From a virus (lineage: Duplodnaviria > Caudoviricetes): 64,000 nucleotides of DNA. The position numbers were made by a program, and so were the translations under genes. Shown here one piece after another: positions 1 through 64,000 of this stretch. A model generated the notes under the pieces. The model did not search any database, had not been told where the DNA came from, and saw nothing but the letters and a program-made list of their open reading frames with translations. The DNA is taken from IMG/VR virus record IMGVR_UViG_3300021964_009400; one strand, 5' to 3'. Position 1 is the stretch's first letter. The number at the start of each line of letters is the position of its first letter.

Positions 1-2
1 AA

Positions 3-758
3 GATATCAGACCTTATGTAGAATCAATTGAACAGACAGGTTTTAAAGGTAGAAAGGTAATGTTGGTATATGAAGTACCACAAAAAACAATAGACTATCT
101 TAAATCGAAAGGATGGGATTTATATGGGGGAGAACTCCAACAACATATAATCTTACAGAGATTTAGAGATTTGTATAAACTATTAGGTTCAGAAATAAAA
201 GGTACAGTTATTTGGACCGATGTTAAAGATGTAATATTTCAAGTAGACCCAACAAATTGGATTGAACATAATATGGAAGATGATATATTATCATTCTCAG
301 AATGTATCACATTTAAAGATGACCCTTGGGCTTGTGTAAATGCAGGAACTTCATTTCCTATGGAGTGGGAATGGTTACAAAATAAAACATCTTATTGTGC
401 AGGAACTATCGTTGGTGATGCTTGTTATCTTAGAGATTTATTTATAGATATTTACAGATGGAGTTTAACAACTGCTAATCAAGAACAATTATCAGACCAA
501 GCAGCTTATAATGTTTTAATTAACTTACATCATATTAGTGATTGTGTTCAAACAGTAAAACAAGAAGAAGGATTTGTTACCCAATTAGGAACTGTGTTGG
601 TAAAGAAAGATGAGTTTAAAGATGTTCTATTAGAACCAACTCCAATTGTAGATGAAAACTATATTGTAAAAAATCAAAAAGGAAACCCTTTTTGTTTAGT
701 ACATCAGTACGATAGAATACCAGCATTTAAAGAATTTATTTATAACAAATACAAATGA
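3..758 (+). CDS. Glycosyltransferase-like protein (GT-A type), 5' end runs off the window
   Basis: Frame is open upstream of ATG 60 to the window edge (DIRPYVESIEQTGFKGRKVM); contains WTDVKDVIFQ (DxD-like), DQAAYN and C-terminal LVHQYDR typical of phage sugar-transferase-like proteins. Confidence 0.6.
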   Translation, partial: DIRPYVESIEQTGFKGRKVMLVYEVPQKTIDYLKSKGWDLYGGELQQHIILQRFRDLYKLLGSEIKGTVIWTDVKDVIFQVDPTNWIEHNMEDDILSFSECITFKDDPWACVNAGTSFPMEWEWLQNKTSYCAGTIVGDACYLRDLFIDIYRWSLTTANQEQLSDQAAYNVLINLHHISDCVQTVKQEEGFVTQLGTVLVKKDEFKDVLLEPTPIVDENYIVKNQKGNPFCLVHQYDRIPAFKEFIYNKYK

Positions 759-1645
759 AAGTAGTAATATCAATATTTTGCTTACCTTATGAAATTGATG
801 ATTTAGAGAATACTTTAACTCAACTCAAAAGAGCATCACATTATATTGATAAATCAATTGACTGGAATTTAGATGTAACATTATGTTTATCTAATCAAAT
901 GGTAAATTGGGATAAATCATCAATTAATAAAAAATACTTTGAAGATAAATTTCTTAAAATTGCATCAAATACTGATTGGTGTATTAAACATTTCCAAACA
1001 TCAGATAAAATATTAGGTTGTGTATCTCAAAGGAGATTTTCACTTGAAAAACATAGAGAGGCTGATTACTTTATATGGTTAGATACTGATATTATATTTG
1101 AAGAACGAACACTTTCTTATTTAGAAAATGCCATGAAATCTACAAATCAAGCGTTTCCTAATACAATAATCACACCTGAAATAGTAAAAGTATGGGATAC
1201 AACTTGGGATTGTTTGGTGAATGAAAATTTCTTAGATAAACCACTTGATTATCAAAAAACAAATGACCCCTACAAAGATAGTGGAATTAAAGGTGATATT
1301 ATAATACAAGGAGTTTCTAACAATTCTTTTAATCAACCTCGTTTTAAATTTGCTGGTGGTTGGTTTACGTGCATAAGTGGAAAATTACTAAATAGAGTTG
1401 GTGTACCTGAAAGTTTTGGTCACTATGGATATGAAGATACATTTTTAATGTGGGCATCGGAAAAACTGATTCAAGAGAAAGAAGAAAAAATTCAACAATT
1501 TAAAATAAAAAACCTCGTAGTTTGTGAAAACTACAAATATCGTAATAATTCTCATTACTTAAATCATATATCAATTTATGATAGAAGAGAAGAATTTAAA
1601 AATATAGCACACTCTAATTTTAAAAAAGAGTTAGATAAAATTTAA
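755..1645 (+). CDS. Glycosyltransferase (GT2/GT7-like)
   Basis: IWLDTD (DxD) and GHYGYEDT (GT7-like C-terminal motif); overlaps the upstream stop (ATGA). Confidence 0.65.
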   Translation: MKVVISIFCLPYEIDDLENTLTQLKRASHYIDKSIDWNLDVTLCLSNQMVNWDKSSINKKYFEDKFLKIASNTDWCIKHFQTSDKILGCVSQRRFSLEKHREADYFIWLDTDIIFEERTLSYLENAMKSTNQAFPNTIITPEIVKVWDTTWDCLVNENFLDKPLDYQKTNDPYKDSGIKGDIIIQGVSNNSFNQPRFKFAGGWFTCISGKLLNRVGVPESFGHYGYEDTFLMWASEKLIQEKEEKIQQFKIKNLVVCENYKYRNNSHYLNHISIYDRREEFKNIAHSNFKKELDKI

Positions 1646-1674
1646 ACAAATACCCCTTTAAAGTCCCTCCACCT

Positions 1675-1684
1675 TATATTTATT
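1675..1684 (+). promoter_or_regulatory. TATATTTAT late-type promoter motif
   Basis: TATATTTATT in the gap before the surface module; the same motif recurs before several late-type genes. Confidence 0.4.
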
Positions 1685-1818
1685 CATAGTAAAAGGATAA
1701 TTTCCATCGTTATATCAACAAGTTCTACTTAAAACCCGAAAGGGGCTCGTTCTAATCAAGTAGTTTATAATCAATCGTTTTATTTAATTAGTTACGGTAA
1801 TCTATAAAGGAGATTGCT

Positions 1819-2325
1819 TTGAAATACACTATATTAAATGTATTTAAGATGTGTCTCATCTGGTTATTAATATTATTACCAGCTGAGGGAAATGCTGATT
1901 ACACCCAAGACCCAATCAAAGTTGGTAAAGTTACCAATGAAATTAGAATGGGTAAATTTGCAGGTAATCAGAATCTTGCATTTGGTGTAAAAAATATTCT
2001 CGAAGAACTTCTCTTAGATTTAGATTATGATTTATCAGACAGAGCAACCACACAAGTGAATGTTAGGTTGGTCTTTTTTGATATTAAAAATATAGGTAAA
2101 TCGATTGGGATTTATCATAATAAAGTATCCGCTACACAAATAATAGCTATTGGAGAGTTAGTTGTAGATGGTAAGGTTAAAAAGAAAACAACTCAAAAAG
2201 GTGTAAGTAAAGAAATTTCAAACTCTACATTAGTTGTTGCCTCTGATGGAACATTTAATCAACAAACTGCTTCAAATGCTTTGAAAAAAGTATGTGAACA
2301 AATTATTAAGGAATTATTAAAATGA
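1819..2325 (+). CDS. Secreted CsgG/TolB-N-like protein
   Basis: TTG start 6 nt after AAGGAG; N-terminal hydrophobic signal; GNQNLAFGVKNILEELL helix then beta strands, resembling the CsgG/HfaB fold; lies near a clearer CsgG gene. Confidence 0.45.
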   Translation: MKYTILNVFKMCLIWLLILLPAEGNADYTQDPIKVGKVTNEIRMGKFAGNQNLAFGVKNILEELLLDLDYDLSDRATTQVNVRLVFFDIKNIGKSIGIYHNKVSATQIIAIGELVVDGKVKKKTTQKGVSKEISNSTLVVASDGTFNQQTASNALKKVCEQIIKELLK

Positions 2326-4019
2326 AAAAGATTTTATTATTATTATTTAGTGTACTTTTTACAATGAGTACATATGCACAATCGACTTTAGGATATTCGA
2401 GAGTGAACACAGTAAGTCAAGTTGGAGATACTTTAGTTGTAAAATATCAGTACGGTAAAGGAACTGATATGCCAGATGCAACACTTTATCAATTTGATAT
2501 CCAATACAACAATAAGTTATTATCTCTTATTGAAAATGAGTGGATACCATCAGCAACTTCAGCACAAAAAGCAGTAAACACTTGGAATGGATATAAGTTT
2601 ACTATTGATTCTTCAAAAGACCAAACTGATTTTGATGGACAATATACGAGTTGGTTATCAGGCAATGCATCGTATGGAACAAACGCTGATTGGTCAGTAC
2701 AGAGAATAACTTATCAAGATGTAACCCCATTATCAAATGGTGATGAGTTTATGAAGATAAAGTACAAAATTAAAGATAAGGCAGGTACAAATTACTCAGA
2801 TTACAGTAACTTAATAAATGCTAACTGGGTAAACTATAAAGAATCAGATGGAACACTAATAAATTCATCTGGTACAACTGGTCTAAGTTTAACAGATATT
2901 GAAGGAGGTTCTGCAGAGAATGTAACACTTAACATAAATACAAACATTATTGATGATAACATCGGAGATGGTACTGATTTCACTTATAAGATTTATCTTA
3001 AATCAGATATAGGTAGTGGTAACCAACCAAATGAAGGAGCAAATGTTGTTGCTGAAGGTACATATGATGCCGCTGGTCAAGCAGTTGTAACTACTTTAAC
3101 AAATGATGTAGAATACTTTGTTTGGAATTGGGTTGATACTACTAAAGACTATTTAGATAATGTAGTAACCGTATCTGATTTAGCATTAGTATTTCAAGAA
3201 GCAATTGGTGGTGGTATTAATGGAGACCAAACTACATTTGATTATTATATTCAAACATTCTTAGGAAATGTATATCACGATGAGGCATTTGATGCAACAA
3301 TTAACTTTTCAGATTCATATGAGATACTTGCTTACCTACAAGGTGTAACAAGTACTAATACAACTTATATTAGTAAAAAGGGTGAATCTTATCAGACAGG
3401 TGGTAATAAATCAACATTTGGTACAATAGATTCAAATGGAAGTTATTTCGCTGGTATTGATGCAACATTCAAACCAACTGATTCAAATAAATCATTTAAC
3501 TTTGTACACGCTCTTATGGGTGATGTTAACTTCTCACACTCTTGGGAACCAGATACTAATGATACAACAGTTCCATCATCAGAACAAGCACAATCTTATT
3601 CAAACTCAACAAGAGTTTCAATGGCACCAGGACAAAAATATCAATCTGAAGAAGCAAATATTGATTTAGTATCTGAATTAAAAGATGGACAAGTAATATT
3701 CTCAATCAATTCAGATATTGATGAGATGATAGGAGCACAATTCAACATCACATATGATAACACAAGATTAGTATTGGATAATGTAATATTTGATACTGGT
3801 AATGAAATGACTAACTTCTCTAATCATTTAGAAGAAGATGGAAAAATAAACATTGGTTCGTTTGACCAAAACTTTAAGGCAGTTGTTAAAACAGGAACAC
3901 CTTATCAATTAATCTTTACACCAACAGTAACACTAAGTAATACATCGGGCTTGATTACTTTTAAAGTTAATGAAGGTGTAAAAGCAGACGGAACACAAAT
4001 TAAATTTATAATGGAATAA
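2322..4019 (+). CDS. Secreted protein with cohesin-like, dockerin-like and cohesin-like domains
   Basis: Signal peptide; YQFDIQYNNKLL and IGAQFNITYDNTRLVL cohesin-like strands; NVVTVSDLALVF...INFSDSYEILAYL dockerin-like paired helices; MGDVNFSH. Confidence 0.65.
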   Translation: MKKILLLLFSVLFTMSTYAQSTLGYSRVNTVSQVGDTLVVKYQYGKGTDMPDATLYQFDIQYNNKLLSLIENEWIPSATSAQKAVNTWNGYKFTIDSSKDQTDFDGQYTSWLSGNASYGTNADWSVQRITYQDVTPLSNGDEFMKIKYKIKDKAGTNYSDYSNLINANWVNYKESDGTLINSSGTTGLSLTDIEGGSAENVTLNINTNIIDDNIGDGTDFTYKIYLKSDIGSGNQPNEGANVVAEGTYDAAGQAVVTTLTNDVEYFVWNWVDTTKDYLDNVVTVSDLALVFQEAIGGGINGDQTTFDYYIQTFLGNVYHDEAFDATINFSDSYEILAYLQGVTSTNTTYISKKGESYQTGGNKSTFGTIDSNGSYFAGIDATFKPTDSNKSFNFVHALMGDVNFSHSWEPDTNDTTVPSSEQAQSYSNSTRVSMAPGQKYQSEEANIDLVSELKDGQVIFSINSDIDEMIGAQFNITYDNTRLVLDNVIFDTGNEMTNFSNHLEEDGKINIGSFDQNFKAVVKTGTPYQLIFTPTVTLSNTSGLITFKVNEGVKADGTQIKFIME

Positions 4020-4028
4020 GGAGAAACA

Positions 4029-4400
4029 ATGAAAAAATTAATAACACTTTTATTTTTAGTATTACTAACATCTTGTATGAAAGATGAATTTATCGAACCG
4101 ATTAATTTGGTTGAAGTACCTGAATCTTTAGAGATTTCTGAAGTACAAGGATTAAAACTTGAATCAGCAATCGTATCAGATGAAGTTAGAATGAATGTAA
4201 AATTACCATATAGTGGTATTTACAGAATTAAAATTAGAGATATATCTAAGAATTTAGTATCTCAAGAAAAAATCGAAGGTAATGAGGGAGATAATATATT
4301 AAAGGTATATGTTTCTTCATTAGGAAATAATGGGTATATAATTGAACTTACAGATGATGTTCATGATATGATAGGATTAACAACATTTGTAGTAAACTAA
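4029..4400 (+). CDS. Lipoprotein with T9SS-CTD/FlgD-like Ig domain
   Basis: Lipobox LTSC followed by MKDE; LPYSGIYRIKIRDISKNLV...SSLGNNGYIIEL resembles secretion CTD strands; SD AAGGAG 4018-4023. Confidence 0.6.
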   Translation: MKKLITLLFLVLLTSCMKDEFIEPINLVEVPESLEISEVQGLKLESAIVSDEVRMNVKLPYSGIYRIKIRDISKNLVSQEKIEGNEGDNILKVYVSSLGNNGYIIELTDDVHDMIGLTTFVVN

Positions 4401-4409
4401 GGAGATAAA

Positions 4410-4715
4410 ATGGCAAAAAAGAAAAAGAAAGAAGAAGGATTCTTTTCACAAATAAAGAATCAAATCATTGCAGGAGTTGGTATTATACTAACTACTTTGG
4501 GTGGTATATTTATAGATGAAGTAAAATCATTTATAGGAATTGAAGATGAATCAGAACCACAAACTGAGATTGTACAAGAAAACAATCAATCAGTAAATGT
4601 AACTGGTCCTGAAATCATTATCAACATACCAGAACAAAAGACAGAAACTAAAACTATAATAAAAGAAGTTCCTGTTGAAAAGAAAAAAGAAAAAGAAGAA
4701 AAAATTGATTGGTAA
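4410..4715 (+). CDS. Single-pass membrane protein
   Basis: Basic N-terminus, one hydrophobic segment (IIAGVGIILTTLGGIFI), acidic tail; SD AAGGAG 4399-4404. Confidence 0.7.
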   Translation: MAKKKKKEEGFFSQIKNQIIAGVGIILTTLGGIFIDEVKSFIGIEDESEPQTEIVQENNQSVNVTGPEIIINIPEQKTETKTIIKEVPVEKKKEKEEKIDW

Positions 4716-4773
4716 CAATCAAAAATAATAAAGATTATAAATTAAGTTTATTTTAAAAATAGGAGATTATATT

Positions 4774-4968
4774 ATGGAAGTATTAAAAGCAATTTTCACA
4801 GAAAAGGCATCAGACTACAAAGTAATGGATATTATTGTAAAAATATGGGTTGCAGGTTTATTATTCATGCTTGTATTGGGTTTTGTAGCCATTATGTATG
4901 GTATTATATCAGGTGAAGCAGATATTCAAAATGCAACTTTTGGTGTATTTGACACTTTAGGATATTAA
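4774..4968 (+). CDS. Small membrane protein
   Basis: Long hydrophobic stretch IWVAGLLFMLVLGFVAIMYGII; AGGAG 4761-4765. Confidence 0.6.
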   Translation: MEVLKAIFTEKASDYKVMDIIVKIWVAGLLFMLVLGFVAIMYGIISGEADIQNATFGVFDTLGY

Positions 4969-4977
4969 GTAAAAAAT

Positions 4978-5082
4978 ATGAAAAAATTAAAAGAATTATT
5001 AATTAAATTTGATGATTGGTTAACAAAAATTGGATATGAAATGTATCCTCAATTAACCAAACATATGAAAGATAAAAAATGA
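4978..5082 (+). CDS. Small hypothetical protein (34 aa, below the ORF track cutoff)
   Basis: MKKLKELLIKFDDWLTKIGYEMYPQLTKHMKDKK; stop overlaps the ATG of the next gene (ATGA). Confidence 0.5.
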   Translation: MKKLKELLIKFDDWLTKIGYEMYPQLTKHMKDKK

Positions 5083-5798
5083 AAAAACTTTTTTTATTAT
5101 TGGTATGTATATTTTTTACATTAAATACATTTGCACAAACAGTAGGTAAAATTAAAGCCGAAGAATATACCGCAGAATTTGAAAAGAAAAAATCAATTGA
5201 TGATGTTTCAGATTATTGGGGTGATATGATACCAGTTGCTTTACTCAATGTTGGTATATCTGATGATTTATATGAGATGTATCCAGAGTTAAGAGATGGT
5301 AGAGTAGGTTTAGGACTTACCAACATCGTAATTGAATACTTAGATTGGACAAACAGATTTGAATTCGTAGAAGAAAAATCTTCAATCAAAGATAGAATGA
5401 AATCACAATGGGTTGCTTCAAGAAAAGGTGTTTCGGAGAATCAAGTATATGGATTAGGTAAAATCAAGTTAGCAGAATATTTCGTTACAATAGAGATATA
5501 TGATTTCTCTGTTTCAGAGGATGAGGTTTTATCACTTAAAGATGGTTCTAAACAAACACAAACAACTCGTTTAGGTTTACAAGTTAGGTTTACTAATGCA
5601 GAGAATGGTACATATTTCGTAGGTTCCGGTCTTGGTACGGCGAATACAGTAAAGACTCAAGAGGGTTTGCTGGGGTTAGATTTGGATGAAATAAAGTTCA
5701 GACAATCAGCAATTGGAGTATCTACCAGAAAAGCATTGGAAACCGCTTCAGCAAGAATAGTAGCAAGAATGATTAGAAAAGGTATATTTGAAAACTAA
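5079..5798 (+). CDS. csgG: CsgG/HfaB-family curli assembly/transport-like protein
   Basis: Signal peptide; GLGLTNIVIEYLDWTNRFEFVE, AEYFVTIEIYDF, RLGLQVRFTNAENGTY match the CsgG family pattern; no lipobox Cys, unlike E. coli CsgG. Confidence 0.7.
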   Translation: MKKLFLLLVCIFFTLNTFAQTVGKIKAEEYTAEFEKKKSIDDVSDYWGDMIPVALLNVGISDDLYEMYPELRDGRVGLGLTNIVIEYLDWTNRFEFVEEKSSIKDRMKSQWVASRKGVSENQVYGLGKIKLAEYFVTIEIYDFSVSEDEVLSLKDGSKQTQTTRLGLQVRFTNAENGTYFVGSGLGTANTVKTQEGLLGLDLDEIKFRQSAIGVSTRKALETASARIVARMIRKGIFEN

Positions 5799-5801
5799 TG
5801 A

Positions 5802-7697
5802 ATGAGAAAGTTACTATCGATATTATTCTTTCTGTTTGTAGCTAATTTTAGTTACTCACAAACTTTCACACAGACATTTGTAGATAGATGTACTGGTGAA
5901 GTACAAGTTGTAACCGCAAACTTCACAAGTGGTTCTGCTATTGTATCGTTTTATAACGAGGCAAAATTATTTACCTATCAACAATACACAAATGGTGAAC
6001 TACATCAATGGTTAGTTCAAAAATATGCATGGTGGACAGCACTATCAGCATGCTCAACTGCACAAAACAATACAACAAACGCAACAAACACGGCGAATAA
6101 CGCAACAAACTCTACAAGTAACACAAGTAGTTCATCCTCGAGTGGTTCAAGTGGTAGTAGTGGAAGTGGTTCGAGTGGTAGTAGTGGAAGTGGTTCGAGT
6201 GGTTCAAGTGGAAGTGGTTCCGATTCAAGTGGAAGTGGTTCATCAGGTGGAGATAGTGGAAGTGGTTCCGATAGTGGTGGAAATGGCTCTGATTCAGGTG
6301 GTAATGGTTCCGATTCTGGTGGAGATAGTGGAAGTGGTTCCGATGGTGGTGGAGACTCTGGTGGAGATAGTGGGGGTTCTGATTCCGATGGTGGAAGTGG
6401 AGACTCTGGTGGAGATGGTTCCGATGGTGGTGATGATGGAAACTCTGGTGGAGATGGTGATGGTTCTGGTGGAGATGATGGTAGTGGAGATGGTGATGGT
6501 GATTCCGGCTCTGGTGATGGTGATGAAGGTAGTGGTGATGGTGATGGAGATGGTGATGGTGGTGATGGAGATGGTGATGGTGATGGTGGTGATGGTGATG
6601 GTGGTGATGGAGATGGTGATGGAGATGGTGATGGAGATGGCGATGGTGATGGAGATGGCGATGGTGATGGAGATGGTGATGGTGGTGATGGAGATGGTGA
6701 TGGAGATGGTGATGGAGATGGCGATGGTGATGGAGATGGCGATGGTGATGGAGATGGAGATGATTCAGATGGTGATGGTGATGATGACTCAGATGGTGAT
6801 GATGATAGTGATGATAGTGATGATTCCGATGAAGATTCTGATGAAGAAAGTGAAGAATCAGAGGAAGAAGAAAAAGAAGAAGAATCTGATGAAGAAGAAA
6901 AAGAAGAAGATGAAGAAGAAAGTGATGAGGAAGAGGAAGAAGAAAAAGAAGAAGATGAAGAGGAAGAAGAATCTGATGAAGATTCTGAAGAAGATGAAGA
7001 AGAGGAAGAAGAAAAAGAAAAAAAGTTTTTACCTATTCAATTAAAGGCTGATTTAATGTCAATGCAGGCATTAACATTAGAATATAATCAAATTCTTAAT
7101 ATAGGTGCATCTCAAACATCAATTTTTGGTGATAGAACAAATACAGCCAGTTTAATGATTTGGGATAACTTAAAACAAGCAAGTTTAGGATTAGGAACTT
7201 CAAAAGTAACATTAGATGATAACTACCAAGTATCTTGGGTAGATGGAATAAACCTATCTTATATGAGAAACTATAAAATGAATGCAATATCAACATCAGC
7301 CAGTAGAATGAAACCATTGGGTAAATGGGGAACTGTGGGTGTTGGTATAAATTATTCATATATGTTTGGTAAAGACCAACTTGGGGGAAGATTTCCTAAT
7401 ATGGTATCACTTGGATATAACTTACTTTATACAAATTCATTTCAATTAACAGATAGAATAATGTATGCACCAGCATTAATTGGTGCACAAAACCCTTTAA
7501 GTTATATGGAAGAAATGGCTGGGTTTGAAGCTATGGCAAGTACCTCAAAAGATTTTATTGGTATTTTTGCCAACTCATTTAATGTGCAATTAACACCAAG
7601 ATTTGGGTTCAATGTAGGTTGGACTCTTATTTATAGTAGTAACGAATTTGTTCCTTTGATGAACTCATTTATGATAGGAGCAAAGTTACCCTTTTAA
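5802..7697 (+). CDS. Secreted/outer-membrane protein with Ser-Gly, Gly-Asp and Glu-rich stalk and probable C-terminal beta-barrel
   Basis: Signal peptide; about 300 aa of low complexity; C-terminal about 220 aa of amphipathic strands ending GAKLPF (terminal aromatic residue). Confidence 0.65.
   Translation: MRKLLSILFFLFVANFSYSQTFTQTFVDRCTGEVQVVTANFTSGSAIVSFYNEAKLFTYQQYTNGELHQWLVQKYAWWTALSACSTAQNNTTNATNTANNATNSTSNTSSSSSSGSSGSSGSGSSGSSGSGSSGSSGSGSDSSGSGSSGGDSGSGSDSGGNGSDSGGNGSDSGGDSGSGSDGGGDSGGDSGGSDSDGGSGDSGGDGSDGGDDGNSGGDGDGSGGDDGSGDGDGDSGSGDGDEGSGDGDGDGDGGDGDGDGDGGDGDGGDGDGDGDGDGDGDGDGDGDGDGDGDGGDGDGDGDGDGDGDGDGDGDGDGDGDDSDGDGDDDSDGDDDSDDSDDSDEDSDEESEESEEEEKEEESDEEEKEEDEEESDEEEEEEKEEDEEEEESDEDSEEDEEEEEEKEKKFLPIQLKADLMSMQALTLEYNQILNIGASQTSIFGDRTNTASLMIWDNLKQASLGLGTSKVTLDDNYQVSWVDGINLSYMRNYKMNAISTSASRMKPLGKWGTVGVGINYSYMFGKDQLGGRFPNMVSLGYNLLYTNSFQLTDRIMYAPALIGAQNPLSYMEEMAGFEAMASTSKDFIGIFANSFNVQLTPRFGFNVGWTLIYSSNEFVPLMNSFMIGAKLPF
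6127..7022 (+). repeat. Coding low-complexity tandem repeats (AGTGGT, GGTGATGGAGAT, GAAGAA) including a 77 bp exact duplication
   Basis: 6600-6676 is identical to 6681-6757; 6 and 12 bp periodic GAT-GGN units. Confidence 0.9.
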
Positions 7698-7709
7698 GGA
7701 GAAAAAAAT

Positions 7710-8246
7710 ATGAAAAAGATAGATTGGAAATTAATAGGAATGGGAGTATTTATAGGAACAACAATATGGTTGTTTACAAATCCCAAAATTCAAGAAGTAG
7801 AAAAAATTAAAGAAATAGAAGTTATTCAGACTGTTGTAGATAGTATCTATATAGAAAAACTTGTAGAGAAAAAAGTATTTGTACCAAAGTATATTACAAA
7901 AGAAGTAGAAAAACAAGTTGAAGTAATCAAAGAAGTAATCGTAGAAAAACCAGTTGAAGTAATTAAAACAGTTTATGTAGATAAACCTTATGAAACAATT
8001 GTTGATAGATATGTATTACCAGAACCTAAATGGTATTTAGGATTTGGATACAAGTTTGATAATAATAATTATTTTAGTGGAACTGATATAAAACTTTTAA
8101 GAAAATTTAAAAGTGATAAAATGTTTTCTTTAGATGTTGGTTTAAGAAATGATTTATTAGATGCTGAAACTGGTGTGAGTAAATTATATCCATATGTTGG
8201 AGCATCAATTTACTTCAGATTAGATAAACCAAATACTAATTTTTAA
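7710..8246 (+). CDS. Membrane-anchored protein with VEK/VIKE repeats and C-terminal beta strands (possibly spanin-like)
   Basis: N-terminal TM; EVIKEVIVEKPVEVIK repeats; WYLGFGY and YVGASIYF strands; SD TAAGGAG 7695-7701. Confidence 0.55.
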   Translation: MKKIDWKLIGMGVFIGTTIWLFTNPKIQEVEKIKEIEVIQTVVDSIYIEKLVEKKVFVPKYITKEVEKQVEVIKEVIVEKPVEVIKTVYVDKPYETIVDRYVLPEPKWYLGFGYKFDNNNYFSGTDIKLLRKFKSDKMFSLDVGLRNDLLDAETGVSKLYPYVGASIYFRLDKPNTNF

Positions 8247-10867
8247 TGAAAAAACTTCTTTACATACTATTACTTTTACCCACTTTAGTTTTAGGACAAT
8301 TAGGTGGACCAACTTCATCAGATGTTTCTGATGGTGAAGGTGCGGCAACTTTGGTATGGTTAGGAACTCCATCAAACTCAAGTGAATCGATTTCTAATAT
8401 CAGACCTGGTGATACAATCGTAATGGGGATTAAGATTCACAACTACAAAAATAATAACCCAATAACTTATGCTCACATTGATGTTCAGTATGATAAAAGA
8501 AAATACACAAAAATAAGTCATGTATTTAGTTCATCTGCAAGTGGAACTTCACACTTCATGGGTGATAATCTTTCAATAACTTGGACAAATAGTTATGACC
8601 ACTATGATATATGGAGTCAATGGTCTCGTGGTGGTAGTTATGGAAGTAATTCTAATTATTGGGTTGACCATTATCAAGCAACTGCAACTAATAATGATTT
8701 AGCATCTCTTGATTGGTATGTAAAAGTAAATCTATTAGTAAAAGATTATAATGAAGATTTAGATTATACAGATGGTATTATTGTAACAATGGGTCAAATG
8801 ACAGAAAGTAATGGTACTTCTTATGACCCAATGTATGCATATGAGTACCAAGATTTCTCTTATGCTCCACTACAAGCTGCACCAACATTCTCTTCAGCAG
8901 TTAGTGATGGACAAGATGCAGTAATTTACAAATCATTTAAAATAAACGATTATGATTCAAATGGTGGTCAATCAGAATATAATGCTCATCCTCAGAGTTC
9001 ATCTGATTTTGATGCTATGTTTGATTATGCAAATAAGAAAACTACTGAGTGGACACATTATGGTAGAGAAACTGCAACAAAGGCATTTACTTGGCCATGG
9101 AGTAATATCTTACCAAGACATGCTAATAGTAATTTCGGTTGGGAAATTGAAGCAAAATTTATAGCAGAAGAAACAGGTACATATACATTCCAAGTAAGTT
9201 CAGATGATAGAAGTGATTTCTTTTTTGATTCTAATATAGATGGAAACATGACAAACACTAACTTGGCTTATAATAATGGAGCAAGAACTGTTGATATCGA
9301 TTTAACTGCTGATAATGTTTATTCATTTAGAGTTAGATACGAACAAGGAGTTGGTGGTGCAAATTTATATTTGAAATGGAAAAGACCATCTGATTCTGAT
9401 TATCAATTTAATGAAGATGAAATATGGAGTGTTAGTCCAGCAAGTATTCCTCATAAATTAGATGTAGTTTATAATATCAATGATGATTTAGATAAAAGTA
9501 AATTCAGTTCAAAGTTAGAATATGATAATGGAACAGTAAATGGTACAAAAACTGAATCATTAGGAACGAATGGACAAGTATCATATAATGATGATGATGG
9601 TGGAGTTTATTCTACTCAAGTAAATACTGGTAATAAGAAAGCAAACACAACTGGTGGTTCGGTAGAGTGGATTGTAGTTTATGATTATGATAATACAAAC
9701 AATAGATACAGAGTTGGTATCGATAGTAGAGAATTTACAAACCAACAACCAGATTGGGATACGGTAACTAAATTAAAATTATTTGATTTATGGGATGGTT
9801 CAGTAACACCAAAGAGTGGTAACAACAATGCAGATACTCATTGGAACGAATATTGGATTTATACAGATACAGAACTTGATTGGAGTAATTCAACATTTTC
9901 ATCTTATATTAGAGATGCAAGTGGTTTTTATGGATTAAAAGCAGAAGTTGAATTTGTAGATGTTACAAGTTATGTAAATCACGATTTATTATTAGAAGTT
10001 GATGGAACTTATTATTCAGAACAATATTCAAATGTAGTTACAATACAAGATGTTGCTTTAGCATTTAGTGAACTTACGAGTGGTGGTAGTATAGGACCTA
10101 ACCCAAGTAGTGGTGGTACATTTACAACTGGTATTGAATATGTAGTTTCTGATGTTAATGAAGATGGTAAATTTGATTTTGTAGATACACAATTAATGTT
10201 AGAACATTTATTTGGTGATACAGACCCATTTGAAGGAAATGTATTTGATGATGTTGTAATGTTATTTGAAAGTGATTATAATAGTTGGAGTACAACTGAT
10301 TGGTCAACAGGTGTTCCGAGAGGTAAAACTAAAACTTATGTACCAAGTACATCATTCAGTCAAAGAACACAAAGTAACACTTACAATATTGCATTTTTAG
10401 GTGATGTAAACTTTTCTCATTCTGAAGAACCTACAAACTTAACAACATCAGCACAAGAAATGACAATTGCATATTCATCTACTCGTGGTGTAACACAACA
10501 AAGTAATCATATAAATTTTGATATTATAAGAGAAGGTAATCTAATTAGTTTAGAACTTTCAATTCCTTCAAATCAGAAAAATATAATTGGTTCACAGTTT
10601 AAAATTTATTTTGATAATGATAAAGTTGATTACAAAGAAACAGAATTTTCAAATGAATCTATTCCAAATTTTGCAACTGATAGAACTAATTATGTAAACA
10701 TTGGTTCATTTAGTTCAGATGGTTCTAAAAATTTAAATGGAGGTATAACTTATAAATTAAATTTCGAACTTAAATCTGATTTACAATCAACATTAGGATT
10801 ATTTGGAATTAGATTTTGGGAATTGGTAGATAAAGATAATATAAAAGTAGAGCTTAAAATAAAATGA
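8246..10867 (+). CDS. Secreted protein with cohesin-like, PA14, dockerin-like and cohesin-like domains
   Basis: Signal peptide; GTYTFQVSSDDRSDFFFD...FRVRYEQGVGGANLYLKWK (PA14); DVNEDGKFDFVDTQLML (dockerin/EF-like); LGDVNFSH; IIGSQFKIYFDNDKV (cohesin); paralog of 2322..4019. Confidence 0.75.
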   Translation: MKKLLYILLLLPTLVLGQLGGPTSSDVSDGEGAATLVWLGTPSNSSESISNIRPGDTIVMGIKIHNYKNNNPITYAHIDVQYDKRKYTKISHVFSSSASGTSHFMGDNLSITWTNSYDHYDIWSQWSRGGSYGSNSNYWVDHYQATATNNDLASLDWYVKVNLLVKDYNEDLDYTDGIIVTMGQMTESNGTSYDPMYAYEYQDFSYAPLQAAPTFSSAVSDGQDAVIYKSFKINDYDSNGGQSEYNAHPQSSSDFDAMFDYANKKTTEWTHYGRETATKAFTWPWSNILPRHANSNFGWEIEAKFIAEETGTYTFQVSSDDRSDFFFDSNIDGNMTNTNLAYNNGARTVDIDLTADNVYSFRVRYEQGVGGANLYLKWKRPSDSDYQFNEDEIWSVSPASIPHKLDVVYNINDDLDKSKFSSKLEYDNGTVNGTKTESLGTNGQVSYNDDDGGVYSTQVNTGNKKANTTGGSVEWIVVYDYDNTNNRYRVGIDSREFTNQQPDWDTVTKLKLFDLWDGSVTPKSGNNNADTHWNEYWIYTDTELDWSNSTFSSYIRDASGFYGLKAEVEFVDVTSYVNHDLLLEVDGTYYSEQYSNVVTIQDVALAFSELTSGGSIGPNPSSGGTFTTGIEYVVSDVNEDGKFDFVDTQLMLEHLFGDTDPFEGNVFDDVVMLFESDYNSWSTTDWSTGVPRGKTKTYVPSTSFSQRTQSNTYNIAFLGDVNFSHSEEPTNLTTSAQEMTIAYSSTRGVTQQSNHINFDIIREGNLISLELSIPSNQKNIIGSQFKIYFDNDKVDYKETEFSNESIPNFATDRTNYVNIGSFSSDGSKNLNGGITYKLNFELKSDLQSTLGLFGIRFWELVDKDNIKVELKIK

Positions 10868-11208
10868 AAAAATTTTTAATATTAATAGTATTGTTATTAC
10901 TTTCTTGTCAAAAAGATGAGTTGATTGAAGTAGAAATTCCTCAATCATATGAACTTATTTTTGATGAAGTAGAATCAACAATACTTGATGGCCAAGATAT
11001 TTCTTTTGAAGTATCTGTTGAAGGAAAATATTTATTATTAATTACAGATATTGAGAAACAATCTGTAATTTCAAAAGAATCATTTTTGTTACCCATTGGT
11101 ATTGTAACTCGTAAAATCTACACAAAATCTTTACCAAAGAAAAAACTACAACTAACTTTAGAAACTTCAACAGAAGTTCTAAAATCTACTTATATTGTTA
11201 TAGAATAA
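10864..11208 (+). CDS. Lipoprotein with T9SS-CTD-like Ig domain (paralog of 4029..4400)
   Basis: Lipobox LLSC followed by QKDE; ISFEVSVEGKYLLLITD...KIYTKSLPKKKLQLTL. Confidence 0.6.
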   Translation: MKKFLILIVLLLLSCQKDELIEVEIPQSYELIFDEVESTILDGQDISFEVSVEGKYLLLITDIEKQSVISKESFLLPIGIVTRKIYTKSLPKKKLQLTLETSTEVLKSTYIVIE

Positions 11209-11258
11209 TACTTATTGGTAAGGAAACCTTTTTAAAAACTTTGAGGTTATAAAATAAA

Positions 11259-11471
11259 ATGTCAGCAAAAATAAAACCAAGTACAAAAGAATATATTAAG
11301 GTCAATAATAAAATGACCAATAAATTCAGAATAGTTCATTACACACCTTCTAATATAAAAACAGAGGAACTAATTAAATTATATGATTCACCTTCTTATA
11401 AGAGAAAAAAACATCTTATAAAAATTGAATTAGTGAAACGAGGAGTATGGGAAAACTTAAAGAAAAAATAA
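11259..11471 (+). CDS. Hypothetical basic protein
   Basis: ORF track; fits the gene-dense + strand array. Confidence 0.6.
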   Translation: MSAKIKPSTKEYIKVNNKMTNKFRIVHYTPSNIKTEELIKLYDSPSYKRKKHLIKIELVKRGVWENLKKK

Positions 11472-11632
11472 TAGAAAAAGGAAGTAAGATTGTTGCTAAA
11501 TCTCAATCTAAAAAACAATTAGAAAAAGTTCTACCAAAACCAATTGCAAAACAAGTTGCAAAAAAAATTGGTAAAGGAGTAGAATCACTTACTTCATCTG
11601 CTATCGATTTGTGGAATAAATTCAAGAAGTAA
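11447..11632 (+). CDS. Hypothetical protein
   Basis: ORF track; overlaps the upstream gene end. Confidence 0.5.
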   Translation: MGKLKEKIIEKGSKIVAKSQSKKQLEKVLPKPIAKQVAKKIGKGVESLTSSAIDLWNKFKK

Positions 11633-11640
11633 ACTTACCT

Positions 11641-11650
11641 TATATTTATA
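11641..11650 (+). promoter_or_regulatory. TATATTTATA late-type promoter motif
   Basis: Ends 5 nt before ATG 11656; the motif recurs at 12321, 14632, 15181, 16361, 31084, 54291 and 61599. Confidence 0.45.
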
Positions 11651-11655
11651 GTAGT

Positions 11656-12300
11656 ATGTTTATATTCACAGAAGAAAATATCGGTAATATTAAGAATGCT
11701 ATCTATACAACAGATGGTATAAAGGATAAACACGCTGAAAGAATTGAGTATGTTAAAACAAAAGGTTTATTCAAAGATTTAGATTTATCAAAATATTTTC
11801 ACAAAAATCCACCAAAAAATACATCAATGAAAACTCTACAAGAGTTATATTGGTTAAGAGATTTACCAGAAGATAAAGAGTTTGTTGAAAAACACGATGA
11901 TGTTAAAGGTGTATTTAAAGAGGTATGTGAAGAACATGGGATAGAGTTTCCAAAAGAATTAGTTAAAGAACTAATTAAATCATGTTCAATGTTGGAACTA
12001 AAATATCATTTCAATAGACCAAGACCTTACCAACTTGCAGATTATTATAATATTAAGTTGGGTGAGAATATACTTGAAAGTATGAAAACCCCTTCTTACC
12101 CTTCTGGTCATGCTGCACAAGGTATTCTAATAGGTAAAGTTTTACAAACAAAATTACCAATCAATACTAATGCATTTATTGAAGCAGGAGAACGAATATC
12201 TTATTCTCGAAACATTGGTGGAGCACATTATCCTTCGGATTCAGAAATGGGTAAAAACATTGGTCATCGAATGTACGAATATATAATTCACAAGATTTAA
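11656..12300 (+). CDS. PAP2 / acid phosphatase-haloperoxidase superfamily protein
   Basis: Three signature motifs KYHFNRPRP, PSYPSGH, SRNIGGAHYPSD. Confidence 0.85.
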   Translation: MFIFTEENIGNIKNAIYTTDGIKDKHAERIEYVKTKGLFKDLDLSKYFHKNPPKNTSMKTLQELYWLRDLPEDKEFVEKHDDVKGVFKEVCEEHGIEFPKELVKELIKSCSMLELKYHFNRPRPYQLADYYNIKLGENILESMKTPSYPSGHAAQGILIGKVLQTKLPINTNAFIEAGERISYSRNIGGAHYPSDSEMGKNIGHRMYEYIIHKI

Positions 12301-12336
12301 TACTTATATAAAGAAACATTTATATTTATATAGTAT

Positions 12337-13365
12337 ATGGGATGGAGTGATAAATATAAAAAAAGTATAAATTGTAATAATCCCAAAGGTTTTTCACAAA
12401 AAGCACATTGTGCAGGAAGAAAGATTAGGAAAGAAAACATGAAATTATCAGAGTTAAAAAATATAATCAAAGATTTAATTCAAGAAAGAAGTATCAACGC
12501 TATTAGTAAAGCACAAGAAAAAAACGCCACTAGAATAAAAGATACTTTAGAACTTTACAAAAAGGCAAAAGGTGGAAATGATGCTTATAAAAAGAAAAAC
12601 ATTATTAAAGTTTTATATAAACTTAATGATGAAAAGAAAAAATTAGAAAAAGAAATGGATGATAAGATATCATCTTTATATAAAAATGCTGATTACAAAG
12701 GACCGATTGATGAATCAATCGAACTTGGTAAGGTTTATCCTAATCCTTATGCAACTGCATTTAAACCAGAATCTCAAATCAAAGAAGAAGAAAACTCTGT
12801 AAATGAAATGCAGGTTGTAAATAAGAAAACAGGTAAAGATATTACCAGACATGTATTAGATTTGTTAAAGGGTAAAATTGATAAGAAAAAGTTTGAAAAA
12901 CTTACTGGTCTAAAAAAAGAATCAGTAAACGAAAGAATAAATCCAAAGTTCTACGATGCAAGAGTTCAATATATAGACCCTAGAAGTAAGAAAAAGTTTG
13001 TTGGTGATGTAGTTAGATATGATAATGGTGAATACAAAGTTAACTTAGGTAAAGATGGTAGATTTGAAAAATATATCTTGGCAAAAGAAAAAGATTTGAA
13101 AATTGTATCTAAATCTACAAAAAGAACATTTGAATCAGTAAATGAAGAGGCTGATGACCATGAAGTAGGTATGGGATTATCATCTTTAAAATCATCAGTT
13201 CGTTCCGCTAAAATCATTTATGATAATATAAAAAAAAGAAACATTGAAGAATTAGATGGTTGGGTACAAGAAAAATTAACTCTTGCATCTGATTACCTTA
13301 AAAATGTTGCTGATTACATGGAAGATTTAGACGAATACGATAAAGATGGAACAAGTAATAACTGA
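12337..13365 (+). CDS. Probable virion/internal head polyprotein
   Basis: N-terminal WSDKYKKSINCNNPKGFSQKAHCAG motif; repeated (E/N)SVNE segments; DHEVGM...ELDGWVQEKLTLASDY module seen in large-phage proteins. Confidence 0.5.
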   Translation: MGWSDKYKKSINCNNPKGFSQKAHCAGRKIRKENMKLSELKNIIKDLIQERSINAISKAQEKNATRIKDTLELYKKAKGGNDAYKKKNIIKVLYKLNDEKKKLEKEMDDKISSLYKNADYKGPIDESIELGKVYPNPYATAFKPESQIKEEENSVNEMQVVNKKTGKDITRHVLDLLKGKIDKKKFEKLTGLKKESVNERINPKFYDARVQYIDPRSKKKFVGDVVRYDNGEYKVNLGKDGRFEKYILAKEKDLKIVSKSTKRTFESVNEEADDHEVGMGLSSLKSSVRSAKIIYDNIKKRNIEELDGWVQEKLTLASDYLKNVADYMEDLDEYDKDGTSNN

Positions 13366-13990
13366 AAATCATAATCACCTTATGGAACTATTAGGAGCAT
13401 TTCTAACTGGTGTAGTTGGTCCAGTACTATATCTTATAGTAAGTAAGTATATGGCCAACCACAAAGATAAGAAAAGAGATAAGGTCAGAGAAACCATAGT
13501 AAATACCAATCTCATTAACGATGAGTTAGAAGAAATCAGAGAAGAATTTAAATCAGATAGAGTTTGGATTTCTCAGTTTCACAATGGTGGTAATTTTTAT
13601 CCCACAGGTAAATCAATCCAAAAGTTCTCAATATTCTACGAAGTTACAAAAGCAGGAGTTTCATCAGTATCACACACTTTCAATAATATCCCCACTTCAT
13701 TATATCCAAAAGCATTTGACCATATGTTAAATGGTGAACAAAAAGGAATCTTTATAAATGATTTCTATGACCCGAAAGTTGCAACTTATGGATTAAAAGG
13801 AGCAGCTGAATCAGTAGGAACAAAATCTTCATATGTGATTCCTATGTTTACTTTAGATGAAAAATTTGTAGGTTCACTTGGTTTAGATTATGTAGGTAGA
13901 AAAAGAAAACTTACCAAAAGCGAATGGGAACACCTACAAATTAAAGCAGGTAGAATTGCAGGATATATTTCATCATATTTAGAAAAATAA
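13346..13990 (+). CDS. Single-TM protein with soluble GAF-like C-terminal domain (holin T-like candidate)
   Basis: One TM (LLGAFLTGVVGPVLYLIV), then RVWISQFHNGG...YVIPMFTLDEKFVGSLGLDY, a GAF-like pattern. Confidence 0.4.
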   Translation: MEQVITENHNHLMELLGAFLTGVVGPVLYLIVSKYMANHKDKKRDKVRETIVNTNLINDELEEIREEFKSDRVWISQFHNGGNFYPTGKSIQKFSIFYEVTKAGVSSVSHTFNNIPTSLYPKAFDHMLNGEQKGIFINDFYDPKVATYGLKGAAESVGTKSSYVIPMFTLDEKFVGSLGLDYVGRKRKLTKSEWEHLQIKAGRIAGYISSYLEK

Positions 13991-13999
13991 TCCAAAAAA

Positions 14000-14041
14000 G
14001 CCATTGTAGTCTCAACTTTTTTTCGTATATTTACTATGTAA
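14000..14041 (+). promoter_or_regulatory. Conserved phage early promoter (copy 1 of 7)
   Basis: GCCATTGTAGTCTC; 19 nt from CATTG to TATATTTA; then ctaTGTAA. Confidence 0.8.
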
Positions 14042-14069
14042 ATAATTAATAACACTTAAAACTTAAACT

Positions 14070-14225
14070 ATGTATTCTTTAGATTGTTCTTTTTTCTCTG
14101 AAACTTTTGACTCGATTGATGAATTAATCAATTATGTAATGATGAATGGTTCAGACCCCAACTACGAAATCACTAAAAATGGAAATTCAACTGGTGAAAT
14201 GGCAATAGATTTAATACAATTTTAA
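14070..14225 (+). CDS. Small hypothetical protein (51 aa)
   Basis: MYSLDCSFFSETFDSIDELINYVMMNGSDPNYEITKNGNSTGEMAIDLIQF; directly downstream of the early promoter and A-rich leader. Confidence 0.65.
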   Translation: MYSLDCSFFSETFDSIDELINYVMMNGSDPNYEITKNGNSTGEMAIDLIQF

Positions 14226-14226
14226 T

Positions 14227-14619
14227 ATGACATTAAAAGATATAAAAGAAATAGTAAAAGAAGTTTACCCAAAGATTGAAAAGTATTATGGGTATTCAAA
14301 GTTCTTTCCTGAAGTAACTCCTTATATCGAATATGAAACTTCAATCTATGGTAGATTGAGTGGTGAAGAAGATGATGGTTCAATGGGTGAAGAATCACCA
14401 GATGCAGAGTTCGATAGAATTGATAACTCAATTGTTATCTACTATCCTAAAATGAAATCAAAAAAACATATCGTGGAAACTTTAGTTCACGAATACCAAC
14501 ATTATCTACAATCTCCTTTGTGGATGAAAAGATATTACACTATGGGTTATCATTATGGAAATCATCCATATGAGATTGCTGCAACAAAAGAAGAATCTAA
14601 CTATAAAATGTTTATATAA
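14227..14619 (+). CDS. Zinc metallopeptidase-like protein (HExxH)
   Basis: ETLVHEYQHYLQ and NHPYEIAA. Confidence 0.7.
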   Translation: MTLKDIKEIVKEVYPKIEKYYGYSKFFPEVTPYIEYETSIYGRLSGEEDDGSMGEESPDAEFDRIDNSIVIYYPKMKSKKHIVETLVHEYQHYLQSPLWMKRYYTMGYHYGNHPYEIAATKEESNYKMFI

Positions 14620-14645
14620 AACATTACAAACTATTTATACAAGAT

Positions 14646-15173
14646 ATGTTACCAAGAAGTTTATTTGTTGAAAGTAAGAAACTCAGAGTATTTGATTTTG
14701 ATGATACTCTTGTAAAAACTACATCTTTTATTTATGTTACTAATAATGGTAAAACAAGAAAACTTACACCTGGTCAGTATGCAATCTATAATGAAAAACC
14801 AGGTGATGAATTTGATTTTAAAGATTTTGAAAAAGTACAAAATCCAAATGAAATAAAAAAAATAACTAAAGTTCTACGAAGAATTGTTGCATCGAGTGGT
14901 GGACAAGGAGTTCACATTCTTACTGCAAGAGCTGCACACAAACCGATTAGACAATACCTCAAAGATATCGGTATCAATATGAGTAAAATATATGTAACTG
15001 CATTGGCATCTAACAATCCAAAGGATAAAGCTGATTGGATTGAAGATAAGATTGATAATGAAGATTATGATGATGTTTACTTTGCTGATGATTCTAAAAA
15101 GAATGTAGATGCCACCAAAAAAATGTTAAGAAGAAAAGATATTAGGTGGAGAGTTCAACACATAAAACACTAA
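14646..15173 (+). CDS. HAD-superfamily hydrolase
   Basis: VFDFDDTL (motif I), ILTAR (motif II), FADDSKKN (motif IV). Confidence 0.8.
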   Translation: MLPRSLFVESKKLRVFDFDDTLVKTTSFIYVTNNGKTRKLTPGQYAIYNEKPGDEFDFKDFEKVQNPNEIKKITKVLRRIVASSGGQGVHILTARAAHKPIRQYLKDIGINMSKIYVTALASNNPKDKADWIEDKIDNEDYDDVYFADDSKKNVDATKKMLRRKDIRWRVQHIKH

Positions 15174-15191
15174 AATCCTATATTTATAGAT

Positions 15192-16202
15192 ATGAGACAC
15201 CTACTATTTATTTTATGGGTGTTGTTACTCACAAGTTGCAGTTCAACATTTCAATTATCAAGTTATTACAACAATGACCCAATTTATGGTGTCGTAGAAT
15301 CAACAGGTGATACAATTAAAATCGATGTATTAGATTCAGATTGGGATTTAGATAGAAAATTCAGATTCGATGATAAATTTAGATGGAACTTTGCTCAATA
15401 TGCAATGAACCAAGATTTAAGATGGCACTATGATTTCTATTGGAATAATAGAATGTATAGAAGTCCATTTGCATCCCCATTTGATTTTTATTGGAACTCA
15501 AACCAATATTGGTGGAATTGGTCATCTAACTATCCTTTCAATTATGAATTTAATCATTGGGATAGATTTGGTTTTTATGGATATAGATATTGGAATGACC
15601 CATTTAGATTTGGAAATAGTTGGGCATGGGGATATAAACCAAATAGATGGTTCAGATATAATCGAGGATTTGCATACAATTTCCCTACAAACAATAGAAA
15701 CATCTCATATAACATAGGTAGGAGAGGTTCTAATGGAGTTGTAGTAACTCCAAGTGGTAGTAGAGGGAATTCAAATGTAACTATTAACAGAGGTAGAAAT
15801 AGTAGTGATGTAGTATTACCAAGAAATTATAGAAATATTGATGTTAAACCCAACCCTGGTGATGTTGATGTTGTTATTGAAAATAAAAATAGAACTCGTT
15901 TAGGTAGATTAATACAAAAGTTTGAAAATGCATCTGGTGTAAGAGTTAGAACATATGAAAACCCAAACAATGTTCCTAACAACAATAGAATCAGAAACTA
16001 TAATAGAGTTGAAAATGGTAATAATGTTAATAGAAATAATAACAACAATATAAGAAACTATAACAGACCACCATCAAAAAGTTATTCTACACCACCAAGA
16101 AGTTCATCACCACCTGTAATCAACAGAGGTTCATCAAGTGGCAGAAGTAGTGGAGGAGCAGTTATTAGTAGAGGTTCCTCTGGTCGTAATAACATTGATT
16201 AA
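15192..16202 (+). CDS. Lipoprotein with aromatic/Asn-rich core and N/R/S/G low-complexity tail
   Basis: Lipobox LTSC; W/Y/F/N-rich middle; disordered C-terminus. Confidence 0.7.
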   Translation: MRHLLFILWVLLLTSCSSTFQLSSYYNNDPIYGVVESTGDTIKIDVLDSDWDLDRKFRFDDKFRWNFAQYAMNQDLRWHYDFYWNNRMYRSPFASPFDFYWNSNQYWWNWSSNYPFNYEFNHWDRFGFYGYRYWNDPFRFGNSWAWGYKPNRWFRYNRGFAYNFPTNNRNISYNIGRRGSNGVVVTPSGSRGNSNVTINRGRNSSDVVLPRNYRNIDVKPNPGDVDVVIENKNRTRLGRLIQKFENASGVRVRTYENPNNVPNNNRIRNYNRVENGNNVNRNNNNNIRNYNRPPSKSYSTPPRSSSPPVINRGSSSGRSSGGAVISRGSSGRNNID

Positions 16203-16353
16203 ACTCACCGACATATTATCACAAATTAATGAAGAACCTCAATCAGAATTTAATAGAGTTAAATATTACGAAAAGTATTATAAAAATCTATCCCCAACTG
16301 ATTTTAAAGTCCAATCAAAAGATAATAATATCATTATAAATTTACCAAAGTAA
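16195..16353 (+). CDS. Small hypothetical protein
   Basis: TTG start in frame with the tracked ORF 16138..16353; LIKLTDILSQINEE resembles head-protein leaders. Confidence 0.45.
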   Translation: MIKLTDILSQINEEPQSEFNRVKYYEKYYKNLSPTDFKVQSKDNNIIINLPK

Positions 16354-16390
16354 ATTTCTTTATATTTATATAGGTAAAAGGAATATATAT

Positions 16391-17959
16391 ATGCCAGCAA
16401 AATCTAAACAACAACAAAAATTCATGGGTATGGTTCACGCTTTAAATAAAGGTGATATTAAACCATCTGATGTATCTAAATCAGTAAAGGATGTTGCTAA
16501 AAACATTAAAAAATCTGATGCAGAAGATTTTGCTTCTACAAAACATAGTGGTTTACCAAGAAAGGTAAAAGAACAAATCCTTAATGCATTTAAAGAATAC
16601 GCAAACAAAATGAGTGGTAATAAACTTGGTGGTGGTGGTTCACACGATTATGCACCACAAAAAGGTTTAAGAGATGATGATGGATATGAAGATGAATCAA
16701 TAAACGAAGTTGGAGTAAATGTTTGGTATATTTACAAAAAAGCTAACAAAAATAAGAATAAGTTTTTTAATATGTTATCTGATTTTCGTAAAAAACATAG
16801 TGATACTGCATGGATAAAGATGTTAAATTATGCTCTTGAGGATTTTAATGAAAATCCAAAGAAGTATAAAACAATTGATGATAAACAAAATATATTATTT
16901 AAAAACCTTCAAAACAAGAAAAAAGTATATGAAGGTATGTTCTCTACAATAGACCAAATCAAACAAGATTCTAAGGATGTTAGAGATTTCGTAAAGAATG
17001 TATTCAAAGATAGAGATTTTGTAAAAATGAAAAATGATAAAGAATTTATCAAGTATCTAAAATCTATTTACGAATCAAAAGGTGTTCCTCAAAATTATAT
17101 GCAAGGTAGAACTTCGGATTACCACACAGCATTAAGAGGAAAGAATAGAGATTATAGTGGTGGAACTAACTTTAAGAAAAACAATCATGGTCATCCTGAT
17201 ATAGAAAAAGATGATGAGGACCAGGAAACAAATCAGTTAAGTGTACAACAAACAAAATTAAAAGAAGAAATGGGTAAACTATCTTCATCAGAAAGAATTG
17301 AGTTATATAAACTTTACTCAAAGGCAATGAAAGCAATGCCTGGTTCACCAAATCAAAAGAAACTTAAAGTAATTATCAATAAACTTAGAAAGAAAGCAGA
17401 TTTAAAACCTCTACCGATAAATGAAGCAAAATTAGACCACCATAGAATTAGTGGTAATAGTATTGAACTTCTCGTAAGACACAATAGAGAAAAATTAGCT
17501 ATAAGATTTAAAGATAAAAGAATTTTAGATAAAATGGGATTTGATTGGTCAAAACCAAAAAACATAGAAAAATTATTATCATTGAAAAAGTTTCCAAAAG
17601 GAATGTCAGTCAGTAAAAGTTTTCATGAATATGGACAAAGATTAGATTTATCTTATTTAGAAGATGAAGAAGCAAGATTAGATGGAACTCCAAAACCAAA
17701 AGATGCAATTGATAGAGATATAGATGAGTATTCAGGTGGTTCTTATGAATATACAAAAGGAGACCAATATGGTCAAAACTCTGTAAATGAAGTAGGTGTA
17801 TTTCCTGTAACTAATTACATTAAAGGAATTATTCCACAAGGAAGATTAGATACAAACACACCAGAAGCAAAAAGAAAATCTGAAAAGTTAGTTAAGGATT
17901 TAAGAAATACACTTAACAAATTTTGGAAACAACACGATATACCATTTAAAATAAGATAA
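16391..17959 (+). CDS. Probable virion/internal head polyprotein (DUF3008-like N-terminus)
   Basis: MPAKSKQQQKFMGMVHA...FASTKHSGLPRKV; repeated xINE/xVNE/xYE breakpoints; TATATTTATA upstream. Confidence 0.55.
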   Translation: MPAKSKQQQKFMGMVHALNKGDIKPSDVSKSVKDVAKNIKKSDAEDFASTKHSGLPRKVKEQILNAFKEYANKMSGNKLGGGGSHDYAPQKGLRDDDGYEDESINEVGVNVWYIYKKANKNKNKFFNMLSDFRKKHSDTAWIKMLNYALEDFNENPKKYKTIDDKQNILFKNLQNKKKVYEGMFSTIDQIKQDSKDVRDFVKNVFKDRDFVKMKNDKEFIKYLKSIYESKGVPQNYMQGRTSDYHTALRGKNRDYSGGTNFKKNNHGHPDIEKDDEDQETNQLSVQQTKLKEEMGKLSSSERIELYKLYSKAMKAMPGSPNQKKLKVIINKLRKKADLKPLPINEAKLDHHRISGNSIELLVRHNREKLAIRFKDKRILDKMGFDWSKPKNIEKLLSLKKFPKGMSVSKSFHEYGQRLDLSYLEDEEARLDGTPKPKDAIDRDIDEYSGGSYEYTKGDQYGQNSVNEVGVFPVTNYIKGIIPQGRLDTNTPEAKRKSEKLVKDLRNTLNKFWKQHDIPFKIR

Positions 17960-17969
17960 GGATAATATT

Positions 17970-18458
17970 ATGGCAATAGTACCTAAAGGAATAGTAGTTC
18001 ACTCTATGGGAGAATATCTTCAATGGGAAGGTGAATGGATAACTGCTCATGAATTTTTAAAAGAATTAAAATTATCAGTTCATGGATTTATACACCCTGA
18101 TGGAACTTATGAAAAAATGATTTCATCACCAGGTAAAGCAGCTCATGCTGGTAAATCTGAATGGAATGGATTACAACATCTTAACTCACATTATTTAGGA
18201 TTTGAATTGTTAGTACCTGGTAAACAAACTTATGATTCATTTCTAAAAGCAATCGAAGAAGAAGGAACTTATACTGAAGAACAATTTCAATCTGCATTAT
18301 CAACTTGTAAATGGTGGATGGATAAATACAATATTCCAGCAGAAAATGTAGTAAGACATTCTGATTGTAGTGGAGACCATGTTAGAGGAAAAGGAAAAGG
18401 AAAGGTAGACCCAGGTTCTGCATTTGATTGGAAACGATTTAAAAGTGAATTGGGTTAA
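17970..18458 (+). CDS. N-acetylmuramoyl-L-alanine amidase (Amidase_2), probable endolysin
   Basis: IVVHS, AAHAG, YLGFE, VVRHSD Zn-amidase motifs. Confidence 0.85.
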   Translation: MAIVPKGIVVHSMGEYLQWEGEWITAHEFLKELKLSVHGFIHPDGTYEKMISSPGKAAHAGKSEWNGLQHLNSHYLGFELLVPGKQTYDSFLKAIEEEGTYTEEQFQSALSTCKWWMDKYNIPAENVVRHSDCSGDHVRGKGKGKVDPGSAFDWKRFKSELG

Positions 18459-18626
18459 AAGATATTTAAAATTAAAATGGAAATGGGTAGATAATAACCC
18501 ACGAACTGCAGCTTGGTTAGGTTGGTTCAAAGGATTATTGACTGGTTTCCTAATATACTACTTTTTTTTAAAGTAAATATATATAAGTAATAAAGGTTAC
18601 ATCTCAAATTAATGGGAGGTAATATA

Positions 18627-18956
18627 ATGATTGATAAAGAATTAGAGAAAGCAAATACCAATCATCCAGCAGATACAAATGGTGATGGTAGAGTATCTAA
18701 AGAAGAACATGATATGTATCTTGAATTCAAGAGAAAAGAACTTGAAGATAATGATGCAATGAGAGATGCACAAAGAAAAATGGCGTGGTTTGCGTTATTT
18801 GGTATGTTGTTGTATCCATTTGCGGTTGTAATCGCTTCAGTAACAGGTGTTGAACAAGCATCTACAATACTTGGTGATATGGCAGCAACATATTTTGTTT
18901 CAGTTGCAGCAATAGTTGCGGCATTCTTTGGTACACAGGCGTACTCAAGTAAATAA
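18627..18956 (+). CDS. Two-TM membrane protein with EF-hand-like N-terminus (holin candidate)
   Basis: GGAGGT SD 6 nt before ATG 18627 (track start 18612); DTNGDGRVSKEE; two hydrophobic segments; adjacent to the amidase. Confidence 0.5.
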   Translation: MIDKELEKANTNHPADTNGDGRVSKEEHDMYLEFKRKELEDNDAMRDAQRKMAWFALFGMLLYPFAVVIASVTGVEQASTILGDMAATYFVSVAAIVAAFFGTQAYSSK

Positions 18957-19746
18957 AGTTATAAAATTAAAAAATTTGGAAAGATTTAAAAAAATACTAC
19001 CACTCGAAATGAGTGAGTGGTTTGTTACAGAAGAAGAGAAGGAAAACTTTATTCCTTCGGAATGGGTATTACCCCAACCATGGATATCAGCATTTATTTA
19101 TACACATATAAAATCTACATTTTGGGGATATAACAAAGAACACGAAGAAAACTATAAAGATAGACCAAAAGTTTTACAAATTGGTTGTGCACAAGGGTGG
19201 GATGCAGTTGAAATTGCAAAAGTACTTAAATTACCAATGATAAATGGAGAACTTCATGTTATTGATTGGTTTAAAGGAAATCTTACAGTAGATAAAGAAG
19301 AAGAATGGTCCTATAATGAAGATAATCCAACTGAATGGAAAAATCATCTATGGAGTGAAGCAAAAAAACATAAAGTAGATGATATTATTACAGTATTTGA
19401 AGGCGATTCAAGAAAAATGATTCATAATGTTATGGATAATTGGTATGATTTAATTTTTATAGATGGTGGACATGAATATGATATTGTAAAATCAGATGTT
19501 GAAAATGGTTATAAAAAATTAAAAAAAGGTGGTATCATGGTTTTTGATGATTTTTCTGGCGATGAAAATACTTACGATGAATTAAATATTAAAGACGCAA
19601 CTAAAGAAATGTTAGAAAAAGATACTTGGGAATTTGAATTACATGGTAGGGTTCATGTTGGTGTTATAAAAGCAGTACATGAATTTTTAAAAGGAGATTA
19701 TATTTCTATCCCATGTCATCATAAATGTTATCACATTAAAAAATAA
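18916..19746 (+). CDS. Class I SAM-dependent methyltransferase (Methyltransf_24-like)
   Basis: VLQIGCAQGWD, FEGDS, DLIFIDGGHEY, KKGGIMVFDD; true start probably ATG 19009. Confidence 0.85.
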   Translation: MRHSLVHRRTQVNKVIKLKNLERFKKILPLEMSEWFVTEEEKENFIPSEWVLPQPWISAFIYTHIKSTFWGYNKEHEENYKDRPKVLQIGCAQGWDAVEIAKVLKLPMINGELHVIDWFKGNLTVDKEEEWSYNEDNPTEWKNHLWSEAKKHKVDDIITVFEGDSRKMIHNVMDNWYDLIFIDGGHEYDIVKSDVENGYKKLKKGGIMVFDDFSGDENTYDELNIKDATKEMLEKDTWEFELHGRVHVGVIKAVHEFLKGDYISIPCHHKCYHIKK

Positions 19747-19752
19747 AAAGAT

Positions 19753-20226
19753 ATGGTATATTGGTTTACAGGTCAACCTGGAGCAGGAAAAACTATTTTA
19801 GGTAAAAAACTTCACTCATTTCTTAAAACTGAAAAGAGAAATTGGAGAAAAACTGTATTTCATCTTGATGGAGATGACCTTCGAGAACTCACGATTAATA
19901 AAGATTATTCAAAACAAGGTAGGATTAATAATATTAGAAATGCCCAAATGATTGTAGAGTATCTTCATAACAATGATTGTGATGTTGTTATATCTCTTGT
20001 TGCTCCTTATCGTTCAATAAGAGAAGAGTTTAAACAAAAGATAGGTTTGGATAACTTTCAAGAGTTTTATGTACATACACAACAAAAAAGAGAAAGAGAT
20101 AAATTTCATACTAAAGATTATGAAAAACCTCAATTTGAATTTATAGATATAGATACTACTAGAGATAATCCTGATAAATCTTTTTCTAAAATAATAAATA
20201 CTCTTATTAATTTAAATAAATTGTAA
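19753..20226 (+). CDS. cysC: Adenylylsulfate (APS) kinase
   Basis: WFTGQPGAGKT, LDGDDLR, VVISLVAPY, DYEKP. Confidence 0.85.
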   Translation: MVYWFTGQPGAGKTILGKKLHSFLKTEKRNWRKTVFHLDGDDLRELTINKDYSKQGRINNIRNAQMIVEYLHNNDCDVVISLVAPYRSIREEFKQKIGLDNFQEFYVHTQQKRERDKFHTKDYEKPQFEFIDIDTTRDNPDKSFSKIINTLINLNKL

Positions 20227-21275
20227 TGATTGATAAATCGAAATATATCTGTGCAACTCCATTTGGTTACACAGAGGTTTTTGATGATAAACAATTTTTA
20301 TGTTGTCCTGGATGGTTAAAAGAAGATATATACGAAACACCAAGTATTAAAGATAATTTTAATTCAGAAAAATCTCAAAAAATTAGAGAATCTATTTTAG
20401 ATGGTTCGTATAAATATTGTGATGAAAAACAATGTCCTCATTTATCTGCATTTAAACAAAATAAGTTTATAGATAATAGATTTGTTCTTAAAGATAAAAA
20501 ATCTCTTACACAATATAAACCGATATCAAATATCAATACAATTAATTTTTGTTTTGATAGGAGTTGTAATTTGCAATGTCCATCTTGTAGAAGTGAACTG
20601 ATAAATTATTTAGGAAAAGATAGAGATGGTGTAGAAAATAAACTGAAACAAGTTAATGAAGAAATGTCTACAACAATAAAAAGATTGTATTTAAGTGGTT
20701 CTGCAGACCCTTTTTACTCAAAATCATTTAGACAATTTTTAATAAACTTTGACCCATCAAAGTATCCTAAAATGAAAACAATTCATATTCACACAAATGG
20801 TTTGTTATGGACAGACCAACTTTGGGAACGAATGAAAGGAATTCATAAATTTGTTAAATCATGTGAAGTATCAATTGATGCAGCAACTAAAGACACTTAT
20901 GAAAAGAAAGTTAGAATTGGTGGAAAATGGGAAACTCTTTTAAAACAACTAGATTTTATAATCAATATACCAACTATAAAATCTTATATATTTTCATTTG
21001 TAGTACAAGATAATAATTACAAAGAAATGTATTCTTTTTATGAATTAATAAAAAACTTAAATTGGAAATTTAATAAAAAGTTTACAGTATTTTTTAATCA
21101 TATAACTAATTGGGGAACATATTCAGAACAACAATATTTATTAAAAGATGTTTCAAATAAATCAAACGAATCGCATACAGATTTTTTATTAGAGTTAAAG
21201 AAAATACATAATAAAAAAAATGTATCTCATAATTTTCATCATTTAGTAGAACCAATTAAAAAAAGTTTAATATAA
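20226..21275 (+). CDS. Radical SAM protein with N-terminal SPASM/twitch-like Cys cluster
   Basis: CNLQCPSC (CxxxCxxC); N-terminal CATPF...CCPGW...YCDEKQCP; EVSIDA. Confidence 0.85.
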   Translation: MIDKSKYICATPFGYTEVFDDKQFLCCPGWLKEDIYETPSIKDNFNSEKSQKIRESILDGSYKYCDEKQCPHLSAFKQNKFIDNRFVLKDKKSLTQYKPISNINTINFCFDRSCNLQCPSCRSELINYLGKDRDGVENKLKQVNEEMSTTIKRLYLSGSADPFYSKSFRQFLINFDPSKYPKMKTIHIHTNGLLWTDQLWERMKGIHKFVKSCEVSIDAATKDTYEKKVRIGGKWETLLKQLDFIINIPTIKSYIFSFVVQDNNYKEMYSFYELIKNLNWKFNKKFTVFFNHITNWGTYSEQQYLLKDVSNKSNESHTDFLLELKKIHNKKNVSHNFHHLVEPIKKSLI

Positions 21276-21634
21276 TGAAAAAGTATTCAATGTTTATTGG
21301 CAGGTGGCAACCACTTCACAAAGGCCATCTTTGGTTAATTAATCAAAGATTAAAAGAAGGTAAAAATGTATGTTTAGCAATTAGAGATGTTGAACCAAAT
21401 GAAAATCAACCTTGGACGGCTCATCAAATTGAAGAAATGATTCACGAGGGAGAATTAAAAGAATTAATACAAGATGGTAGAGTAATAACAACAATAATAC
21501 CTGATATAGAATCAATCAACTATGGTAGAGGTGTTGGTTATGAAGTAATTGAACACTTTCCACCAGATGAAATTAAAGAAATCTCAGCAACCTCAATTAG
21601 AGAACAAATGAGAAAAGAAGGTAAATTGTTATGA
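21275..21634 (+). CDS. Cytidylyltransferase-like nucleotidyltransferase
   Basis: FIGRWQPLHKGH (HxGH); ISATSIR. Confidence 0.8.
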   Translation: MKKYSMFIGRWQPLHKGHLWLINQRLKEGKNVCLAIRDVEPNENQPWTAHQIEEMIHEGELKELIQDGRVITTIIPDIESINYGRGVGYEVIEHFPPDEIKEISATSIREQMRKEGKLL

Positions 21635-22143
21635 TATTTGAAGATTCAATACCATTATTTAATTCAAGTGAATTAGATTTTATTAAATCTAGTTGGAGAA
21701 ACGATAGGGCAGAAGAAAGAAACTATAAAGATAGAAGTTATTATTATAATGTTCTTTATGATTTGCCTCAACAGTATGTAGATAGATTTTTAGATTGGAT
21801 TGAAAATAAAATTGAAAAGAAAATTGAAAATAGAAAAAAATATGATTTAATTCTACACAAATTTGAAAAAGGAGATTATTTTGATTATCATACAGATGAT
21901 GGATATAAAGAACTTGGAAAGAGAGAATATGCTGCCGGATTTCATGTAAATGATGATTATGATGGTGGAGAATTTGTTGTATATGAAAACCATAAAGAAA
22001 GAGTTATAGGAAAAAAAGCTGGTATTCCTTATATATTTTCATCTGATGTTGGTCATAGAATAAATAAAGTTAAATCAAATATTAGATATAGTATAATCAT
22101 ATTTATATATGATAATTCTATTGATAATAAAAGTTTAATATGA
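21631..22143 (+). CDS. 2OG-Fe(II) oxygenase
   Basis: YHTD, YDGGEF, HRINKV, RYS. Confidence 0.8.
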   Translation: MIFEDSIPLFNSSELDFIKSSWRNDRAEERNYKDRSYYYNVLYDLPQQYVDRFLDWIENKIEKKIENRKKYDLILHKFEKGDYFDYHTDDGYKELGKREYAAGFHVNDDYDGGEFVVYENHKERVIGKKAGIPYIFSSDVGHRINKVKSNIRYSIIIFIYDNSIDNKSLI

Positions 22144-22649
22144 CAATCCAAGAAGTAAATAAAATACTAGATACTTATCATTCTAAAGATTGGAATGATA
22201 ATCCTTATTTTGTATATAAACAACATAATTTTAAGAAAGTTAAATGGTTTTTAATAAATAATGTAGAAGAATTTTCTTTTGTAAGAGATATTCTAACAAA
22301 AGAAGTTAAAAAATTAAATGAAAAATACTTTGTATCAGAATTTATAATTTTATTAATATATGATGAAGGAGATTATTTTGCAAGACACAAAGACCAACCA
22401 AGTGGTGTTTACACACCAGCTGGTGGTGGAACTGTGTTTGAAAACAAATTAGTTTATTCAGCAGGATATTTATTAAATGATGATTTTGAAGGAGGTGATT
22501 TTATGTTTGAAGATAAAAAACTAGAAGCTGAAATTGGAGAGTTATTTTATTTTTCAAGAGATGAATATCATGAAATAAAACCAGTGACAAAAGGTAGAAG
22601 ATTTTCTTTACATTTTACAATAGATGAAGAAAAAAGTAGTTTAATATAA
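22140..22649 (+). CDS. 2OG-Fe(II) oxygenase
   Basis: RHKD, FEGGDF, HEIKPV, RRFS. Confidence 0.8.
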   Translation: MTIQEVNKILDTYHSKDWNDNPYFVYKQHNFKKVKWFLINNVEEFSFVRDILTKEVKKLNEKYFVSEFIILLIYDEGDYFARHKDQPSGVYTPAGGGTVFENKLVYSAGYLLNDDFEGGDFMFEDKKLEAEIGELFYFSRDEYHEIKPVTKGRRFSLHFTIDEEKSSLI

Positions 22650-22651
22650 AA

Positions 22652-22873
22652 ATGAAAATACACACAATACATATCTTAAAAACAATTACATGGAGAATTG
22701 TAGGTACTTTAGATACTATGATTATTTCATGGTTAATTACAGATAATTGGAAATGGGGAGTTGCAATTGGAGGTGTCGAGTTAATAACAAAAATGGTTCT
22801 TTATTATTTACATGAAAGAGCCTGGTATAAATTTAATAATTATGAAATTGATAAAACCACAAGTAAAAAATGA
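22652..22873 (+). CDS. DUF2061-family membrane protein
   Basis: KTITWRIVGTLDT...YYLHERAW. Confidence 0.8.
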   Translation: MKIHTIHILKTITWRIVGTLDTMIISWLITDNWKWGVAIGGVELITKMVLYYLHERAWYKFNNYEIDKTTSKK

Positions 22874-23879
22874 ATGGGGTAATCTAAAAGAGATTATTGT
22901 AGGAACAACAAGAGGTGCACAAGTACCAACAGTAGGAGATAAATGTTTACATAGTATTGATTATGCACATTTATCAGAACAAGAGTTCAAAAACAGACCA
23001 TCTGGCCCATATCCAAAACAGGTCATGTTTGAAATGGAAGAAGATTTGGAAAATATTGCAAACACTTTAAAAAATCTTGGTGTTAAAGTACACCGACCAA
23101 TCGATATAGATTTTTCACAACCAATCGTAACAGAAAATTGGACAGTTGATGGATATTATAATTACTGTCCAAGAGATTCTATGTTAGTAATAAATGATAA
23201 GGTTATTGCAACACCAATGACCTTAAGACATAGGAGTAATGAAGCAGAAACTTGTAAACCATTATTTGACCAAAATCATTGGGTTGAAGCACCAAAACCA
23301 AAATTATTAGATTCAATATATCAAAGGGAAGATTTATCTATTCCAACTCTACTTGATGGTGAACCTGTTTTTGATGCAGCTAATGTAATTAAACATAATA
23401 ATGATTTACTATATTTAGTTTCTAATACTGGTAATAAGACAGGTGCAGAATGGTTAGAAAGATATTGTAAAGAGAATTTTGGTGAAGAATATAATGTACA
23501 TTTAGCAGAAAATGTTTATGCTTATATTCACATTGATACAACATTTGTATTTTTGGGTGAGGGTAAGGTACTTTTAAATCCTTCAAGAGTAAGTCAATTT
23601 AATTTACCAGAATTTTTACATAGATTTGATAAAATTTGGGCACCCGAACCATTTCCTACTCAAGTTCTTGATGATTGGTGTCCTGCATCACCTTGGTTGG
23701 GTATGAATATTTTACCAATCAATGATAAACTTTGTATGGTGGAAGAAAATCAAACAATGTTAATGAAAGAATTAAAAAGATTTAATATTGAATCAATACC
23801 AGTAAAAATGAGACATTCAAGAACTTTTAGTGGTGGACCACATTGTGTAACTTTAGATGTTGTAAGAGAAGATGAATAG
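22842..23879 (+). CDS. Amidinotransferase (glycine / inosamine-phosphate amidinotransferase family)
   Basis: NEWGNLKEIIVG, CPRD, FDAA, HIDT, GGPHCVT (catalytic Asp/His/Cys); track start 22812. Confidence 0.85.
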   Translation: MKLIKPQVKNEWGNLKEIIVGTTRGAQVPTVGDKCLHSIDYAHLSEQEFKNRPSGPYPKQVMFEMEEDLENIANTLKNLGVKVHRPIDIDFSQPIVTENWTVDGYYNYCPRDSMLVINDKVIATPMTLRHRSNEAETCKPLFDQNHWVEAPKPKLLDSIYQREDLSIPTLLDGEPVFDAANVIKHNNDLLYLVSNTGNKTGAEWLERYCKENFGEEYNVHLAENVYAYIHIDTTFVFLGEGKVLLNPSRVSQFNLPEFLHRFDKIWAPEPFPTQVLDDWCPASPWLGMNILPINDKLCMVEENQTMLMKELKRFNIESIPVKMRHSRTFSGGPHCVTLDVVREDE

Positions 23880-24960
23880 AATTGCTGATTTTCATTTACA
23901 ATCAACTAGATTATTTGGAAGATTATTAACTATTACAGATACTCCTTATACTACACTAGTTGGTAAATATGATTATATCTTTACACATAGACAAATAGAA
24001 GATGAAGGAGAAATTGAAAAAATAATTTCATATTGTAAACCAACATCAACTATAATAGTTGATATAACTACCGAATCCGGTCAAGTGGAAGTTTTTCTTA
24101 ATGTGTTTAAACAAATAATAAAAAATTATAATTACAAATTTGTTTTAATAGCAGATGTTCCAATTAAAGAAAATTTAAACTGTAAAGTAATTGATGATTA
24201 TTCACTTGCATTTGCATCTCATTTAAATGATAATTTATTCGGTAGAGTTTATTTTCATAATTGTGGTGCATCCTTAAAACATGGACTAAATAGTTTTAAT
24301 GGTTCTTTAAGAAATCAACGAGTATGGCTAAATTGGCTTTTAGTTCGTAAATTTAAAAATTCAGAACTTCCTTTGAGTGTAGAATTTCATCATTATATCA
24401 ATGGGGAAAATGGACCTGCATTTGTTGAGGAAGTGTGGAACGATTTCCTTAAAAAATTTCCTAAAGAAGTTGAAGAAAATTTAAGGGATAGGCAATTTAT
24501 AACAAAACATACAGAAAAAAATCCTATACTATTAACTGAATATAACAAAGTATCTAGTCTTACAGAGACAATAAATTTAGTAAGTGAAAATGTAGTAGGG
24601 AGTGATATGAATGTAGGTGATGATAAACACCATATAACTTTTACAGAAAAAACTATTAAACCATTTATAAGAGGACAGATTCCTTTAATACATGGTTACT
24701 TTGGATTACAAAATGAATTAAGAAAATTAGGATTTGATTTATTTGATGACCTTATAGATAATTCATATGAACAAGAATCTGATTCTTATAAAAGACTTCA
24801 AATGCTTGTAGATGAATCTTATCGATTATTAAATATAGATACTGAAACTTATTTAAAAAATAATATTAAACGAGTTTACAATAACAAAAAACTATGTGAA
24901 AAGTTAGTTTATAAAGGTAAAACTTTAATATATAACTTGGTGGAAGAAATTATACTCTAA
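23872..24960 (+). CDS. Hypothetical protein with GT10-like C-terminal motif
   Basis: INLVSE...TEKTIKPF...LGFDLFDDLIDNSYE, a pattern common in large-phage sugar-modification clusters. Confidence 0.5.
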   Translation: MNRIADFHLQSTRLFGRLLTITDTPYTTLVGKYDYIFTHRQIEDEGEIEKIISYCKPTSTIIVDITTESGQVEVFLNVFKQIIKNYNYKFVLIADVPIKENLNCKVIDDYSLAFASHLNDNLFGRVYFHNCGASLKHGLNSFNGSLRNQRVWLNWLLVRKFKNSELPLSVEFHHYINGENGPAFVEEVWNDFLKKFPKEVEENLRDRQFITKHTEKNPILLTEYNKVSSLTETINLVSENVVGSDMNVGDDKHHITFTEKTIKPFIRGQIPLIHGYFGLQNELRKLGFDLFDDLIDNSYEQESDSYKRLQMLVDESYRLLNIDTETYLKNNIKRVYNNKKLCEKLVYKGKTLIYNLVEEIIL

Positions 24961-25020
24961 AAATTAGAAAAGCCTATCAAAAAATTTTAATATACTATAC
25001 TTATAATAAAGGTTATTACT

Positions 25021-25584
25021 ATGGAAAATAAAAATGAAAAGATATTCCCCAACTACGACCCTACACAAGATTTATCTTTAGCTGGTAAGAATAGAAGAAT
25101 GAAAAGAGGCTTGGGTGCAAAACCTTTGTTAGAATCTGAAATTAAAGAGGTACAAACAAAAGCTCGTTCAGCAATGGAAGCAGCAAGATTACTTGGTGTA
25201 TCTTATAACACATACAAAAAATACGCAAGAAAATATGGTATCTTTGAGGATTTAAAAAATCCAGATGGAAATGGTATTCGAAAAGGATATAATATCAAAA
25301 GAGGAAAATATTCTCTTGACGATATATTAAAAGGAGAGTATCCAGAGTATCCAGTATGGAAACTTAAACAAAGATTGCTTAATAATGGTTATATGTTAGA
25401 AAAGTGTAACAATTGTGGATTTGAAGAAAGAAGAGTTATTGATGGAAAAGTTCCTTTAGTATTAGATTTTGAAGATGGTGATAGAAAGAATCATAAATAC
25501 CAAAACCTTAGAATGTTATGTTTTAACTGTTCATTTCTCATCAATGGAAACCTTTCAGGACCAAAAAAAGAATATGAATATTAA
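25021..25584 (+). CDS. HTH plus degenerate HNH/zinc-finger protein
   Basis: SAMEAARLLGVSYNTY (HTH); CNNC...LDFEDG...NLRMLCFNC (HNH fold with Phe at the usual catalytic His position). Confidence 0.65.
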   Translation: MENKNEKIFPNYDPTQDLSLAGKNRRMKRGLGAKPLLESEIKEVQTKARSAMEAARLLGVSYNTYKKYARKYGIFEDLKNPDGNGIRKGYNIKRGKYSLDDILKGEYPEYPVWKLKQRLLNNGYMLEKCNNCGFEERRVIDGKVPLVLDFEDGDRKNHKYQNLRMLCFNCSFLINGNLSGPKKEYEY

Positions 25585-25601
25585 AAAAAATACCTTTTTT
25601 A

Positions 25602-25633
25602 TTTGGTAATCTAAAAAAAAAGTTGTATATTTG
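25602..25633 (+). promoter_or_regulatory. Bacteroidota sigma-A type promoter
   Basis: TTTG-N20-TATATTTG immediately before the ferredoxin gene. Confidence 0.75.
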
Positions 25634-25641
25634 TACTCAAT

Positions 25642-25965
25642 ATGAGTTATATAATCGGAAATAAGTGTGTAAGTGTTTGTGATACTGCTTGTGTAAAGGT
25701 ATGTCCTGTTAATTGTATTCATGGTCCTATCGATGTTACAGGAGCAGGAAATGAGGTTGATAATATGTCACCTGAAGAATTAAAAGGAAAACAATTGTAC
25801 ATTAATCCTGAAGAATGTATCTTATGCGGTGCTTGTGTACCTGAATGTCCTCCAGATGCTATTTTCTATGATGAAGAAGATGCAATTAAAGCAGAAGGAA
25901 ACGATGAATCAGTTAAAAAAAACTATGAATTTTTTGGATTTGAATTTCCTAAAGATAAATTTTAA
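25642..25965 (+). CDS. Ferredoxin (two Fe-S clusters)
   Basis: CVSVCDTACVKVCP and CILCGACVPECP. Confidence 0.9.
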   Translation: MSYIIGNKCVSVCDTACVKVCPVNCIHGPIDVTGAGNEVDNMSPEELKGKQLYINPEECILCGACVPECPPDAIFYDEEDAIKAEGNDESVKKNYEFFGFEFPKDKF

Positions 25966-25971
25966 AAAAAA

Positions 25972-26003
25972 TTAGGAAATTAAATAAAATTTTCGTATCT
26001 TTG
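25972..26003 (+). promoter_or_regulatory. Bacteroidota-type promoter
   Basis: TTAG-N20-TATCTTTG upstream of 26042. Confidence 0.6.
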
Positions 26004-26041
26004 TATAACAAATAAATATATATTAATATAAAACTAAAATT

Positions 26042-26254
26042 ATGAGTAAATTTTTCGAAGTAACAGTAGAAGTGGTTGTTGCCACACTTAAAAATGGTAA
26101 AGACAAAAAAGCAAAAGAAATCTACTTAGTAGATGCACAATCGGTAACAGAAGCTGAATCAAGAGTTGTAAAAGATTTTGAAGATAGTGGAGTTCAGATT
26201 GACTACAAAGTAAGTGGAGCAAAAGAAAGTAGAGTATTAAGAGTAATTGAGTAA
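26042..26254 (+). CDS. DUF4494-family protein
   Basis: YLVDAQSVTEAESRV motif of this Bacteroidota family. Confidence 0.7.
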   Translation: MSKFFEVTVEVVVATLKNGKDKKAKEIYLVDAQSVTEAESRVVKDFEDSGVQIDYKVSGAKESRVLRVIE

Positions 26255-26520
26255 TGAGTAAAGAACCTCAAATACAAGAAAACGAAGTTAAAACTAAAGT
26301 TGCAAAGAGAGTACCACCTGGAGATAGGTGGACTCCTCTTTCTAACTCAACAGTTATATTGGATTCTTTAACTGATGTTCTTGAGTTTATTTATCAAGAT
26401 ACCGGTACAACACAATTTTATATGGATGCCAGAGAAGGATTCGTTTATGTTGTTGATACCGAAGAAATAATAATAGAACCAGAACCAGAAAAAAGATGGA
26501 GTTTATACGGTGAAGAGTAA
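26254..26520 (+). CDS. Hypothetical protein
   Basis: ORF track; translationally coupled (TAATG). Confidence 0.6.
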   Translation: MSKEPQIQENEVKTKVAKRVPPGDRWTPLSNSTVILDSLTDVLEFIYQDTGTTQFYMDAREGFVYVVDTEEIIIEPEPEKRWSLYGEE

Positions 26521-26701
26521 GTTAAGAAAATTCGTTTTAAAAATAGTATTTGCATACGCAATACTATTCCCATCATCAGGTCTTATAACAGAATTAGAAG
26601 ATTATAATTCTAAAGCACCTGAAGATATGGATGAACATATGTTTATCTAAAAATATATGTATAAACTTTAATTTAAGTTTACGAAATAAAAAGAAGTTAT
26701 T

Positions 26702-27322
26702 TTGATAGAAACAAATAAATCAATTCTTATCATCGCAGTTCCAAGAAGTGGTTCTACTTCTTTATGTAATGCTTTTGGAAAAAGTTTTTTTGCAATGTTT
26801 GAACCTTTAAATATGCTATTTAGGCCTAAAATAGATACAAAAACATTCATTGAACAAATTTCTAAAAAAAATATAGTTGTAAAAACTATGCCAGACCATT
26901 TACCATATGATTGGAAAGCAGGTGATTATCTAAACTTTATAAAAACTATAATTCCTTATTTTGACCATGTTATTCTTTTGGATAGAAAAAATATAAAGGA
27001 ACAGTATGATTCATATATTAAGTTAGTTCTTTTTATTGAAAAACAAAGAAAAGGAGATTTTTTAGGAAAATCAAATTCAACTGAAAAAAGAATAACCTTA
27101 GCAGAAAAATTTTTTTGGTTACAAAAATATTTAATTAGAGAAATATCTATTAATTATAATCTTAAAATATATTTTTATGAAGATATATTTTTTGATAATT
27201 ATGAATCAATATTTAATGAATTGCGAATTGATATTGATTTAATAGATAGAAGATATTTAGACCCTAAATACAGGTATAAAGACCACCCTTTTAAAGTAGA
27301 ATTTCCAAAAAATTTAATATAG
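26702..27322 (+). CDS. Sulfotransferase-like P-loop protein
   Basis: IAVPRSGST (PAPS-binding loop), EP, ILLDRKN, YED. Confidence 0.7.
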   Translation: MIETNKSILIIAVPRSGSTSLCNAFGKSFFAMFEPLNMLFRPKIDTKTFIEQISKKNIVVKTMPDHLPYDWKAGDYLNFIKTIIPYFDHVILLDRKNIKEQYDSYIKLVLFIEKQRKGDFLGKSNSTEKRITLAEKFFWLQKYLIREISINYNLKIYFYEDIFFDNYESIFNELRIDIDLIDRRYLDPKYRYKDHPFKVEFPKNLI

Positions 27323-28227
27323 TGAAATATAAAGTAATATTTGTAAATTGGACAAAACCTTTCTTTTATAAAAATAAAGGTAAGGAATATGATGTGGTTG
27401 ATTATGAATTATTAATAAATAAAGTAGCAATAATAAGTGCAAGAAAGTTTTTAAAAGTTCCAATCAAATTATATACTGATGATGTTGGATATTCTTTTTA
27501 TGAGAAACACAACATGATTGAGTTGTTTGATGAAATAGATGTAGATACACTAAATAAACACAATGAACATACTTTAGATGCAGGTAAATGGTGGACAAGT
27601 GGTAAATCAATAGCAATAGGAAAAGAAGAATCCCCATTTTTATTTTTAGATAATGATTTCATAGTTCGAAGTGAATTACCAAAAACAATATTTGATTATG
27701 ATTTAGTTCACACTCATTGGGAATTACACAGAGGAAAATACTTTGTTACAGATGAATTAATTAAAAAATATAAAGTTCCTATAAAAAATTTCAATCAAAG
27801 AATGTTAATGCCAAATACTTCTTTTGTATTTATGAATAATAAAGAATTACAAAATAGTTACTATTGTAATCATCTTAATGTAGTTTTAACTGAATACAAA
27901 GATATACCAGAATGGTTATGGTTATTATCAGACCAATCTATTCTTGGTTATTGTGCAAGAGAATTGAATTCAAAAGTTGGGTGTATTGAGGATAAAACTT
28001 ATTTAGGATTTTCAGAAGAAGCATTATTCTCTGATGTATCTCAAAAAGATTGTGGTTATTCTCCAATGTGGGTTGATTCAAATAGTTCGAATATTATTGG
28101 CAATTTTAAGTATTGGCATATTTGGTTAGAGAAACATCACATGCATAAAAATTTAAAATATCGTAAAAATGCTATAAGTAAACTAAACAATATTCTAAAT
28201 CAAAATAAAAATAAAGTTTTATTATGA
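27322..28227 (+). CDS. DUF6734-like glycosyltransferase-fold protein
   Basis: IKLYTDDVG, WTSGKSIA, FLFLDNDF. Confidence 0.55.
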   Translation: MKYKVIFVNWTKPFFYKNKGKEYDVVDYELLINKVAIISARKFLKVPIKLYTDDVGYSFYEKHNMIELFDEIDVDTLNKHNEHTLDAGKWWTSGKSIAIGKEESPFLFLDNDFIVRSELPKTIFDYDLVHTHWELHRGKYFVTDELIKKYKVPIKNFNQRMLMPNTSFVFMNNKELQNSYYCNHLNVVLTEYKDIPEWLWLLSDQSILGYCARELNSKVGCIEDKTYLGFSEEALFSDVSQKDCGYSPMWVDSNSSNIIGNFKYWHIWLEKHHMHKNLKYRKNAISKLNNILNQNKNKVLL

Positions 28228-29036
28228 TTGAAAACTTTTATTTTTTTGGTACGTCATATTCTGCAGGTGGTGGTTTAAAAAACCATAAAACAGAAAATTT
28301 ACACTGTCAAAATTACTTAAAAAAATTAATTACGATTTCGAAATACAAAAATTTACCAAAAAATTATTCAGTATCATATGAATTTAAAAAACTTTTAGAT
28401 ACAAATCATATAAAATATAAAAATATTAAAAATTTATCAAAAGGAGGTTATGGTCTCGAAAGAATATTTAGAGAAGTTCACAAATTAATTTTTGATAGTA
28501 ATTTTAATAAAAATAAATCTATACTAATAATTGAATTATCAGATAATATATGGAGAAGGGATTTTTATTATAATCCAATAAAAGATTATGTTGTTGGTAC
28601 ACATAGAAGAGGATTAGATTCATTTTATATAATGAACAAATTTTGGGAAGATAGTAAAAGTACTATAAATTCATTTTTAAAAAATAAAGAAAAAATAATA
28701 GATTTTTTTAAATTAACTTATGATGTCAATGAAACTATAAAAAAATCTGAAATTGATACTTTAATGTTAATATCACTATTAGAAAACTTAAAAATTAATT
28801 ATGTTTTTTCATCAGGTCCTTATTATGTAAATCAAAATAAATTAAATAAAATAAATTTTAATTACGATAAAATAATATTAGATGATTTAGAAAGTTGGAT
28901 TGTTGAAAAAAAATTAGATATACATAGTGAAAGTAAAGGTAAAGTACCAGATGCACAACATCTTGGAATAGTTGGAACAAAAATACTAAGTAAACTAATT
29001 TTTAATAAAATCTTTAAAAATAAAATTTTAATGTAA
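28224..29036 (+). CDS. SGNH/GDSL-like protein
   Basis: FFGTSY near the N-terminus; DAQHLG near the C-terminus. Confidence 0.55.
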   Translation: MIENFYFFGTSYSAGGGLKNHKTENLHCQNYLKKLITISKYKNLPKNYSVSYEFKKLLDTNHIKYKNIKNLSKGGYGLERIFREVHKLIFDSNFNKNKSILIIELSDNIWRRDFYYNPIKDYVVGTHRRGLDSFYIMNKFWEDSKSTINSFLKNKEKIIDFFKLTYDVNETIKKSEIDTLMLISLLENLKINYVFSSGPYYVNQNKLNKINFNYDKIILDDLESWIVEKKLDIHSESKGKVPDAQHLGIVGTKILSKLIFNKIFKNKILM

Positions 29037-29714
29037 ATGAAACGTATTGATAATTTATTAGATAATTATAAACCTGATAATTTTTTTGTATTACAAATAG
29101 GTGCACACGATGGAATAACATTAGACCCAATTTCAAGTAAAGTAAAAGAGAATGGTTGGAGTGGATTATTTGTAGAACCTGTTGATTATTTATTTGAAAG
29201 ATTAAAATTAAATTACAAGGGTTATGATAATTTAAATTTTGAAAATTCTATTATATCCAATAAAAAAGGATATGTAGATTTTTATGAATACCCACAAGAA
29301 TCAGAAAATGATAATGAATTTCCTTATGGTTCTTGTATGGGTTCAGTTTTAAAACCATTTGATTCGATTGCACATAAAAAGTTAAAATATGATGTTATCA
29401 AAAAACAATATCAAAGTTTAACATTCAATGATTTGATTGAAAAATATAATATAAAAAATATTGATTTACTACAAATAGATGCTGAAGGTTATGATGGAGA
29501 AATAATTTGTAGTATTAATTTTAATAAAGTAAGACCAAAATTTATCAGATATGAAGATAGGCATACTGATATTGTTTATAATAAAAAATTAACAAAAGTT
29601 TCATCAAACGATGTAGTAAGTTATTTAAATGAAAATAACTATACAGTTGGTGATATAGAAAATGGTTATGATAGAGTTTGTGTATGTAATTCTATTTTCA
29701 AAAGTCTAATTTAA
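29037..29714 (+). CDS. FkbM-family methyltransferase
   Basis: QIGAHDG, FVEP, IDLLQIDAEGYD. Confidence 0.85.
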   Translation: MKRIDNLLDNYKPDNFFVLQIGAHDGITLDPISSKVKENGWSGLFVEPVDYLFERLKLNYKGYDNLNFENSIISNKKGYVDFYEYPQESENDNEFPYGSCMGSVLKPFDSIAHKKLKYDVIKKQYQSLTFNDLIEKYNIKNIDLLQIDAEGYDGEIICSINFNKVRPKFIRYEDRHTDIVYNKKLTKVSSNDVVSYLNENNYTVGDIENGYDRVCVCNSIFKSLI

Positions 29715-29715
29715 T

Positions 29716-30288
29716 ATGAAAACTGCTTGGTTCTTTGGAGATTCTTTTGTTTATGGTTGGGGTTGTAAAGATAAAACCAATGATAAGGATAAAATAATGT
29801 CTCAAATTGTATCTGAACATTTAAATTGTAAAGAAAATAATTTGGCACAATATGGATATTCAAATGAAAATATATTATTTAGTATATTGACAAACATAAA
29901 TCAAATTAAAAAAGGAGATTATGTTATTATATTTGATACACATTCACTAAGGTCACCATTCGTTAGAGAAGATTTAGATTTCTATTCTAATTGGCCAGAA
30001 CTTTCATATTTTCAGATACCAAAAAATAAGAGTGATATGTATTACTCGTTTAGACTAGAGTTAATATCAAAACTTTTACCTTATTATCAAAGTATGTTTA
30101 ATAATCTCGTAGATTTTCTTAAATCTAATGAAATAAATTCTTATTACTTTCCATCTAATGATAAATGGTGGATAGATAAAAAAATAAATCACAACTCACA
30201 AGAAGATGGAGCACATTGGAGTTTTAAGGGACACGCACAAGTTGCTAAATGGATAATAAATATTATTGAAAAAAATAATCTAATTTAA
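29716..30288 (+). CDS. SGNH/GDSL-like protein
   Basis: FFGDSF, NLAQYGYSN, DGAHWS. Confidence 0.65.
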   Translation: MKTAWFFGDSFVYGWGCKDKTNDKDKIMSQIVSEHLNCKENNLAQYGYSNENILFSILTNINQIKKGDYVIIFDTHSLRSPFVREDLDFYSNWPELSYFQIPKNKSDMYYSFRLELISKLLPYYQSMFNNLVDFLKSNEINSYYFPSNDKWWIDKKINHNSQEDGAHWSFKGHAQVAKWIINIIEKNNLI

Positions 30289-30289
30289 A

Positions 30290-31054
30290 ATGAATTTAAT
30301 TTTTAGTTTTTCAACACATATTGGAGATTATAAAGGTGGTAGGTACACTAAAGATAATAAAACAGACCATGTTTTAGAAATGTACAAAGTTGCAATGGAG
30401 AGGGCAAATGATTTTGGTCATGAAGTGAAGTTTTATGGTTGTGATTATTGTATTGATTTTCTAAAAGGTTATTATCGTGAAAGTGTAAGTGTAGAAAATA
30501 TTGACTTTGATATTACTGATGATTTAAAAATGTATATTCATAGTAAAGAAGAATCAGGTATTGTAACTATTGATGGTGATTTGATTCTTAATAAAAAGTT
30601 AAAAATAAATGAAAATGCAGATGTGGTATTTGAACAAATAGAAGAAGTACTACCAAATAAAAATCCATCGGGGTCACAAGCACCAGAGATATTTAAATCA
30701 TTGGAAAAATATGATGTTTATAATAAATTTAAACACTTTATCAAAGGTAATGATACAATGTATAATGTGGGTATATTGTATTTTAAAAATAATGAAATAA
30801 AAAAAATATTTTTAGATTCTTTTTATAATATCAAAAAATGGTATTTAACTAATGTAGAACCTAACGAAAAACTAATTCCAAAGGGAGTGATTGTTTCAGT
30901 TATTCTTTGTCAATATTATTTTAAGTGTATTTCAGATAAAAATAAACTAAATGTAGAATTTGCAGAAAATACTAATGATTACAAACATTACTATGGCCAT
31001 GCTAAATTCCATAAAAAGATTTTTCAAATTATAAAAAATAAAACAACAATTTAA
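30290..31054 (+). CDS. DUF6734-like glycosyltransferase-fold protein
   Basis: VTIDGDLIL (DxD), YNVGILYF, YKHYYG; paralog-like to 27322. Confidence 0.5.
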   Translation: MNLIFSFSTHIGDYKGGRYTKDNKTDHVLEMYKVAMERANDFGHEVKFYGCDYCIDFLKGYYRESVSVENIDFDITDDLKMYIHSKEESGIVTIDGDLILNKKLKINENADVVFEQIEEVLPNKNPSGSQAPEIFKSLEKYDVYNKFKHFIKGNDTMYNVGILYFKNNEIKKIFLDSFYNIKKWYLTNVEPNEKLIPKGVIVSVILCQYYFKCISDKNKLNVEFAENTNDYKHYYGHAKFHKKIFQIIKNKTTI

Positions 31055-31124
31055 ATAATAAAACATAAAAGAAAATAATCTAATATTTATATAAAGTAGA
31101 AATACTATAAAAAAAAGAAACACT

Positions 31125-31391
31125 ATGAATACAATTTTAATTATTTTAGCAATTCTTGCAATTGGAGCAGGAGTTTATTATTTCGGATTCTACACAAAAG
31201 GTAAAATCAACGATAGAGATGGGGATTTTATTCCTGATGAAGTTGAAGATGCAGTAGAAGATGTAAAGAAAGTTGCGAAAACTGTAAAAAGAAGAGCAAA
31301 AAGAGTAAAAGAAGAACTTGGAGATGTTGTGAAAGCAGCAAAAGGAACACCAAGAAAAGGTAGAAGAAAGTCTACTAAAAAAACTAAATAA
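31125..31391 (+). CDS. Membrane-anchored small protein
   Basis: N-terminal TM, DRDGDFIPDEVED, basic tail; TATTTATA upstream. Confidence 0.65.
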   Translation: MNTILIILAILAIGAGVYYFGFYTKGKINDRDGDFIPDEVEDAVEDVKKVAKTVKRRAKRVKEELGDVVKAAKGTPRKGRRKSTKKTK

Positions 31392-31400
31392 GGAGTACAA

Positions 31401-32222
31401 TTGAGTTTAAAATCACTAATTACTGAAACAGTAATATTAGATTCTATGTTTGATATTGAATCAGAAATGATGTCAATCAAAGAATCTATATTAGAACATT
31501 TAGTATTAGAGGGTGTTGATGACCCTGGTATACTAAAATGTGTTTTCATGGCAGGTGGACCTGGAAGTGGAAAATCTTTCACTGCCATGGAAATCTTCGG
31601 TATTGATAAGAAACTCAAATCTTCATTTGCAGCATCAGGTCTTAAATCAGTCAATTCAGATTCAGCATTTGAAGCTGGGTTAAAAAAGAATGGTATTGAC
31701 CCAAGAGATTTGGCAAGAATAGAAAAAGAAGAACCAGAACTTTGGGATAAAATAACAAAAACACCCGATGGTATCAGAAATAAAGCAAAACAACTAACTG
31801 CTAAACAAAAGAAGTTTTACGAAGCAGGAAGATTAGGAATGATTATCGATGGTACTGGTCATGTTTATTCTAAGATTGCAAAGAATAAAAAACACGCAGA
31901 AAGTTTAGGTTACGATACTTATATGGTATTTGTAAATACTTCACTCGAAGTTGCTAAAGAAAGAAACAAAAACAGAGATAGAGTTTTATCAGATGAATTA
32001 TTAGAAAAATCATGGACAGATGTTCAAAATAATTTAGGTAAATTCCAAAACTTATTTGGTGGAAACTTCAGAATAGTAGATAATACAGTTTATAGACCTA
32101 TATCGAAAGAAGTTCAAAAAGCAGTTAATTCATTTGTAAGAAAACCAGTTTATAATCAAATTGGTAAAAAATGGATTGAAACTGCAAGAGCCTTAAAGAA
32201 ATCAAAACTTATTAATAAATAA
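31401..32222 (+). CDS. Zeta-toxin-like / AAA_33 P-loop kinase
   Basis: MAGGPGSGKS, VNSD, IIDGTG, RNKNR; TTG start 5 nt after AAGGAG. Confidence 0.75.
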   Translation: MSLKSLITETVILDSMFDIESEMMSIKESILEHLVLEGVDDPGILKCVFMAGGPGSGKSFTAMEIFGIDKKLKSSFAASGLKSVNSDSAFEAGLKKNGIDPRDLARIEKEEPELWDKITKTPDGIRNKAKQLTAKQKKFYEAGRLGMIIDGTGHVYSKIAKNKKHAESLGYDTYMVFVNTSLEVAKERNKNRDRVLSDELLEKSWTDVQNNLGKFQNLFGGNFRIVDNTVYRPISKEVQKAVNSFVRKPVYNQIGKKWIETARALKKSKLINK

Positions 32223-32225
32223 TCA

Positions 32226-32366
32226 ATGGCAAAAGCATTTGGTATTGGTTCGATTTACAAATCACAAAGAAAAAAGAGACCAGGAGTTCACTCTAAAACA
32301 AAGAGTTCTAACTCAAAAGGTGCTAAAAACTATGTGAAAAAGTATCGAGGCCAAGGTAGAAATTAA
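32226..32366 (+). CDS. Small basic protein (46 aa)
   Basis: MAKAFGIGSIYKSQRKKRPGVHSKTKSSNSKGAKNYVKKYRGQGRN; the YRGQG ending is common in large phages. Confidence 0.65.
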   Translation: MAKAFGIGSIYKSQRKKRPGVHSKTKSSNSKGAKNYVKKYRGQGRN

Positions 32367-32378
32367 ATACATTTAAAT

Positions 32379-33389
32379 ATGAATCATGCAATTATTTTTG
32401 CAGGTTGTTCTTTTACTTATGGTGAAGGTCTTGAATTGTATATGGATACACCAAAGTGGATTAATCAAAGAAAATTAGTAACTCACGATGCTGAATTAAA
32501 AAAGTTAGTTGACTATGAAAGTACTAAGTTTAGATTAAATAATAATTTTCCTGGATTAGTAGGAAATTATTTTAATATTAAACCATTACAACATCATAAA
32601 AATGGTGGATGTTTTGCTTCAAGTACACGATTTATAAAAGAAGTAGAAGCGGTTATTAAAAAAAGAAAGAATTATAATCGTGGGTATGTTGATGATACTT
32701 TAGTAGAATATTTTAACACTTCTGAAAACAAAAATATAAAGTGTATAATCATACAACTAAGTTCTTTAGATAGAGAACCATTACATTTTGATTATGATTG
32801 TAAATGTGAAATGTGTGCAGGAACATTATGGGCATATTTTGGAGATTTTTATATTCATTTAAACTATCTTCACAACTTAATTACATTAAAAAAGAAAGTA
32901 AAAAAACCACAATTTATTAAAATAAAATATTTTTCATTTATAATGTCAAAAATGTATAATAATTTTAATTATAATGAGTTTATTGAAAAATCAAAGGAAG
33001 ATAAAAAGTATTTTTCAGATATAATGGAAAATATAACAAATAATATTGATTTAGTAATTAACAAACTTAAAAAAGAAAGTTTGGTTTTAAATCAAAAATT
33101 AATAGAAAAATTTGAAAAAGAAATTGCACCTGTTTATTTTATAGATTCGTGGTGTACCCAAAGTTCAAATATATTCTGTGATAGTGAATTTTATTTTAAC
33201 AAAATGATACCTTTAAAGGGTGGTGATGATAGACATTATAAAAAATGGAATAGTTGGGAAAAAACATTGACTAACCCAACAATTCAATCAGATTTTGAAG
33301 AGACCGGAAATATGCACCCAAGTAAAGATTCTCATAAACTTATTTCAGAATCAATAATAAAATTCTTAAGTAAAAAAGTGTTTTTTTAA
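32379..33389 (+). CDS. SGNH/GDSL-like protein
   Basis: FAGCSFTYGEG, IIQLS, NMHPS. Confidence 0.6.
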   Translation: MNHAIIFAGCSFTYGEGLELYMDTPKWINQRKLVTHDAELKKLVDYESTKFRLNNNFPGLVGNYFNIKPLQHHKNGGCFASSTRFIKEVEAVIKKRKNYNRGYVDDTLVEYFNTSENKNIKCIIIQLSSLDREPLHFDYDCKCEMCAGTLWAYFGDFYIHLNYLHNLITLKKKVKKPQFIKIKYFSFIMSKMYNNFNYNEFIEKSKEDKKYFSDIMENITNNIDLVINKLKKESLVLNQKLIEKFEKEIAPVYFIDSWCTQSSNIFCDSEFYFNKMIPLKGGDDRHYKKWNSWEKTLTNPTIQSDFEETGNMHPSKDSHKLISESIIKFLSKKVFF

Positions 33390-33440
33390 AAATTAGTATA
33401 TTTAATCTGGTATAATGGTTTTTATATTAGATTATAGATT

Positions 33441-33602
33441 ATGATAAACTTATCAGAACAAATAGGAAGAATTTGTAATATTTTAGAAGATGCAATTGAA
33501 GAACAAGATTGGAATCTTGTAAAAAAAATGACAGAAGAACTCGATGATATCTATGAAAAATTAGATAGACAAGAAAGTGGATTAGATTACGATTACGAAT
33601 AA
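33441..33602 (+). CDS. Small acidic hypothetical protein (53 aa)
   Basis: MINLSEQIGRICNILEDAIEEQDWNLVKKMTEELDDIYEKLDRQESGLDYDYE. Confidence 0.55.
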   Translation: MINLSEQIGRICNILEDAIEEQDWNLVKKMTEELDDIYEKLDRQESGLDYDYE

Positions 33603-33611
33603 AATAAAAAT

Positions 33612-33998
33612 ATGATTATACCAATAGATATAAAACCCCCAAAAAGAGTAGAAAAACTATGGGGTCATGAACTTTGGATACATAATGATGAGGATTATTG
33701 TGGAAAATTATTGGTGTTTCCAAAAGAAGGCTCACACTTTTCTATGCACTATCATTTAAAGAAAAAGGAAACTTGGTATGTACAATCAGGTTCATTCCAA
33801 TTTAATTGGATTGATGTAGAAGATGGACAACATGATAGTAGAATCATTAAGGTAGGAGATTCAGTATTAATTAATAGAGGATTACCTCATCAACTCATAG
33901 CATTAGAAGATAATTCAACAATATTTGAAGTATCAACTGAACATTTTGATGAAGATTCATATAGAATATACAGAAACACACCAAATGATTTATTATGA
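33612..33998 (+). CDS. Cupin (sugar isomerase-like)
   Basis: EKLWGHELWI, FSMHYHLKKKETWYV, PHQLIA. Confidence 0.8.
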   Translation: MIIPIDIKPPKRVEKLWGHELWIHNDEDYCGKLLVFPKEGSHFSMHYHLKKKETWYVQSGSFQFNWIDVEDGQHDSRIIKVGDSVLINRGLPHQLIALEDNSTIFEVSTEHFDEDSYRIYRNTPNDLL

Positions 33999-34138
33999 CA
34001 AAAGTTAAAAGAAAATTTCCAACACACTACAATAACAAGGTAATGATTCAATCAATGGAAGAGCAAGGATGGAAGCTCAAATCTGTTGAAAAAGGACAAC
34101 CTATAATGGAAATGATTATTCAAAAATAATTCAAAAAA

Positions 34139-34180
34139 GCCATTGTAGTCTCAATTTTTTTTCGTAGCTTTACTATGTAA
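34139..34180 (+). promoter_or_regulatory. Conserved phage early promoter (copy 2)
   Basis: GCCATTGTAGTCTC; 19 nt from CATTG to TAGCTTTA; ctaTGTAA. Confidence 0.8.
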
Positions 34181-34193
34181 AAGATTGATAATT

Positions 34194-34418
34194 ATGATAG
34201 TAAAAAAACCAAAAACAACCCAAATAACAATTGATTTAACAGGACCTCAAGGTAATGCATATTATCTTTTAGGTTTAGCTAGTAGATGGTCTAAAGAATT
34301 ACAATTTAGTGATTCTTATAGAGATGAAATGTTAGAAAAAATGAAAAGTTCAGATTATGAAAACCTTATTCAAATTCTTGATGATGAGTTTGGTTCAGTA
34401 GTGACTTTTTATAGATAA
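34194..34418 (+). CDS. Hypothetical protein
   Basis: TIDLTGPQGNAYYLLG; start moved to the ATG downstream of the promoter (track start 34185). Confidence 0.65.
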   Translation: MIVKKPKTTQITIDLTGPQGNAYYLLGLASRWSKELQFSDSYRDEMLEKMKSSDYENLIQILDDEFGSVVTFYR

Positions 34419-34434
34419 AAAATAATTGAAAAAA

Positions 34435-34476
34435 GCCATTGTAGTCTCGGCTTTTTTTCGTATATTGTATATGTAA
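34435..34476 (+). promoter_or_regulatory. Conserved phage early promoter (copy 3)
   Basis: GCCATTGTAGTCTC; 19 nt to TATATTGT; ataTGTAA. Confidence 0.8.
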
Positions 34477-34498
34477 AATTGATAAAACACCTTAAAAC

Positions 34499-36580
34499 AT
34501 GAGTAAATTTAATTCTTCATTTTGGTACGATGACTTCGATACAGATGATATCATTGTTGACCAACTATCCTCACAAGAAAAAAAATCTTTAGATTTATAT
34601 AAATTAGCATCATCCAAGAGAGCAATATCTAACTTTGTTAATATCGTAACTAACGAATCAATACCTGTTAGGTTCAGAGAAAGAGGAGATTCTTATACTG
34701 ATGGTAAATCAGTTGTTATTGGTAGTAAAATTACAGAACCAAAAGATTTTGATGTTGCAGTTGGTTTGGCTCTTCACGAAGGTTCACATATTAAACTTTC
34801 CGATTTTAACTTACTTCAAAATTTATACAATTTAATTCCTAATCATGTTAAAGATGGTTCTATTAAGAAAGGTATTAATCATCCTATGGATATTATTAAG
34901 AACCTTTGGAACTATGTAGAAGATAGAAGAATTGATAACTATGTATTCAAATCAGCACCTGGTTATAGAGGTTATTATAGAAAGATGTACGATAAGTACT
35001 TCAATGATAAATTGATTGATAAAGGTTTACAATCAGATGAGTTTACTTCTGAAACTGTCGAAAGTTATATGTTCAGAATTATAAATCTTCACAATAAAAA
35101 TACTAACCTTTCAGCTTTGAAAGGATTAAGAGAAATATATAAAATTATTAACTTAAGAAATATTGGAAGATTAAAGAGTTCACAAGATACATTTGATGTA
35201 GCCCTTAATATTTTTCAAGTTATCCTAAAATATCTTTCAGTATCTCAACCAGATAATGGTACAAATCCTCAACCACAAAAAGGTGGTGAAGGTCAAGGTA
35301 CAGATGGAAGTTCTGATGATTCTACAATGAGTGATGAGGAATTTGAAGAGTTTTCTAACTCAATTCTAAATGGTGATGTTCCAAGTGGTGGTTCGGATGA
35401 TACTCCAACTGGCGGTGGTGGACTTGATGTTGGTAATTTACCTGATAATATGGATGGTAAATCTTCGAGTGATAACTCACCATCAAAATCTTCAGTTCAA
35501 CTTTCAGATAGACAAAAAGATTTACTTAAAAAGAAGATTGAAAAACAAAAGAAATTCTTGGATGGTGATATCCAAAAAACTTCCATCTCTAAATCAGATT
35601 CAAAGAATCTAAACGCTATTGAAGAATCTGGTTCAGAATTAAAAGAGGTTGGTAAAGATATAAACAATTGGAGATATGGTAATGAAAGTGTTCAATGTAT
35701 CGTAGTTAAAAAACTTACAAAAAGTTTATGGGAATCACAATTATTTCCAATGACAAATAAAAATTATTGGAATACTGAAACGGAAGGGTTGGTTAAAATG
35801 TACTACCAAGAACAAGTTGATGCTGGTATTAAACTTGGTACTATGTTAGGTAAAAAACTACAAGTTAGAGGTGAGGATAGAACTACTGTTTTCAACAGAC
35901 AAAAAGTTGGTAGAATTGATAAGAGAATGATTTCATCTCTTGGATTTGGTAACGAAAATGTTTTCCAATTTACTGAAATTGATTCTTACAAAAAAGCCAA
36001 CTTACACATATCAGTAGATGCAAGTTCATCTATGGGTGGTGATAAATGGAAAAAAACAATGATTAATACAGTTGCTATTTGTAAAGCAGTTGATATGATT
36101 CCTAACTTGAATGTTCAAGTTACTTTCAGATGTACTCAAGATAACAAACCTTATATTGTAATGGCTTACGATAGTAGAGTAGATAAGTTCTCTAAAGTAA
36201 AACAAATGTTTCCTGGTCTTGGACCAAATGGTACAACTCCTGAAGGATTATGTTTTGAGGCAATCCAAAAACAATTTGTTCCAGTCAATAACGATTTGGA
36301 TTCTTATTTCCTAAATATTTCAGATGGACAACCTTACTTCCCTGGTCGTGGGTTCTACTATGGTGGTGTAAGTGCTGAAAATCATACTAATAAAATGATT
36401 AGAATGATTGAAGGTATGGGAATACAAACTCTAGCTTATTTTATTGGTGATTATGGATTTGATAATAGTTCTGATGAAAGAAGTTTCAAAAGAATGTATG
36501 GTAAAGGAGCTAAAATGATTGATGTTACAAATGTTAATCAAATTACAAAAACTATGAACCAATTATTCTTAACAAAATAA
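34499..36580 (+). CDS. vWA-domain protein with N-terminal HExxH domain (MoxR/CobT-like partner)
   Basis: LALHEGSHI...NYVEDRRID; S/D/G linker; MIDAS ISVDASSSM, GTTPEG, NISDGQP. Confidence 0.85.
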   Translation: MSKFNSSFWYDDFDTDDIIVDQLSSQEKKSLDLYKLASSKRAISNFVNIVTNESIPVRFRERGDSYTDGKSVVIGSKITEPKDFDVAVGLALHEGSHIKLSDFNLLQNLYNLIPNHVKDGSIKKGINHPMDIIKNLWNYVEDRRIDNYVFKSAPGYRGYYRKMYDKYFNDKLIDKGLQSDEFTSETVESYMFRIINLHNKNTNLSALKGLREIYKIINLRNIGRLKSSQDTFDVALNIFQVILKYLSVSQPDNGTNPQPQKGGEGQGTDGSSDDSTMSDEEFEEFSNSILNGDVPSGGSDDTPTGGGGLDVGNLPDNMDGKSSSDNSPSKSSVQLSDRQKDLLKKKIEKQKKFLDGDIQKTSISKSDSKNLNAIEESGSELKEVGKDINNWRYGNESVQCIVVKKLTKSLWESQLFPMTNKNYWNTETEGLVKMYYQEQVDAGIKLGTMLGKKLQVRGEDRTTVFNRQKVGRIDKRMISSLGFGNENVFQFTEIDSYKKANLHISVDASSSMGGDKWKKTMINTVAICKAVDMIPNLNVQVTFRCTQDNKPYIVMAYDSRVDKFSKVKQMFPGLGPNGTTPEGLCFEAIQKQFVPVNNDLDSYFLNISDGQPYFPGRGFYYGGVSAENHTNKMIRMIEGMGIQTLAYFIGDYGFDNSSDERSFKRMYGKGAKMIDVTNVNQITKTMNQLFLTK

Positions 36581-36600
36581 ATGAAAAAAATATACGAAAA

Positions 36601-36642
36601 GCCATTGTAGTCTCAGTTTTTTTTCGTATATTTACTATGTAA
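36601..36642 (+). promoter_or_regulatory. Conserved phage early promoter (copy 4)
   Basis: GCCATTGTAGTCTC; 19 nt to TATATTTA; ctaTGTAA. Confidence 0.8.
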
Positions 36643-36680
36643 ATAAAAATAATATTAATAACTCTTAAAACTTAAAAATT

Positions 36681-37898
36681 ATGAATGAAATTAAAAAAGG
36701 TTATGTTCCAAATGAGGTTTACAAAGTTGAACAATTTGGTAACACTTTTAAATTAATTGACACAGCTGGTGTAAAAGTTGGTACTTTGGGTGCTACAACT
36801 GGTGTTAGGAAAAAGGCTTTCCAACAAGGAAAAGCTGTTCAAGCTTACATTACAAAAAATGGTAAGAAAATGTACAAAAAAGTGGATATGGATGTTTACA
36901 ACGCATTGGTTATTCCTATGAATACAGACCAAGGTGGTGTTCAGTTCGAAGATAAGAATGACCACACTGCTATTAAAGATTTTATCCACAAAGGTTCTGT
37001 TCAACTTAAACCACAAGAGTTGGTTATGGAAGAACTTAAGTGGAAGTATCTAATCAGGTCAGCAGTTAGGGCTAAAAATATAATGATGACTGGTCCAAGT
37101 GGTTGTGGAAAAACTATGGCCTCTAAGGCATTAGTGAAAGCTTTAGATAGACCAGATTTCTACTTTAACCTTGGTGCTACTCAAGACCCGAGAGCTACTT
37201 TAATTGGCAATACTCACTTCGATAAACAAAAAGGTACATTCTTTTCAGAATCAGCTTTTGTTACGGCAATCAAAACTCCAAATGCTGTAATTCTTTTAGA
37301 TGAGTTATCGAGAGCTCATCCAGACGCTTGGAATATCTTAATGACTGTTCTTGACCAAGGACAAAGATACTTGAGATTAGATGAGGCTGAAGGTTCACCA
37401 ATTGTGAATGTGGCTGAAGGTGTTACTTTCATCGCTACTGCTAACATTGGTAATGAATATACTTCAACAAGAGTTATGGATAGAGCAATCTTAGATAGAT
37501 TTGTTACTATCGAAATGGATGTTCTTGATGATGTTAAAGAATTAGGATTACTTAAGTTTATGTTTCCAGAAGTTAACGAAGATGATTTGAAAGCAATCGC
37601 TGAGATATCTCACCACACTAGAACTCAATCAATGAGTGAAAATGGTAAACTAACTTCAATGGTTTCCACTAGAGCATCAGTTGAGATGGCTGGTTTAATC
37701 TACGATGGTTTCGAACTTAACGAGGCTGCTGAGATTTCAATCTACCCATTCTTCTCACAAGATGGTGGTGTTGATTCTGAAAGAACTTACATTAAACAAT
37801 TGGTACAGAAGTATCAAAAAGATGAAAATGGTGAACCTCTATTCAATGATGTAGAGGAAAACCAAAAAGAGAATGAGGATGATATTCCTCAGTTTTAA
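36681..37898 (+). CDS. MoxR/CbbQ/NorQ-like AAA+ ATPase
   Basis: GPSGCGKT (Walker A), ILLDELSRA (Walker B), IATAN, DRAILDRF. Confidence 0.9.
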   Translation: MNEIKKGYVPNEVYKVEQFGNTFKLIDTAGVKVGTLGATTGVRKKAFQQGKAVQAYITKNGKKMYKKVDMDVYNALVIPMNTDQGGVQFEDKNDHTAIKDFIHKGSVQLKPQELVMEELKWKYLIRSAVRAKNIMMTGPSGCGKTMASKALVKALDRPDFYFNLGATQDPRATLIGNTHFDKQKGTFFSESAFVTAIKTPNAVILLDELSRAHPDAWNILMTVLDQGQRYLRLDEAEGSPIVNVAEGVTFIATANIGNEYTSTRVMDRAILDRFVTIEMDVLDDVKELGLLKFMFPEVNEDDLKAIAEISHHTRTQSMSENGKLTSMVSTRASVEMAGLIYDGFELNEAAEISIYPFFSQDGGVDSERTYIKQLVQKYQKDENGEPLFNDVEENQKENEDDIPQF

Positions 37899-37925
37899 GG
37901 TTATCAATTATTTACAATGAAAGAC

Positions 37926-37946
37926 GAGAGGTGGTACTCACCTCTC
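37926..37946 (+). terminator. Hairpin after the AAA gene (possible terminator or processing site)
   Basis: GAGAGGTG-GTACT-CACCTCTC, perfect 8 bp stem; weak U tract. Confidence 0.5.
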
Positions 37947-37981
37947 TGATTTCTAACCTTGAAACAATTAAATATTATAAT

Positions 37982-38191
37982 ATGATAGCATTACTTAAAG
38001 AAGATTGGTTAAAAGACCCAAATTTAAAAAAATGGAATTCAGTAAGATGTACTGAAAAACAGAATTGTACTTGTAATACAGATGACCACCATGTTGAGTT
38101 ATGGGAACAAGATTTTTGTGTTCGTGGAAGAATCGATACCGTAGTTTGTACTAAATGTGATTCAATTAAAACTTTTAGTATAATAAGATGA
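37982..38191 (+). CDS. Small Cys-rich hypothetical protein
   Basis: CTEKQNCTC and CTKC; start moved to ATG 37982 (track start 37931 lies inside the hairpin). Confidence 0.55.
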   Translation: MIALLKEDWLKDPNLKKWNSVRCTEKQNCTCNTDDHHVELWEQDFCVRGRIDTVVCTKCDSIKTFSIIR

Positions 38192-38673
38192 AAGATGTTT
38201 TATTATTAATTTTAGAAGCAGCAATGGTTCATTTTAAAAAAAGTAGTGAACTAAATTCTGATAAAAAATCTAAAGATATTTATGAAAAGTGGTATAACCA
38301 AATTAACATTATGATTAATACAATTAAAAATGGTGGTATAAAATAAAATTATGAAAAAATTTGAATTAATTGATTACTTTATGGTATTTGCAATCATATT
38401 TTTTATGTTTGTAGGTACAATGAGTGTATTCAGTCAAACCTTTCACAGATTTTACAACTATTAGAAGAAGATGCTCCAATGATTGCATCTGAAAGAATCA
38501 AATTCTTAATAACAGATATTGAGAATGGTAAAATGGATGCAGGTAACCTATGAATTATAAACCAGGATACTTAGTTGATAATGCATGGTGGTGTACTGAG
38601 TGTGGTTCATTAAATGCAGCATATCGAGAAACCTGTGGTGGATGTGATAAACCAAATCCAAAACTAAAAAAAG

Positions 38674-38976
38674 ATGAATAAAATAGATGAGCACCAAAGA
38701 GAACTAATTACTGATTTTATCAGATTCTCTCATATGTGGATGAACCAACGAAAAAAACCAAAAATTACTGAAATTCAATTGGATACATGGAAATTTGAAG
38801 GTAGAAAGGGAATCCAAAACTTCAGACGGGTATTGGGTAATATACGAGAAGAAGGTGAGTATGATGATAGAGAACAAAAACAATTTTTGTTGGAAGCAAG
38901 AAATTGGTTTTTAAAAGAGTTTAAAAATCAATGGGGTGATTCTTATACAAACGTTTTTCCAAAAAGATATGAATAA
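38674..38976 (+). CDS. Hypothetical protein (small helical paralog family)
   Basis: NIREEGEYDDREQKQFLLEARNWF resembles 60131, 60478 and 63200. Confidence 0.6.
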   Translation: MNKIDEHQRELITDFIRFSHMWMNQRKKPKITEIQLDTWKFEGRKGIQNFRRVLGNIREEGEYDDREQKQFLLEARNWFLKEFKNQWGDSYTNVFPKRYE

Positions 38977-39130
38977 AAGATTATTAGAAATTTTAGAAAC
39001 TCTCAGAGAAGATTTTGAGATGTTACGAGATGGTTCTTGGGATTTAACTTATTCCGATGGAACTGAAATAGAATCATCATTAGATAATATAGAAGAAGCA
39101 ATAGAAATAGTTACGAATGAGCAAAAATAA
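38969..39130 (+). CDS. Small acidic hypothetical protein
   Basis: In frame with the tracked ORF 38936; coupled start. Confidence 0.5.
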   Translation: MNKRLLEILETLREDFEMLRDGSWDLTYSDGTEIESSLDNIEEAIEIVTNEQK

Positions 39131-39234
39131 AGAAGATTGGTTAGAAGAGTTGGTAAAAAAGTATTCCATACCAACTGATGATAAAACCGAAAAAAGAGGA
39201 ATACTTTCAGAAACACAGATGAAAAATTTAAAAG

Positions 39235-39552
39235 ATGGGAAGAACTAAAGATTTATTTGATGTAGATTTTCAATTTGATTTTGAAATAAATCAAGAAGAT
39301 ATTGATAATGAATTAATGATGCGAAATGATTATGATTATCAATTCAAACAATGGAAAGAATCTGAAGATTATGTTCAATTTGTAAATGCAGAAATAGATA
39401 AAGCTAAACCTTTATACTCTGAATCAGATATTATTGATGCAATTCAATACGCATCATCCCATATTACTATTGAACCAAGTGAAGTTGGTAAAAAGGTGTA
39501 TGATATTTTATTTTCAGAAAAAATTCAAGAATATCTTAGTTTGAAAAAATAA
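39235..39552 (+). CDS. Hypothetical protein
   Basis: ORF track. Confidence 0.6.
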   Translation: MGRTKDLFDVDFQFDFEINQEDIDNELMMRNDYDYQFKQWKESEDYVQFVNAEIDKAKPLYSESDIIDAIQYASSHITIEPSEVGKKVYDILFSEKIQEYLSLKK

Positions 39553-39554
39553 AT

Positions 39555-40058
39555 ATGAATTATAAAGATTACATAAATGATATACCAAATTTTCCCATTG
39601 ATGGTATATTATACAGAGATATACAACCACTACTCGCTGATTCAACTGTATTTATGGATGTAGTAAAAGATATGGGTAGATTGGTTGATTACAGAAATGT
39701 AAAATATTGGGTTGGTGTAGAATCACGAGGATTCTTATTTGCATCAGCACTTGCACTTGTATATGGTGGTGGGGTTAGAATCGTAAGAAAAAAAGGAAAA
39801 TTACCAAACAGACAACTGGTATCAGTAAAGTATGGTTTAGAATATGGAAAGGACGAATTAGAAATGGCAAGTATTCCACAACACGATTTAGGAAGTTGCG
39901 TAATTGTAGATGATGTACTTGCAACTGGTGGTACTATTAAAGCAGCAGAAGATTTGTGTAAAATGGTAGGATTAGATGTAATTGATAAAATTTGTTTTAT
40001 GGATATTGGATTGTACGATGGATATGATGTAAAAAGTATAGTACAATATGTGGACTGA
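39555..40058 (+). CDS. apt: Adenine phosphoribosyltransferase
   Basis: PNFPIDGILYRDI, GVESRGF, RKKGKLP, VIVDDVLATGGT. Confidence 0.9.
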   Translation: MNYKDYINDIPNFPIDGILYRDIQPLLADSTVFMDVVKDMGRLVDYRNVKYWVGVESRGFLFASALALVYGGGVRIVRKKGKLPNRQLVSVKYGLEYGKDELEMASIPQHDLGSCVIVDDVLATGGTIKAAEDLCKMVGLDVIDKICFMDIGLYDGYDVKSIVQYVD

Positions 40059-40644
40059 TGATAGTTTATTAAGAACGAGTGATGATAAGATAATTTTAGT
40101 ATCAGCAACCCCACTAGAACATGGTGGTTTAGATAAACTAAATAATTATCAAATATTTCAGACAGGTATTGGAAAAATAAATTCTGCAATGAATTTAACA
40201 AAATTAATTCAAGAAAAAAAACCAAAAATAGTTATTAACTTTGGTTCTTGTGGAAATCTAAAAGATTACAAAGTTGGTGAGGTAATAGAAGTTGGAACAG
40301 TTTACAATAATATAGATGTAAGACCATTTGCAGAATATGGATGTACACCTGAGAGTGATAGTTGTGAAATAAAATTATCTGAAAGTGGAATAAAATGTTT
40401 TACAACAGACCAAATTTATGATAATACACGAAGTGATTATGCAGAAAAATATTTAGAAATGATTAACAAATGTGATATCGTAGATATGGAATGTTATTCA
40501 CTTGCATATGTTTGTAAAGAATTTGGAGTGGATTACAAATCTTTTAAATGGGTTAGTGATGATGGTAACATAGATACATGGGAAGAAAATGCAGCAATAG
40601 GATTTGAAAACTTCAAAAAAATATTAAAAGAATTACAATTTTAA
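40048..40644 (+). CDS. mtnN: MTA/SAH nucleosidase (PNP/UDP family)
   Basis: TGIGKINSAM, VINFGSCG, VDMEC, KWVSD. Confidence 0.8.
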   Translation: MWTDDSLLRTSDDKIILVSATPLEHGGLDKLNNYQIFQTGIGKINSAMNLTKLIQEKKPKIVINFGSCGNLKDYKVGEVIEVGTVYNNIDVRPFAEYGCTPESDSCEIKLSESGIKCFTTDQIYDNTRSDYAEKYLEMINKCDIVDMECYSLAYVCKEFGVDYKSFKWVSDDGNIDTWEENAAIGFENFKKILKELQF

Positions 40645-40645
40645 A

Positions 40646-41374
40646 ATGGATATAGCAGTTTTAGTAGATATAATAAAAGAAACAAAATCAAATTGGAGAT
40701 TTATATTTGAATCGCCTCTTTATGATAATATAAATTTTATACCAGGTCAACTTGTACAATTAGTAGCTAAACCATATGCTCCAAGTGAAGGTGGAAATGC
40801 AATACAAAGAAATTATTCAGTTGCAAGTTATCCTGATAATTCAAATAAGTTTGAATTAATTGTAACTTATTTATCAGGTGGTCAAATGAGTGAATACCTT
40901 TTTAAGGAATGTAAAATAGGAGATGAATTTGGATACAAAGGACCAATGGGAGTATTTACTTTACCAGATAATCTAATAGATAGAGATATCTATTTTGTAT
41001 CAACTGGTTCTGGTATCTCACCATTTCGTTCAATGATAAATTATCTTCATCAAAAGAAAATTCCATTTAAAAATATAAAATTATTCTTTGGTACTCGAAC
41101 CGAAGGTGATTTACTTTATAGAAAAGAATTAGAAAAGATACAAAAGGAATTACCAAACTTTGAATATGTACCTGTATTATCAAGAGAAGATAAGCCAGGA
41201 TTTAAAAATGGATATGTACATGAACATTATCTAAATTTGATTGATTGGAGTGTTGATACAAAGCCTTGGGTATATTATTGTGGTTGGGATAGAATGATAA
41301 CAGAAGGTAGACAGCATCTTGATGAGAGAGGATTTGAAATGTTTAAAGATATTCGTGTAGAAATATTTGGATAA
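40646..41374 (+). CDS. FAD/NAD(P)-binding oxidoreductase (ferredoxin-NADP reductase-like)
   Basis: RNYSVAS, GGQMSEYL, STGSGISPF, YYCG. Confidence 0.85.
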   Translation: MDIAVLVDIIKETKSNWRFIFESPLYDNINFIPGQLVQLVAKPYAPSEGGNAIQRNYSVASYPDNSNKFELIVTYLSGGQMSEYLFKECKIGDEFGYKGPMGVFTLPDNLIDRDIYFVSTGSGISPFRSMINYLHQKKIPFKNIKLFFGTRTEGDLLYRKELEKIQKELPNFEYVPVLSREDKPGFKNGYVHEHYLNLIDWSVDTKPWVYYCGWDRMITEGRQHLDERGFEMFKDIRVEIFG

Positions 41375-41397
41375 TTCAAATATTTTTCGTATATTTG
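41366..41397 (+). promoter_or_regulatory. Bacteroidota sigma-A type promoter
   Basis: TTTG-N20-TATATTTG followed by the AACACTTAAAACTTAAACTATG leader. Confidence 0.75.
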
Positions 41398-41419
41398 TAA
41401 AACACTTAAAACTTAAACT

Positions 41420-41908
41420 ATGGCACGATATAACCCATTTCGGTGGTACACAGAAGGAAAGTACCGAAAAAGACCACTTAAAAAATCAGCACCACTTTTG
41501 TTGAAAATACAAAATGGTGATTTTGAATATTCACCTTTCTTTTTAGAATCAAAAGATAATCAGAAATTGTATGATAAAATGTTTAATGAATATATTACAA
41601 ATTCTCATTCAAAAAATAAAAATGATTTAGAAATAGAAGCTCATCAATATGCAAAAATGAAAAAAATTAAAGCTGAAAAGCTAATGGAAAAGGGAATTGA
41701 AGAGGAGCAAAGTAGATTACATGAATTAAAAACTGAATTAGAATTAGAATTTGGTATAGATTTATGGGAAAAGTGTTTAGAAAAAATGAAAGGAAAGGGA
41801 AGTACTGAAGATATGTACTGGTGGTATAAAAAACAATGTAAAATAGGACTAACCCCATCAGAAATGGCTATACAGTTGGGTAGAAAAACTACAAAAGGGT
41901 TAAGATAA
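41420..41908 (+). CDS. Hypothetical protein
   Basis: ORF track; has its own promoter and leader. Confidence 0.7.
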   Translation: MARYNPFRWYTEGKYRKRPLKKSAPLLLKIQNGDFEYSPFFLESKDNQKLYDKMFNEYITNSHSKNKNDLEIEAHQYAKMKKIKAEKLMEKGIEEEQSRLHELKTELELEFGIDLWEKCLEKMKGKGSTEDMYWWYKKQCKIGLTPSEMAIQLGRKTTKGLR

Positions 41909-42086
41909 ATATTTATTATTATGGAAGATACTTTATTAAAAAAAACAATTAAAGTTATAGATTCTTGTAAAAATGATATACATTTTGATGGAGCAATTAG
42001 ATATGTAAATAATTTTAAAAAATTTGGTAGTAAAAAACAATATGAGTTTATATTAAATCATTTACATAAAACATTAAACAATTATT

Positions 42087-42362
42087 ATGGAAATTAAAAG
42101 TAACAGATATGGCCACGAGCGTGTCTATGAAAAAATAAGTTCAGATAAAATTAGAATAACAGGCGAAACCATTTTTTCAAGAACGAATGAAGATGATTTT
42201 GGTAATATTAAAATGTTTGATTTTGAAGGTGGACCTTGTGTAACAGTAGGAGGAACTCTTAACTGCTTAAAGGGAAAATGGATTGTTAAAAAAATAAGTA
42301 TTGATACAAGTTCAAAAATAGAAAATCTTGCTGCAATTGTATGTGAAGTTAGTATAAAATAA
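42087..42362 (+). CDS. Hypothetical protein
   Basis: ORF track; SNRYG...DFEGGP. Confidence 0.6.
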   Translation: MEIKSNRYGHERVYEKISSDKIRITGETIFSRTNEDDFGNIKMFDFEGGPCVTVGGTLNCLKGKWIVKKISIDTSSKIENLAAIVCEVSIK

Positions 42363-42697
42363 TGTGGAAAAAACCAAAATATAAAGTTAAACATATTTAC
42401 ATAGGAGAGGCTGATGTTCAAGAATGGACACAAGGTGTTGGAAAATTAACTTTAATGCCGTTAATGTTTAAAGGAATAAAAACATTAATTGAAAACGATT
42501 TAAAAAAGTATCAATTTGCAAGAGTTGAATGTGTTATACGAGAAAAACAGAAAGCATTTGATTTTTGGATACATAAAAAGAATATAGAAGATTCTCTTCA
42601 GAAATGTTTAGAATGGGCAATCGAAGAAGAGAAATATGAAATATGTTCTGAAATAAAAAAATTAGAAGAACAATTAGATAAAAAAAACGAGTTTTGA
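42362..42697 (+). CDS. Hypothetical protein with C-terminal UvrB/C (UVR)-like motif
   Basis: LEWAIEEEKYEICSEIKKLEEQL. Confidence 0.55.
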   Translation: MWKKPKYKVKHIYIGEADVQEWTQGVGKLTLMPLMFKGIKTLIENDLKKYQFARVECVIREKQKAFDFWIHKKNIEDSLQKCLEWAIEEEKYEICSEIKKLEEQLDKKNEF

Positions 42698-43437
42698 AAA
42701 TATTAGTTATAGGAGATAGTTGTACTGATGTATTTGTTTATGGTAATTGTAAAAGATTATGTCCTGAAGCACCCATACCAGTATTTAATCCATCAAAAAC
42801 CATTACCAACCAAGGTATGGCAGGAAATGTTGTTGATAACCTCATAGCATTAGGAGTTAGAAAAACTGAACTAATCACCAACAACGAACAAATCATAAAA
42901 ACAAGATATGTAGAAACCAAATCAAACCAAATGTTACTCAGAGTAGATGGTAATGATAAGGTATCTAATTCATTTGATTATCGTAAAGTTGATTTTGATT
43001 CATATGATGCAGTAATTGTTGCAGATTATGATAAAGGATATTTAACATACGAAGATATTAAGAAGATTGGACAGAAATCTAAACTATCTTTTATTGATAC
43101 AAAAAAGACAATAGGTAGTGGAGATTATTTCAAAGATTATACATTTGTAAAAATGAATGAAGTTGAGTGGGAAAATTGTGTTGAAAAAGGTGCAGTTTAT
43201 TCCGATTGGAAAGATTCATTGATTGTAACTATGTCTGAAAGAGGATGTATGTACAATGAAAAAAGATATCCAGTCGATACTTCGATTGAGGTTAGAGATT
43301 TGAGTGGAGCAGGTGATACTTGGATGGCATCATTCGTAATGAAATATGTAGAAACTAAAAATATTGATGAATCAATTGAACTAGCTAATAAAAATGCAAC
43401 AATAGTAGTACAAAAACGAGGAGTTACAACAATATGA
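42694..43437 (+). CDS. HldE/RfaE kinase domain (PfkB family, heptose-7-phosphate kinase-like), stand-alone
   Basis: LVIGDSCTDVFVYG, RLCPEAPIPV, GMAGNV, DYDKG, DLSGAGDT. Confidence 0.85.
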   Translation: MKILVIGDSCTDVFVYGNCKRLCPEAPIPVFNPSKTITNQGMAGNVVDNLIALGVRKTELITNNEQIIKTRYVETKSNQMLLRVDGNDKVSNSFDYRKVDFDSYDAVIVADYDKGYLTYEDIKKIGQKSKLSFIDTKKTIGSGDYFKDYTFVKMNEVEWENCVEKGAVYSDWKDSLIVTMSERGCMYNEKRYPVDTSIEVRDLSGAGDTWMASFVMKYVETKNIDESIELANKNATIVVQKRGVTTI

Positions 43438-43844
43438 GAAAATACTTACCAACATTAGGAGAACTAATAGATAGGTTAACTATCGTTCAGTTAAAAGAAG
43501 TTAAAATTCCACAACACAAAGAGGAATACCAACAAGAAATAAAAGATATTGTACACGATATAAATGAAATATTGTTAGATGAAAAACTTTCGAACAATAT
43601 AGTTGATGGTGATATGATTAGAGCAATAATAGTATTGGCTCAAATGAATACTCATATTTGGGTAAATGAAGATAATGCCAGAAATGGTGATGAGAGAGGT
43701 AATAAATTACTTCTGACACATGGATTAAATGGAATCAGAAACACAGCTAAAAATAAAATTCAAGAAAAAGTTGGTGGAAGAAAAGATTACAAAATAGATT
43801 GTATAGCATCAGAATTTAAAGATTGGGAAATATCATGGGAATAA
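43434..43844 (+). CDS. Hypothetical protein
   Basis: TLGELIDRLTIVQLKE; ORF track. Confidence 0.6.
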   Translation: MRKYLPTLGELIDRLTIVQLKEVKIPQHKEEYQQEIKDIVHDINEILLDEKLSNNIVDGDMIRAIIVLAQMNTHIWVNEDNARNGDERGNKLLLTHGLNGIRNTAKNKIQEKVGGRKDYKIDCIASEFKDWEISWE

Positions 43845-44128
43845 AAGAATATTATAAGATGTATCTTTCATTACATCAAAATAAAAATTGTATTAGATTA
43901 CATTTCATTGGACAGTGGGTAACTTTAATCAGTACCTTCTTAATTTTTTATCATTGGTTATGGTATCTTATACCAATTATACCATTTATCATTTATCCAT
44001 TTGCTTGGAGTGGTCATTATCTTTTTGAAAAGAATGAACCAGCTGCATTTAAAGACCCCATCAAAGCTAAGATATCAGATTGGATAATGTTTTGGGATAT
44101 AATGAGGGGTAAAATAAAAATATTTTAA
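43823..44128 (+). CDS. DUF962/Mpo1-like membrane protein
   Basis: YLSLHQNK...LHFIG, FAWSGHYLFEKNEPAAF. Confidence 0.8.
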   Translation: MGNIMGIKEYYKMYLSLHQNKNCIRLHFIGQWVTLISTFLIFYHWLWYLIPIIPFIIYPFAWSGHYLFEKNEPAAFKDPIKAKISDWIMFWDIMRGKIKIF

Positions 44129-45067
44129 ATGAAAAAACCTAAATGCCTTGTAGTAGTAGGATGTAGTTTAACTTTTGGACAAGGAGTTGAATATCATGAA
44201 ACTTGGGGTAGTTTATTAGCAGAAGAACTTGGGTTGGATTTCATAAATCTTGGTTGTGGTGGAACTGGTTGGTATTATGTTGAAGAAGTAGTAAAAACCT
44301 TTGTTTTAGAAAACCAAGAAAATATAAATGATTATTTATTCGTTATACAAAAATCAGAGTTTAATAGGAGACCAAGTTACGAGGAGATTGCGTTTATACC
44401 AGTTGAAAATGAAAACCTTAAAAAATATAATATAAATCTAATACCTCATGCTGCATATAATTTTATAGGATTGAGAGAAGGTCTTAGAAGTTGTGAACCT
44501 ATTAGAAATATTGACCAATATAGTTGGGCTGATGTATTTAATTTACCTAATCATAGGGTAAATCCTCATCATAGAAATCCATGGTGGGTTGATATAGATA
44601 ATAAAGGAGAATCAGCACCACATCCAAATACAGATGTTCAAGTGGAATCGTTACTTACACATTGGGGTTATTCTATATTTGGATTACATAAATTTTTAAA
44701 AGAATTCAATGTCAATCATATTCTTGTAGATGGATATTTTCCTCTTTTATCATGTAAATTAAATTTTAAAAAATATAATTGTTTTAGTGAAGATGAGTTT
44801 CAATTAACAAAAGATTTTTGGAGTTGTAAACCAATGAAAAATGATGAAGATGAAATATTACTTATTAAACATGATAATCCAAAATTGATAAGTATAATAG
44901 ATAAAATTGATAAAAAAAATAAAATAGATGATGTAGTTCTTTGGAGTACATTCTTTTGGAAAGATAATAAAAGTTGGAATATAGATGGTGGACATCCAGG
45001 TCCGAAAGGACATAAATTAATAAAAGAAATTATTTTAGAAAATATCAAACAAAAAGAATTGATATGA
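44129..45067 (+). CDS. SGNH/GDSL-like protein
   Basis: VVGCSLTFG, INLGCGG, DGGHPG. Confidence 0.65.
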   Translation: MKKPKCLVVVGCSLTFGQGVEYHETWGSLLAEELGLDFINLGCGGTGWYYVEEVVKTFVLENQENINDYLFVIQKSEFNRRPSYEEIAFIPVENENLKKYNINLIPHAAYNFIGLREGLRSCEPIRNIDQYSWADVFNLPNHRVNPHHRNPWWVDIDNKGESAPHPNTDVQVESLLTHWGYSIFGLHKFLKEFNVNHILVDGYFPLLSCKLNFKKYNCFSEDEFQLTKDFWSCKPMKNDEDEILLIKHDNPKLISIIDKIDKKNKIDDVVLWSTFFWKDNKSWNIDGGHPGPKGHKLIKEIILENIKQKELI

Positions 45068-45978
45068 AATACATTATAAACACAGGTTGTAGTTACGGTG
45101 TTATGTTTCGTTCAATGAAAAAATTTACAAAAGGAAACGATTCAGAATTTGAGGTTATTGATTTACATTGTGATTCATTTGGTGCAGAATATCAAAAAAG
45201 AAGTGTTATTTATACTGTTTCTAAATTACTAAAAAAAGGGATAACTCCAAATAATATTTTTACTATTATAGAATGGTCTCAACCAAATAGATTATTTACA
45301 GAAATACCAAATGAGTTGTGTAAAGATATTTTAAATGACCATACCGAAGGTACATTTATTTTAGATAATCATTTTAATTTAAAAGAAGAAAGTGATGAGT
45401 TTATCAGAAAATGGAAATCTCTAAATGTAATTTTTGGAAATAAAGTTTACACAAATTCAGATGTTGATGATTTTACTTATTATGAAAACAAAGATATTGA
45501 ATGGTATTTAAGTGAATATAAAAAGAATTGTCATATTTCACACAAACCAATTGATAGATACGAACATTATTTACAAACAATAGTAGATACTCAGAGTTTT
45601 TTATCAACAAGAAATATTGAACATATTTCATTTTTAATGAACGATACATTTACAAATTTAAAAAATATTTCAGATTATTTAAATTCACTTTGGAACGAAG
45701 TTGATTTTTCAAAGTTTGTATTCTATAATGGATTTGGCGGTATTGATGAATATGCAATGGAAAAATATGGTAATATTGCGTATTTAAGTGGAGCAAATGA
45801 ATGGGATATACCAGAAGATGGAATGGTTATGTCTTTTGGGGCTCATCCACACGATTCTGTATATATAGATTTCTTTGAAGAGTATATTTATCCTAAAGGG
45901 CAAAAGTATTTTGGAAAACTATCCTTTGATTACAAAAATAGATGGTTAAAATCAAAACATAATGCAATTAGATTATGA
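45064..45978 (+). CDS. SGNH/GDSL-like protein
   Basis: NTGCSY, IIEWSQPNR, GAHPH. Confidence 0.6.
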   Translation: MKYIINTGCSYGVMFRSMKKFTKGNDSEFEVIDLHCDSFGAEYQKRSVIYTVSKLLKKGITPNNIFTIIEWSQPNRLFTEIPNELCKDILNDHTEGTFILDNHFNLKEESDEFIRKWKSLNVIFGNKVYTNSDVDDFTYYENKDIEWYLSEYKKNCHISHKPIDRYEHYLQTIVDTQSFLSTRNIEHISFLMNDTFTNLKNISDYLNSLWNEVDFSKFVFYNGFGGIDEYAMEKYGNIAYLSGANEWDIPEDGMVMSFGAHPHDSVYIDFFEEYIYPKGQKYFGKLSFDYKNRWLKSKHNAIRL

Positions 45979-46754
45979 TAAATAAAAAACACGAATGGTT
46001 AGATAGTAAAAATGAGTGGGGTTTTGGAAGAGTTAAGATTGATAATTTTCTTGATGATAAAACAGTTCACCAATTATATGAAGAATGTAAAAACGCTCCA
46101 AAAGGTGGTTGGACAGTATTTACTCGTGCTGGTTCAAGAATGGAGGAATTCAACGATTTAATTTCACTACCAACTGCACATAGGGTAACTTATGATATAA
46201 TGCATAGTGGTGAGTTTCTGTATGAATTAGAACAAATGACAGGTATTATAGGATTATTACCAGACCCACATTTAGTTGGAGCAGGCTACTCGATAATTAG
46301 AAATGGAAAAGATTTAGGTTGTCATTACGATTTCAATTGGAATGATAGAATCAGATTACATAGAAAACTAACTACACTACTTTATATTACACCAGATTGG
46401 AAAGATGAATGGGGAGGACATATTCAGTATTACGATGATAATATTGATATTAATCCTAATTCAAATCTTATAGAATCTGTTTCACCAAAATTTAATAGAT
46501 TAGTAATTAATGAAAATGTAAAACAAGGACCACATCATAGAGTGAGTGAAGTAAATTCACCTGAAGATAAACCAAGATGTGCAATCAGATTCTTTTATTA
46601 TATTTCTACATCAGAATATGATAAAGATAATCCACCACATAGAAGTACTTACAAATCAAATGAATATTCACACCACAAATTACATGAAGAGGAAAATTGG
46701 AATGGACATTTTGTAGGACAAGGCGGAGAAGATTATGGATATAAATCTAAGTAA
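45975..46754 (+). CDS. 2OG-Fe(II) oxygenase
   Basis: LGCHYD, LLYITPDW, WGG, HHRVSEV, R. Confidence 0.8.
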   Translation: MINKKHEWLDSKNEWGFGRVKIDNFLDDKTVHQLYEECKNAPKGGWTVFTRAGSRMEEFNDLISLPTAHRVTYDIMHSGEFLYELEQMTGIIGLLPDPHLVGAGYSIIRNGKDLGCHYDFNWNDRIRLHRKLTTLLYITPDWKDEWGGHIQYYDDNIDINPNSNLIESVSPKFNRLVINENVKQGPHHRVSEVNSPEDKPRCAIRFFYYISTSEYDKDNPPHRSTYKSNEYSHHKLHEEENWNGHFVGQGGEDYGYKSK

Positions 46755-55702: not shown

Positions 55703-56009
55703 TATGATTGATGATTGAGAAAATAGGGTTTGATTCCCTCTCTAGTTAATCGAAAAGACCTCTCCCTTGTAGATATAGGGGGCCGTCAGTAGTGGTTGGG
55801 AGATACACCTACTATAAAAACTGAATCTCTTTTAAAAATAACGGTGTAAGTCTTTATAGGAAATGAAAGATACTCGAGCTACCGTAAATCAGCCATCGGT
55901 TAGGGGTTTCCGATGGTATCAATAGGGTGATTACTCACTCTCTCCTATCCTAAAGTGTTCGTCCGAACCACCCACTAAGTTGTATCACCCTTCTTAGTGG
56001 GTTTTTTTT
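55700..56009 (+). ncRNA. Putative ~300 nt structured non-coding RNA of unknown class
   Basis: Bounded by promoter copy 6 and an intrinsic terminator; at least 6 internal stems (e.g. CCATCGG 55893-55899 / CCGATGG 55910-55916; ACGGT 55841 / ACCGT 55881; ATAGG 55922 / CCTAT 55944); GC-richer than its flanks. Confidence 0.65.
55971..56009 (+). terminator. Rho-independent terminator
   Basis: CCCACTAAG 55971-55979 pairs with CTTAGTGGG 55993-56001, followed by T8. Confidence 0.85.
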
Positions 56010-56050
56010 ATCCAATTGTTAATAACTTTTGACGAAAATAATTCAAAAAA

Positions 56051-56092
56051 GCCATTGTAGTCTCAAAAAAAAATCGTATATTGGTGGTGTAA
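56051..56092 (+). promoter_or_regulatory. Conserved phage early promoter (copy 7)
   Basis: GCCATTGTAGTCTC; 19 nt to TATATTGG; tggTGTAA. Confidence 0.8.
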
Positions 56093-56094
56093 TA

Positions 56095-56442
56095 ATGAGT
56101 AAGAGTTTAAACATTAAAATAAATAAAAATATGAGTAAAATAATAGGTTCAGCGTTAAAAGAGTTAAAATCAGTAGGTTCGTGTATTGATATAGATTTAG
56201 GGATTGTATATCCATTAAATGAAGATAGTACTCCTGATTGGGATTCACCAATAGAATTATTAGATGATGAGGTATCCTCAGAATGGATTGCGGCCTTATC
56301 TTCTGAAGATTACCAAATATGTAAACCCTTTATAGAATCAATAGATGTAAAACAACTAGCAAATGATGTTATCAAATATGGAATATTAGAAACAAAAGAA
56401 TCAAAAGAATTAACCAATTGGATAATGAATAGAAATATGTAA
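56095..56442 (+). CDS. Hypothetical early protein
   Basis: ATG 56095 or 56131 after promoter copy 7; the tracked start 56029 overlaps the promoter. Confidence 0.6.
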   Translation: MSKSLNIKINKNMSKIIGSALKELKSVGSCIDIDLGIVYPLNEDSTPDWDSPIELLDDEVSSEWIAALSSEDYQICKPFIESIDVKQLANDVIKYGILETKESKELTNWIMNRNM

Positions 56443-56457
56443 ACCCTTTATAGAATC
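56315..56457 (+). repeat. 25 bp direct repeat
   Basis: AAATATGTAAACCCTTTATAGAATC at 56315-56339 and 56433-56457. Confidence 0.85.
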
Positions 56458-56462
56458 GTAAT

Positions 56463-56651
56463 ATGTACACAAACGAAAGATTAGAACAACATTATCATAA
56501 TGAAGCCCGTACCTTTATGGAACTTCTTGATATGAAGTATAAAATGCGGAATAGAATTTCACTTGATGAGTACCTTATAGAGTATAAGGATATACTAAGT
56601 AATAAAGAAAAAGAAAGAGGAGAAGTTCTGATAAACTTAATTACCAACTAA
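56463..56651 (+). CDS. Hypothetical protein
   Basis: ORF track. Confidence 0.55.
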   Translation: MYTNERLEQHYHNEARTFMELLDMKYKMRNRISLDEYLIEYKDILSNKEKERGEVLINLITN

Positions 56652-56728
56652 AAAAGATTGCGGGTAGATGTAGTAATACCTATATAGACCCATACACTAT
56701 AAACACTAATACTAATAACAAACACTAT

Positions 56729-56971
56729 ATGGAAGGAACAATATTTAAACACAGAAATTGTATAATAGAAAAAACACCTACTAACACTATACCAGATATG
56801 GTGACGATAACCAAGACACCTAAACTAAGAGAAGATTTCTTAGGTAAAAGATACATCAACTTAGAAGCGGCCTTTAAACAAATAGAGTTGTTCGAAGATA
56901 TGAGGTTGATAAGAAGTAAGGAGAAATATGTAAAAGCACAACTAATTGATGTTGTGGTAGTGGAAGAGTAG
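56729..56971 (+). CDS. Hypothetical protein
   Basis: ORF track; A-rich leader. Confidence 0.65.
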   Translation: MEGTIFKHRNCIIEKTPTNTIPDMVTITKTPKLREDFLGKRYINLEAAFKQIELFEDMRLIRSKEKYVKAQLIDVVVVEE

Positions 56972-57164
56972 TGGAGGTTTCTTGTAACTGAGCAGGTCGC
57001 AGGTCATGTAGTTGAGCTCGGAGTGGTTTTTTTATCGAGGTTGACTTTTTACCCTATGGAAAAAACACCCTATACTAACCCTATGGTTAGGTTGCTCTAT
57101 CACATTGTAGACCTGCACACTTAAGGTAGGGAGTACGAGGTTTAAAATTTAAAATAAAAATTAT

Positions 57165-57356
57165 ATGTTAATAATAAAAAGAAAAAAGGGCGAAGATATG
57201 GATAAGATGTTAAAGAGATATAAATCTAAAGTTAAAAGGACAAAACTTATTGAGGAAGTTAGGGGTAGAACGAATTATACTAAGAAGAGTGTTAAGAAAA
57301 GAAAATTACTGAATAAGGGGAAGTGGATTCAGTCTATCGTTAGTAGTATGGAGTAG
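57165..57356 (+). CDS. rpsU: Ribosomal protein bS21
   Basis: MLII...GEDMDKMLKRYKSK...RGRTNYTKKSVKKR...KWIQ, colinear with Bacteroidota bS21. Confidence 0.85.
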   Translation: MLIIKRKKGEDMDKMLKRYKSKVKRTKLIEEVRGRTNYTKKSVKKRKLLNKGKWIQSIVSSME

Positions 57357-57553
57357 TTTTATATAGGTATTACTATATACACTATATGGGTCTATATTAT
57401 TATTGTTACCGATAATGTGTTTTAATCGAGGTTATGAATTTTATGAGAAACTTGATTTTATGGATAAAAGTTATCCTTATCAGATTACCTAAAGAAATAT
57501 GGTATCAGATAGAACAACTATATTATGATGAAAAACTTAAAAAAAATTAAATT

Positions 57554-57748
57554 ATGACTGTATTAATATTTCTATTGGGTAGTATTGTATTTATCTTATT
57601 CATAACTTCATTTACATCAGAAGTTAAAAAACTTGAAGATATCGATTATGAGAACTACTATGAAAGACATTCTATACAAAGAAAGAAGAATCCTAAAACA
57701 AAGAAAGGTTCACAAAGTAGAATGAAAAATTACAATTGGAAAAAATAA
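57554..57748 (+). CDS. Small membrane-anchored protein
   Basis: N-terminal TM, basic tail. Confidence 0.55.
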   Translation: MTVLIFLLGSIVFILFITSFTSEVKKLEDIDYENYYERHSIQRKKNPKTKKGSQSRMKNYNWKK

Positions 57749-58470
57749 AATTTTTGGAAAAAAATAAAATATATAACGAAGATTGTTTGGTTACACTATC
57801 AAAGATGGAAGATAATTCTATTGATTTAATTGTAACATCACCTCCTTATAATAAAGGTCATTGGTTGAGAAACAAATCAAAAACCAATGGTTGGATTAGA
57901 ACTATTGAATACGAAAGTTTCAATGATGATTTATCACATGAAGAATATGTTGATTGGCAGAAAAAAGTGATTAGTGAGTGTTTAAGAGTTTTAAAACCAA
58001 CCGGTTCTTTATTCTACAATCACATAGATATAATGAATAATCATATAACCATACATCCAACTTGGGTATATGAGTTTCCACTTAAACAAGTAATCATTTG
58101 GGATAAGTGTGGAACTCCAAAGATTGACAAGTCTTATTTCATGCCATTTACAGAGTGGATATTTTGGATTAAGAAAGAAAAAGATTCTATACCTTACTTT
58201 GATAGAAGTAATGCACTTTTTAAAAAGAACATTTGGTCAATACCAAGAAGTCAAGAATCAAACCACCCAGCTCCATTTGCAGAAAAGATGGTAGAAAATG
58301 TAGTTTTATCTTGTAGTAAAGAAGGTGATGTAGTTTATGACCCATTCATGGGTAGTGGAACAACTTACAAAGTGAGTAGAAAACACAACCGAAATGTAAT
58401 CGGTAGTGAGATTAGTGAAGAATATACTAAACTTGGTGAAAGTAAAGTAAATAAACACAAGTTTTTTTAA
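57736..58470 (+). CDS. Orphan DNA methyltransferase (N4-C/N6-A, beta class)
   Basis: DLIVTSPPY, HPAPF, VYDPFMGSGTT. Confidence 0.9.
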   Translation: MEKIKFLEKNKIYNEDCLVTLSKMEDNSIDLIVTSPPYNKGHWLRNKSKTNGWIRTIEYESFNDDLSHEEYVDWQKKVISECLRVLKPTGSLFYNHIDIMNNHITIHPTWVYEFPLKQVIIWDKCGTPKIDKSYFMPFTEWIFWIKKEKDSIPYFDRSNALFKKNIWSIPRSQESNHPAPFAEKMVENVVLSCSKEGDVVYDPFMGSGTTYKVSRKHNRNVIGSEISEEYTKLGESKVNKHKFF

Positions 58471-59238
58471 TGGAAATAAATAAAATTATGAATAAAATAT
58501 ATAACGAAGATTGTTTAGAAACTATGAAGAAAATGGAGGACAACTCTATTGACTTGGTAGTTACATCCCCTCCATATTATAATGCTCGTGAATATGTTGA
58601 ATATAAAGATGTTGATGACTATATGAATAAAATGAAAACCATATTTTCATCATTATACAATAAGGTAAAGGAAAGTAGAATGGTGGTGGTAAATATATCA
58701 CCTGTATTAGTTCCAAGAGAAAATAGAAACTCACAAAGTTATAGAATACCACTTCCTTTTTATTTTGTTCCTATGATGGAAGAAATCGGATATGAGTTTT
58801 TAGAAGATATAATATGGGAAAAACCAAGTGGGGGCAGTTCCAAATAGAAATGGTGGATTTTTTCAACATAGAAAACCATTGGCATATAAACCAAATATAG
58901 TAACTGAATATGTATTGGTATTTAAGAAAAAATCAGATAAACTAATAGACCACTTCTTAAAAGACGAACCAATAGAAGGTGAGTATGAGAAAACTAATAT
59001 TTGGAGAATACAACCAGAAACAAAAGTAAAACATCTTGCACCTTATCCACAAAAGTTGGTAGAAAATATAATAAAATACTATTCCTATAAAAATGAGTTA
59101 GTGTATGACCCTTTTATGGGTAGTGGGACAACAGCTATTGTTTGTGAAAAACTTAATAGAAACTTTGTTGGTAGTGAAATACATAAAGAATATGTAGAAC
59201 TATCATATAGTAGATTGGTAAAAACTGGAAATAAATAA
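58470..59238 (+). pseudogene. Second N4/N6 DNA methyltransferase split by a +1 frameshift in a G5 run
   Basis: ORF 58470..58847 carries VTSPPY; ORF 58828..59238 carries HLAPY and DPFMGSGTT; removing one G from GGGGG 58830-58834 restores WEKPSGAVPNR. Confidence 0.8.
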
Positions 59239-59576
59239 AATTATAAATTATGTTTAAACATTGGTTATCAGAAGAAGATAAAAAAATAGATAAAGAAAAT
59301 GGAATTAATAGGAGACCTGATTTAGGGTGTTTTATTATTATACTCGGCACTATACTATTTTGGTGTGGGGTATTCTGGACTATTACAATAATAGAAATTT
59401 AAATTAAATACTATGATAGAAATTAGAGAAGATGATTACTACTCATTTTGTGCTGATGTAGATACATTACTTTACAATATGGGAATTGGTTCAAGAATAA
59501 ATCCTTTATTTGCATGGGATATGTTATGTGAAACTGCTAAAAAAGATATGAAAGAATAATTAATAAATAAGAAAAT

Positions 59577-59927
59577 ATGGAATTAAGTGATGAAACAATT
59601 ATAAACCTATTAGCAATAGGTACATTAATATTTGCGGTATTATTAAGTATAGTAATTAGAAATACAAAAATACACAAGGTACTAACTTTTATCTTCTACC
59701 CTTTAATAAAACTCAAAGATTTTTTAGATGGAAACTATTGGGCAGATAAGATAGGTGAAAAGAGTGGAGCATATGAAAAGGCAAGAAACTCTAAATTTAG
59801 AAAATGGGTGGATAGTTTAGAAGGTTGGAAATGGTGGACATGGCAAATAGTTGGTGGTATTGTATTTATTATTGTTTTGGAAACTATTCTAAATTTAATA
59901 GGTTTAACTATGTTACCTTGGAAATAA
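59577..59927 (+). CDS. Two-TM membrane protein
   Basis: Hydrophobic N- and C-terminal segments. Confidence 0.6.
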   Translation: MELSDETIINLLAIGTLIFAVLLSIVIRNTKIHKVLTFIFYPLIKLKDFLDGNYWADKIGEKSGAYEKARNSKFRKWVDSLEGWKWWTWQIVGGIVFIIVLETILNLIGLTMLPWK

Positions 59928-60130
59928 AAAAACAATTAAAAAAAAAGATATGAAAAATTACTTAAAGGTTATTTACCTTATTTCAACAATTGCCATTATT
60001 ATTAGTATTGGTATAAGATTAACAACAGATAAAGATATTGTTTGGCCAGTAATAGCATTACTTTGGTGTGTAAATGCAGCTCAAAGTGATTATAAACTTA
60101 CAAATAAAAAAGATTGTAAATGTAACTAAT

Positions 60131-60352
60131 ATGTACAACAACGCAACTTTTGTAGATAAAGAACAATTAAAACATCTTAAAAAATTAGATTCGTGGTTAG
60201 CAGATAATATGTACGAATTTGGAGAAGATGTTGTCAGTAAAGTTAGAGAGTTAATTACAAAGATTGAACAAAAGGGATATTACTATGAATCAGAAGCAGA
60301 ACTTTTAAATATGTTTGCTAATGAATATAATATTCAAAAAAGAAAAAAATGA
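60131..60352 (+). CDS. Hypothetical protein (small helical paralog family)
   Basis: VRELITKIEQKGYYYESEAELLN; ATG 60131 in frame with the tracked 60074. Confidence 0.6.
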   Translation: MYNNATFVDKEQLKHLKKLDSWLADNMYEFGEDVVSKVRELITKIEQKGYYYESEAELLNMFANEYNIQKRKK

Positions 60353-60477
60353 AAACTCCTTCACAAATAGAAGATGAAAAAATAACACTAGGTATTGTAG
60401 GTTGTATGATTCCCTTGTTGCTATTAGGATGTTTATTCGCATATTTATTTGTCAAGATTATAACTGAATGGTAACAG

Positions 60478-60705
60478 ATGGTATTAAACAAATATAAATT
60501 TGAAGATGAACATTATCTTCTGTTAAGTAAACTACAAAAGTGGACTGCAGAAAAAATGACTGCATTCGATGATATATACTATCAATCAGAATGTATGAAT
60601 ACTATAAACAAATTAACTAAACTTAAACAAAAACAATTTTATACATTCGAAGAAAAAATTTGGTTAAACCAAATAAGAAGTCAGTATATTGTTGATAAGT
60701 GTTAA
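60478..60705 (+). CDS. Hypothetical protein (small helical paralog family)
   Basis: LTKLKQKQFYTFEEKIWLNQIRSQY. Confidence 0.55.
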   Translation: MVLNKYKFEDEHYLLLSKLQKWTAEKMTAFDDIYYQSECMNTINKLTKLKQKQFYTFEEKIWLNQIRSQYIVDKC

Positions 60706-61594
60706 AGAGATGAAAAAAAAATATTTAGTTGCCTGTGGTGATTCCTTTACTAAAGGACATATACAAGGAGAAGTTGCAAGTTGGGCAACTTATGTTGGAC
60801 CAAAACTTGGATTAGAAACCATAAACATAGCCTGTGGTGGTATGTCAAACGATTGGATTTGTAATACAACACTTACTTGGTTAATGAAAAACAAAGAAAA
60901 AGCCAAAGAATGTGTAGTTATGATAGGCTGGTCTGAATTTGGTAGACAGTATAATATATATCAACCAATTATAGAAGGTGATTTTCCAAACACAAGATGG
61001 ACTGTAACCATATCTCCATGGGATTTTGCACCTAATTTTGTTGATATTAATGACCCACAAATCCCACAAGCCCTTAAAGAAATAGAAATAAATAAAAAAG
61101 CACTACAACCTTGGTTCGGTTCAATATCAGATGCCTTACATAAAACTTACAGGTCTATACTTTTTGTAAAAGAATATTGTGAATCTAATAATATTCCTTA
61201 TTTATTTTTCGATATGATTGATAATCAGAAGGGAATTTTTACTCCAATACCTACAGGTGATAATCAAGATGGTCAAAACTATACTATACAAGTTAGAAAT
61301 AGAACTAAGAACAATGATGATGAATGGGAATATTTAAATTGTGGTGAAGTAAGACACGACCAACTTGATTTACTTACACCTGAATTAACCGAATATTTGT
61401 GGGATAACCACTATTGTTCTATACGAGATGAAAACTCTGTATTAGGATTTTTAGAAAATTATCCAGATGAAACTCTTGGTGGACAAGAGGGTGGGTATAT
61501 GAAAGGAAATCCTGGTCACTTAAACATTGAAGGAGCAAAATGGTTATCCGAATATGTTGTAAATTGGTATAAATCGATTTATAATATTAATTAG
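60689..61594 (+). CDS. SGNH/GDSL-like protein
   Basis: ACGDSF, NIACGGMSN, IGWSEFGR, PGHLN. Confidence 0.65.
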   Translation: MLISVKEMKKKYLVACGDSFTKGHIQGEVASWATYVGPKLGLETINIACGGMSNDWICNTTLTWLMKNKEKAKECVVMIGWSEFGRQYNIYQPIIEGDFPNTRWTVTISPWDFAPNFVDINDPQIPQALKEIEINKKALQPWFGSISDALHKTYRSILFVKEYCESNNIPYLFFDMIDNQKGIFTPIPTGDNQDGQNYTIQVRNRTKNNDDEWEYLNCGEVRHDQLDLLTPELTEYLWDNHYCSIRDENSVLGFLENYPDETLGGQEGGYMKGNPGHLNIEGAKWLSEYVVNWYKSIYNIN

Positions 61595-61626
61595 ATGATA
61601 TTTATAGGTAAATAATTTACCTAACA

Positions 61627-61917
61627 ATGAGTGAAGAAAATAAAAAATTGGCTCACGAATTGTGGGCTGAAGGTTGTAACAATAGTTATGATATATTAAT
61701 GGGTGTTCATACTGAAAAATCATTATATCAAAAACTGAAAAGAGAACCTTTCATTCTCCACGATTTAACTAAACCTCTAATTGATACTGAAGTTTTGAGG
61801 GAAATGGCTAATTACTTTCAATCTCAAAAGAATCTTACCAAAACAAAAATTTTACTAAACTACATTCAACACATATTCTTGGTTGATAAACTTTTTATAT
61901 CCAATGAGAGAAATTAA
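61627..61917 (+). CDS. Hypothetical protein
   Basis: ORF track; TATTTATA 20 nt upstream. Confidence 0.6.
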   Translation: MSEENKKLAHELWAEGCNNSYDILMGVHTEKSLYQKLKREPFILHDLTKPLIDTEVLREMANYFQSQKNLTKTKILLNYIQHIFLVDKLFISNERN

Positions 61918-63115
61918 AAAATTTAAAATGGAAGAACGAGCTAATACTCACTTCCAAATATACATTACAGATAAGTTTTATTATTGTTGTAACCCTAAAG
62001 TTGCATCTTCTTGGGCATATAAAATGTTTGGTAAAGGTGAATATAAAGGTCTTGAGCATAGAGATTCGTTTGATATAGCTACTATGCAACTCAATCGACG
62101 CAATGATATTGATTATATAAAAGATGAGTTGGTACAAGAACTATATAGAGATTGGGAATCTCTATTAAATGGTAAATCTTGTAGAAAAGATTGGGTATTT
62201 GTAATCAGAAACCCAATAGAAAAAATGATTACTGGTTATATACAAGATGTTTTCTTAAAACAAACCAATAGGGAAGCTTTAGATAATCCAATATTTTTAA
62301 AACATATAAAATCAATAGGATATAATAAAGCAGAGATAGATGCATTTATACATTATTACGAAGTAACTGCGGATAATAGATTTCCAAATGTACAATCATT
62401 TGGAACGAATAATGAATTTATGCCAATGTACTATGATATAGTTAAATCAATGGTAGATATGTGGGCAGAAGATACAACAAGAGTTATTAACGAAATTAAT
62501 TACGACCATAAAGAAAGTAATCTAATGTTTATTTTAAAACTATTAACATTTCCACCAAATGGATTTGATTCATCTAAAATTCGTGTTATCGATATTGATA
62601 GACAGAACTTGGGAGCTACATTAAAAAATTTATATGGATTACAAAACATTGATACATCTAAACAACATGCAAGAGAACTTGGTTTTAAGTTTCTTGTATT
62701 CAAGTCTTTTAAAGAACATTTTCCATTAATTTATTCAATGTTAGCACACGAGGCGTTAATTTATGTAGAAATAATAAATAAGTTATATCCACACGAAATG
62801 TATAAATTAAATATTAATGAACACAAAACAATTCCACCTTATGTTTATACTGCAGAAGAATTTTTAGAATTTAATTCAATTAGTTCTGATTTGTTATATA
62901 CTATAAAGAAGGAACCTTTTTCTCTAAAAAGATTCCAAGATTATATATTATCTAGAATTGATAATTTTAAAGACCTCCAAAACGGTCAAAGATACATTCA
63001 AGAAAATGGTGGTAGGTTGAGAAATGTGTTATTGAATGCTAAACGAAAAAATAAAAATGCTAGTAGTAAAGCTTCTAAGTATATGGTTGGTAATTTTAAA
63101 GGAAAGTTTTTATAA
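61883..63115 (+). CDS. Sulfotransferase family 2-like protein
   Basis: CCNPKVASSW and FVIRNPIEKMITGY PAPS-binding motifs. Confidence 0.65.
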   Translation: MINFLYPMREIKKFKMEERANTHFQIYITDKFYYCCNPKVASSWAYKMFGKGEYKGLEHRDSFDIATMQLNRRNDIDYIKDELVQELYRDWESLLNGKSCRKDWVFVIRNPIEKMITGYIQDVFLKQTNREALDNPIFLKHIKSIGYNKAEIDAFIHYYEVTADNRFPNVQSFGTNNEFMPMYYDIVKSMVDMWAEDTTRVINEINYDHKESNLMFILKLLTFPPNGFDSSKIRVIDIDRQNLGATLKNLYGLQNIDTSKQHARELGFKFLVFKSFKEHFPLIYSMLAHEALIYVEIINKLYPHEMYKLNINEHKTIPPYVYTAEEFLEFNSISSDLLYTIKKEPFSLKRFQDYILSRIDNFKDLQNGQRYIQENGGRLRNVLLNAKRKNKNASSKASKYMVGNFKGKFL

Positions 63116-63199
63116 TTTTTAACCCCCAACCCCCTATTACTAGCTATATATACTAAGGAAAAAAGAAAACGAAAAAAAAGTTTTAAAAAGTTATTAACA

Positions 63200-63469
63200 A
63201 TGGCAGGAACAAAAGGTTTCGAGATTTACAAACATGAGTTAACAGATGAAACTAAAGGTGGTTTGATTGTTTTAGATAAGTATCTTTCAAATTATAAACT
63301 TAATGATAAACTTGATGATGAAGTTATACATAAAGTTAGAGATTTAATTTCTGATATAATAGATAGAGGTTATTATACTACTAAGGAACAATTAATCTTA
63401 AACGCTATGAGAAGTACTTATTATGATGATAAACTTTCAGATAATGTAAAAAAACAATTATCCAAATGA
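63200..63469 (+). CDS. Hypothetical protein (small helical paralog family)
   Basis: VRDLISDIIDRGYYTTKEQLILNAMRSTY. Confidence 0.6.
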   Translation: MAGTKGFEIYKHELTDETKGGLIVLDKYLSNYKLNDKLDDEVIHKVRDLISDIIDRGYYTTKEQLILNAMRSTYYDDKLSDNVKKQLSK

Positions 63470-63726
63470 GTCAAATAAGAGAAATTATAGAAGGATGGGC
63501 AAATGTAATCAAAGACCAATTTGATGCAGTTGACCCTGTCACTAAAGCAGTATCAAAAAAAAGATTACAGTTATGTAATGAATGTGCATTAAGACAAGGT
63601 AATACCTGCTCACCTCAAATTTACGGTTATCATGTTATAACAAATGAAAGGAAAGTTGGATGTGGGTGTAATATATCAGCTAAAACATTATCCCCATCTT
63701 CACAATGTCCATTAGGAAAATGGTAA
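63466..63726 (+). CDS. Cys-rich small protein (DUF6171-like)
   Basis: RLQLCNEC...GCGCNISAKT...CPLGKW. Confidence 0.65.
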   Translation: MSQIREIIEGWANVIKDQFDAVDPVTKAVSKKRLQLCNECALRQGNTCSPQIYGYHVITNERKVGCGCNISAKTLSPSSQCPLGKW

Positions 63727-64000
63727 AAAATTAATATTATGGATAGAGAAAAAAGAATGTACAAGTCATACTTGGCAAGAAAAAAAAGAAAACAAACAAA
63801 AGAAGTTTTGGAAACTATTGAAAAAAGACAAAGAGCAGATAATAAAAATTTAAGAAAGAAAGTAGATAAAATAAAAAGGAGACATCACGATGGGAAGTAA
63901 ATTTTTCGGAAACAAAAAAAATAATATAAGTAAAAAAGGAAAAAATCAAAACTTTTCTGCAAGAACTAATAATAAAAGAATGAATAGTGGAATAAGAAAA

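Follow-up and report, generated by a model that had tools for sequence, protein, structure and literature searches.

In Flavobacteriales ribosomes, the anti-Shine–Dalgarno (anti-SD) tail of 16S rRNA is kept locked by the ribosomal proteins bS21, bS18, and bS6. In F. johnsoniae bS21, Tyr54 and Ile55 contact the 16S tail, and residue 54 stacks on A1534 (PMC7797042); the Y54A substitution raises SD-dependent translation 1.7–3-fold (PMC9976891). Autoregulation of the F. johnsoniae rpsU gene works through ribosomes that lack bS21 and involves the same bS21/bS18/bS6 pocket, the anti-SD tail, and Tyr54 as a key residue (PMC7797042; PMC9976891). Loss or mutation of the bS21 clamp favours SD-led messages there, as is proposed here for a phage. 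The two systems differ in that a single host gene, whose SD is exceptionally long (about −20 kcal/mol), controls itself in F. johnsoniae, whereas the phage has dozens of late genes with ordinary SDs of 5–7 bases, and its clamp-type bS21 gene, unlike F. johnsoniae rpsU, has no SD at all.

Phage-encoded bS21 has been described in freshwater Bacteroidetes phages, in which the protein is small, Flavobacteriia-like, and aromatic at position 54, like the copy described below, and is proposed to enter host ribosomes (PMC9723584); bS21 of other phages has also been reported (Mizuno et al., 2019, as cited in PMC9976891). Chen et al. (2022; PMC9723584) concluded, as we do, that aromatic-54 phage bS21 is of the clamp type. 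The SDs of phage genes were outside the scope of that study, which covered only proteins with an aromatic residue 54, whereas the present clade has a second, Arg54 kind in the head operon, with which SD-led genes travel. Many aromatic-54 copies adjoin head genes behind a late-type motif, whereas the copy described here lies in the early region. In Francisella tularensis, exchange of bS21 paralogues alters mRNA choice; these paralogues are bacterial, not viral, and in the abstracts of those papers the selectivity is not described as anti-SD release (PMC9578407; PMC12262407). The phage shares Gp23, gp13, prohead protease, sheath, and tube with phage T4, as well as a division of promoters into an early (host sigma) and a late class, but its late motif is ATATTTAT(A/T) rather than the T4 type TATAAATA. 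In phage T4, SDs occur in all gene classes.

The stretch of DNA analysed (hereafter the window; 64,000 nt) is an accessory and early region of a T4-like marine phage of about 275 kb. A preliminary description had listed seven SDs at 5–8 nt spacing, and all seven are present on the plus strand. AAGGAG (1807–1812) precedes TTG 1819 of a signal-peptide protein gene with a 6 nt spacer, and TAAGGAG, each time with a 5 nt spacer, precedes ATG 4029 of a lipoprotein gene (4017–4023) and ATG 4410 of a membrane protein gene (4398–4404). With 8 nt spacers, AGGAG (4761–4765) and TAAGGAG (7695–7701) precede ATG 4774 of a small membrane protein gene and ATG 7710 of a membrane protein gene, respectively. GGAGGT (18615–18620) lies 6 nt ahead of ATG 18627 of a membrane protein gene downstream of the endolysin gene (the gene at 17970 matches amidase/endolysin families), and TAAGGAG (31389–31395) lies 5 nt ahead of TTG 31401 of a gene for a P-loop ATPase/kinase-like protein. 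ATG 18627 is internal to the longest open reading frame, but the orthologue in the complete 276-kb relative G001 begins at the equivalent ATG behind AAGGAGG, and ATG 18627 is likely to be the true start.

A strong SD, defined as a core of at least five SD bases 4–11 nt ahead of the start, is found before 8 of 106 called plus-strand starts versus 13 of 1660 non-start ATGs (Fisher p = 1.4e-5), an enrichment of about 10-fold; spacers range from 4 to 11 nt and are most often 8 nt. Against a Bacteroidota-type 16S tail, the six SD sites at called starts have predicted pairing energies of −7.3 to −9.1 kcal/mol, whereas the majority of the remaining starts pair more weakly than −3 under the same scoring. 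At about −8 kcal/mol, the phage SDs would pair much less strongly than the rpsU site (−20 kcal/mol), for which the strongest effects have been measured. In G001, an SD is present at 24 of 339 starts versus 43 of 6658 other ATGs (p = 2e-15).

The sites are also conserved in relatives. At TTG 1819, (A)GGAG followed by TTG is kept in L010–L016, L020, L021, and L026 while flanking bases vary; at ATG 4029, AGGAG is kept in L013, L014, L020, and L021 and is weaker or lost in remoter relatives; and at ATG 4774, AGGAG or GGAG is kept in L011, L013–L016, L020, and L021, with only AAGGAA in L024. The SD at ATG 7710 is kept in L013, L015, L016 (AAGGAGG), L020, L021, and L024 and is absent in L018, L019, L025, and L026. 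The G001 orthologue of the TTG 31401 gene, at 244764, likewise has AAGGAG. Conservation is strictest at the tail sheath and tube genes, where AGGAG is invariant in every readable relative (about 70–78 of 80 loci) although flanking bases and the distance to the promoter change; at the same loci, neighbouring late genes never have AGGAG. The sites thus have the properties of canonical SDs, with at least five bases complementary to the CCUCC core, a 4–11 nt distance, enrichment, and conservation. On this comparative sequence evidence they are genuine, selected translation signals, with a predicted effect on initiation.

SD use follows promoter class. Each strong SD in the window sits in a unit headed by the late motif ATATTTAT, the recurring late-type motif of the window. 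One copy (ATATTTATT, 1676–1684, plus strand) lies ahead of the envelope-protein operon, 143 nt before its first gene, and is found at the same place in L011–L014, L016, L020, and L021; another, at 31083, precedes the kinase-like gene. The same motif stands ahead of the sheath and tube genes in the related cultured Flavobacterium phage immuto. The T4-type late promoter TATAAATA has only two plus-strand copies in the window, and the one examined is inside coding sequence. Early units are headed by seven cassettes (14003, 34142, 34438, 36604, 55232, 55664, and 56054) composed of ATTGTAGTCTCA, 7–9 nt, and (T)CGTA, then TTG, 19 nt, and TATATTTA, TATATTAG, or similar. The cassette before ATG 14070, for example, occupies 14003–14069 (plus strand) together with its conserved SD-free leader. 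Bacteroidota sigma-A promoters have the form −33 TTG/−7 TAnnTTTG. With their form TTG-N19-TAnnTTT(G/A), the cassettes are predicted promoters whose spacing matches this type, and exact TAnnTTTG occurs in the window at 25626, 25996, and 41390. Genes 14070, 34499, and 36681 follow early cassettes and 41420 follows a TATATTTG promoter; the leaders of all four contain only A, T, and C, in line with the early or host-type promoters and SD-free leaders first attributed to them. No strong SD is found behind the seven cassettes in the window.

The restriction of SDs to late-type genes, suggested by the preliminary description, is therefore seen in the window, and the split extends genome-wide in G001, where 16 of the 35 genes that immediately follow the late motif have an SD-like site, versus 2 of 29 behind early motifs (p = 6.5e-4). 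There are exceptions, in that many late genes, including the G001 capsid gene, have only AGGAA or no SD. An SD is missing from about 90% of phage genes, among them every gene behind a host-type promoter. The form of the early cassettes, the nearest cellular homologues of the window's bS21, and the Flavobacterium host of immuto make it very probable that the host belongs to the Flavobacteriales, the lineage with SD-blind ribosomes. This agrees with the SD-poor host lineage assumed in the preliminary description.

The gene at 57165–57356 (plus strand) encodes a 63-residue bS21, and its identification is borne out by Pfam Ribosomal_S21 (PF01165; 39.3 bits against a curated cut-off of 27, E = 5e-10). 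Its best solved-structure match is F. johnsoniae bS21 (7JIL chain z; residues 1–63 ungapped, E = 5.6e-11), followed by 9i5v (2e-8), with all others at 5e-4 or worse, and its nearest cellular homologues are from Flavobacteriales. The protein has Trp54, Ile55, and Gln56, and Lys41 in place of Pro41. An aromatic residue at 54, Ile55, and Gln56 are conserved in 16 homologues of 46–87% identity (family alignment A1), Gln56 being invariant; as the nearest homologues have Tyr54, Trp54 is a recent swap within the aromatic-54 family. The hinge is Lys-Lys-Ser in the window's protein and all 15 aligned phage homologues, and Lys-Pro-Ser in 72 of 80 cellular proteins. This bS21 looks to be of the Flavobacteriia-like clamp type, keeping the residues that touch the anti-SD tail in the host protein.

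Its gene lies in the early region, behind a degenerate cassette remnant and an A/T-rich, SD-free leader (57104–57164, plus strand) in which 57135–57164 contains only A and T and whose predicted RNA fold is ordinary (z = −0.75). L199, which encodes a bS21 of 87% identity, has almost the same sequence over about 190 nt upstream of the gene. The long autoregulatory SD (GAAAGGAGGTG type) is present in 67 of 80 host rpsU genes and absent from the phage copy. Around 80 viral loci with this type of bS21, a strong SD precedes only 5 of 1149 neighbouring genes (0.4%), and G001 and G002 have no window-type bS21, yet have SD-led late genes. The window's bS21 is probably not the factor that unlocks the SDs, because it resembles the host's own version. 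The proposal that it alters anti-SD availability thus finds no backing in the retained residues, the neighbouring genes, the position and leader of the gene, or its phyletic distribution; judged by its residues, the phage protein would sequester the anti-SD much as the host protein does, an outcome that the preliminary description had counted against its own model.

A different bS21 is found in relatives, where its gene lies in the head-gene operon with the prohead protease gene on one side and the scaffold/Gp23 genes on the other. Residue 54 of this protein is Arg, and proteobacterial proteins are its best solved matches; the second-best match is labelled bS21B and may be a Francisella paralogue. 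Around 51 loci of the Arg54 type, 155 of 950 genes are SD-led, whereas a hybrid form with Tyr54 has 3 of 73 SD-led neighbouring genes; once loci are grouped into independent sequence clusters, the contrast in SD use between bS21 kinds weakens to p = 0.054. Phage immuto, whose late promoters are of the same type, lacks bS21 and has SD-free late genes. SDs are unused in G003 despite its Arg54 bS21, those of G002 are all weak, and none precedes the sheath gene of LR756508, whose bS21 is non-aromatic; in two non-aromatic clusters 0–6% of genes are SD-led. It is thus supported by these sequence comparisons that SD use in relatives tracks a phage bS21 without the anti-SD clamp residue, the association being imperfect. 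By synteny with G001, a second, Arg54 bS21 would be expected in the window's own genome; neither of two homologue searches for it found a cluster on a contig of 274,938 bp, which is the longest contig with the window's bS21 and presumably belongs to this genome.

These observations lead us to propose, tentatively and at somewhat less than even confidence, that the SD-led late messages are unlocked by the second, Arg54 phage bS21, and that the window's bS21 is not the opener but either holds a switch closed or is a bystander. In this model, early genes would be expressed from host-type promoters through A/U-rich, SD-free leaders, and a subset of late-promoter genes would carry the canonical (U)AAGGAG: the envelope-protein operon, the lysis-adjacent gene, and the kinase-like gene in the window, and, in relatives, also the genes for the tail sheath, the tail tube, and proteins of the head or neck. 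These messages would be read best by ribosomes with a freed anti-SD. The freeing agent would be the proteobacterial-like bS21 of the head-morphogenesis operon, which, with Arg54 and a long basic tail, would by analogy mimic the F. johnsoniae Y54A or C-terminal-deletion mutants, its entry into ribosomes being presumed. The window's bS21 would be a host-mimicking paralogue, placed among early genes, that has kept the clamp and lost the autoregulatory SD, and it would most likely keep or restore SD-blind ribosomes or sustain the bS21 supply after host shut-off. The timing of both paralogues is taken from position and motifs alone. The fuller version, in which two opposed bS21 paralogues, locking early and unlocking late from the head operon, form a two-state ribosome switch, is doubtful.

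The preliminary description had favoured a different agent, the window's bS21, which would take the place of the host protein and activate the SD-led late and surface genes; Trp54 and an altered C-terminal helix would be what loosens the anti-SD pocket. This bS21 and the SD-led genes do share one genome, residues 54 and 41 (Lys for Pro) depart from the host consensus, and single changes at residue 54 can shift SD use in F. johnsoniae (PMC9976891). However, Trp would retain the stacking ring, its swap being recent in an aromatic-54/Ile55/Gln56 family; SD-led genes are rare (0.4%) beside this bS21 family; G001 and G002 manage SD-led late genes without it; and the gene has an early position and an SD-free leader, so that this explanation is quite improbable. 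Somewhat more credible, if still unlikely, is a passive late timer: host shut-off would deplete host bS21, and bS21-free ribosomes would favour SD-led messages, the phage bS21 genes having other functions, for example in ribosome upkeep or in evading defences. F. johnsoniae ribosomes that lack bS21 exist and translate SD-led mRNA faster (PMC9976891), and the presence or type of phage bS21 predicts SD use incompletely (G003, LR756508, and some clusters). Against this, immuto, with a Flavobacterium host, no bS21, and the same late promoter type, does without late-gene SDs, and SD use is concentrated in Arg54-type lineages.

The host of this clade might instead not be SD-blind, with SDs merely boosting strongly needed late proteins and the early/late contrast reflecting promoter-linked leader styles. 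The host assignment is indirect, the best-conserved SDs belong to sheath and tube, which are abundant proteins, and GGAG also precedes late genes in a relative that is listed as a Microcystis phage. This is rather improbable, given that some 90% of genes are SD-less, including every one behind a host-type promoter, that the major capsid gene has no strong SD, and that promoters, bS21 type, and the related phage's host all indicate Flavobacteriales, in which the nearest rpsU genes surveyed carry the extended SD and rpsU is described as essentially the sole SD-led gene (PMC9976891). Nor are the GGAG motifs at all likely to be something other than ribosome-binding sites, such as gene-transfer leftovers, parts of late transcription starts, or RNA stability elements. 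Several do lie shortly downstream of late promoter motifs, and PHROGs and Pfam contain no known relatives of the envelope genes, but it is the distance to the start codon that is fixed (4–11 nt, mode 8) and that to the promoter that varies, internal operon genes (4029, 4410, and 31401) have the motif too, and it is invariant in all readable relatives (about 70–78) amid drifting surroundings.

If the doubtful two-paralogue version holds, the switch would set the time at which SD-led messages for virion and envelope proteins are translated in a host that otherwise ignores SDs, and the early bS21 copy would have escaped the host's SD-based feedback.

The division of this phage's genes into Shine–Dalgarno (SD)-led and SD-less ones is real and selected. 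The SD sites that the preliminary description had reported in the window are all present, with spacers of 5–8 nt. Strong SDs, defined by a core of at least 5 SD bases located 4–11 nt before the start, occur at 8 of 106 called starts in the window versus 13 of 1660 other ATGs (p = 1.4e-5), and at 24 of 339 starts versus 43 of 6658 other ATGs in the relative genome G001 (p = 2e-15); an SD is lacking at about 90% of genes. The SDs of orthologues of 1819, 4029, 4774 and 7710 persist in relatives with 50–94% protein identity while adjacent bases change, and fade in more distant contigs. Among 80 contigs with a sheath 75–100% identical to that of G001, AGGAG before the sheath and tube genes is invariant in every readable locus while leaders and promoter distance vary, and two late genes adjoining sheath and tube are never SD-led. 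The SD spacer is fixed, with a mode of 8 nt. An invariant AGGAG in varying surroundings, at a fixed spacer, identifies the SD motifs, at the level of sequence, as predicted ribosome-binding sites rather than promoter parts. The papers that we consulted describe neither the SD split nor the two kinds of bS21 discussed below.

The leaders at 14070, 34499, 36681 and 41420, described earlier as SD-free, are indeed so. The first three genes are each preceded by a copy of the early cassette, a repeated host-type promoter unit present in seven copies (TTG, 19 nt, TATATT(T/A)(A/G)) with a spacing that we take to be the Bacteroidota promoter form, and 41420 is preceded by a TATATTTG promoter; a conserved CTTAAAAC leader lies between promoter and start at all four. 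Early cassettes of the window are never directly followed by a strong SD. The CTTAAAAC(TTAAA) element, which is located 8–17 nt before early start codons (window 14055, 34491, 36664 and 41405; G001 2025, 24709, 163105, 250139 and 261361), could be an initial transcribed sequence or the binding site of a translational repressor.

The recurring motif ATATTTAT(A/T) is found upstream of the sheath and tube genes in both G001 and immuto, a cultured Flavobacterium phage, and was therefore treated as the late promoter. In the window, a plus-strand copy at 1676 that is conserved in relatives heads the envelope-protein operon, and further copies, at 16362 and 31083, stand at the head of the units holding 18627 and 31401. 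Scoring of SDs by expression class, as proposed in the preliminary description, separated the classes in G001: an SD-like site precedes 16 of 35 genes directly behind the late motif versus 2 of 29 behind early motifs (p = 6.5e-4). When the genes of the window alone were assigned to classes by promoter motifs no more than 120 nt away, SD use did not differ between the classes; this limit misses the operon-heading late motif, which sits 143 nt upstream. Many late genes have no SD. In several SD-less genes, the late motif, here (T)ATATTTATA, ends only 3–6 nt before the ATG (11642–11658, 12322–12339, 14632–14648, 15180–15194 and 41909–41923; at 14632, only the TATTTATA core of the late motif is present). 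If transcription starts a few bases past the motif, these genes would be leaderless or nearly so, and initiation would then take a third form in addition to that on SD-led and on A/U-rich leaders.

The bS21 gene of the window (57165–57356) is real and its product matches Pfam Ribosomal_S21. Among solved structures, F. johnsoniae bS21 is by far the best match, and the two proteins are collinear at every residue. Contacts of the host protein with the 16S tail include the stacking of Tyr54 on A1534 and the packing of Ile55 against the tail (PMC7797042). The corresponding residues of the window protein are Trp54 and Ile55; position 54 is Tyr in its closest homologues, and an aromatic residue 54, Ile55 and Gln56 are kept in sixteen homologues, down to 46% identity; all sixteen have Lys41, where host proteins have Pro41. 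Judged by its sequence, the window bS21 is expected to retain the anti-SD in the way of the host protein, the same conclusion that Chen et al. reached for their aromatic-54 phage bS21 (PMC9723584). Trp54 was also considered as the change that enables SD use, and was rejected because the nearest homologues carry Tyr and SD use occurs in relatives without the window-type gene.

The window bS21 gene lies directly after three early cassettes and directly before DNA methyltransferase genes. Upstream of it lie the degenerate remains of a cassette and a leader made up of A and T only, with a predicted fold no more stable than that of shuffled sequence (z = −0.75). No upstream SD was seen in any of the phage copies of this kind that were inspected. 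Of the 80 cellular genes nearest to the window bS21, 67 have an extended GAAAGGAGGTG-type SD before rpsU, in line with the published autoregulation of rpsU (PMC7797042, PMC9976891). The most plausible reading of the window bS21 is a host mimic that is no longer subject to the host's feedback. Conservation is higher in the non-coding leader than in the gene: the approximately 190 nt before the gene (window 56975–57164; related contig L199, 5801–6000) are nearly base-identical, and the bS21 proteins share only 87% identity. A search of deposited phages with the protein returned a single huge-phage record, and in two salt-marsh metatranscriptomes relatives appear as short contigs only, none covering the bS21 ORF. 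Downstream, the second DNA methyltransferase (58470–59238) is split into two overlapping ORFs of 125 and 136 aa, and in a contig with an identical bS21 (L006, 2258–3025) it is a single ORF of 255 aa; a frameshift, variation between strains or an error in sequencing may account for the split.

G001 and a further relative genome, G002, lack the window kind of bS21 and encode one different bS21 each. In G001 and many metagenomic contigs, this head-operon kind lies between the prohead protease gene and the scaffold, Gp23 and gp13 genes. It is 102–113 aa long with a long basic tail, carries Arg54 and Glu or Arg at position 55, and has proteobacterial bS21 as its best solved matches. In F. johnsoniae, the Y54A substitution alone raises translation of strong-SD reporters 1.7–3-fold in cells and 3-fold in vitro, and SD-less reporters are unaffected (PMC9976891). 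Synteny with G001 predicts a head-operon gene about 110.4 kb past the window end. Homologue searches with the G001 head-operon protein and with a 107-aa variant yielded no cluster on the longest contig that carries the window bS21 (274,938 bp), presumably the genome of this phage, and a candidate that was followed up belonged to other phages. Because each of five long contigs with the aromatic kind has a single bS21, the presence of both kinds in one genome would be unusual. A TATACTTATATA motif of its own accompanies the head-operon bS21 gene (L044 1440–1480, equivalent to G001 116,730–116,766; L188–L197; L297 and L299), and an AAGGAG lies only 1 nt from the ATG, a spacing too short for ordinary SD function; were the anti-SD freed, this AAGGAG could block the gene's own start and so provide negative feedback.

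The use of strong SDs was compared with bS21 type across phages. Among genomes with Arg54 bS21, strong SDs occur at 6.8% of starts versus 0.65% of other ATGs in G001, at 2.3% versus 0.73% in G002, where the bS21 gene is relocated, and at 0.9% versus 2.1% in G003, another phage genome; the figures are 7.1% versus 0.78% in the window (Trp54) and 0.9% versus 3.0% in immuto, which has no bS21. In Mel-JY01, where an Arg54 bS21 gene adjoins the scaffold gene, the GGAG class occurs at 8.3% of starts versus 1.4% of other ATGs. This phage (PP395634.1; L140 and L143) was deposited as infecting a cyanobacterium (Microcystis); its sheath has 47% identity to the Bacteroidota-type clade, and it also has a ATTTATAT-like late motif and GGAG before late genes.

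Around the aromatic kind of bS21, strong SDs precede 5 of 1149 neighbouring ORFs (0.4%; 80 viral loci), versus 155 of 950 (16%; 51 loci) around the head-operon kind. A hybrid bS21 with the head-operon N-terminus and Tyr54-Ile55-Gln56 (L317–L319, match 10001–10258) serves as a naturally occurring control for residue 54, and 3 of 73 neighbours are SD-led across its three loci. When clusters were formed at 70% identity, nine aromatic clusters had a median of 0% and four non-aromatic clusters had 22%, 18%, 6% and 0% (p = 0.054). The association between SD use and bS21 type is therefore strong in pooled counts but only suggestive when relatedness is allowed for, and has exceptions. The preliminary description had proposed that the window bS21 replaces the host protein, changes anti-SD availability and gates the SD-led surface and late genes; gating of SD-led late genes by a phage bS21 gains support for the head-operon paralogue, but not for the window gene.

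Every sizeable ORF of the window lies on the plus strand, G+C content is about 28% and no tRNA genes are present. Its recognizable genes (an amidase endolysin, DNA methyltransferases, an AAA ATPase, an HNH nuclease and sugar-metabolism genes) are consistent with a part of a large phage genome devoted to accessory and early functions. Positions 1–52,500 are collinear, at 65–88% DNA identity, with G001, which is rated complete (275,970 bp); the tail sheath, tail tube, Gp23 capsid protein, gp13-like neck protein and T4-type DNA polymerase of G001 mark the phage, by gene content, as T4-like. A DNA similarity search with 25 kb of the window gave no match among deposited phages, and exact matching of 42 bases returned nothing from the viral collection and a single 7.6-kb contig from metagenomes. 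The gene block at 1.8–11 kb is common to thirty related viral contigs, G001 among them. Nearly all products of the ten-gene run at 1819–11208 have signal peptides, lipoprotein boxes or membrane segments, and one of them, of 631 aa, contains a long stretch rich in Ser, Gly and Asp; PHROGs gave no match for the nine genes scanned in this run (1819–10867) and Pfam none for the seven up to 8246, and neither matched any of the ten genes at 60–8246. The run may correspond to the genes of immuto annotated with cohesin and lectin domains. A C-rich, ORF-free stretch lies at 54400–55200, and beyond it the early cassette at 55664 leads into about 300 nt that are devoid of ORFs, end in a terminator-like hairpin (55660–56010) and match no Rfam family; across 53500–57600, Rfam gave one sub-threshold chance match only. 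Because the contig ends of G001 map to this region, it may be a genome end or an origin region.

The promoter form, the host of the related phage immuto and the nearest cellular relatives of the window bS21 all point to a host in Flavobacteriales. A phage-type Lys-Lys-Ser hinge is also found in seven bS21 genes on contigs filed as bacterial genomes or MAGs (L346, L389 and five others among L334–L413), and the two that were checked (Lutibacter and Aquimarina) have no upstream SD. These are probably prophages or phage contigs binned with bacteria, and hint at hosts.

To our knowledge, the redirection of ribosomes by phages is largely obscure, and no one has shown the mechanism of bS21, which is as far as we know by far the commonest phage-encoded ribosomal protein. 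In a widespread marine phage clade, conserved SDs are found on late genes only, and across viral contigs SD use accompanies bS21 without the clamp residue (16% of neighbouring genes), not forms that keep it (0.4%). The window adds an odd case, a host-like bS21 copy alongside SD-led genes. In F. johnsoniae, a single bS21 residue decides the reading of SD-led messages (PMC9976891), and the vague idea of ribosome "hijacking" becomes a concrete prediction, testable with the existing F. johnsoniae reporters.

What the first reader, a model, noticed from the sequence alone, without database searches (positions are those of the whole stretch)
1819..11208. Phage-encoded cell-surface assembly module: two CsgG-like channels, cohesin/dockerin proteins, surface lipoproteins and a stalked beta-barrel
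Seen: at least ten contiguous genes, nearly all with signal peptides, lipoboxes or TM segments. They include two CsgG-like proteins (1819, 5079), two paralogous cohesin/dockerin-like secreted proteins (2322, 8246; the second adds a PA14 domain), two paralogous lipoproteins and a protein with a ~300 aa acidic stalk. No curlin subunit is present. Established: CsgG is the outer-membrane secretion pore of curli; cohesin-dockerin pairs build cellulosome-type scaffolds; PA14 domains bind glycans; csgG homologues are known in some marine phages. Inference: proteins carrying both cohesin and dockerin could polymerise head-to-tail into a lattice or fibre on the infected cell, serving adhesion, aggregation, superinfection blocking or grazer defence. 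I do not know this combination as a described phage system.
Basis: partly seen in the sequence, partly recalled or inferred. Interest (0 to 1): 0.85.

Follow-up and report, generated by a model that had tools for sequence, protein, structure and literature searches.

The report
Phage cohesin-lipoprotein cell-envelope cassette
A widespread marine T4-like phage of Flavobacteria carries a ten-gene block of exported proteins (cohesin/dockerin lectins, each paired with a small surface lipoprotein, plus a CsgG-family protein and an outer-membrane barrel on an acidic stalk) that most likely re-dresses the surface of the infected cell; a cultured relative makes this testable.

Summary
All ten ORFs in 1819-11208 have export signals, against 7 of 84 elsewhere (p 2e-9). 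The block is syntenic in 17 related viral contigs. Its core also occurs in distant relatives and in cultured Flavobacterium phage vB_FspM_immuto.

- **Folds confirmed:** cohesin (both ends of g2322), a dockerin-like module, PA14, a CsgG-family domain (g5079) and an outer-membrane barrel (g5802).
- **Corrections:** g1819 is only a small YajG/LptE-like relative. g5079 has no lipobox, CsgF or curlin, and shortened hairpins, so "two channels" is not shown.
- **New finding:** the two lipoproteins carry the Bacteroidota surface-export signal and a weakly T9SS-CTD-like domain. Their genes follow the cohesin genes one-to-one in 19 of 19 loci. They are absent where the cohesin protein ends in a true T9SS CTD, which suggests gene fission.
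- **Predicted binding:** a complex model places the lipoprotein between the two cohesins (score 0.78; best control 0.18).

My reading is that this is a host-exported surface display module whose role is receptor masking or adhesion. Head-to-tail polymerisation remains untested. Phage csgGF clusters and phage T9SS cargo are published precedents, so I class it as a new variant. The scan also noted this same stretch in an overlapping window.

The parts
1672..1683 (+). CCTTATATTTAT motif upstream of g1819, also found exactly at 11638. It is a possible late-type promoter variant heading the cassette.
   Evidence: One search found two exact copies, but 5 matches with up to one mismatch against 2.6 expected, which is not significant. 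One search found ATATTTATA not enriched in this window. RNA-library contigs of relatives begin at 1704-1717 in two runs. This is a weak hint only.
1819..2325 (+). g1819: 168 aa, TTG start, N-terminal signal or anchor. A small alpha/beta domain of the YajG / LptE / CsgG-like superfamily.
   Evidence: hydrophobic N-terminus. (Atlas features: Lipoprotein_16, DUF4410 and CsgG/LptE clusters). (Pfam Lipoprotein_16 in 2 of 15 family members, best E 1.8e-4). (weak hhalign match to the C-terminal helix of g5079, E 8e-4). Present in 20 of 30 loci.
2322..4019 (+). g2322: 565 aa secreted protein with a type I signal peptide. Layout: N-terminal cohesin, Ig-like domain, dockerin-like module, GDVNFSHS motif, linker, C-terminal cohesin.
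   Evidence: AF2 model. Top Foldseek PDB hits are cohesins at E 1e-7 to 1e-5. AFDB hits are cohesin, dockerin and T9SS-CTD proteins. Profile against PDB cohesin ScaB gives E 1.4e-4.
2379..2906 (+). g2322 N-terminal cohesin-like domain (residues 20-195).
   Evidence: pLDDT 81-94. Cohesin fold hits. Part of the predicted interface with the lipoprotein.
3153..3356 (+). g2322 dockerin-like module (residues ~278-345). The first calcium loop is degenerate and the second is EF-hand-like.
   Evidence: Alignment A4. Pfam Dockerin_1 in 11 of 25 family members, best E 5.3e-5. hhalign to the L025 protein, whose Dockerin_1 hit passes Pfam's cut-off. AF2 confidence is low here.
3519..3542 (+). Nearly invariant GDVN(F/L)SHS motif between the dockerin-like module and the C-terminal cohesin. 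Its role is unknown. It may be a further calcium-binding loop.
   Evidence: Invariant G, D, H columns in A3 and A4. It aligns with GDANGTGF in the L025 protein.
3648..4016 (+). g2322 C-terminal cohesin domain (residues 443-565), with the conserved LSNTSGL loop.
   Evidence: Pfam Cohesin in 8 of 25 members, best E 9.3e-5.. The lowest-error contacts with the lipoprotein fall here.
4029..4400 (+). g4029: 123 aa lipoprotein (lipobox LTSC) with the Bacteroidota surface-export signal C-M-K-D-E. The mature domain is a T9SS-CTD-like / DUF3244-like beta-sandwich. It is the predicted partner of g2322.
   Evidence: export signal kept in 17 of 30 homologues strictly, 27 of 30 acidic. PMC5080379. (weak CTD-like signal). 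(complex score 0.78, best control 0.18). (one-to-one with the cohesin gene).
4410..4715 (+). g4410: 101 aa single-pass membrane protein with a Lys-rich N-terminus and a C-terminal Trp. It belongs to the conserved core and sits next to the CsgG-like gene in distant relatives and in phage immuto.
   Evidence: No family hit.
4774..4968 (+). g4774: 64 aa small membrane protein.
5079..5798 (+). g5079: 239 aa CsgG-family domain protein with a type I signal peptide (..FAQ/T) and no lipobox. It is the most conserved gene of the cassette.
   Evidence: AF2 pLDDT 72. Foldseek to CsgG, E 3e-7. VIA Z 11.7, rmsd 3.6, 162 residues aligned. 334 clusters at 50% identity, with distant members passing the Pfam CsgG cut-off. 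Widened profile hits E. coli CsgG at E 1e-4. 3231 clusters at 90% identity.
5859..6086 (+). g5802 N-terminal ~75 aa domain with two invariant Cys residues (FTQTFVDxCTG ... PC). No known family.
   Evidence: Alignment A5. No Pfam or PDB match.
6087..7001 (+). g5802 polyanionic low-complexity stalk (residues 96-400). It runs from S/G-rich to (GD)n to E/D-rich and has net charge -121.
   Evidence: GC and GC-skew spike at 6001-8000. Length and composition vary among relatives.
7014..7694 (+). g5802 C-terminal outer-membrane beta-barrel domain (residues 405-631), ending ..AKLPF.
   Evidence: Atlas structure matches to DUF481, OMP_b-brl, BBP2_2 and YaiO barrels with TM 0.72-0.76 by query. All ten best named feature hits are outer-membrane barrel families.
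7710..8246 (+). g7710: 178 aa. N-terminal transmembrane anchor, charged V/E/K-rich repeats, and a C-terminal beta-rich segment ending in Phe. It may span the envelope. It is not universal (hits in 12 of 30 loci).
   Evidence: No family hit.
8246..10867 (+). g8246: 873 aa secreted paralogue of g2322. Layout: N-terminal cohesin-like region, PA14 lectin domain (nt 9062-9400), further beta-rich region, dockerin-like module with a canonical DVNEDGKFDFVD loop (nt ~10031-10225), GDVNFSHS motif, C-terminal cohesin (nt ~10508-10864).
   Evidence: PA14 41.7 bits, GLEYA 31.6 bits...
10864..11208 (+). g10864: 114 aa lipoprotein (LLSC) with export signal C-Q-K-D-E. It is the paralogue of g4029 and overlaps the g8246 stop codon (ATGA).

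Best explanation
This is a phage-encoded cassette of exported proteins that re-dresses the outer membrane and surface of the infected Flavobacteriia cell. It is not part of the virion.

Proposed mechanism:
1. The host Sec machinery exports all ten products.
2. The two small lipoproteins are lipidated and flipped to the cell surface by the Bacteroidota lipoprotein-export pathway.
3. Each lipoprotein is the detached equivalent of the T9SS C-terminal sorting domain that the same cohesin protein still carries as a fusion in related phages.
4. Each large cohesin/dockerin protein (g2322; g8246 with its PA14 lectin) is held by its own lipoprotein, clamped between its N- and C-terminal cohesin domains. 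This tethers variable glycan-binding modules to the cell.
5. The invariant core (CsgG-family protein g5079, stalked barrel g5802, small membrane protein g4410) forms an outer-membrane platform that supports or anchors this display.

Most likely pay-off: the coat masks or cross-links surface glycans and receptors, which would exclude superinfecting phages and stop progeny being lost on debris. Alternatively it glues infected cells to particles or neighbouring hosts.

Status of each claim:
- Shown: gene content, export signals, folds, paralogy, synteny, the one-to-one pairing.
- Predicted: the cohesin-lipoprotein complex.
- Inferred: surface location, the role of the core, and the biological pay-off.
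For: - Export signals on 10 of 10 ORFs against 7 of 84 elsewhere.
- No PHROG virion family hit.
- Cohesin fold and profile hits.
- The C-terminal unit is homologous to a relative's protein that carries Dockerin_1 (28 bits), Cohesin (27.1 bits) and Por_Secre_tail (29.4 bits), all above Pfam's cut-offs.
- Cultured Flavobacterium phage immuto gp015 has Cohesin plus a T9SS CTD, next to homologues of g4410, g5079 and g5802.
- Lipoproteins: lipobox plus C-x-K-(D/E)2 export signal; weak CTD/DUF3244 signal.
- The lipoprotein gene starts 0-19 nt after the cohesin gene. Counts are one-to-one in 19 of 19 loci. No lipoprotein gene is present where the CTD is fused.
- Complex prediction: score 0.78 against a best control of 0.18. 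That mark was reached by 58 of 80 solved complexes and 2 of 110 mismatched pairs. The three runs agree on at least 95% of contacts and the partner's pLDDT is 86.
- Interface residues on g2322 are more conserved than the rest of the cohesin domains (0.68 against 0.57, p 0.0017).
- PA14 here, and C-type lectin and LamG domains in relatives, point to glycan binding.
- The large proteins and lipoproteins diverge much faster (26-81% identity) than g5079 (72-94%) across the same loci. This fits an interface with a variable outside target.
- Far-T4 phages are predicted to infect marine Bacteroidetes (PMC7198788), and the cultured relative's host is a Flavobacterium.
- Precedent: phage T9SS cargo, including a PA14 protein, is hypervariable and has been proposed to act in superinfection exclusion (PMC7468147).
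Against: - No experiment exists. Surface exposure of the non-lipidated 565- and 873-aa proteins needs a route across the outer membrane, and in this lineage that route is not identified because they carry no CTD.
- The CTD-like nature of the lipoprotein rests on weak scores: Pfam E 0.0036 at best, hhalign probability 26%, no PDB hit and no precomputed Pfam domain.
- Interface conservation is not seen on the lipoprotein side.
- The complex score is the model's own confidence and used my own shallow alignments.
- The role assigned to g5079, g5802 and g4410 is guesswork.
- Some relatives place an endolysin and a secreted nuclease next to the cassette, which would also fit a role in lysis.
Confidence: 0.55

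Rival explanations
1. The large proteins polymerise head-to-tail, with the dockerin of one binding a cohesin of the next, into a fibre or lattice on the cell. The CsgG-like proteins act as the secretion pores.
For: - Each large protein has two cohesin domains and one dockerin-like module.
- Relatives carry separate lectin proteins with a dockerin-like segment beside a CTD-anchored cohesin protein, so cohesin-dockerin docking is likely somewhere in this family of cassettes.
- g5079 is a true CsgG-family domain.
Against: - The dockerin-like module folds with low confidence and did not dock on either cohesin in the monomer model.
- Both cohesins of g2322 are predicted to be occupied by the lipoprotein.
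- g1819 is too small to be a pore.
- g5079 lacks a lipid anchor. Its TM1- and TM2-equivalent segments are about 6 and 9 residues shorter than in E. coli CsgG and carry several charges (alignment).
- CsgG passes unfolded chains through a narrow constriction, and no such substrate is evident here.
Confidence: 0.15
2. A lysis or egress device. The invariant core (g4410 membrane protein, CsgG-family ring, outer-membrane barrel, envelope-spanning g7710) perturbs or times breakdown of the envelope, in the way proposed for CsgGF in phage Melnitz. The cohesin proteins are accessories.
For: - In L020 and L027 a PG_binding_1 + GH19 endolysin-like gene directly follows the cassette.
- g4410 and g4774 have holin-like size and topology, and g7710 could bridge the inner and outer membranes.
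- There is a late-type promoter-like motif and a strong Shine-Dalgarno sequence before g1819.
- The Melnitz paper proposes a lysis link for phage CsgG (PMC9004378).
Against: - Nothing in the cassette matches a holin, spanin or endolysin family.
- In phage immuto the endolysin lies about 7 kb away, behind tRNA genes.
- Lectin, cohesin and surface-lipoprotein content is not needed for lysis.
- g7710 is missing from many relatives.
Confidence: 0.12
3. Sabotage or hijack of the host type IX secretion system. The cargo-less, lipid-anchored CTD-like proteins engage T9SS components as decoys. This would shut down export of gliding adhesins and other surface proteins that serve as phage receptors, or would carry the bound cohesin protein out through the T9SS.
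For: - The lipoprotein domain is CTD-like and sits where a true CTD sits in relatives.
- Relatives encode real type A and type B CTD cargo (Por_Secre_tail, CHU_C).
- A natural cargo-less CTD protein with a regulatory role, PorA of P. gingivalis, is known (abstract of PMC7712824).
Against: - The lipoproteins lack the PNPT-type start motif and the basic C-terminal end of the fused CTDs.
- They carry a surface-export signal that argues for a different export route.
- Their CTD-like face is predicted to be buried between the cohesins.
Confidence: 0.1
4. The proteins are virion components, such as tail or head decoration.
For: Ig-like, lectin and cohesin-like beta-sandwich domains do occur on phage particles. 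The cassette has the same orientation as the rest of the genome.
Against: - Sec signal peptides, lipoboxes and T9SS sorting domains send the proteins out of the cytoplasm, where virions assemble.
- No PHROG structural family hit.
- Earlier notes on this genome place the structural module more than 45 kb beyond the window's end.
- The dockerin-cohesin unit occurs nowhere else in three complete relatives.
Confidence: 0.03

Closest known systems
csgG-csgF 'curli' clusters of pelagimyophages (HTVC008M group) and OM43 phage Melnitz (PMC7029224; PMC9004378)
   Same: - T4-like marine phages carry a CsgG-family gene with neighbouring unknown secreted proteins.
- There is no curlin subunit.
- The cluster lies in a variable region outside the structural module.
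- The function is unknown (adhesion or 'sibling capture', uptake, or lysis timing have been proposed).
   Different: - Those CsgG and CsgF proteins are recognisable by sequence and close to proteobacterial ones.
- Here g5079 gets no direct Pfam hit, has no lipobox and has no CsgF.
- It is always next to a stalked outer-membrane barrel protein.
- It sits among cohesin/dockerin lectins and lipoproteins.
- The host is Bacteroidota, not Proteobacteria.
Phage-encoded T9SS cargo of 'Cryophage' (Bellas et al. 2020, PMC7468147)
   Same: A Bacteroidetes phage encodes hypervariable secreted proteins, including a PA14 protein, that use the host's export systems. Superinfection exclusion or strain competition was proposed.
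   Different: - In Cryophage the proteins are single enzymes or a PA14 protein with fused type A CTDs.
- Here the window's lineage has no fused CTD. It has a separate lipoprotein in its place, plus cohesin/dockerin modules, a CsgG-family protein and a barrel, all arranged as a conserved cassette.
Cellulosomal and non-cellulosomal cohesin-dockerin systems (e.g. PDB 4ums, 4fl4, 2w1n)
   Same: The cohesin beta-sandwich fold and a dockerin-like EF-hand loop (DVNxDGxFDFxD). Relatives also have an anchored cohesin plus dockerin-bearing lectins.
   Different: - The system is encoded by a phage.
- There are no enzymes.
- The first dockerin loop is degenerate.
- The predicted cohesin ligand is a CTD-like lipoprotein rather than a dockerin.
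- Anchoring is by a Bacteroidota lipoprotein or a T9SS CTD, not by SLH domains or sortase.
PelC-PelB and LptE-LptD (a CsgG-fold lipoprotein working with a separate outer-membrane barrel; PDB 9h80, 5ixm)
   Same: A CsgG/LptE-fold protein (g5079 Z 9.2-10.1 to PelC, Z 8.5 to LptE) is encoded next to a barrel protein (g5802).
   Different: - g5079 scores highest against CsgG itself and is not lipidated.
- The g5802 barrel is small (~225 aa) and has an N-terminal Cys-domain on a 305-aa polyanionic linker.
- No polysaccharide or LPS pathway genes are present.
Phage lipoproteins that mask receptors (T5 Llp, phi80/N15 Cor), recalled from general knowledge and not tested here
   Same: Phage-encoded outer-membrane lipoproteins made during infection that block the phage's own receptor and so prevent superinfection and loss of progeny on debris.
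   Different: Those are single small lipoproteins that act on one receptor from the periplasmic side. Here the lipoproteins are surface-directed and appear to act as anchors for large lectin-like partners.
PorA of Porphyromonas gingivalis (cargo-less CTD protein; PMC7712824, PMC12152298; abstracts only)
   Same: A small exported protein that is essentially a stand-alone T9SS CTD-type domain.
   Different: PorA keeps a true CTD and signals to PorXY-SigP. The phage proteins are lipidated, have only weak CTD similarity, and are predicted to bind cohesins.

Membership tests
CsgG (Pfam PF03783; curli type VIII secretion channel) | Homology to the CsgG domain (ABD-like alpha/beta fold) | tested here: met
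   - VIA Z 11.7, rmsd 3.6, 162 residues aligned to 4q79.
- Foldseek E 3e-7.
- Members of the g5079 family profile pass the Pfam CsgG cut-off: P0190 43.9 bits and P0258 45.8 bits against a cut-off of 20.8.
- The widened profile hits E. coli CsgG at E 1e-4.
- g5079 alone has no Pfam hit.
CsgG (curli channel) | N-terminal lipobox (lipoprotein anchored in the outer membrane) | tested here: not met
   The signal peptide ends ..TFAQ/TVG with no Cys. This holds across the family alignment A1.
CsgG (curli channel) | Two transmembrane hairpins (TM1, TM2) that build the 36-stranded barrel | tested here: inconclusive
   - The AF2 model has long strands at 134-147, 156-173 and 179-195.
- The TM1-equivalent segment is 18 aa against 24 in E. 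coli CsgG, and 6 of the 18 are charged.
- The TM2-equivalent is about 9 aa shorter (sequence plus the alignment).
- No oligomer model was made.
CsgG (curli channel) | Partners CsgF/CsgE and curlin substrates CsgA/CsgB in the locus | tested here: not met
   No CsgF, CsgE or Curlin_rpt hit in any of the ten proteins at E up to 1. The N-domain family of g5802 has no CsgF hit.
Cohesin (PF00963) | Nine-stranded beta-sandwich cohesin fold and profile similarity | tested here: met
   - Top PDB fold hits are cohesins, with TM by target up to 0.72.
- Profile A3 against cohesin ScaB 4ums gives E 1.4e-4.
- Pfam Cohesin in 8 of 25 family members.
- hhalign probability 95.7% to a protein with Cohesin above Pfam's cut-off.
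Cohesin | Binds a dockerin in a calcium-dependent way | not tested
No dockerin-cohesin model or assay was made.
Dockerin type I (PF00404) | Two tandem ~22-residue calcium-loop plus helix repeats | tested here: inconclusive
   - g8246 has one canonical loop, DVNEDGKFDFVD, followed by a helix.
- The preceding repeat keeps only positions 5, 8 and 12.
- Pfam score for g8246 alone is E 0.12.
- 11 of 25 family members hit, best E 5.3e-5.
- The homologous L025 protein passes the cut-off at 28 bits.
- AF2 pLDDT is 30-45 in this region.
PA14 (PF07691) | Pfam match above the gathering score | tested here: met
   g8246 residues 273-385, 41.7 bits against a cut-off of 24. GLEYA 31.6 bits.
Bacteroidota surface-exposed lipoprotein | Lipobox Cys followed by the export signal C-x-K-(D/E)2-x | tested here: met
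   g4029 has C-M-K-D-E and g10864 has C-Q-K-D-E. Of 30 homologues, 17 fit strictly and 27 have at least two acidic residues at +2 to +7. The motif definition comes from PMC5080379.
Bacteroidota surface-exposed lipoprotein | Actual exposure on the cell surface | not testable with these tools
   This needs protease shaving or antibody labelling of infected or expressing cells.
T9SS type A C-terminal sorting domain (PF18962 Por_Secre_tail) | Sequence match to the CTD profile | tested here: inconclusive
   - g4029 scores E 0.076.
- 6 of 26 family members hit, best E 0.0036. The related family DUF3244 hits 10 of 26, best E 1.2e-4.
- The nearest Atlas cluster carries PF18962 in 55% of its members.
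- hhalign to the fused-CTD profile gives E 7e-4, probability 26%, in register.
- No PDB hit and no precomputed Pfam domain in the 120 closest relatives.
T9SS type A C-terminal sorting domain | Located at the C-terminus of a cargo protein | tested here: not met
   In the window it is a separate gene with its own signal peptide and lipobox. It is fused only in relatives such as L018, L020, L025 and immuto gp015.
Outer-membrane beta-barrel (MBB clan) | Barrel fold and a C-terminal aromatic beta-signal | tested here: met
   Atlas structure matches with TM 0.72-0.76 to DUF481, OMP_b-brl and BBP2_2. All ten best named feature hits fall in one clan. The protein ends ..FMIGAKLPF.
Classical (type Va) autotransporter | Autotransporter beta-domain family match | tested here: not met
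   Only the topology resembles it (signal peptide, N-terminal passenger, linker, C-terminal barrel). There is no Pfam Autotransporter hit at E up to 1.

The most novel reading that the evidence does not exclude
Far-T4 / Immutovirus-like phages build a cellulosome-like, lectin-bearing scaffold on the surface of infected Flavobacteria.

- Its anchor is a new kind of cohesin ligand: a T9SS sorting domain that split off from its cargo, gained a lipid anchor and a surface-export signal, and is gripped between two cohesins.
- A CsgG-family ring and an autotransporter-like barrel on a polyanionic stalk form a phage-supplied outer-membrane platform or export route for it.

If true, this would be the first phage-encoded cohesin-dockerin assembly. 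It would also be a natural example of a secretion signal converted into a non-covalent anchor.
Probability: 0.3. Interest if true: 0.85.

Novelty: new variant of a known kind. Interest (0 to 1): 0.68.

Why it matters
- **Ecological reach.** The cassette is very common in aquatic metagenomes: g5079 alone has 3231 clusters at 90% identity. It belongs to a major, mostly uncultured phage lineage of marine Bacteroidota, which are key degraders of algal polysaccharides.
- **What a surface coat would mean.** If phages coat infected cells with variable lectin complexes, that bears on superinfection exclusion, particle attachment, aggregation and carbon export.
- **Link to an open question.** Why marine T4-like phages carry CsgG-type genes is still unanswered, and this cassette is another instance of that puzzle.
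- **Structural interest.** The predicted cohesin-lipoprotein clamp would be a new cohesin partner. The split CTD would be a clear case of a secretion signal being re-used for another purpose.
- **Testability.** Flavobacterium phage vB_FspM_immuto and its host are in culture, so the ideas can be tested directly.

Tried and rejected
- **Direct family scans of the ten window proteins.** Pfam gave only PA14/GLEYA. PHROGs and NCBIfam gave nothing useful.
- **PDB sequence searches.** Single-sequence and first-profile searches with g5079 and g1819 found nothing. Only a widened profile reached CsgG.
- **Searches in the phage collection.** Nucleotide search of the region, and tblastn of g8246, gave no match.
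- **g1819 against g5079.** No BLAST similarity.
- **g5802 N-domain.** No Pfam or PDB relative, and no CsgF similarity beyond a 6-residue resemblance that I do not count.
- **Lipoprotein profile.**
  - No PDB hit.
  - hhalign against a single fused CTD gave nothing.
  - The large homologue search returned 1060 relatives with no precomputed Pfam domain among the 120 listed.
- **Whole-genome searches.** No genome is held for this window.
- **Promoter motifs.** CCTTATATTTAT and ATATTTATA are not enriched in this window. The sigma-70 scan was below the shuffled expectation. Expression timing is therefore unresolved.
- **Metatranscriptome contigs.** Contigs of close relatives cover much of g1819 to the g5802 N-terminus, g7710 and parts of g8246. 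They cannot prove transcription, level or transcript ends.
- **Literature.** I found no paper on the cohesin genes of phage immuto.
- **Not attempted, because job caps were reached.** Structure models of g1819, g4029, g7710 and g8246; an oligomer model of g5079; dockerin-cohesin and g5079-g5802 complex models.

Full report
**1. What is there**

The window is low-GC (about 28%) and nearly all of its genes lie on the + strand. Earlier notes on the same genome call it an uncultured marine T4-like ('Far-T4') jumbo phage. Between 1819 and 11208 lie ten ORFs:

| ORF | Length (aa) |
|---|---|
| g1819 | 168 |
| g2322 | 565 |
| g4029 | 123 |
| g4410 | 101 |
| g4774 | 64 |
| g5079 | 239 |
| g5802 | 631 |
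| g7710 | 178 |
| g8246 | 873 |
| g10864 | 114 |

Every one has a hydrophobic N-terminal segment. Six look like type I signal peptides or N-terminal anchors. Two have lipoboxes (LTSC, LLSC). Two or three are single-pass membrane proteins. Only 7 of the other 84 ORFs in the window have such a segment (hypergeometric p 2e-9).

**2. Conservation**

A scan of IMG/VR with g5079 returned 30 loci.

- In L001-L017 the whole block is syntenic.
- g5079 is the most conserved gene (72-94% identity). The large proteins and lipoproteins are the most variable (26-81%).
- The flanking genes change between loci while the block stays, so it behaves as a cassette.
- More distant loci (L018-L030) keep a core: a large secreted protein, a g4410-like membrane protein ending in Trp, the g5079 homologue, and a g5802-like protein. 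Other secreted proteins surround this core.
- g5079 has 3231 clusters at 90% identity and 334 clusters at 50% identity, so the family is very abundant.

**3. The 'CsgG-like' proteins**

g5079 has no direct Pfam or PDB sequence hit. The case for a CsgG-family domain rests on four results:

- Its AF2 model (pLDDT 72) matches E. coli CsgG best. Foldseek gives E 3e-7. VIA gives Z 11.7, rmsd 3.6, 162 residues aligned. That is about one Z unit above Cj1090c, PelC, CT253, FlgT and LptE, which share the fold.
- Distant members of its own profile family pass the Pfam CsgG cut-off (up to 45.8 bits against 20.8). Some of these are fused to Ser/Thr kinase or caspase domains.
- A widened profile hits E. 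coli CsgG in the PDB at E 1e-4.

So g5079 is a true, distant CsgG-family domain. It is not shown to be a curli-type pore:

- It has no lipobox.
- The cassette has no CsgF, CsgE or curlin.
- The segments that align with the CsgG TM1 and TM2 hairpins are about 6 and 9 residues shorter and carry several charges (alignment plus the sequence).

g1819 is only about 140 aa when mature. Its signals are YajG (Lipoprotein_16), DUF4410 and LptE-like, with a weak profile match to the last helix of g5079 (E 8e-4). It belongs to the same broad fold group but is too small to be a channel.

**4. The cohesin/dockerin proteins**

- g2322 and g8246 share their last ~300 residues (30% identity, E 2e-17) and, weakly, their N-terminal domains.
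- The AF2 model of g2322 has a confident N-terminal beta-sandwich (residues 20-195), an Ig-like domain (200-271), a poorly modelled middle (279-441) and a C-terminal beta-sandwich (443-565).
- Its best PDB matches are cohesin modules and cohesin dyads.
- Its best AlphaFold DB matches are bacterial proteins named as T9SS-CTD, cohesin or dockerin proteins.
- The family profile hits the cohesin ScaB (4ums) at E 1.4e-4, through both the C-terminal and the N-terminal domain.
- Scanning the 25 members of the C-terminal-unit alignment one by one gives Dockerin_1 in 11 (best E 5.3e-5) and Cohesin in 8 (best E 9.3e-5).

The alignment shows three features:
- a degenerate first calcium loop plus helix (xDxVVTVxDxxLxFxEL);
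- a canonical second loop plus helix (DVNEDGKFDFVDTQLMLEHL in g8246);
- a nearly invariant GDVN(F/L)SHS motif further on.

g8246 also has a clear PA14/GLEYA lectin domain.

**5. The decisive comparison**

- In L018, L020 and L025, the large protein upstream of the CsgG-like gene carries its domains at Pfam-significant scores. Cohesin reaches up to 52.2 bits, Dockerin_1 reaches 28 bits in L025, and the protein ends in a true T9SS type A sorting domain (Por_Secre_tail, 29-38 bits).
- The window's C-terminal unit aligns to the L025 protein with hhalign probability 95.7%, E 1e-8, across the dockerin and cohesin parts.
- tblastn then found the same arrangement in a cultured phage, Flavobacterium phage vB_FspM_immuto (host Flavobacterium sp. 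LMO8, Baltic Sea). Its gene order is:
  - gp012, a secreted Endonuclease_NS;
  - gp013, a C-type lectin;
  - gp014;
  - gp015, Cohesin plus Por_Secre_tail;
  - gp016, g4410-like;
  - gp017, 54% identical to g5079;
  - gp018, g5802-like.
- Relatives also encode C-type-lectin plus LamG proteins with a dockerin-like or EF-hand segment, a type B CTD (CHU_C) protein, and a secreted SprT-like protein.

These results fix the host phylum, which agrees with PMC7198788. They show that the family of cassettes is made of proteins handed to the host's export systems. They also make cohesin-dockerin docking at the cell surface plausible.

**6. The lipoproteins**

- g4029 and g10864 are paralogues (E 3e-7).
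- Right after the lipid-modified Cys they read C-M-K-D-E and C-Q-K-D-E. This matches the optimal Bacteroidetes lipoprotein export signal C-x-K-(D/E)2-x, which was shown experimentally to send lipoproteins to the cell surface (PMC5080379).
- The signal is kept in the family: 17 of 30 homologues fit strictly and 27 of 30 are acidic.
- The mature ~100-aa domain gives weak but repeated hits to Por_Secre_tail (6 of 26 members) and to the related DUF3244 (10 of 26).
- The nearest Atlas cluster carries PF18962 in 55% of its members.
- The family profile aligns in register with a profile of the fused CTDs (E 7e-4, probability 26%).
- Independent checks gave nothing, so the fold assignment is tentative.

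The gene arrangement is much stronger evidence:
- In 19 of 19 loci whose cohesin proteins lack a CTD, the number of lipoprotein genes equals the number of large cohesin genes (eleven loci with 2+2, eight with 1+1).
- Each lipoprotein gene starts 0-19 nt after a large gene. In L023 and L024 the two lipoprotein genes follow the two large genes as a pair.
- Loci with a fused CTD have no such lipoprotein.

The simplest reading is a gene fission. The sorting domain became a separate gene and gained a lipoprotein signal peptide and a surface-export signal.

**7. Do the pairs bind?**

- The score was 0.78 against a best control of 0.18.
- That mark was reached by 58 of 80 solved complexes and 2 of 110 mismatched pairs in the tool's calibration.
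- The three runs agree on at least 95% of contacts, and the partner's pLDDT is 86.
- The model supports binding but does not show it, and the calibration counts hold only roughly because my own alignments were used.
- The lipoprotein sits between the two cohesin domains.
- The lowest-error contacts involve the conserved LSNTSGL loop (538-547) and strands 449-453 and 477-482 of the C-terminal cohesin, plus residues 55-132 and 171-177 of the N-terminal one.
- Interface residues of g2322 are more conserved than the rest of the two cohesin domains (0.68 against 0.57; p 0.0017). On the lipoprotein side there is no such enrichment, but that alignment mixes both paralogue types.
- I know of no solved cohesin-CTD complex, so a pass 'from memory' seems unlikely, though I cannot exclude it.

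**8. The stalked barrel and the rest**

g5802 has three parts:
- a ~75-aa N-terminal domain with two invariant Cys residues and no known family;
- a 305-aa stalk (G 32%, D 28%, S 21%, E 13%; net charge -121) that grades from S/G-rich through (GD)n to E/D-rich and varies in length and composition among relatives;
- a C-terminal ~225-aa domain that matches outer-membrane barrels (TM 0.72-0.76) and ends in Phe.

The order of parts is that of a classical autotransporter, but there is no autotransporter family hit. g4410, g4774 and g7710 are small membrane proteins without family hits. g7710 could reach from the inner to the outer membrane, but it is missing from many relatives.

**9. How it most likely works**

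Shown:
- a conserved cassette of exported proteins;
- the folds;
- the one-to-one pairing of cohesin protein and lipoprotein;
- a fused T9SS CTD in relatives.

Predicted:
- the cohesin-lipoprotein clamp.

Inferred:
- The lipoproteins reach the surface by the host's lipoprotein-export route and hold the lectin-bearing cohesin proteins there.
- The invariant g4410, g5079 and g5802 trio forms an outer-membrane platform.
- The coat masks or cross-links surface glycans, giving superinfection exclusion and protecting progeny from debris, or it promotes adhesion.

The weakest point is how the non-lipidated 565- and 873-aa proteins would cross the outer membrane in this lineage.

Rivals:

| Rival | Confidence |
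|---|---|
| Head-to-tail cohesin-dockerin polymer with CsgG pores | 0.15 |
| Lysis or egress device (an endolysin follows the cassette in L020 and L027) | 0.12 |
| T9SS decoy or hijack | 0.10 |
| Virion parts | 0.03 |

The virion reading is contradicted by the export signals, the lack of PHROG structural hits, and the absence of the unit elsewhere in three complete relatives.

**10. Timing and expression**

- A motif CCTTATATTTAT precedes g1819 and recurs at 11638. It resembles the late-type motif noted elsewhere in this genome, and g1819 has an AGGAG ribosome-binding site.
- The motif is not statistically enriched in this window.
- Contigs from RNA libraries of marine and fresh or brackish water carry close relatives of much of the cassette. 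Two begin at 1704-1717.
- Contigs cannot prove transcription or define transcript ends.
- Timing remains open.

**11. Novelty**

Two published precedents exist:
- csgG-csgF clusters without curlin in pelagimyophages and phage Melnitz (PMC7029224, PMC9004378);
- hypervariable T9SS cargo, including a PA14 protein, in 'Cryophage' (PMC7468147).

I found no description of phage cohesin/dockerin cassettes, of the split CTD-like lipoprotein, or of the CsgG-family plus stalked-barrel core in Bacteroidota phages. The GenBank record of immuto merely names a 'cohesin domain-containing protein'. I therefore class it as a new variant of a known kind. Interest is fairly high because the lineage is abundant, the predicted cohesin ligand is new, and a cultured system exists.

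Noticed in passing
window 6087-7001: The g5802 stalk is an extreme polyanion: 305 aa, net charge -121, including about 80 residues of near-pure (GD)n. It produces the window's strongest GC-skew spike (0.48 at 6001-8000). In relatives the equivalent linker is Q/T/N/A-rich followed by E/K-rich. So length and disorder appear to be conserved while composition is not.
   Followed up: partly
window 4978-5082: A 34-codon ORF (MKKLKELLIKFDDW...) fills the gap between g4774 and g5079 and ends at the ATGA start of g5079. I did not check whether it is conserved.
   Followed up: no
window 11656-12300: The gene just downstream of the cassette is a PAP2-family phosphatase (Pfam 36 bits) with no obvious membrane segment. 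It is conserved next to the cassette in many close relatives. It might act on envelope lipid phosphates.
   Followed up: no
L020:13919-14509; L031 (NC_055915.1) 3936-4514: Relatives place a DNA/RNA non-specific endonuclease (Endonuclease_NS, 80-91 bits) inside or beside the cassette. The L020 copy has a signal peptide. A periplasmic or secreted phage nuclease could act against superinfecting DNA or on extracellular DNA.
   Followed up: partly
L029:2763-4823 and L030:2763-4823: A 686-aa phage protein ends in a type B T9SS sorting domain (CHU_C, 57 bits). These phages therefore encode both type A and type B T9SS cargo.
   Followed up: partly
L031 (NC_055915.1 record 11598-13422): In the cultured phage immuto, the ~630-aa dockerin-cohesin-CTD protein of L025-type relatives appears as two genes: gp014 (363 aa, no Pfam hit) and gp015 (243 aa, Cohesin + CTD). 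This is another split at a different place in the same protein family.
   Followed up: no
proteins P0203, P0215, P0229, P0258: Distant cellular relatives of g5079 have the CsgG-family domain fused to Ser/Thr protein kinase or caspase (Peptidase_C14) domains. The domain is therefore widely used outside curli secretion, probably as an extracytoplasmic module.
   Followed up: no
window 1700-1745: The spacer before g1819 contains a small CCC-GAAA-GGG hairpin (about 1736-1746). It lies between the late-type motif and the ribosome-binding site. Its function is unknown.
   Followed up: no
window 3-1645: The two genes upstream of the cassette (g0003, g0755) have no Pfam or PHROG hit. g0755 carries a DTD motif reminiscent of glycosyltransferases. 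Both are conserved next to the cassette only in the closest relatives.
   Followed up: no
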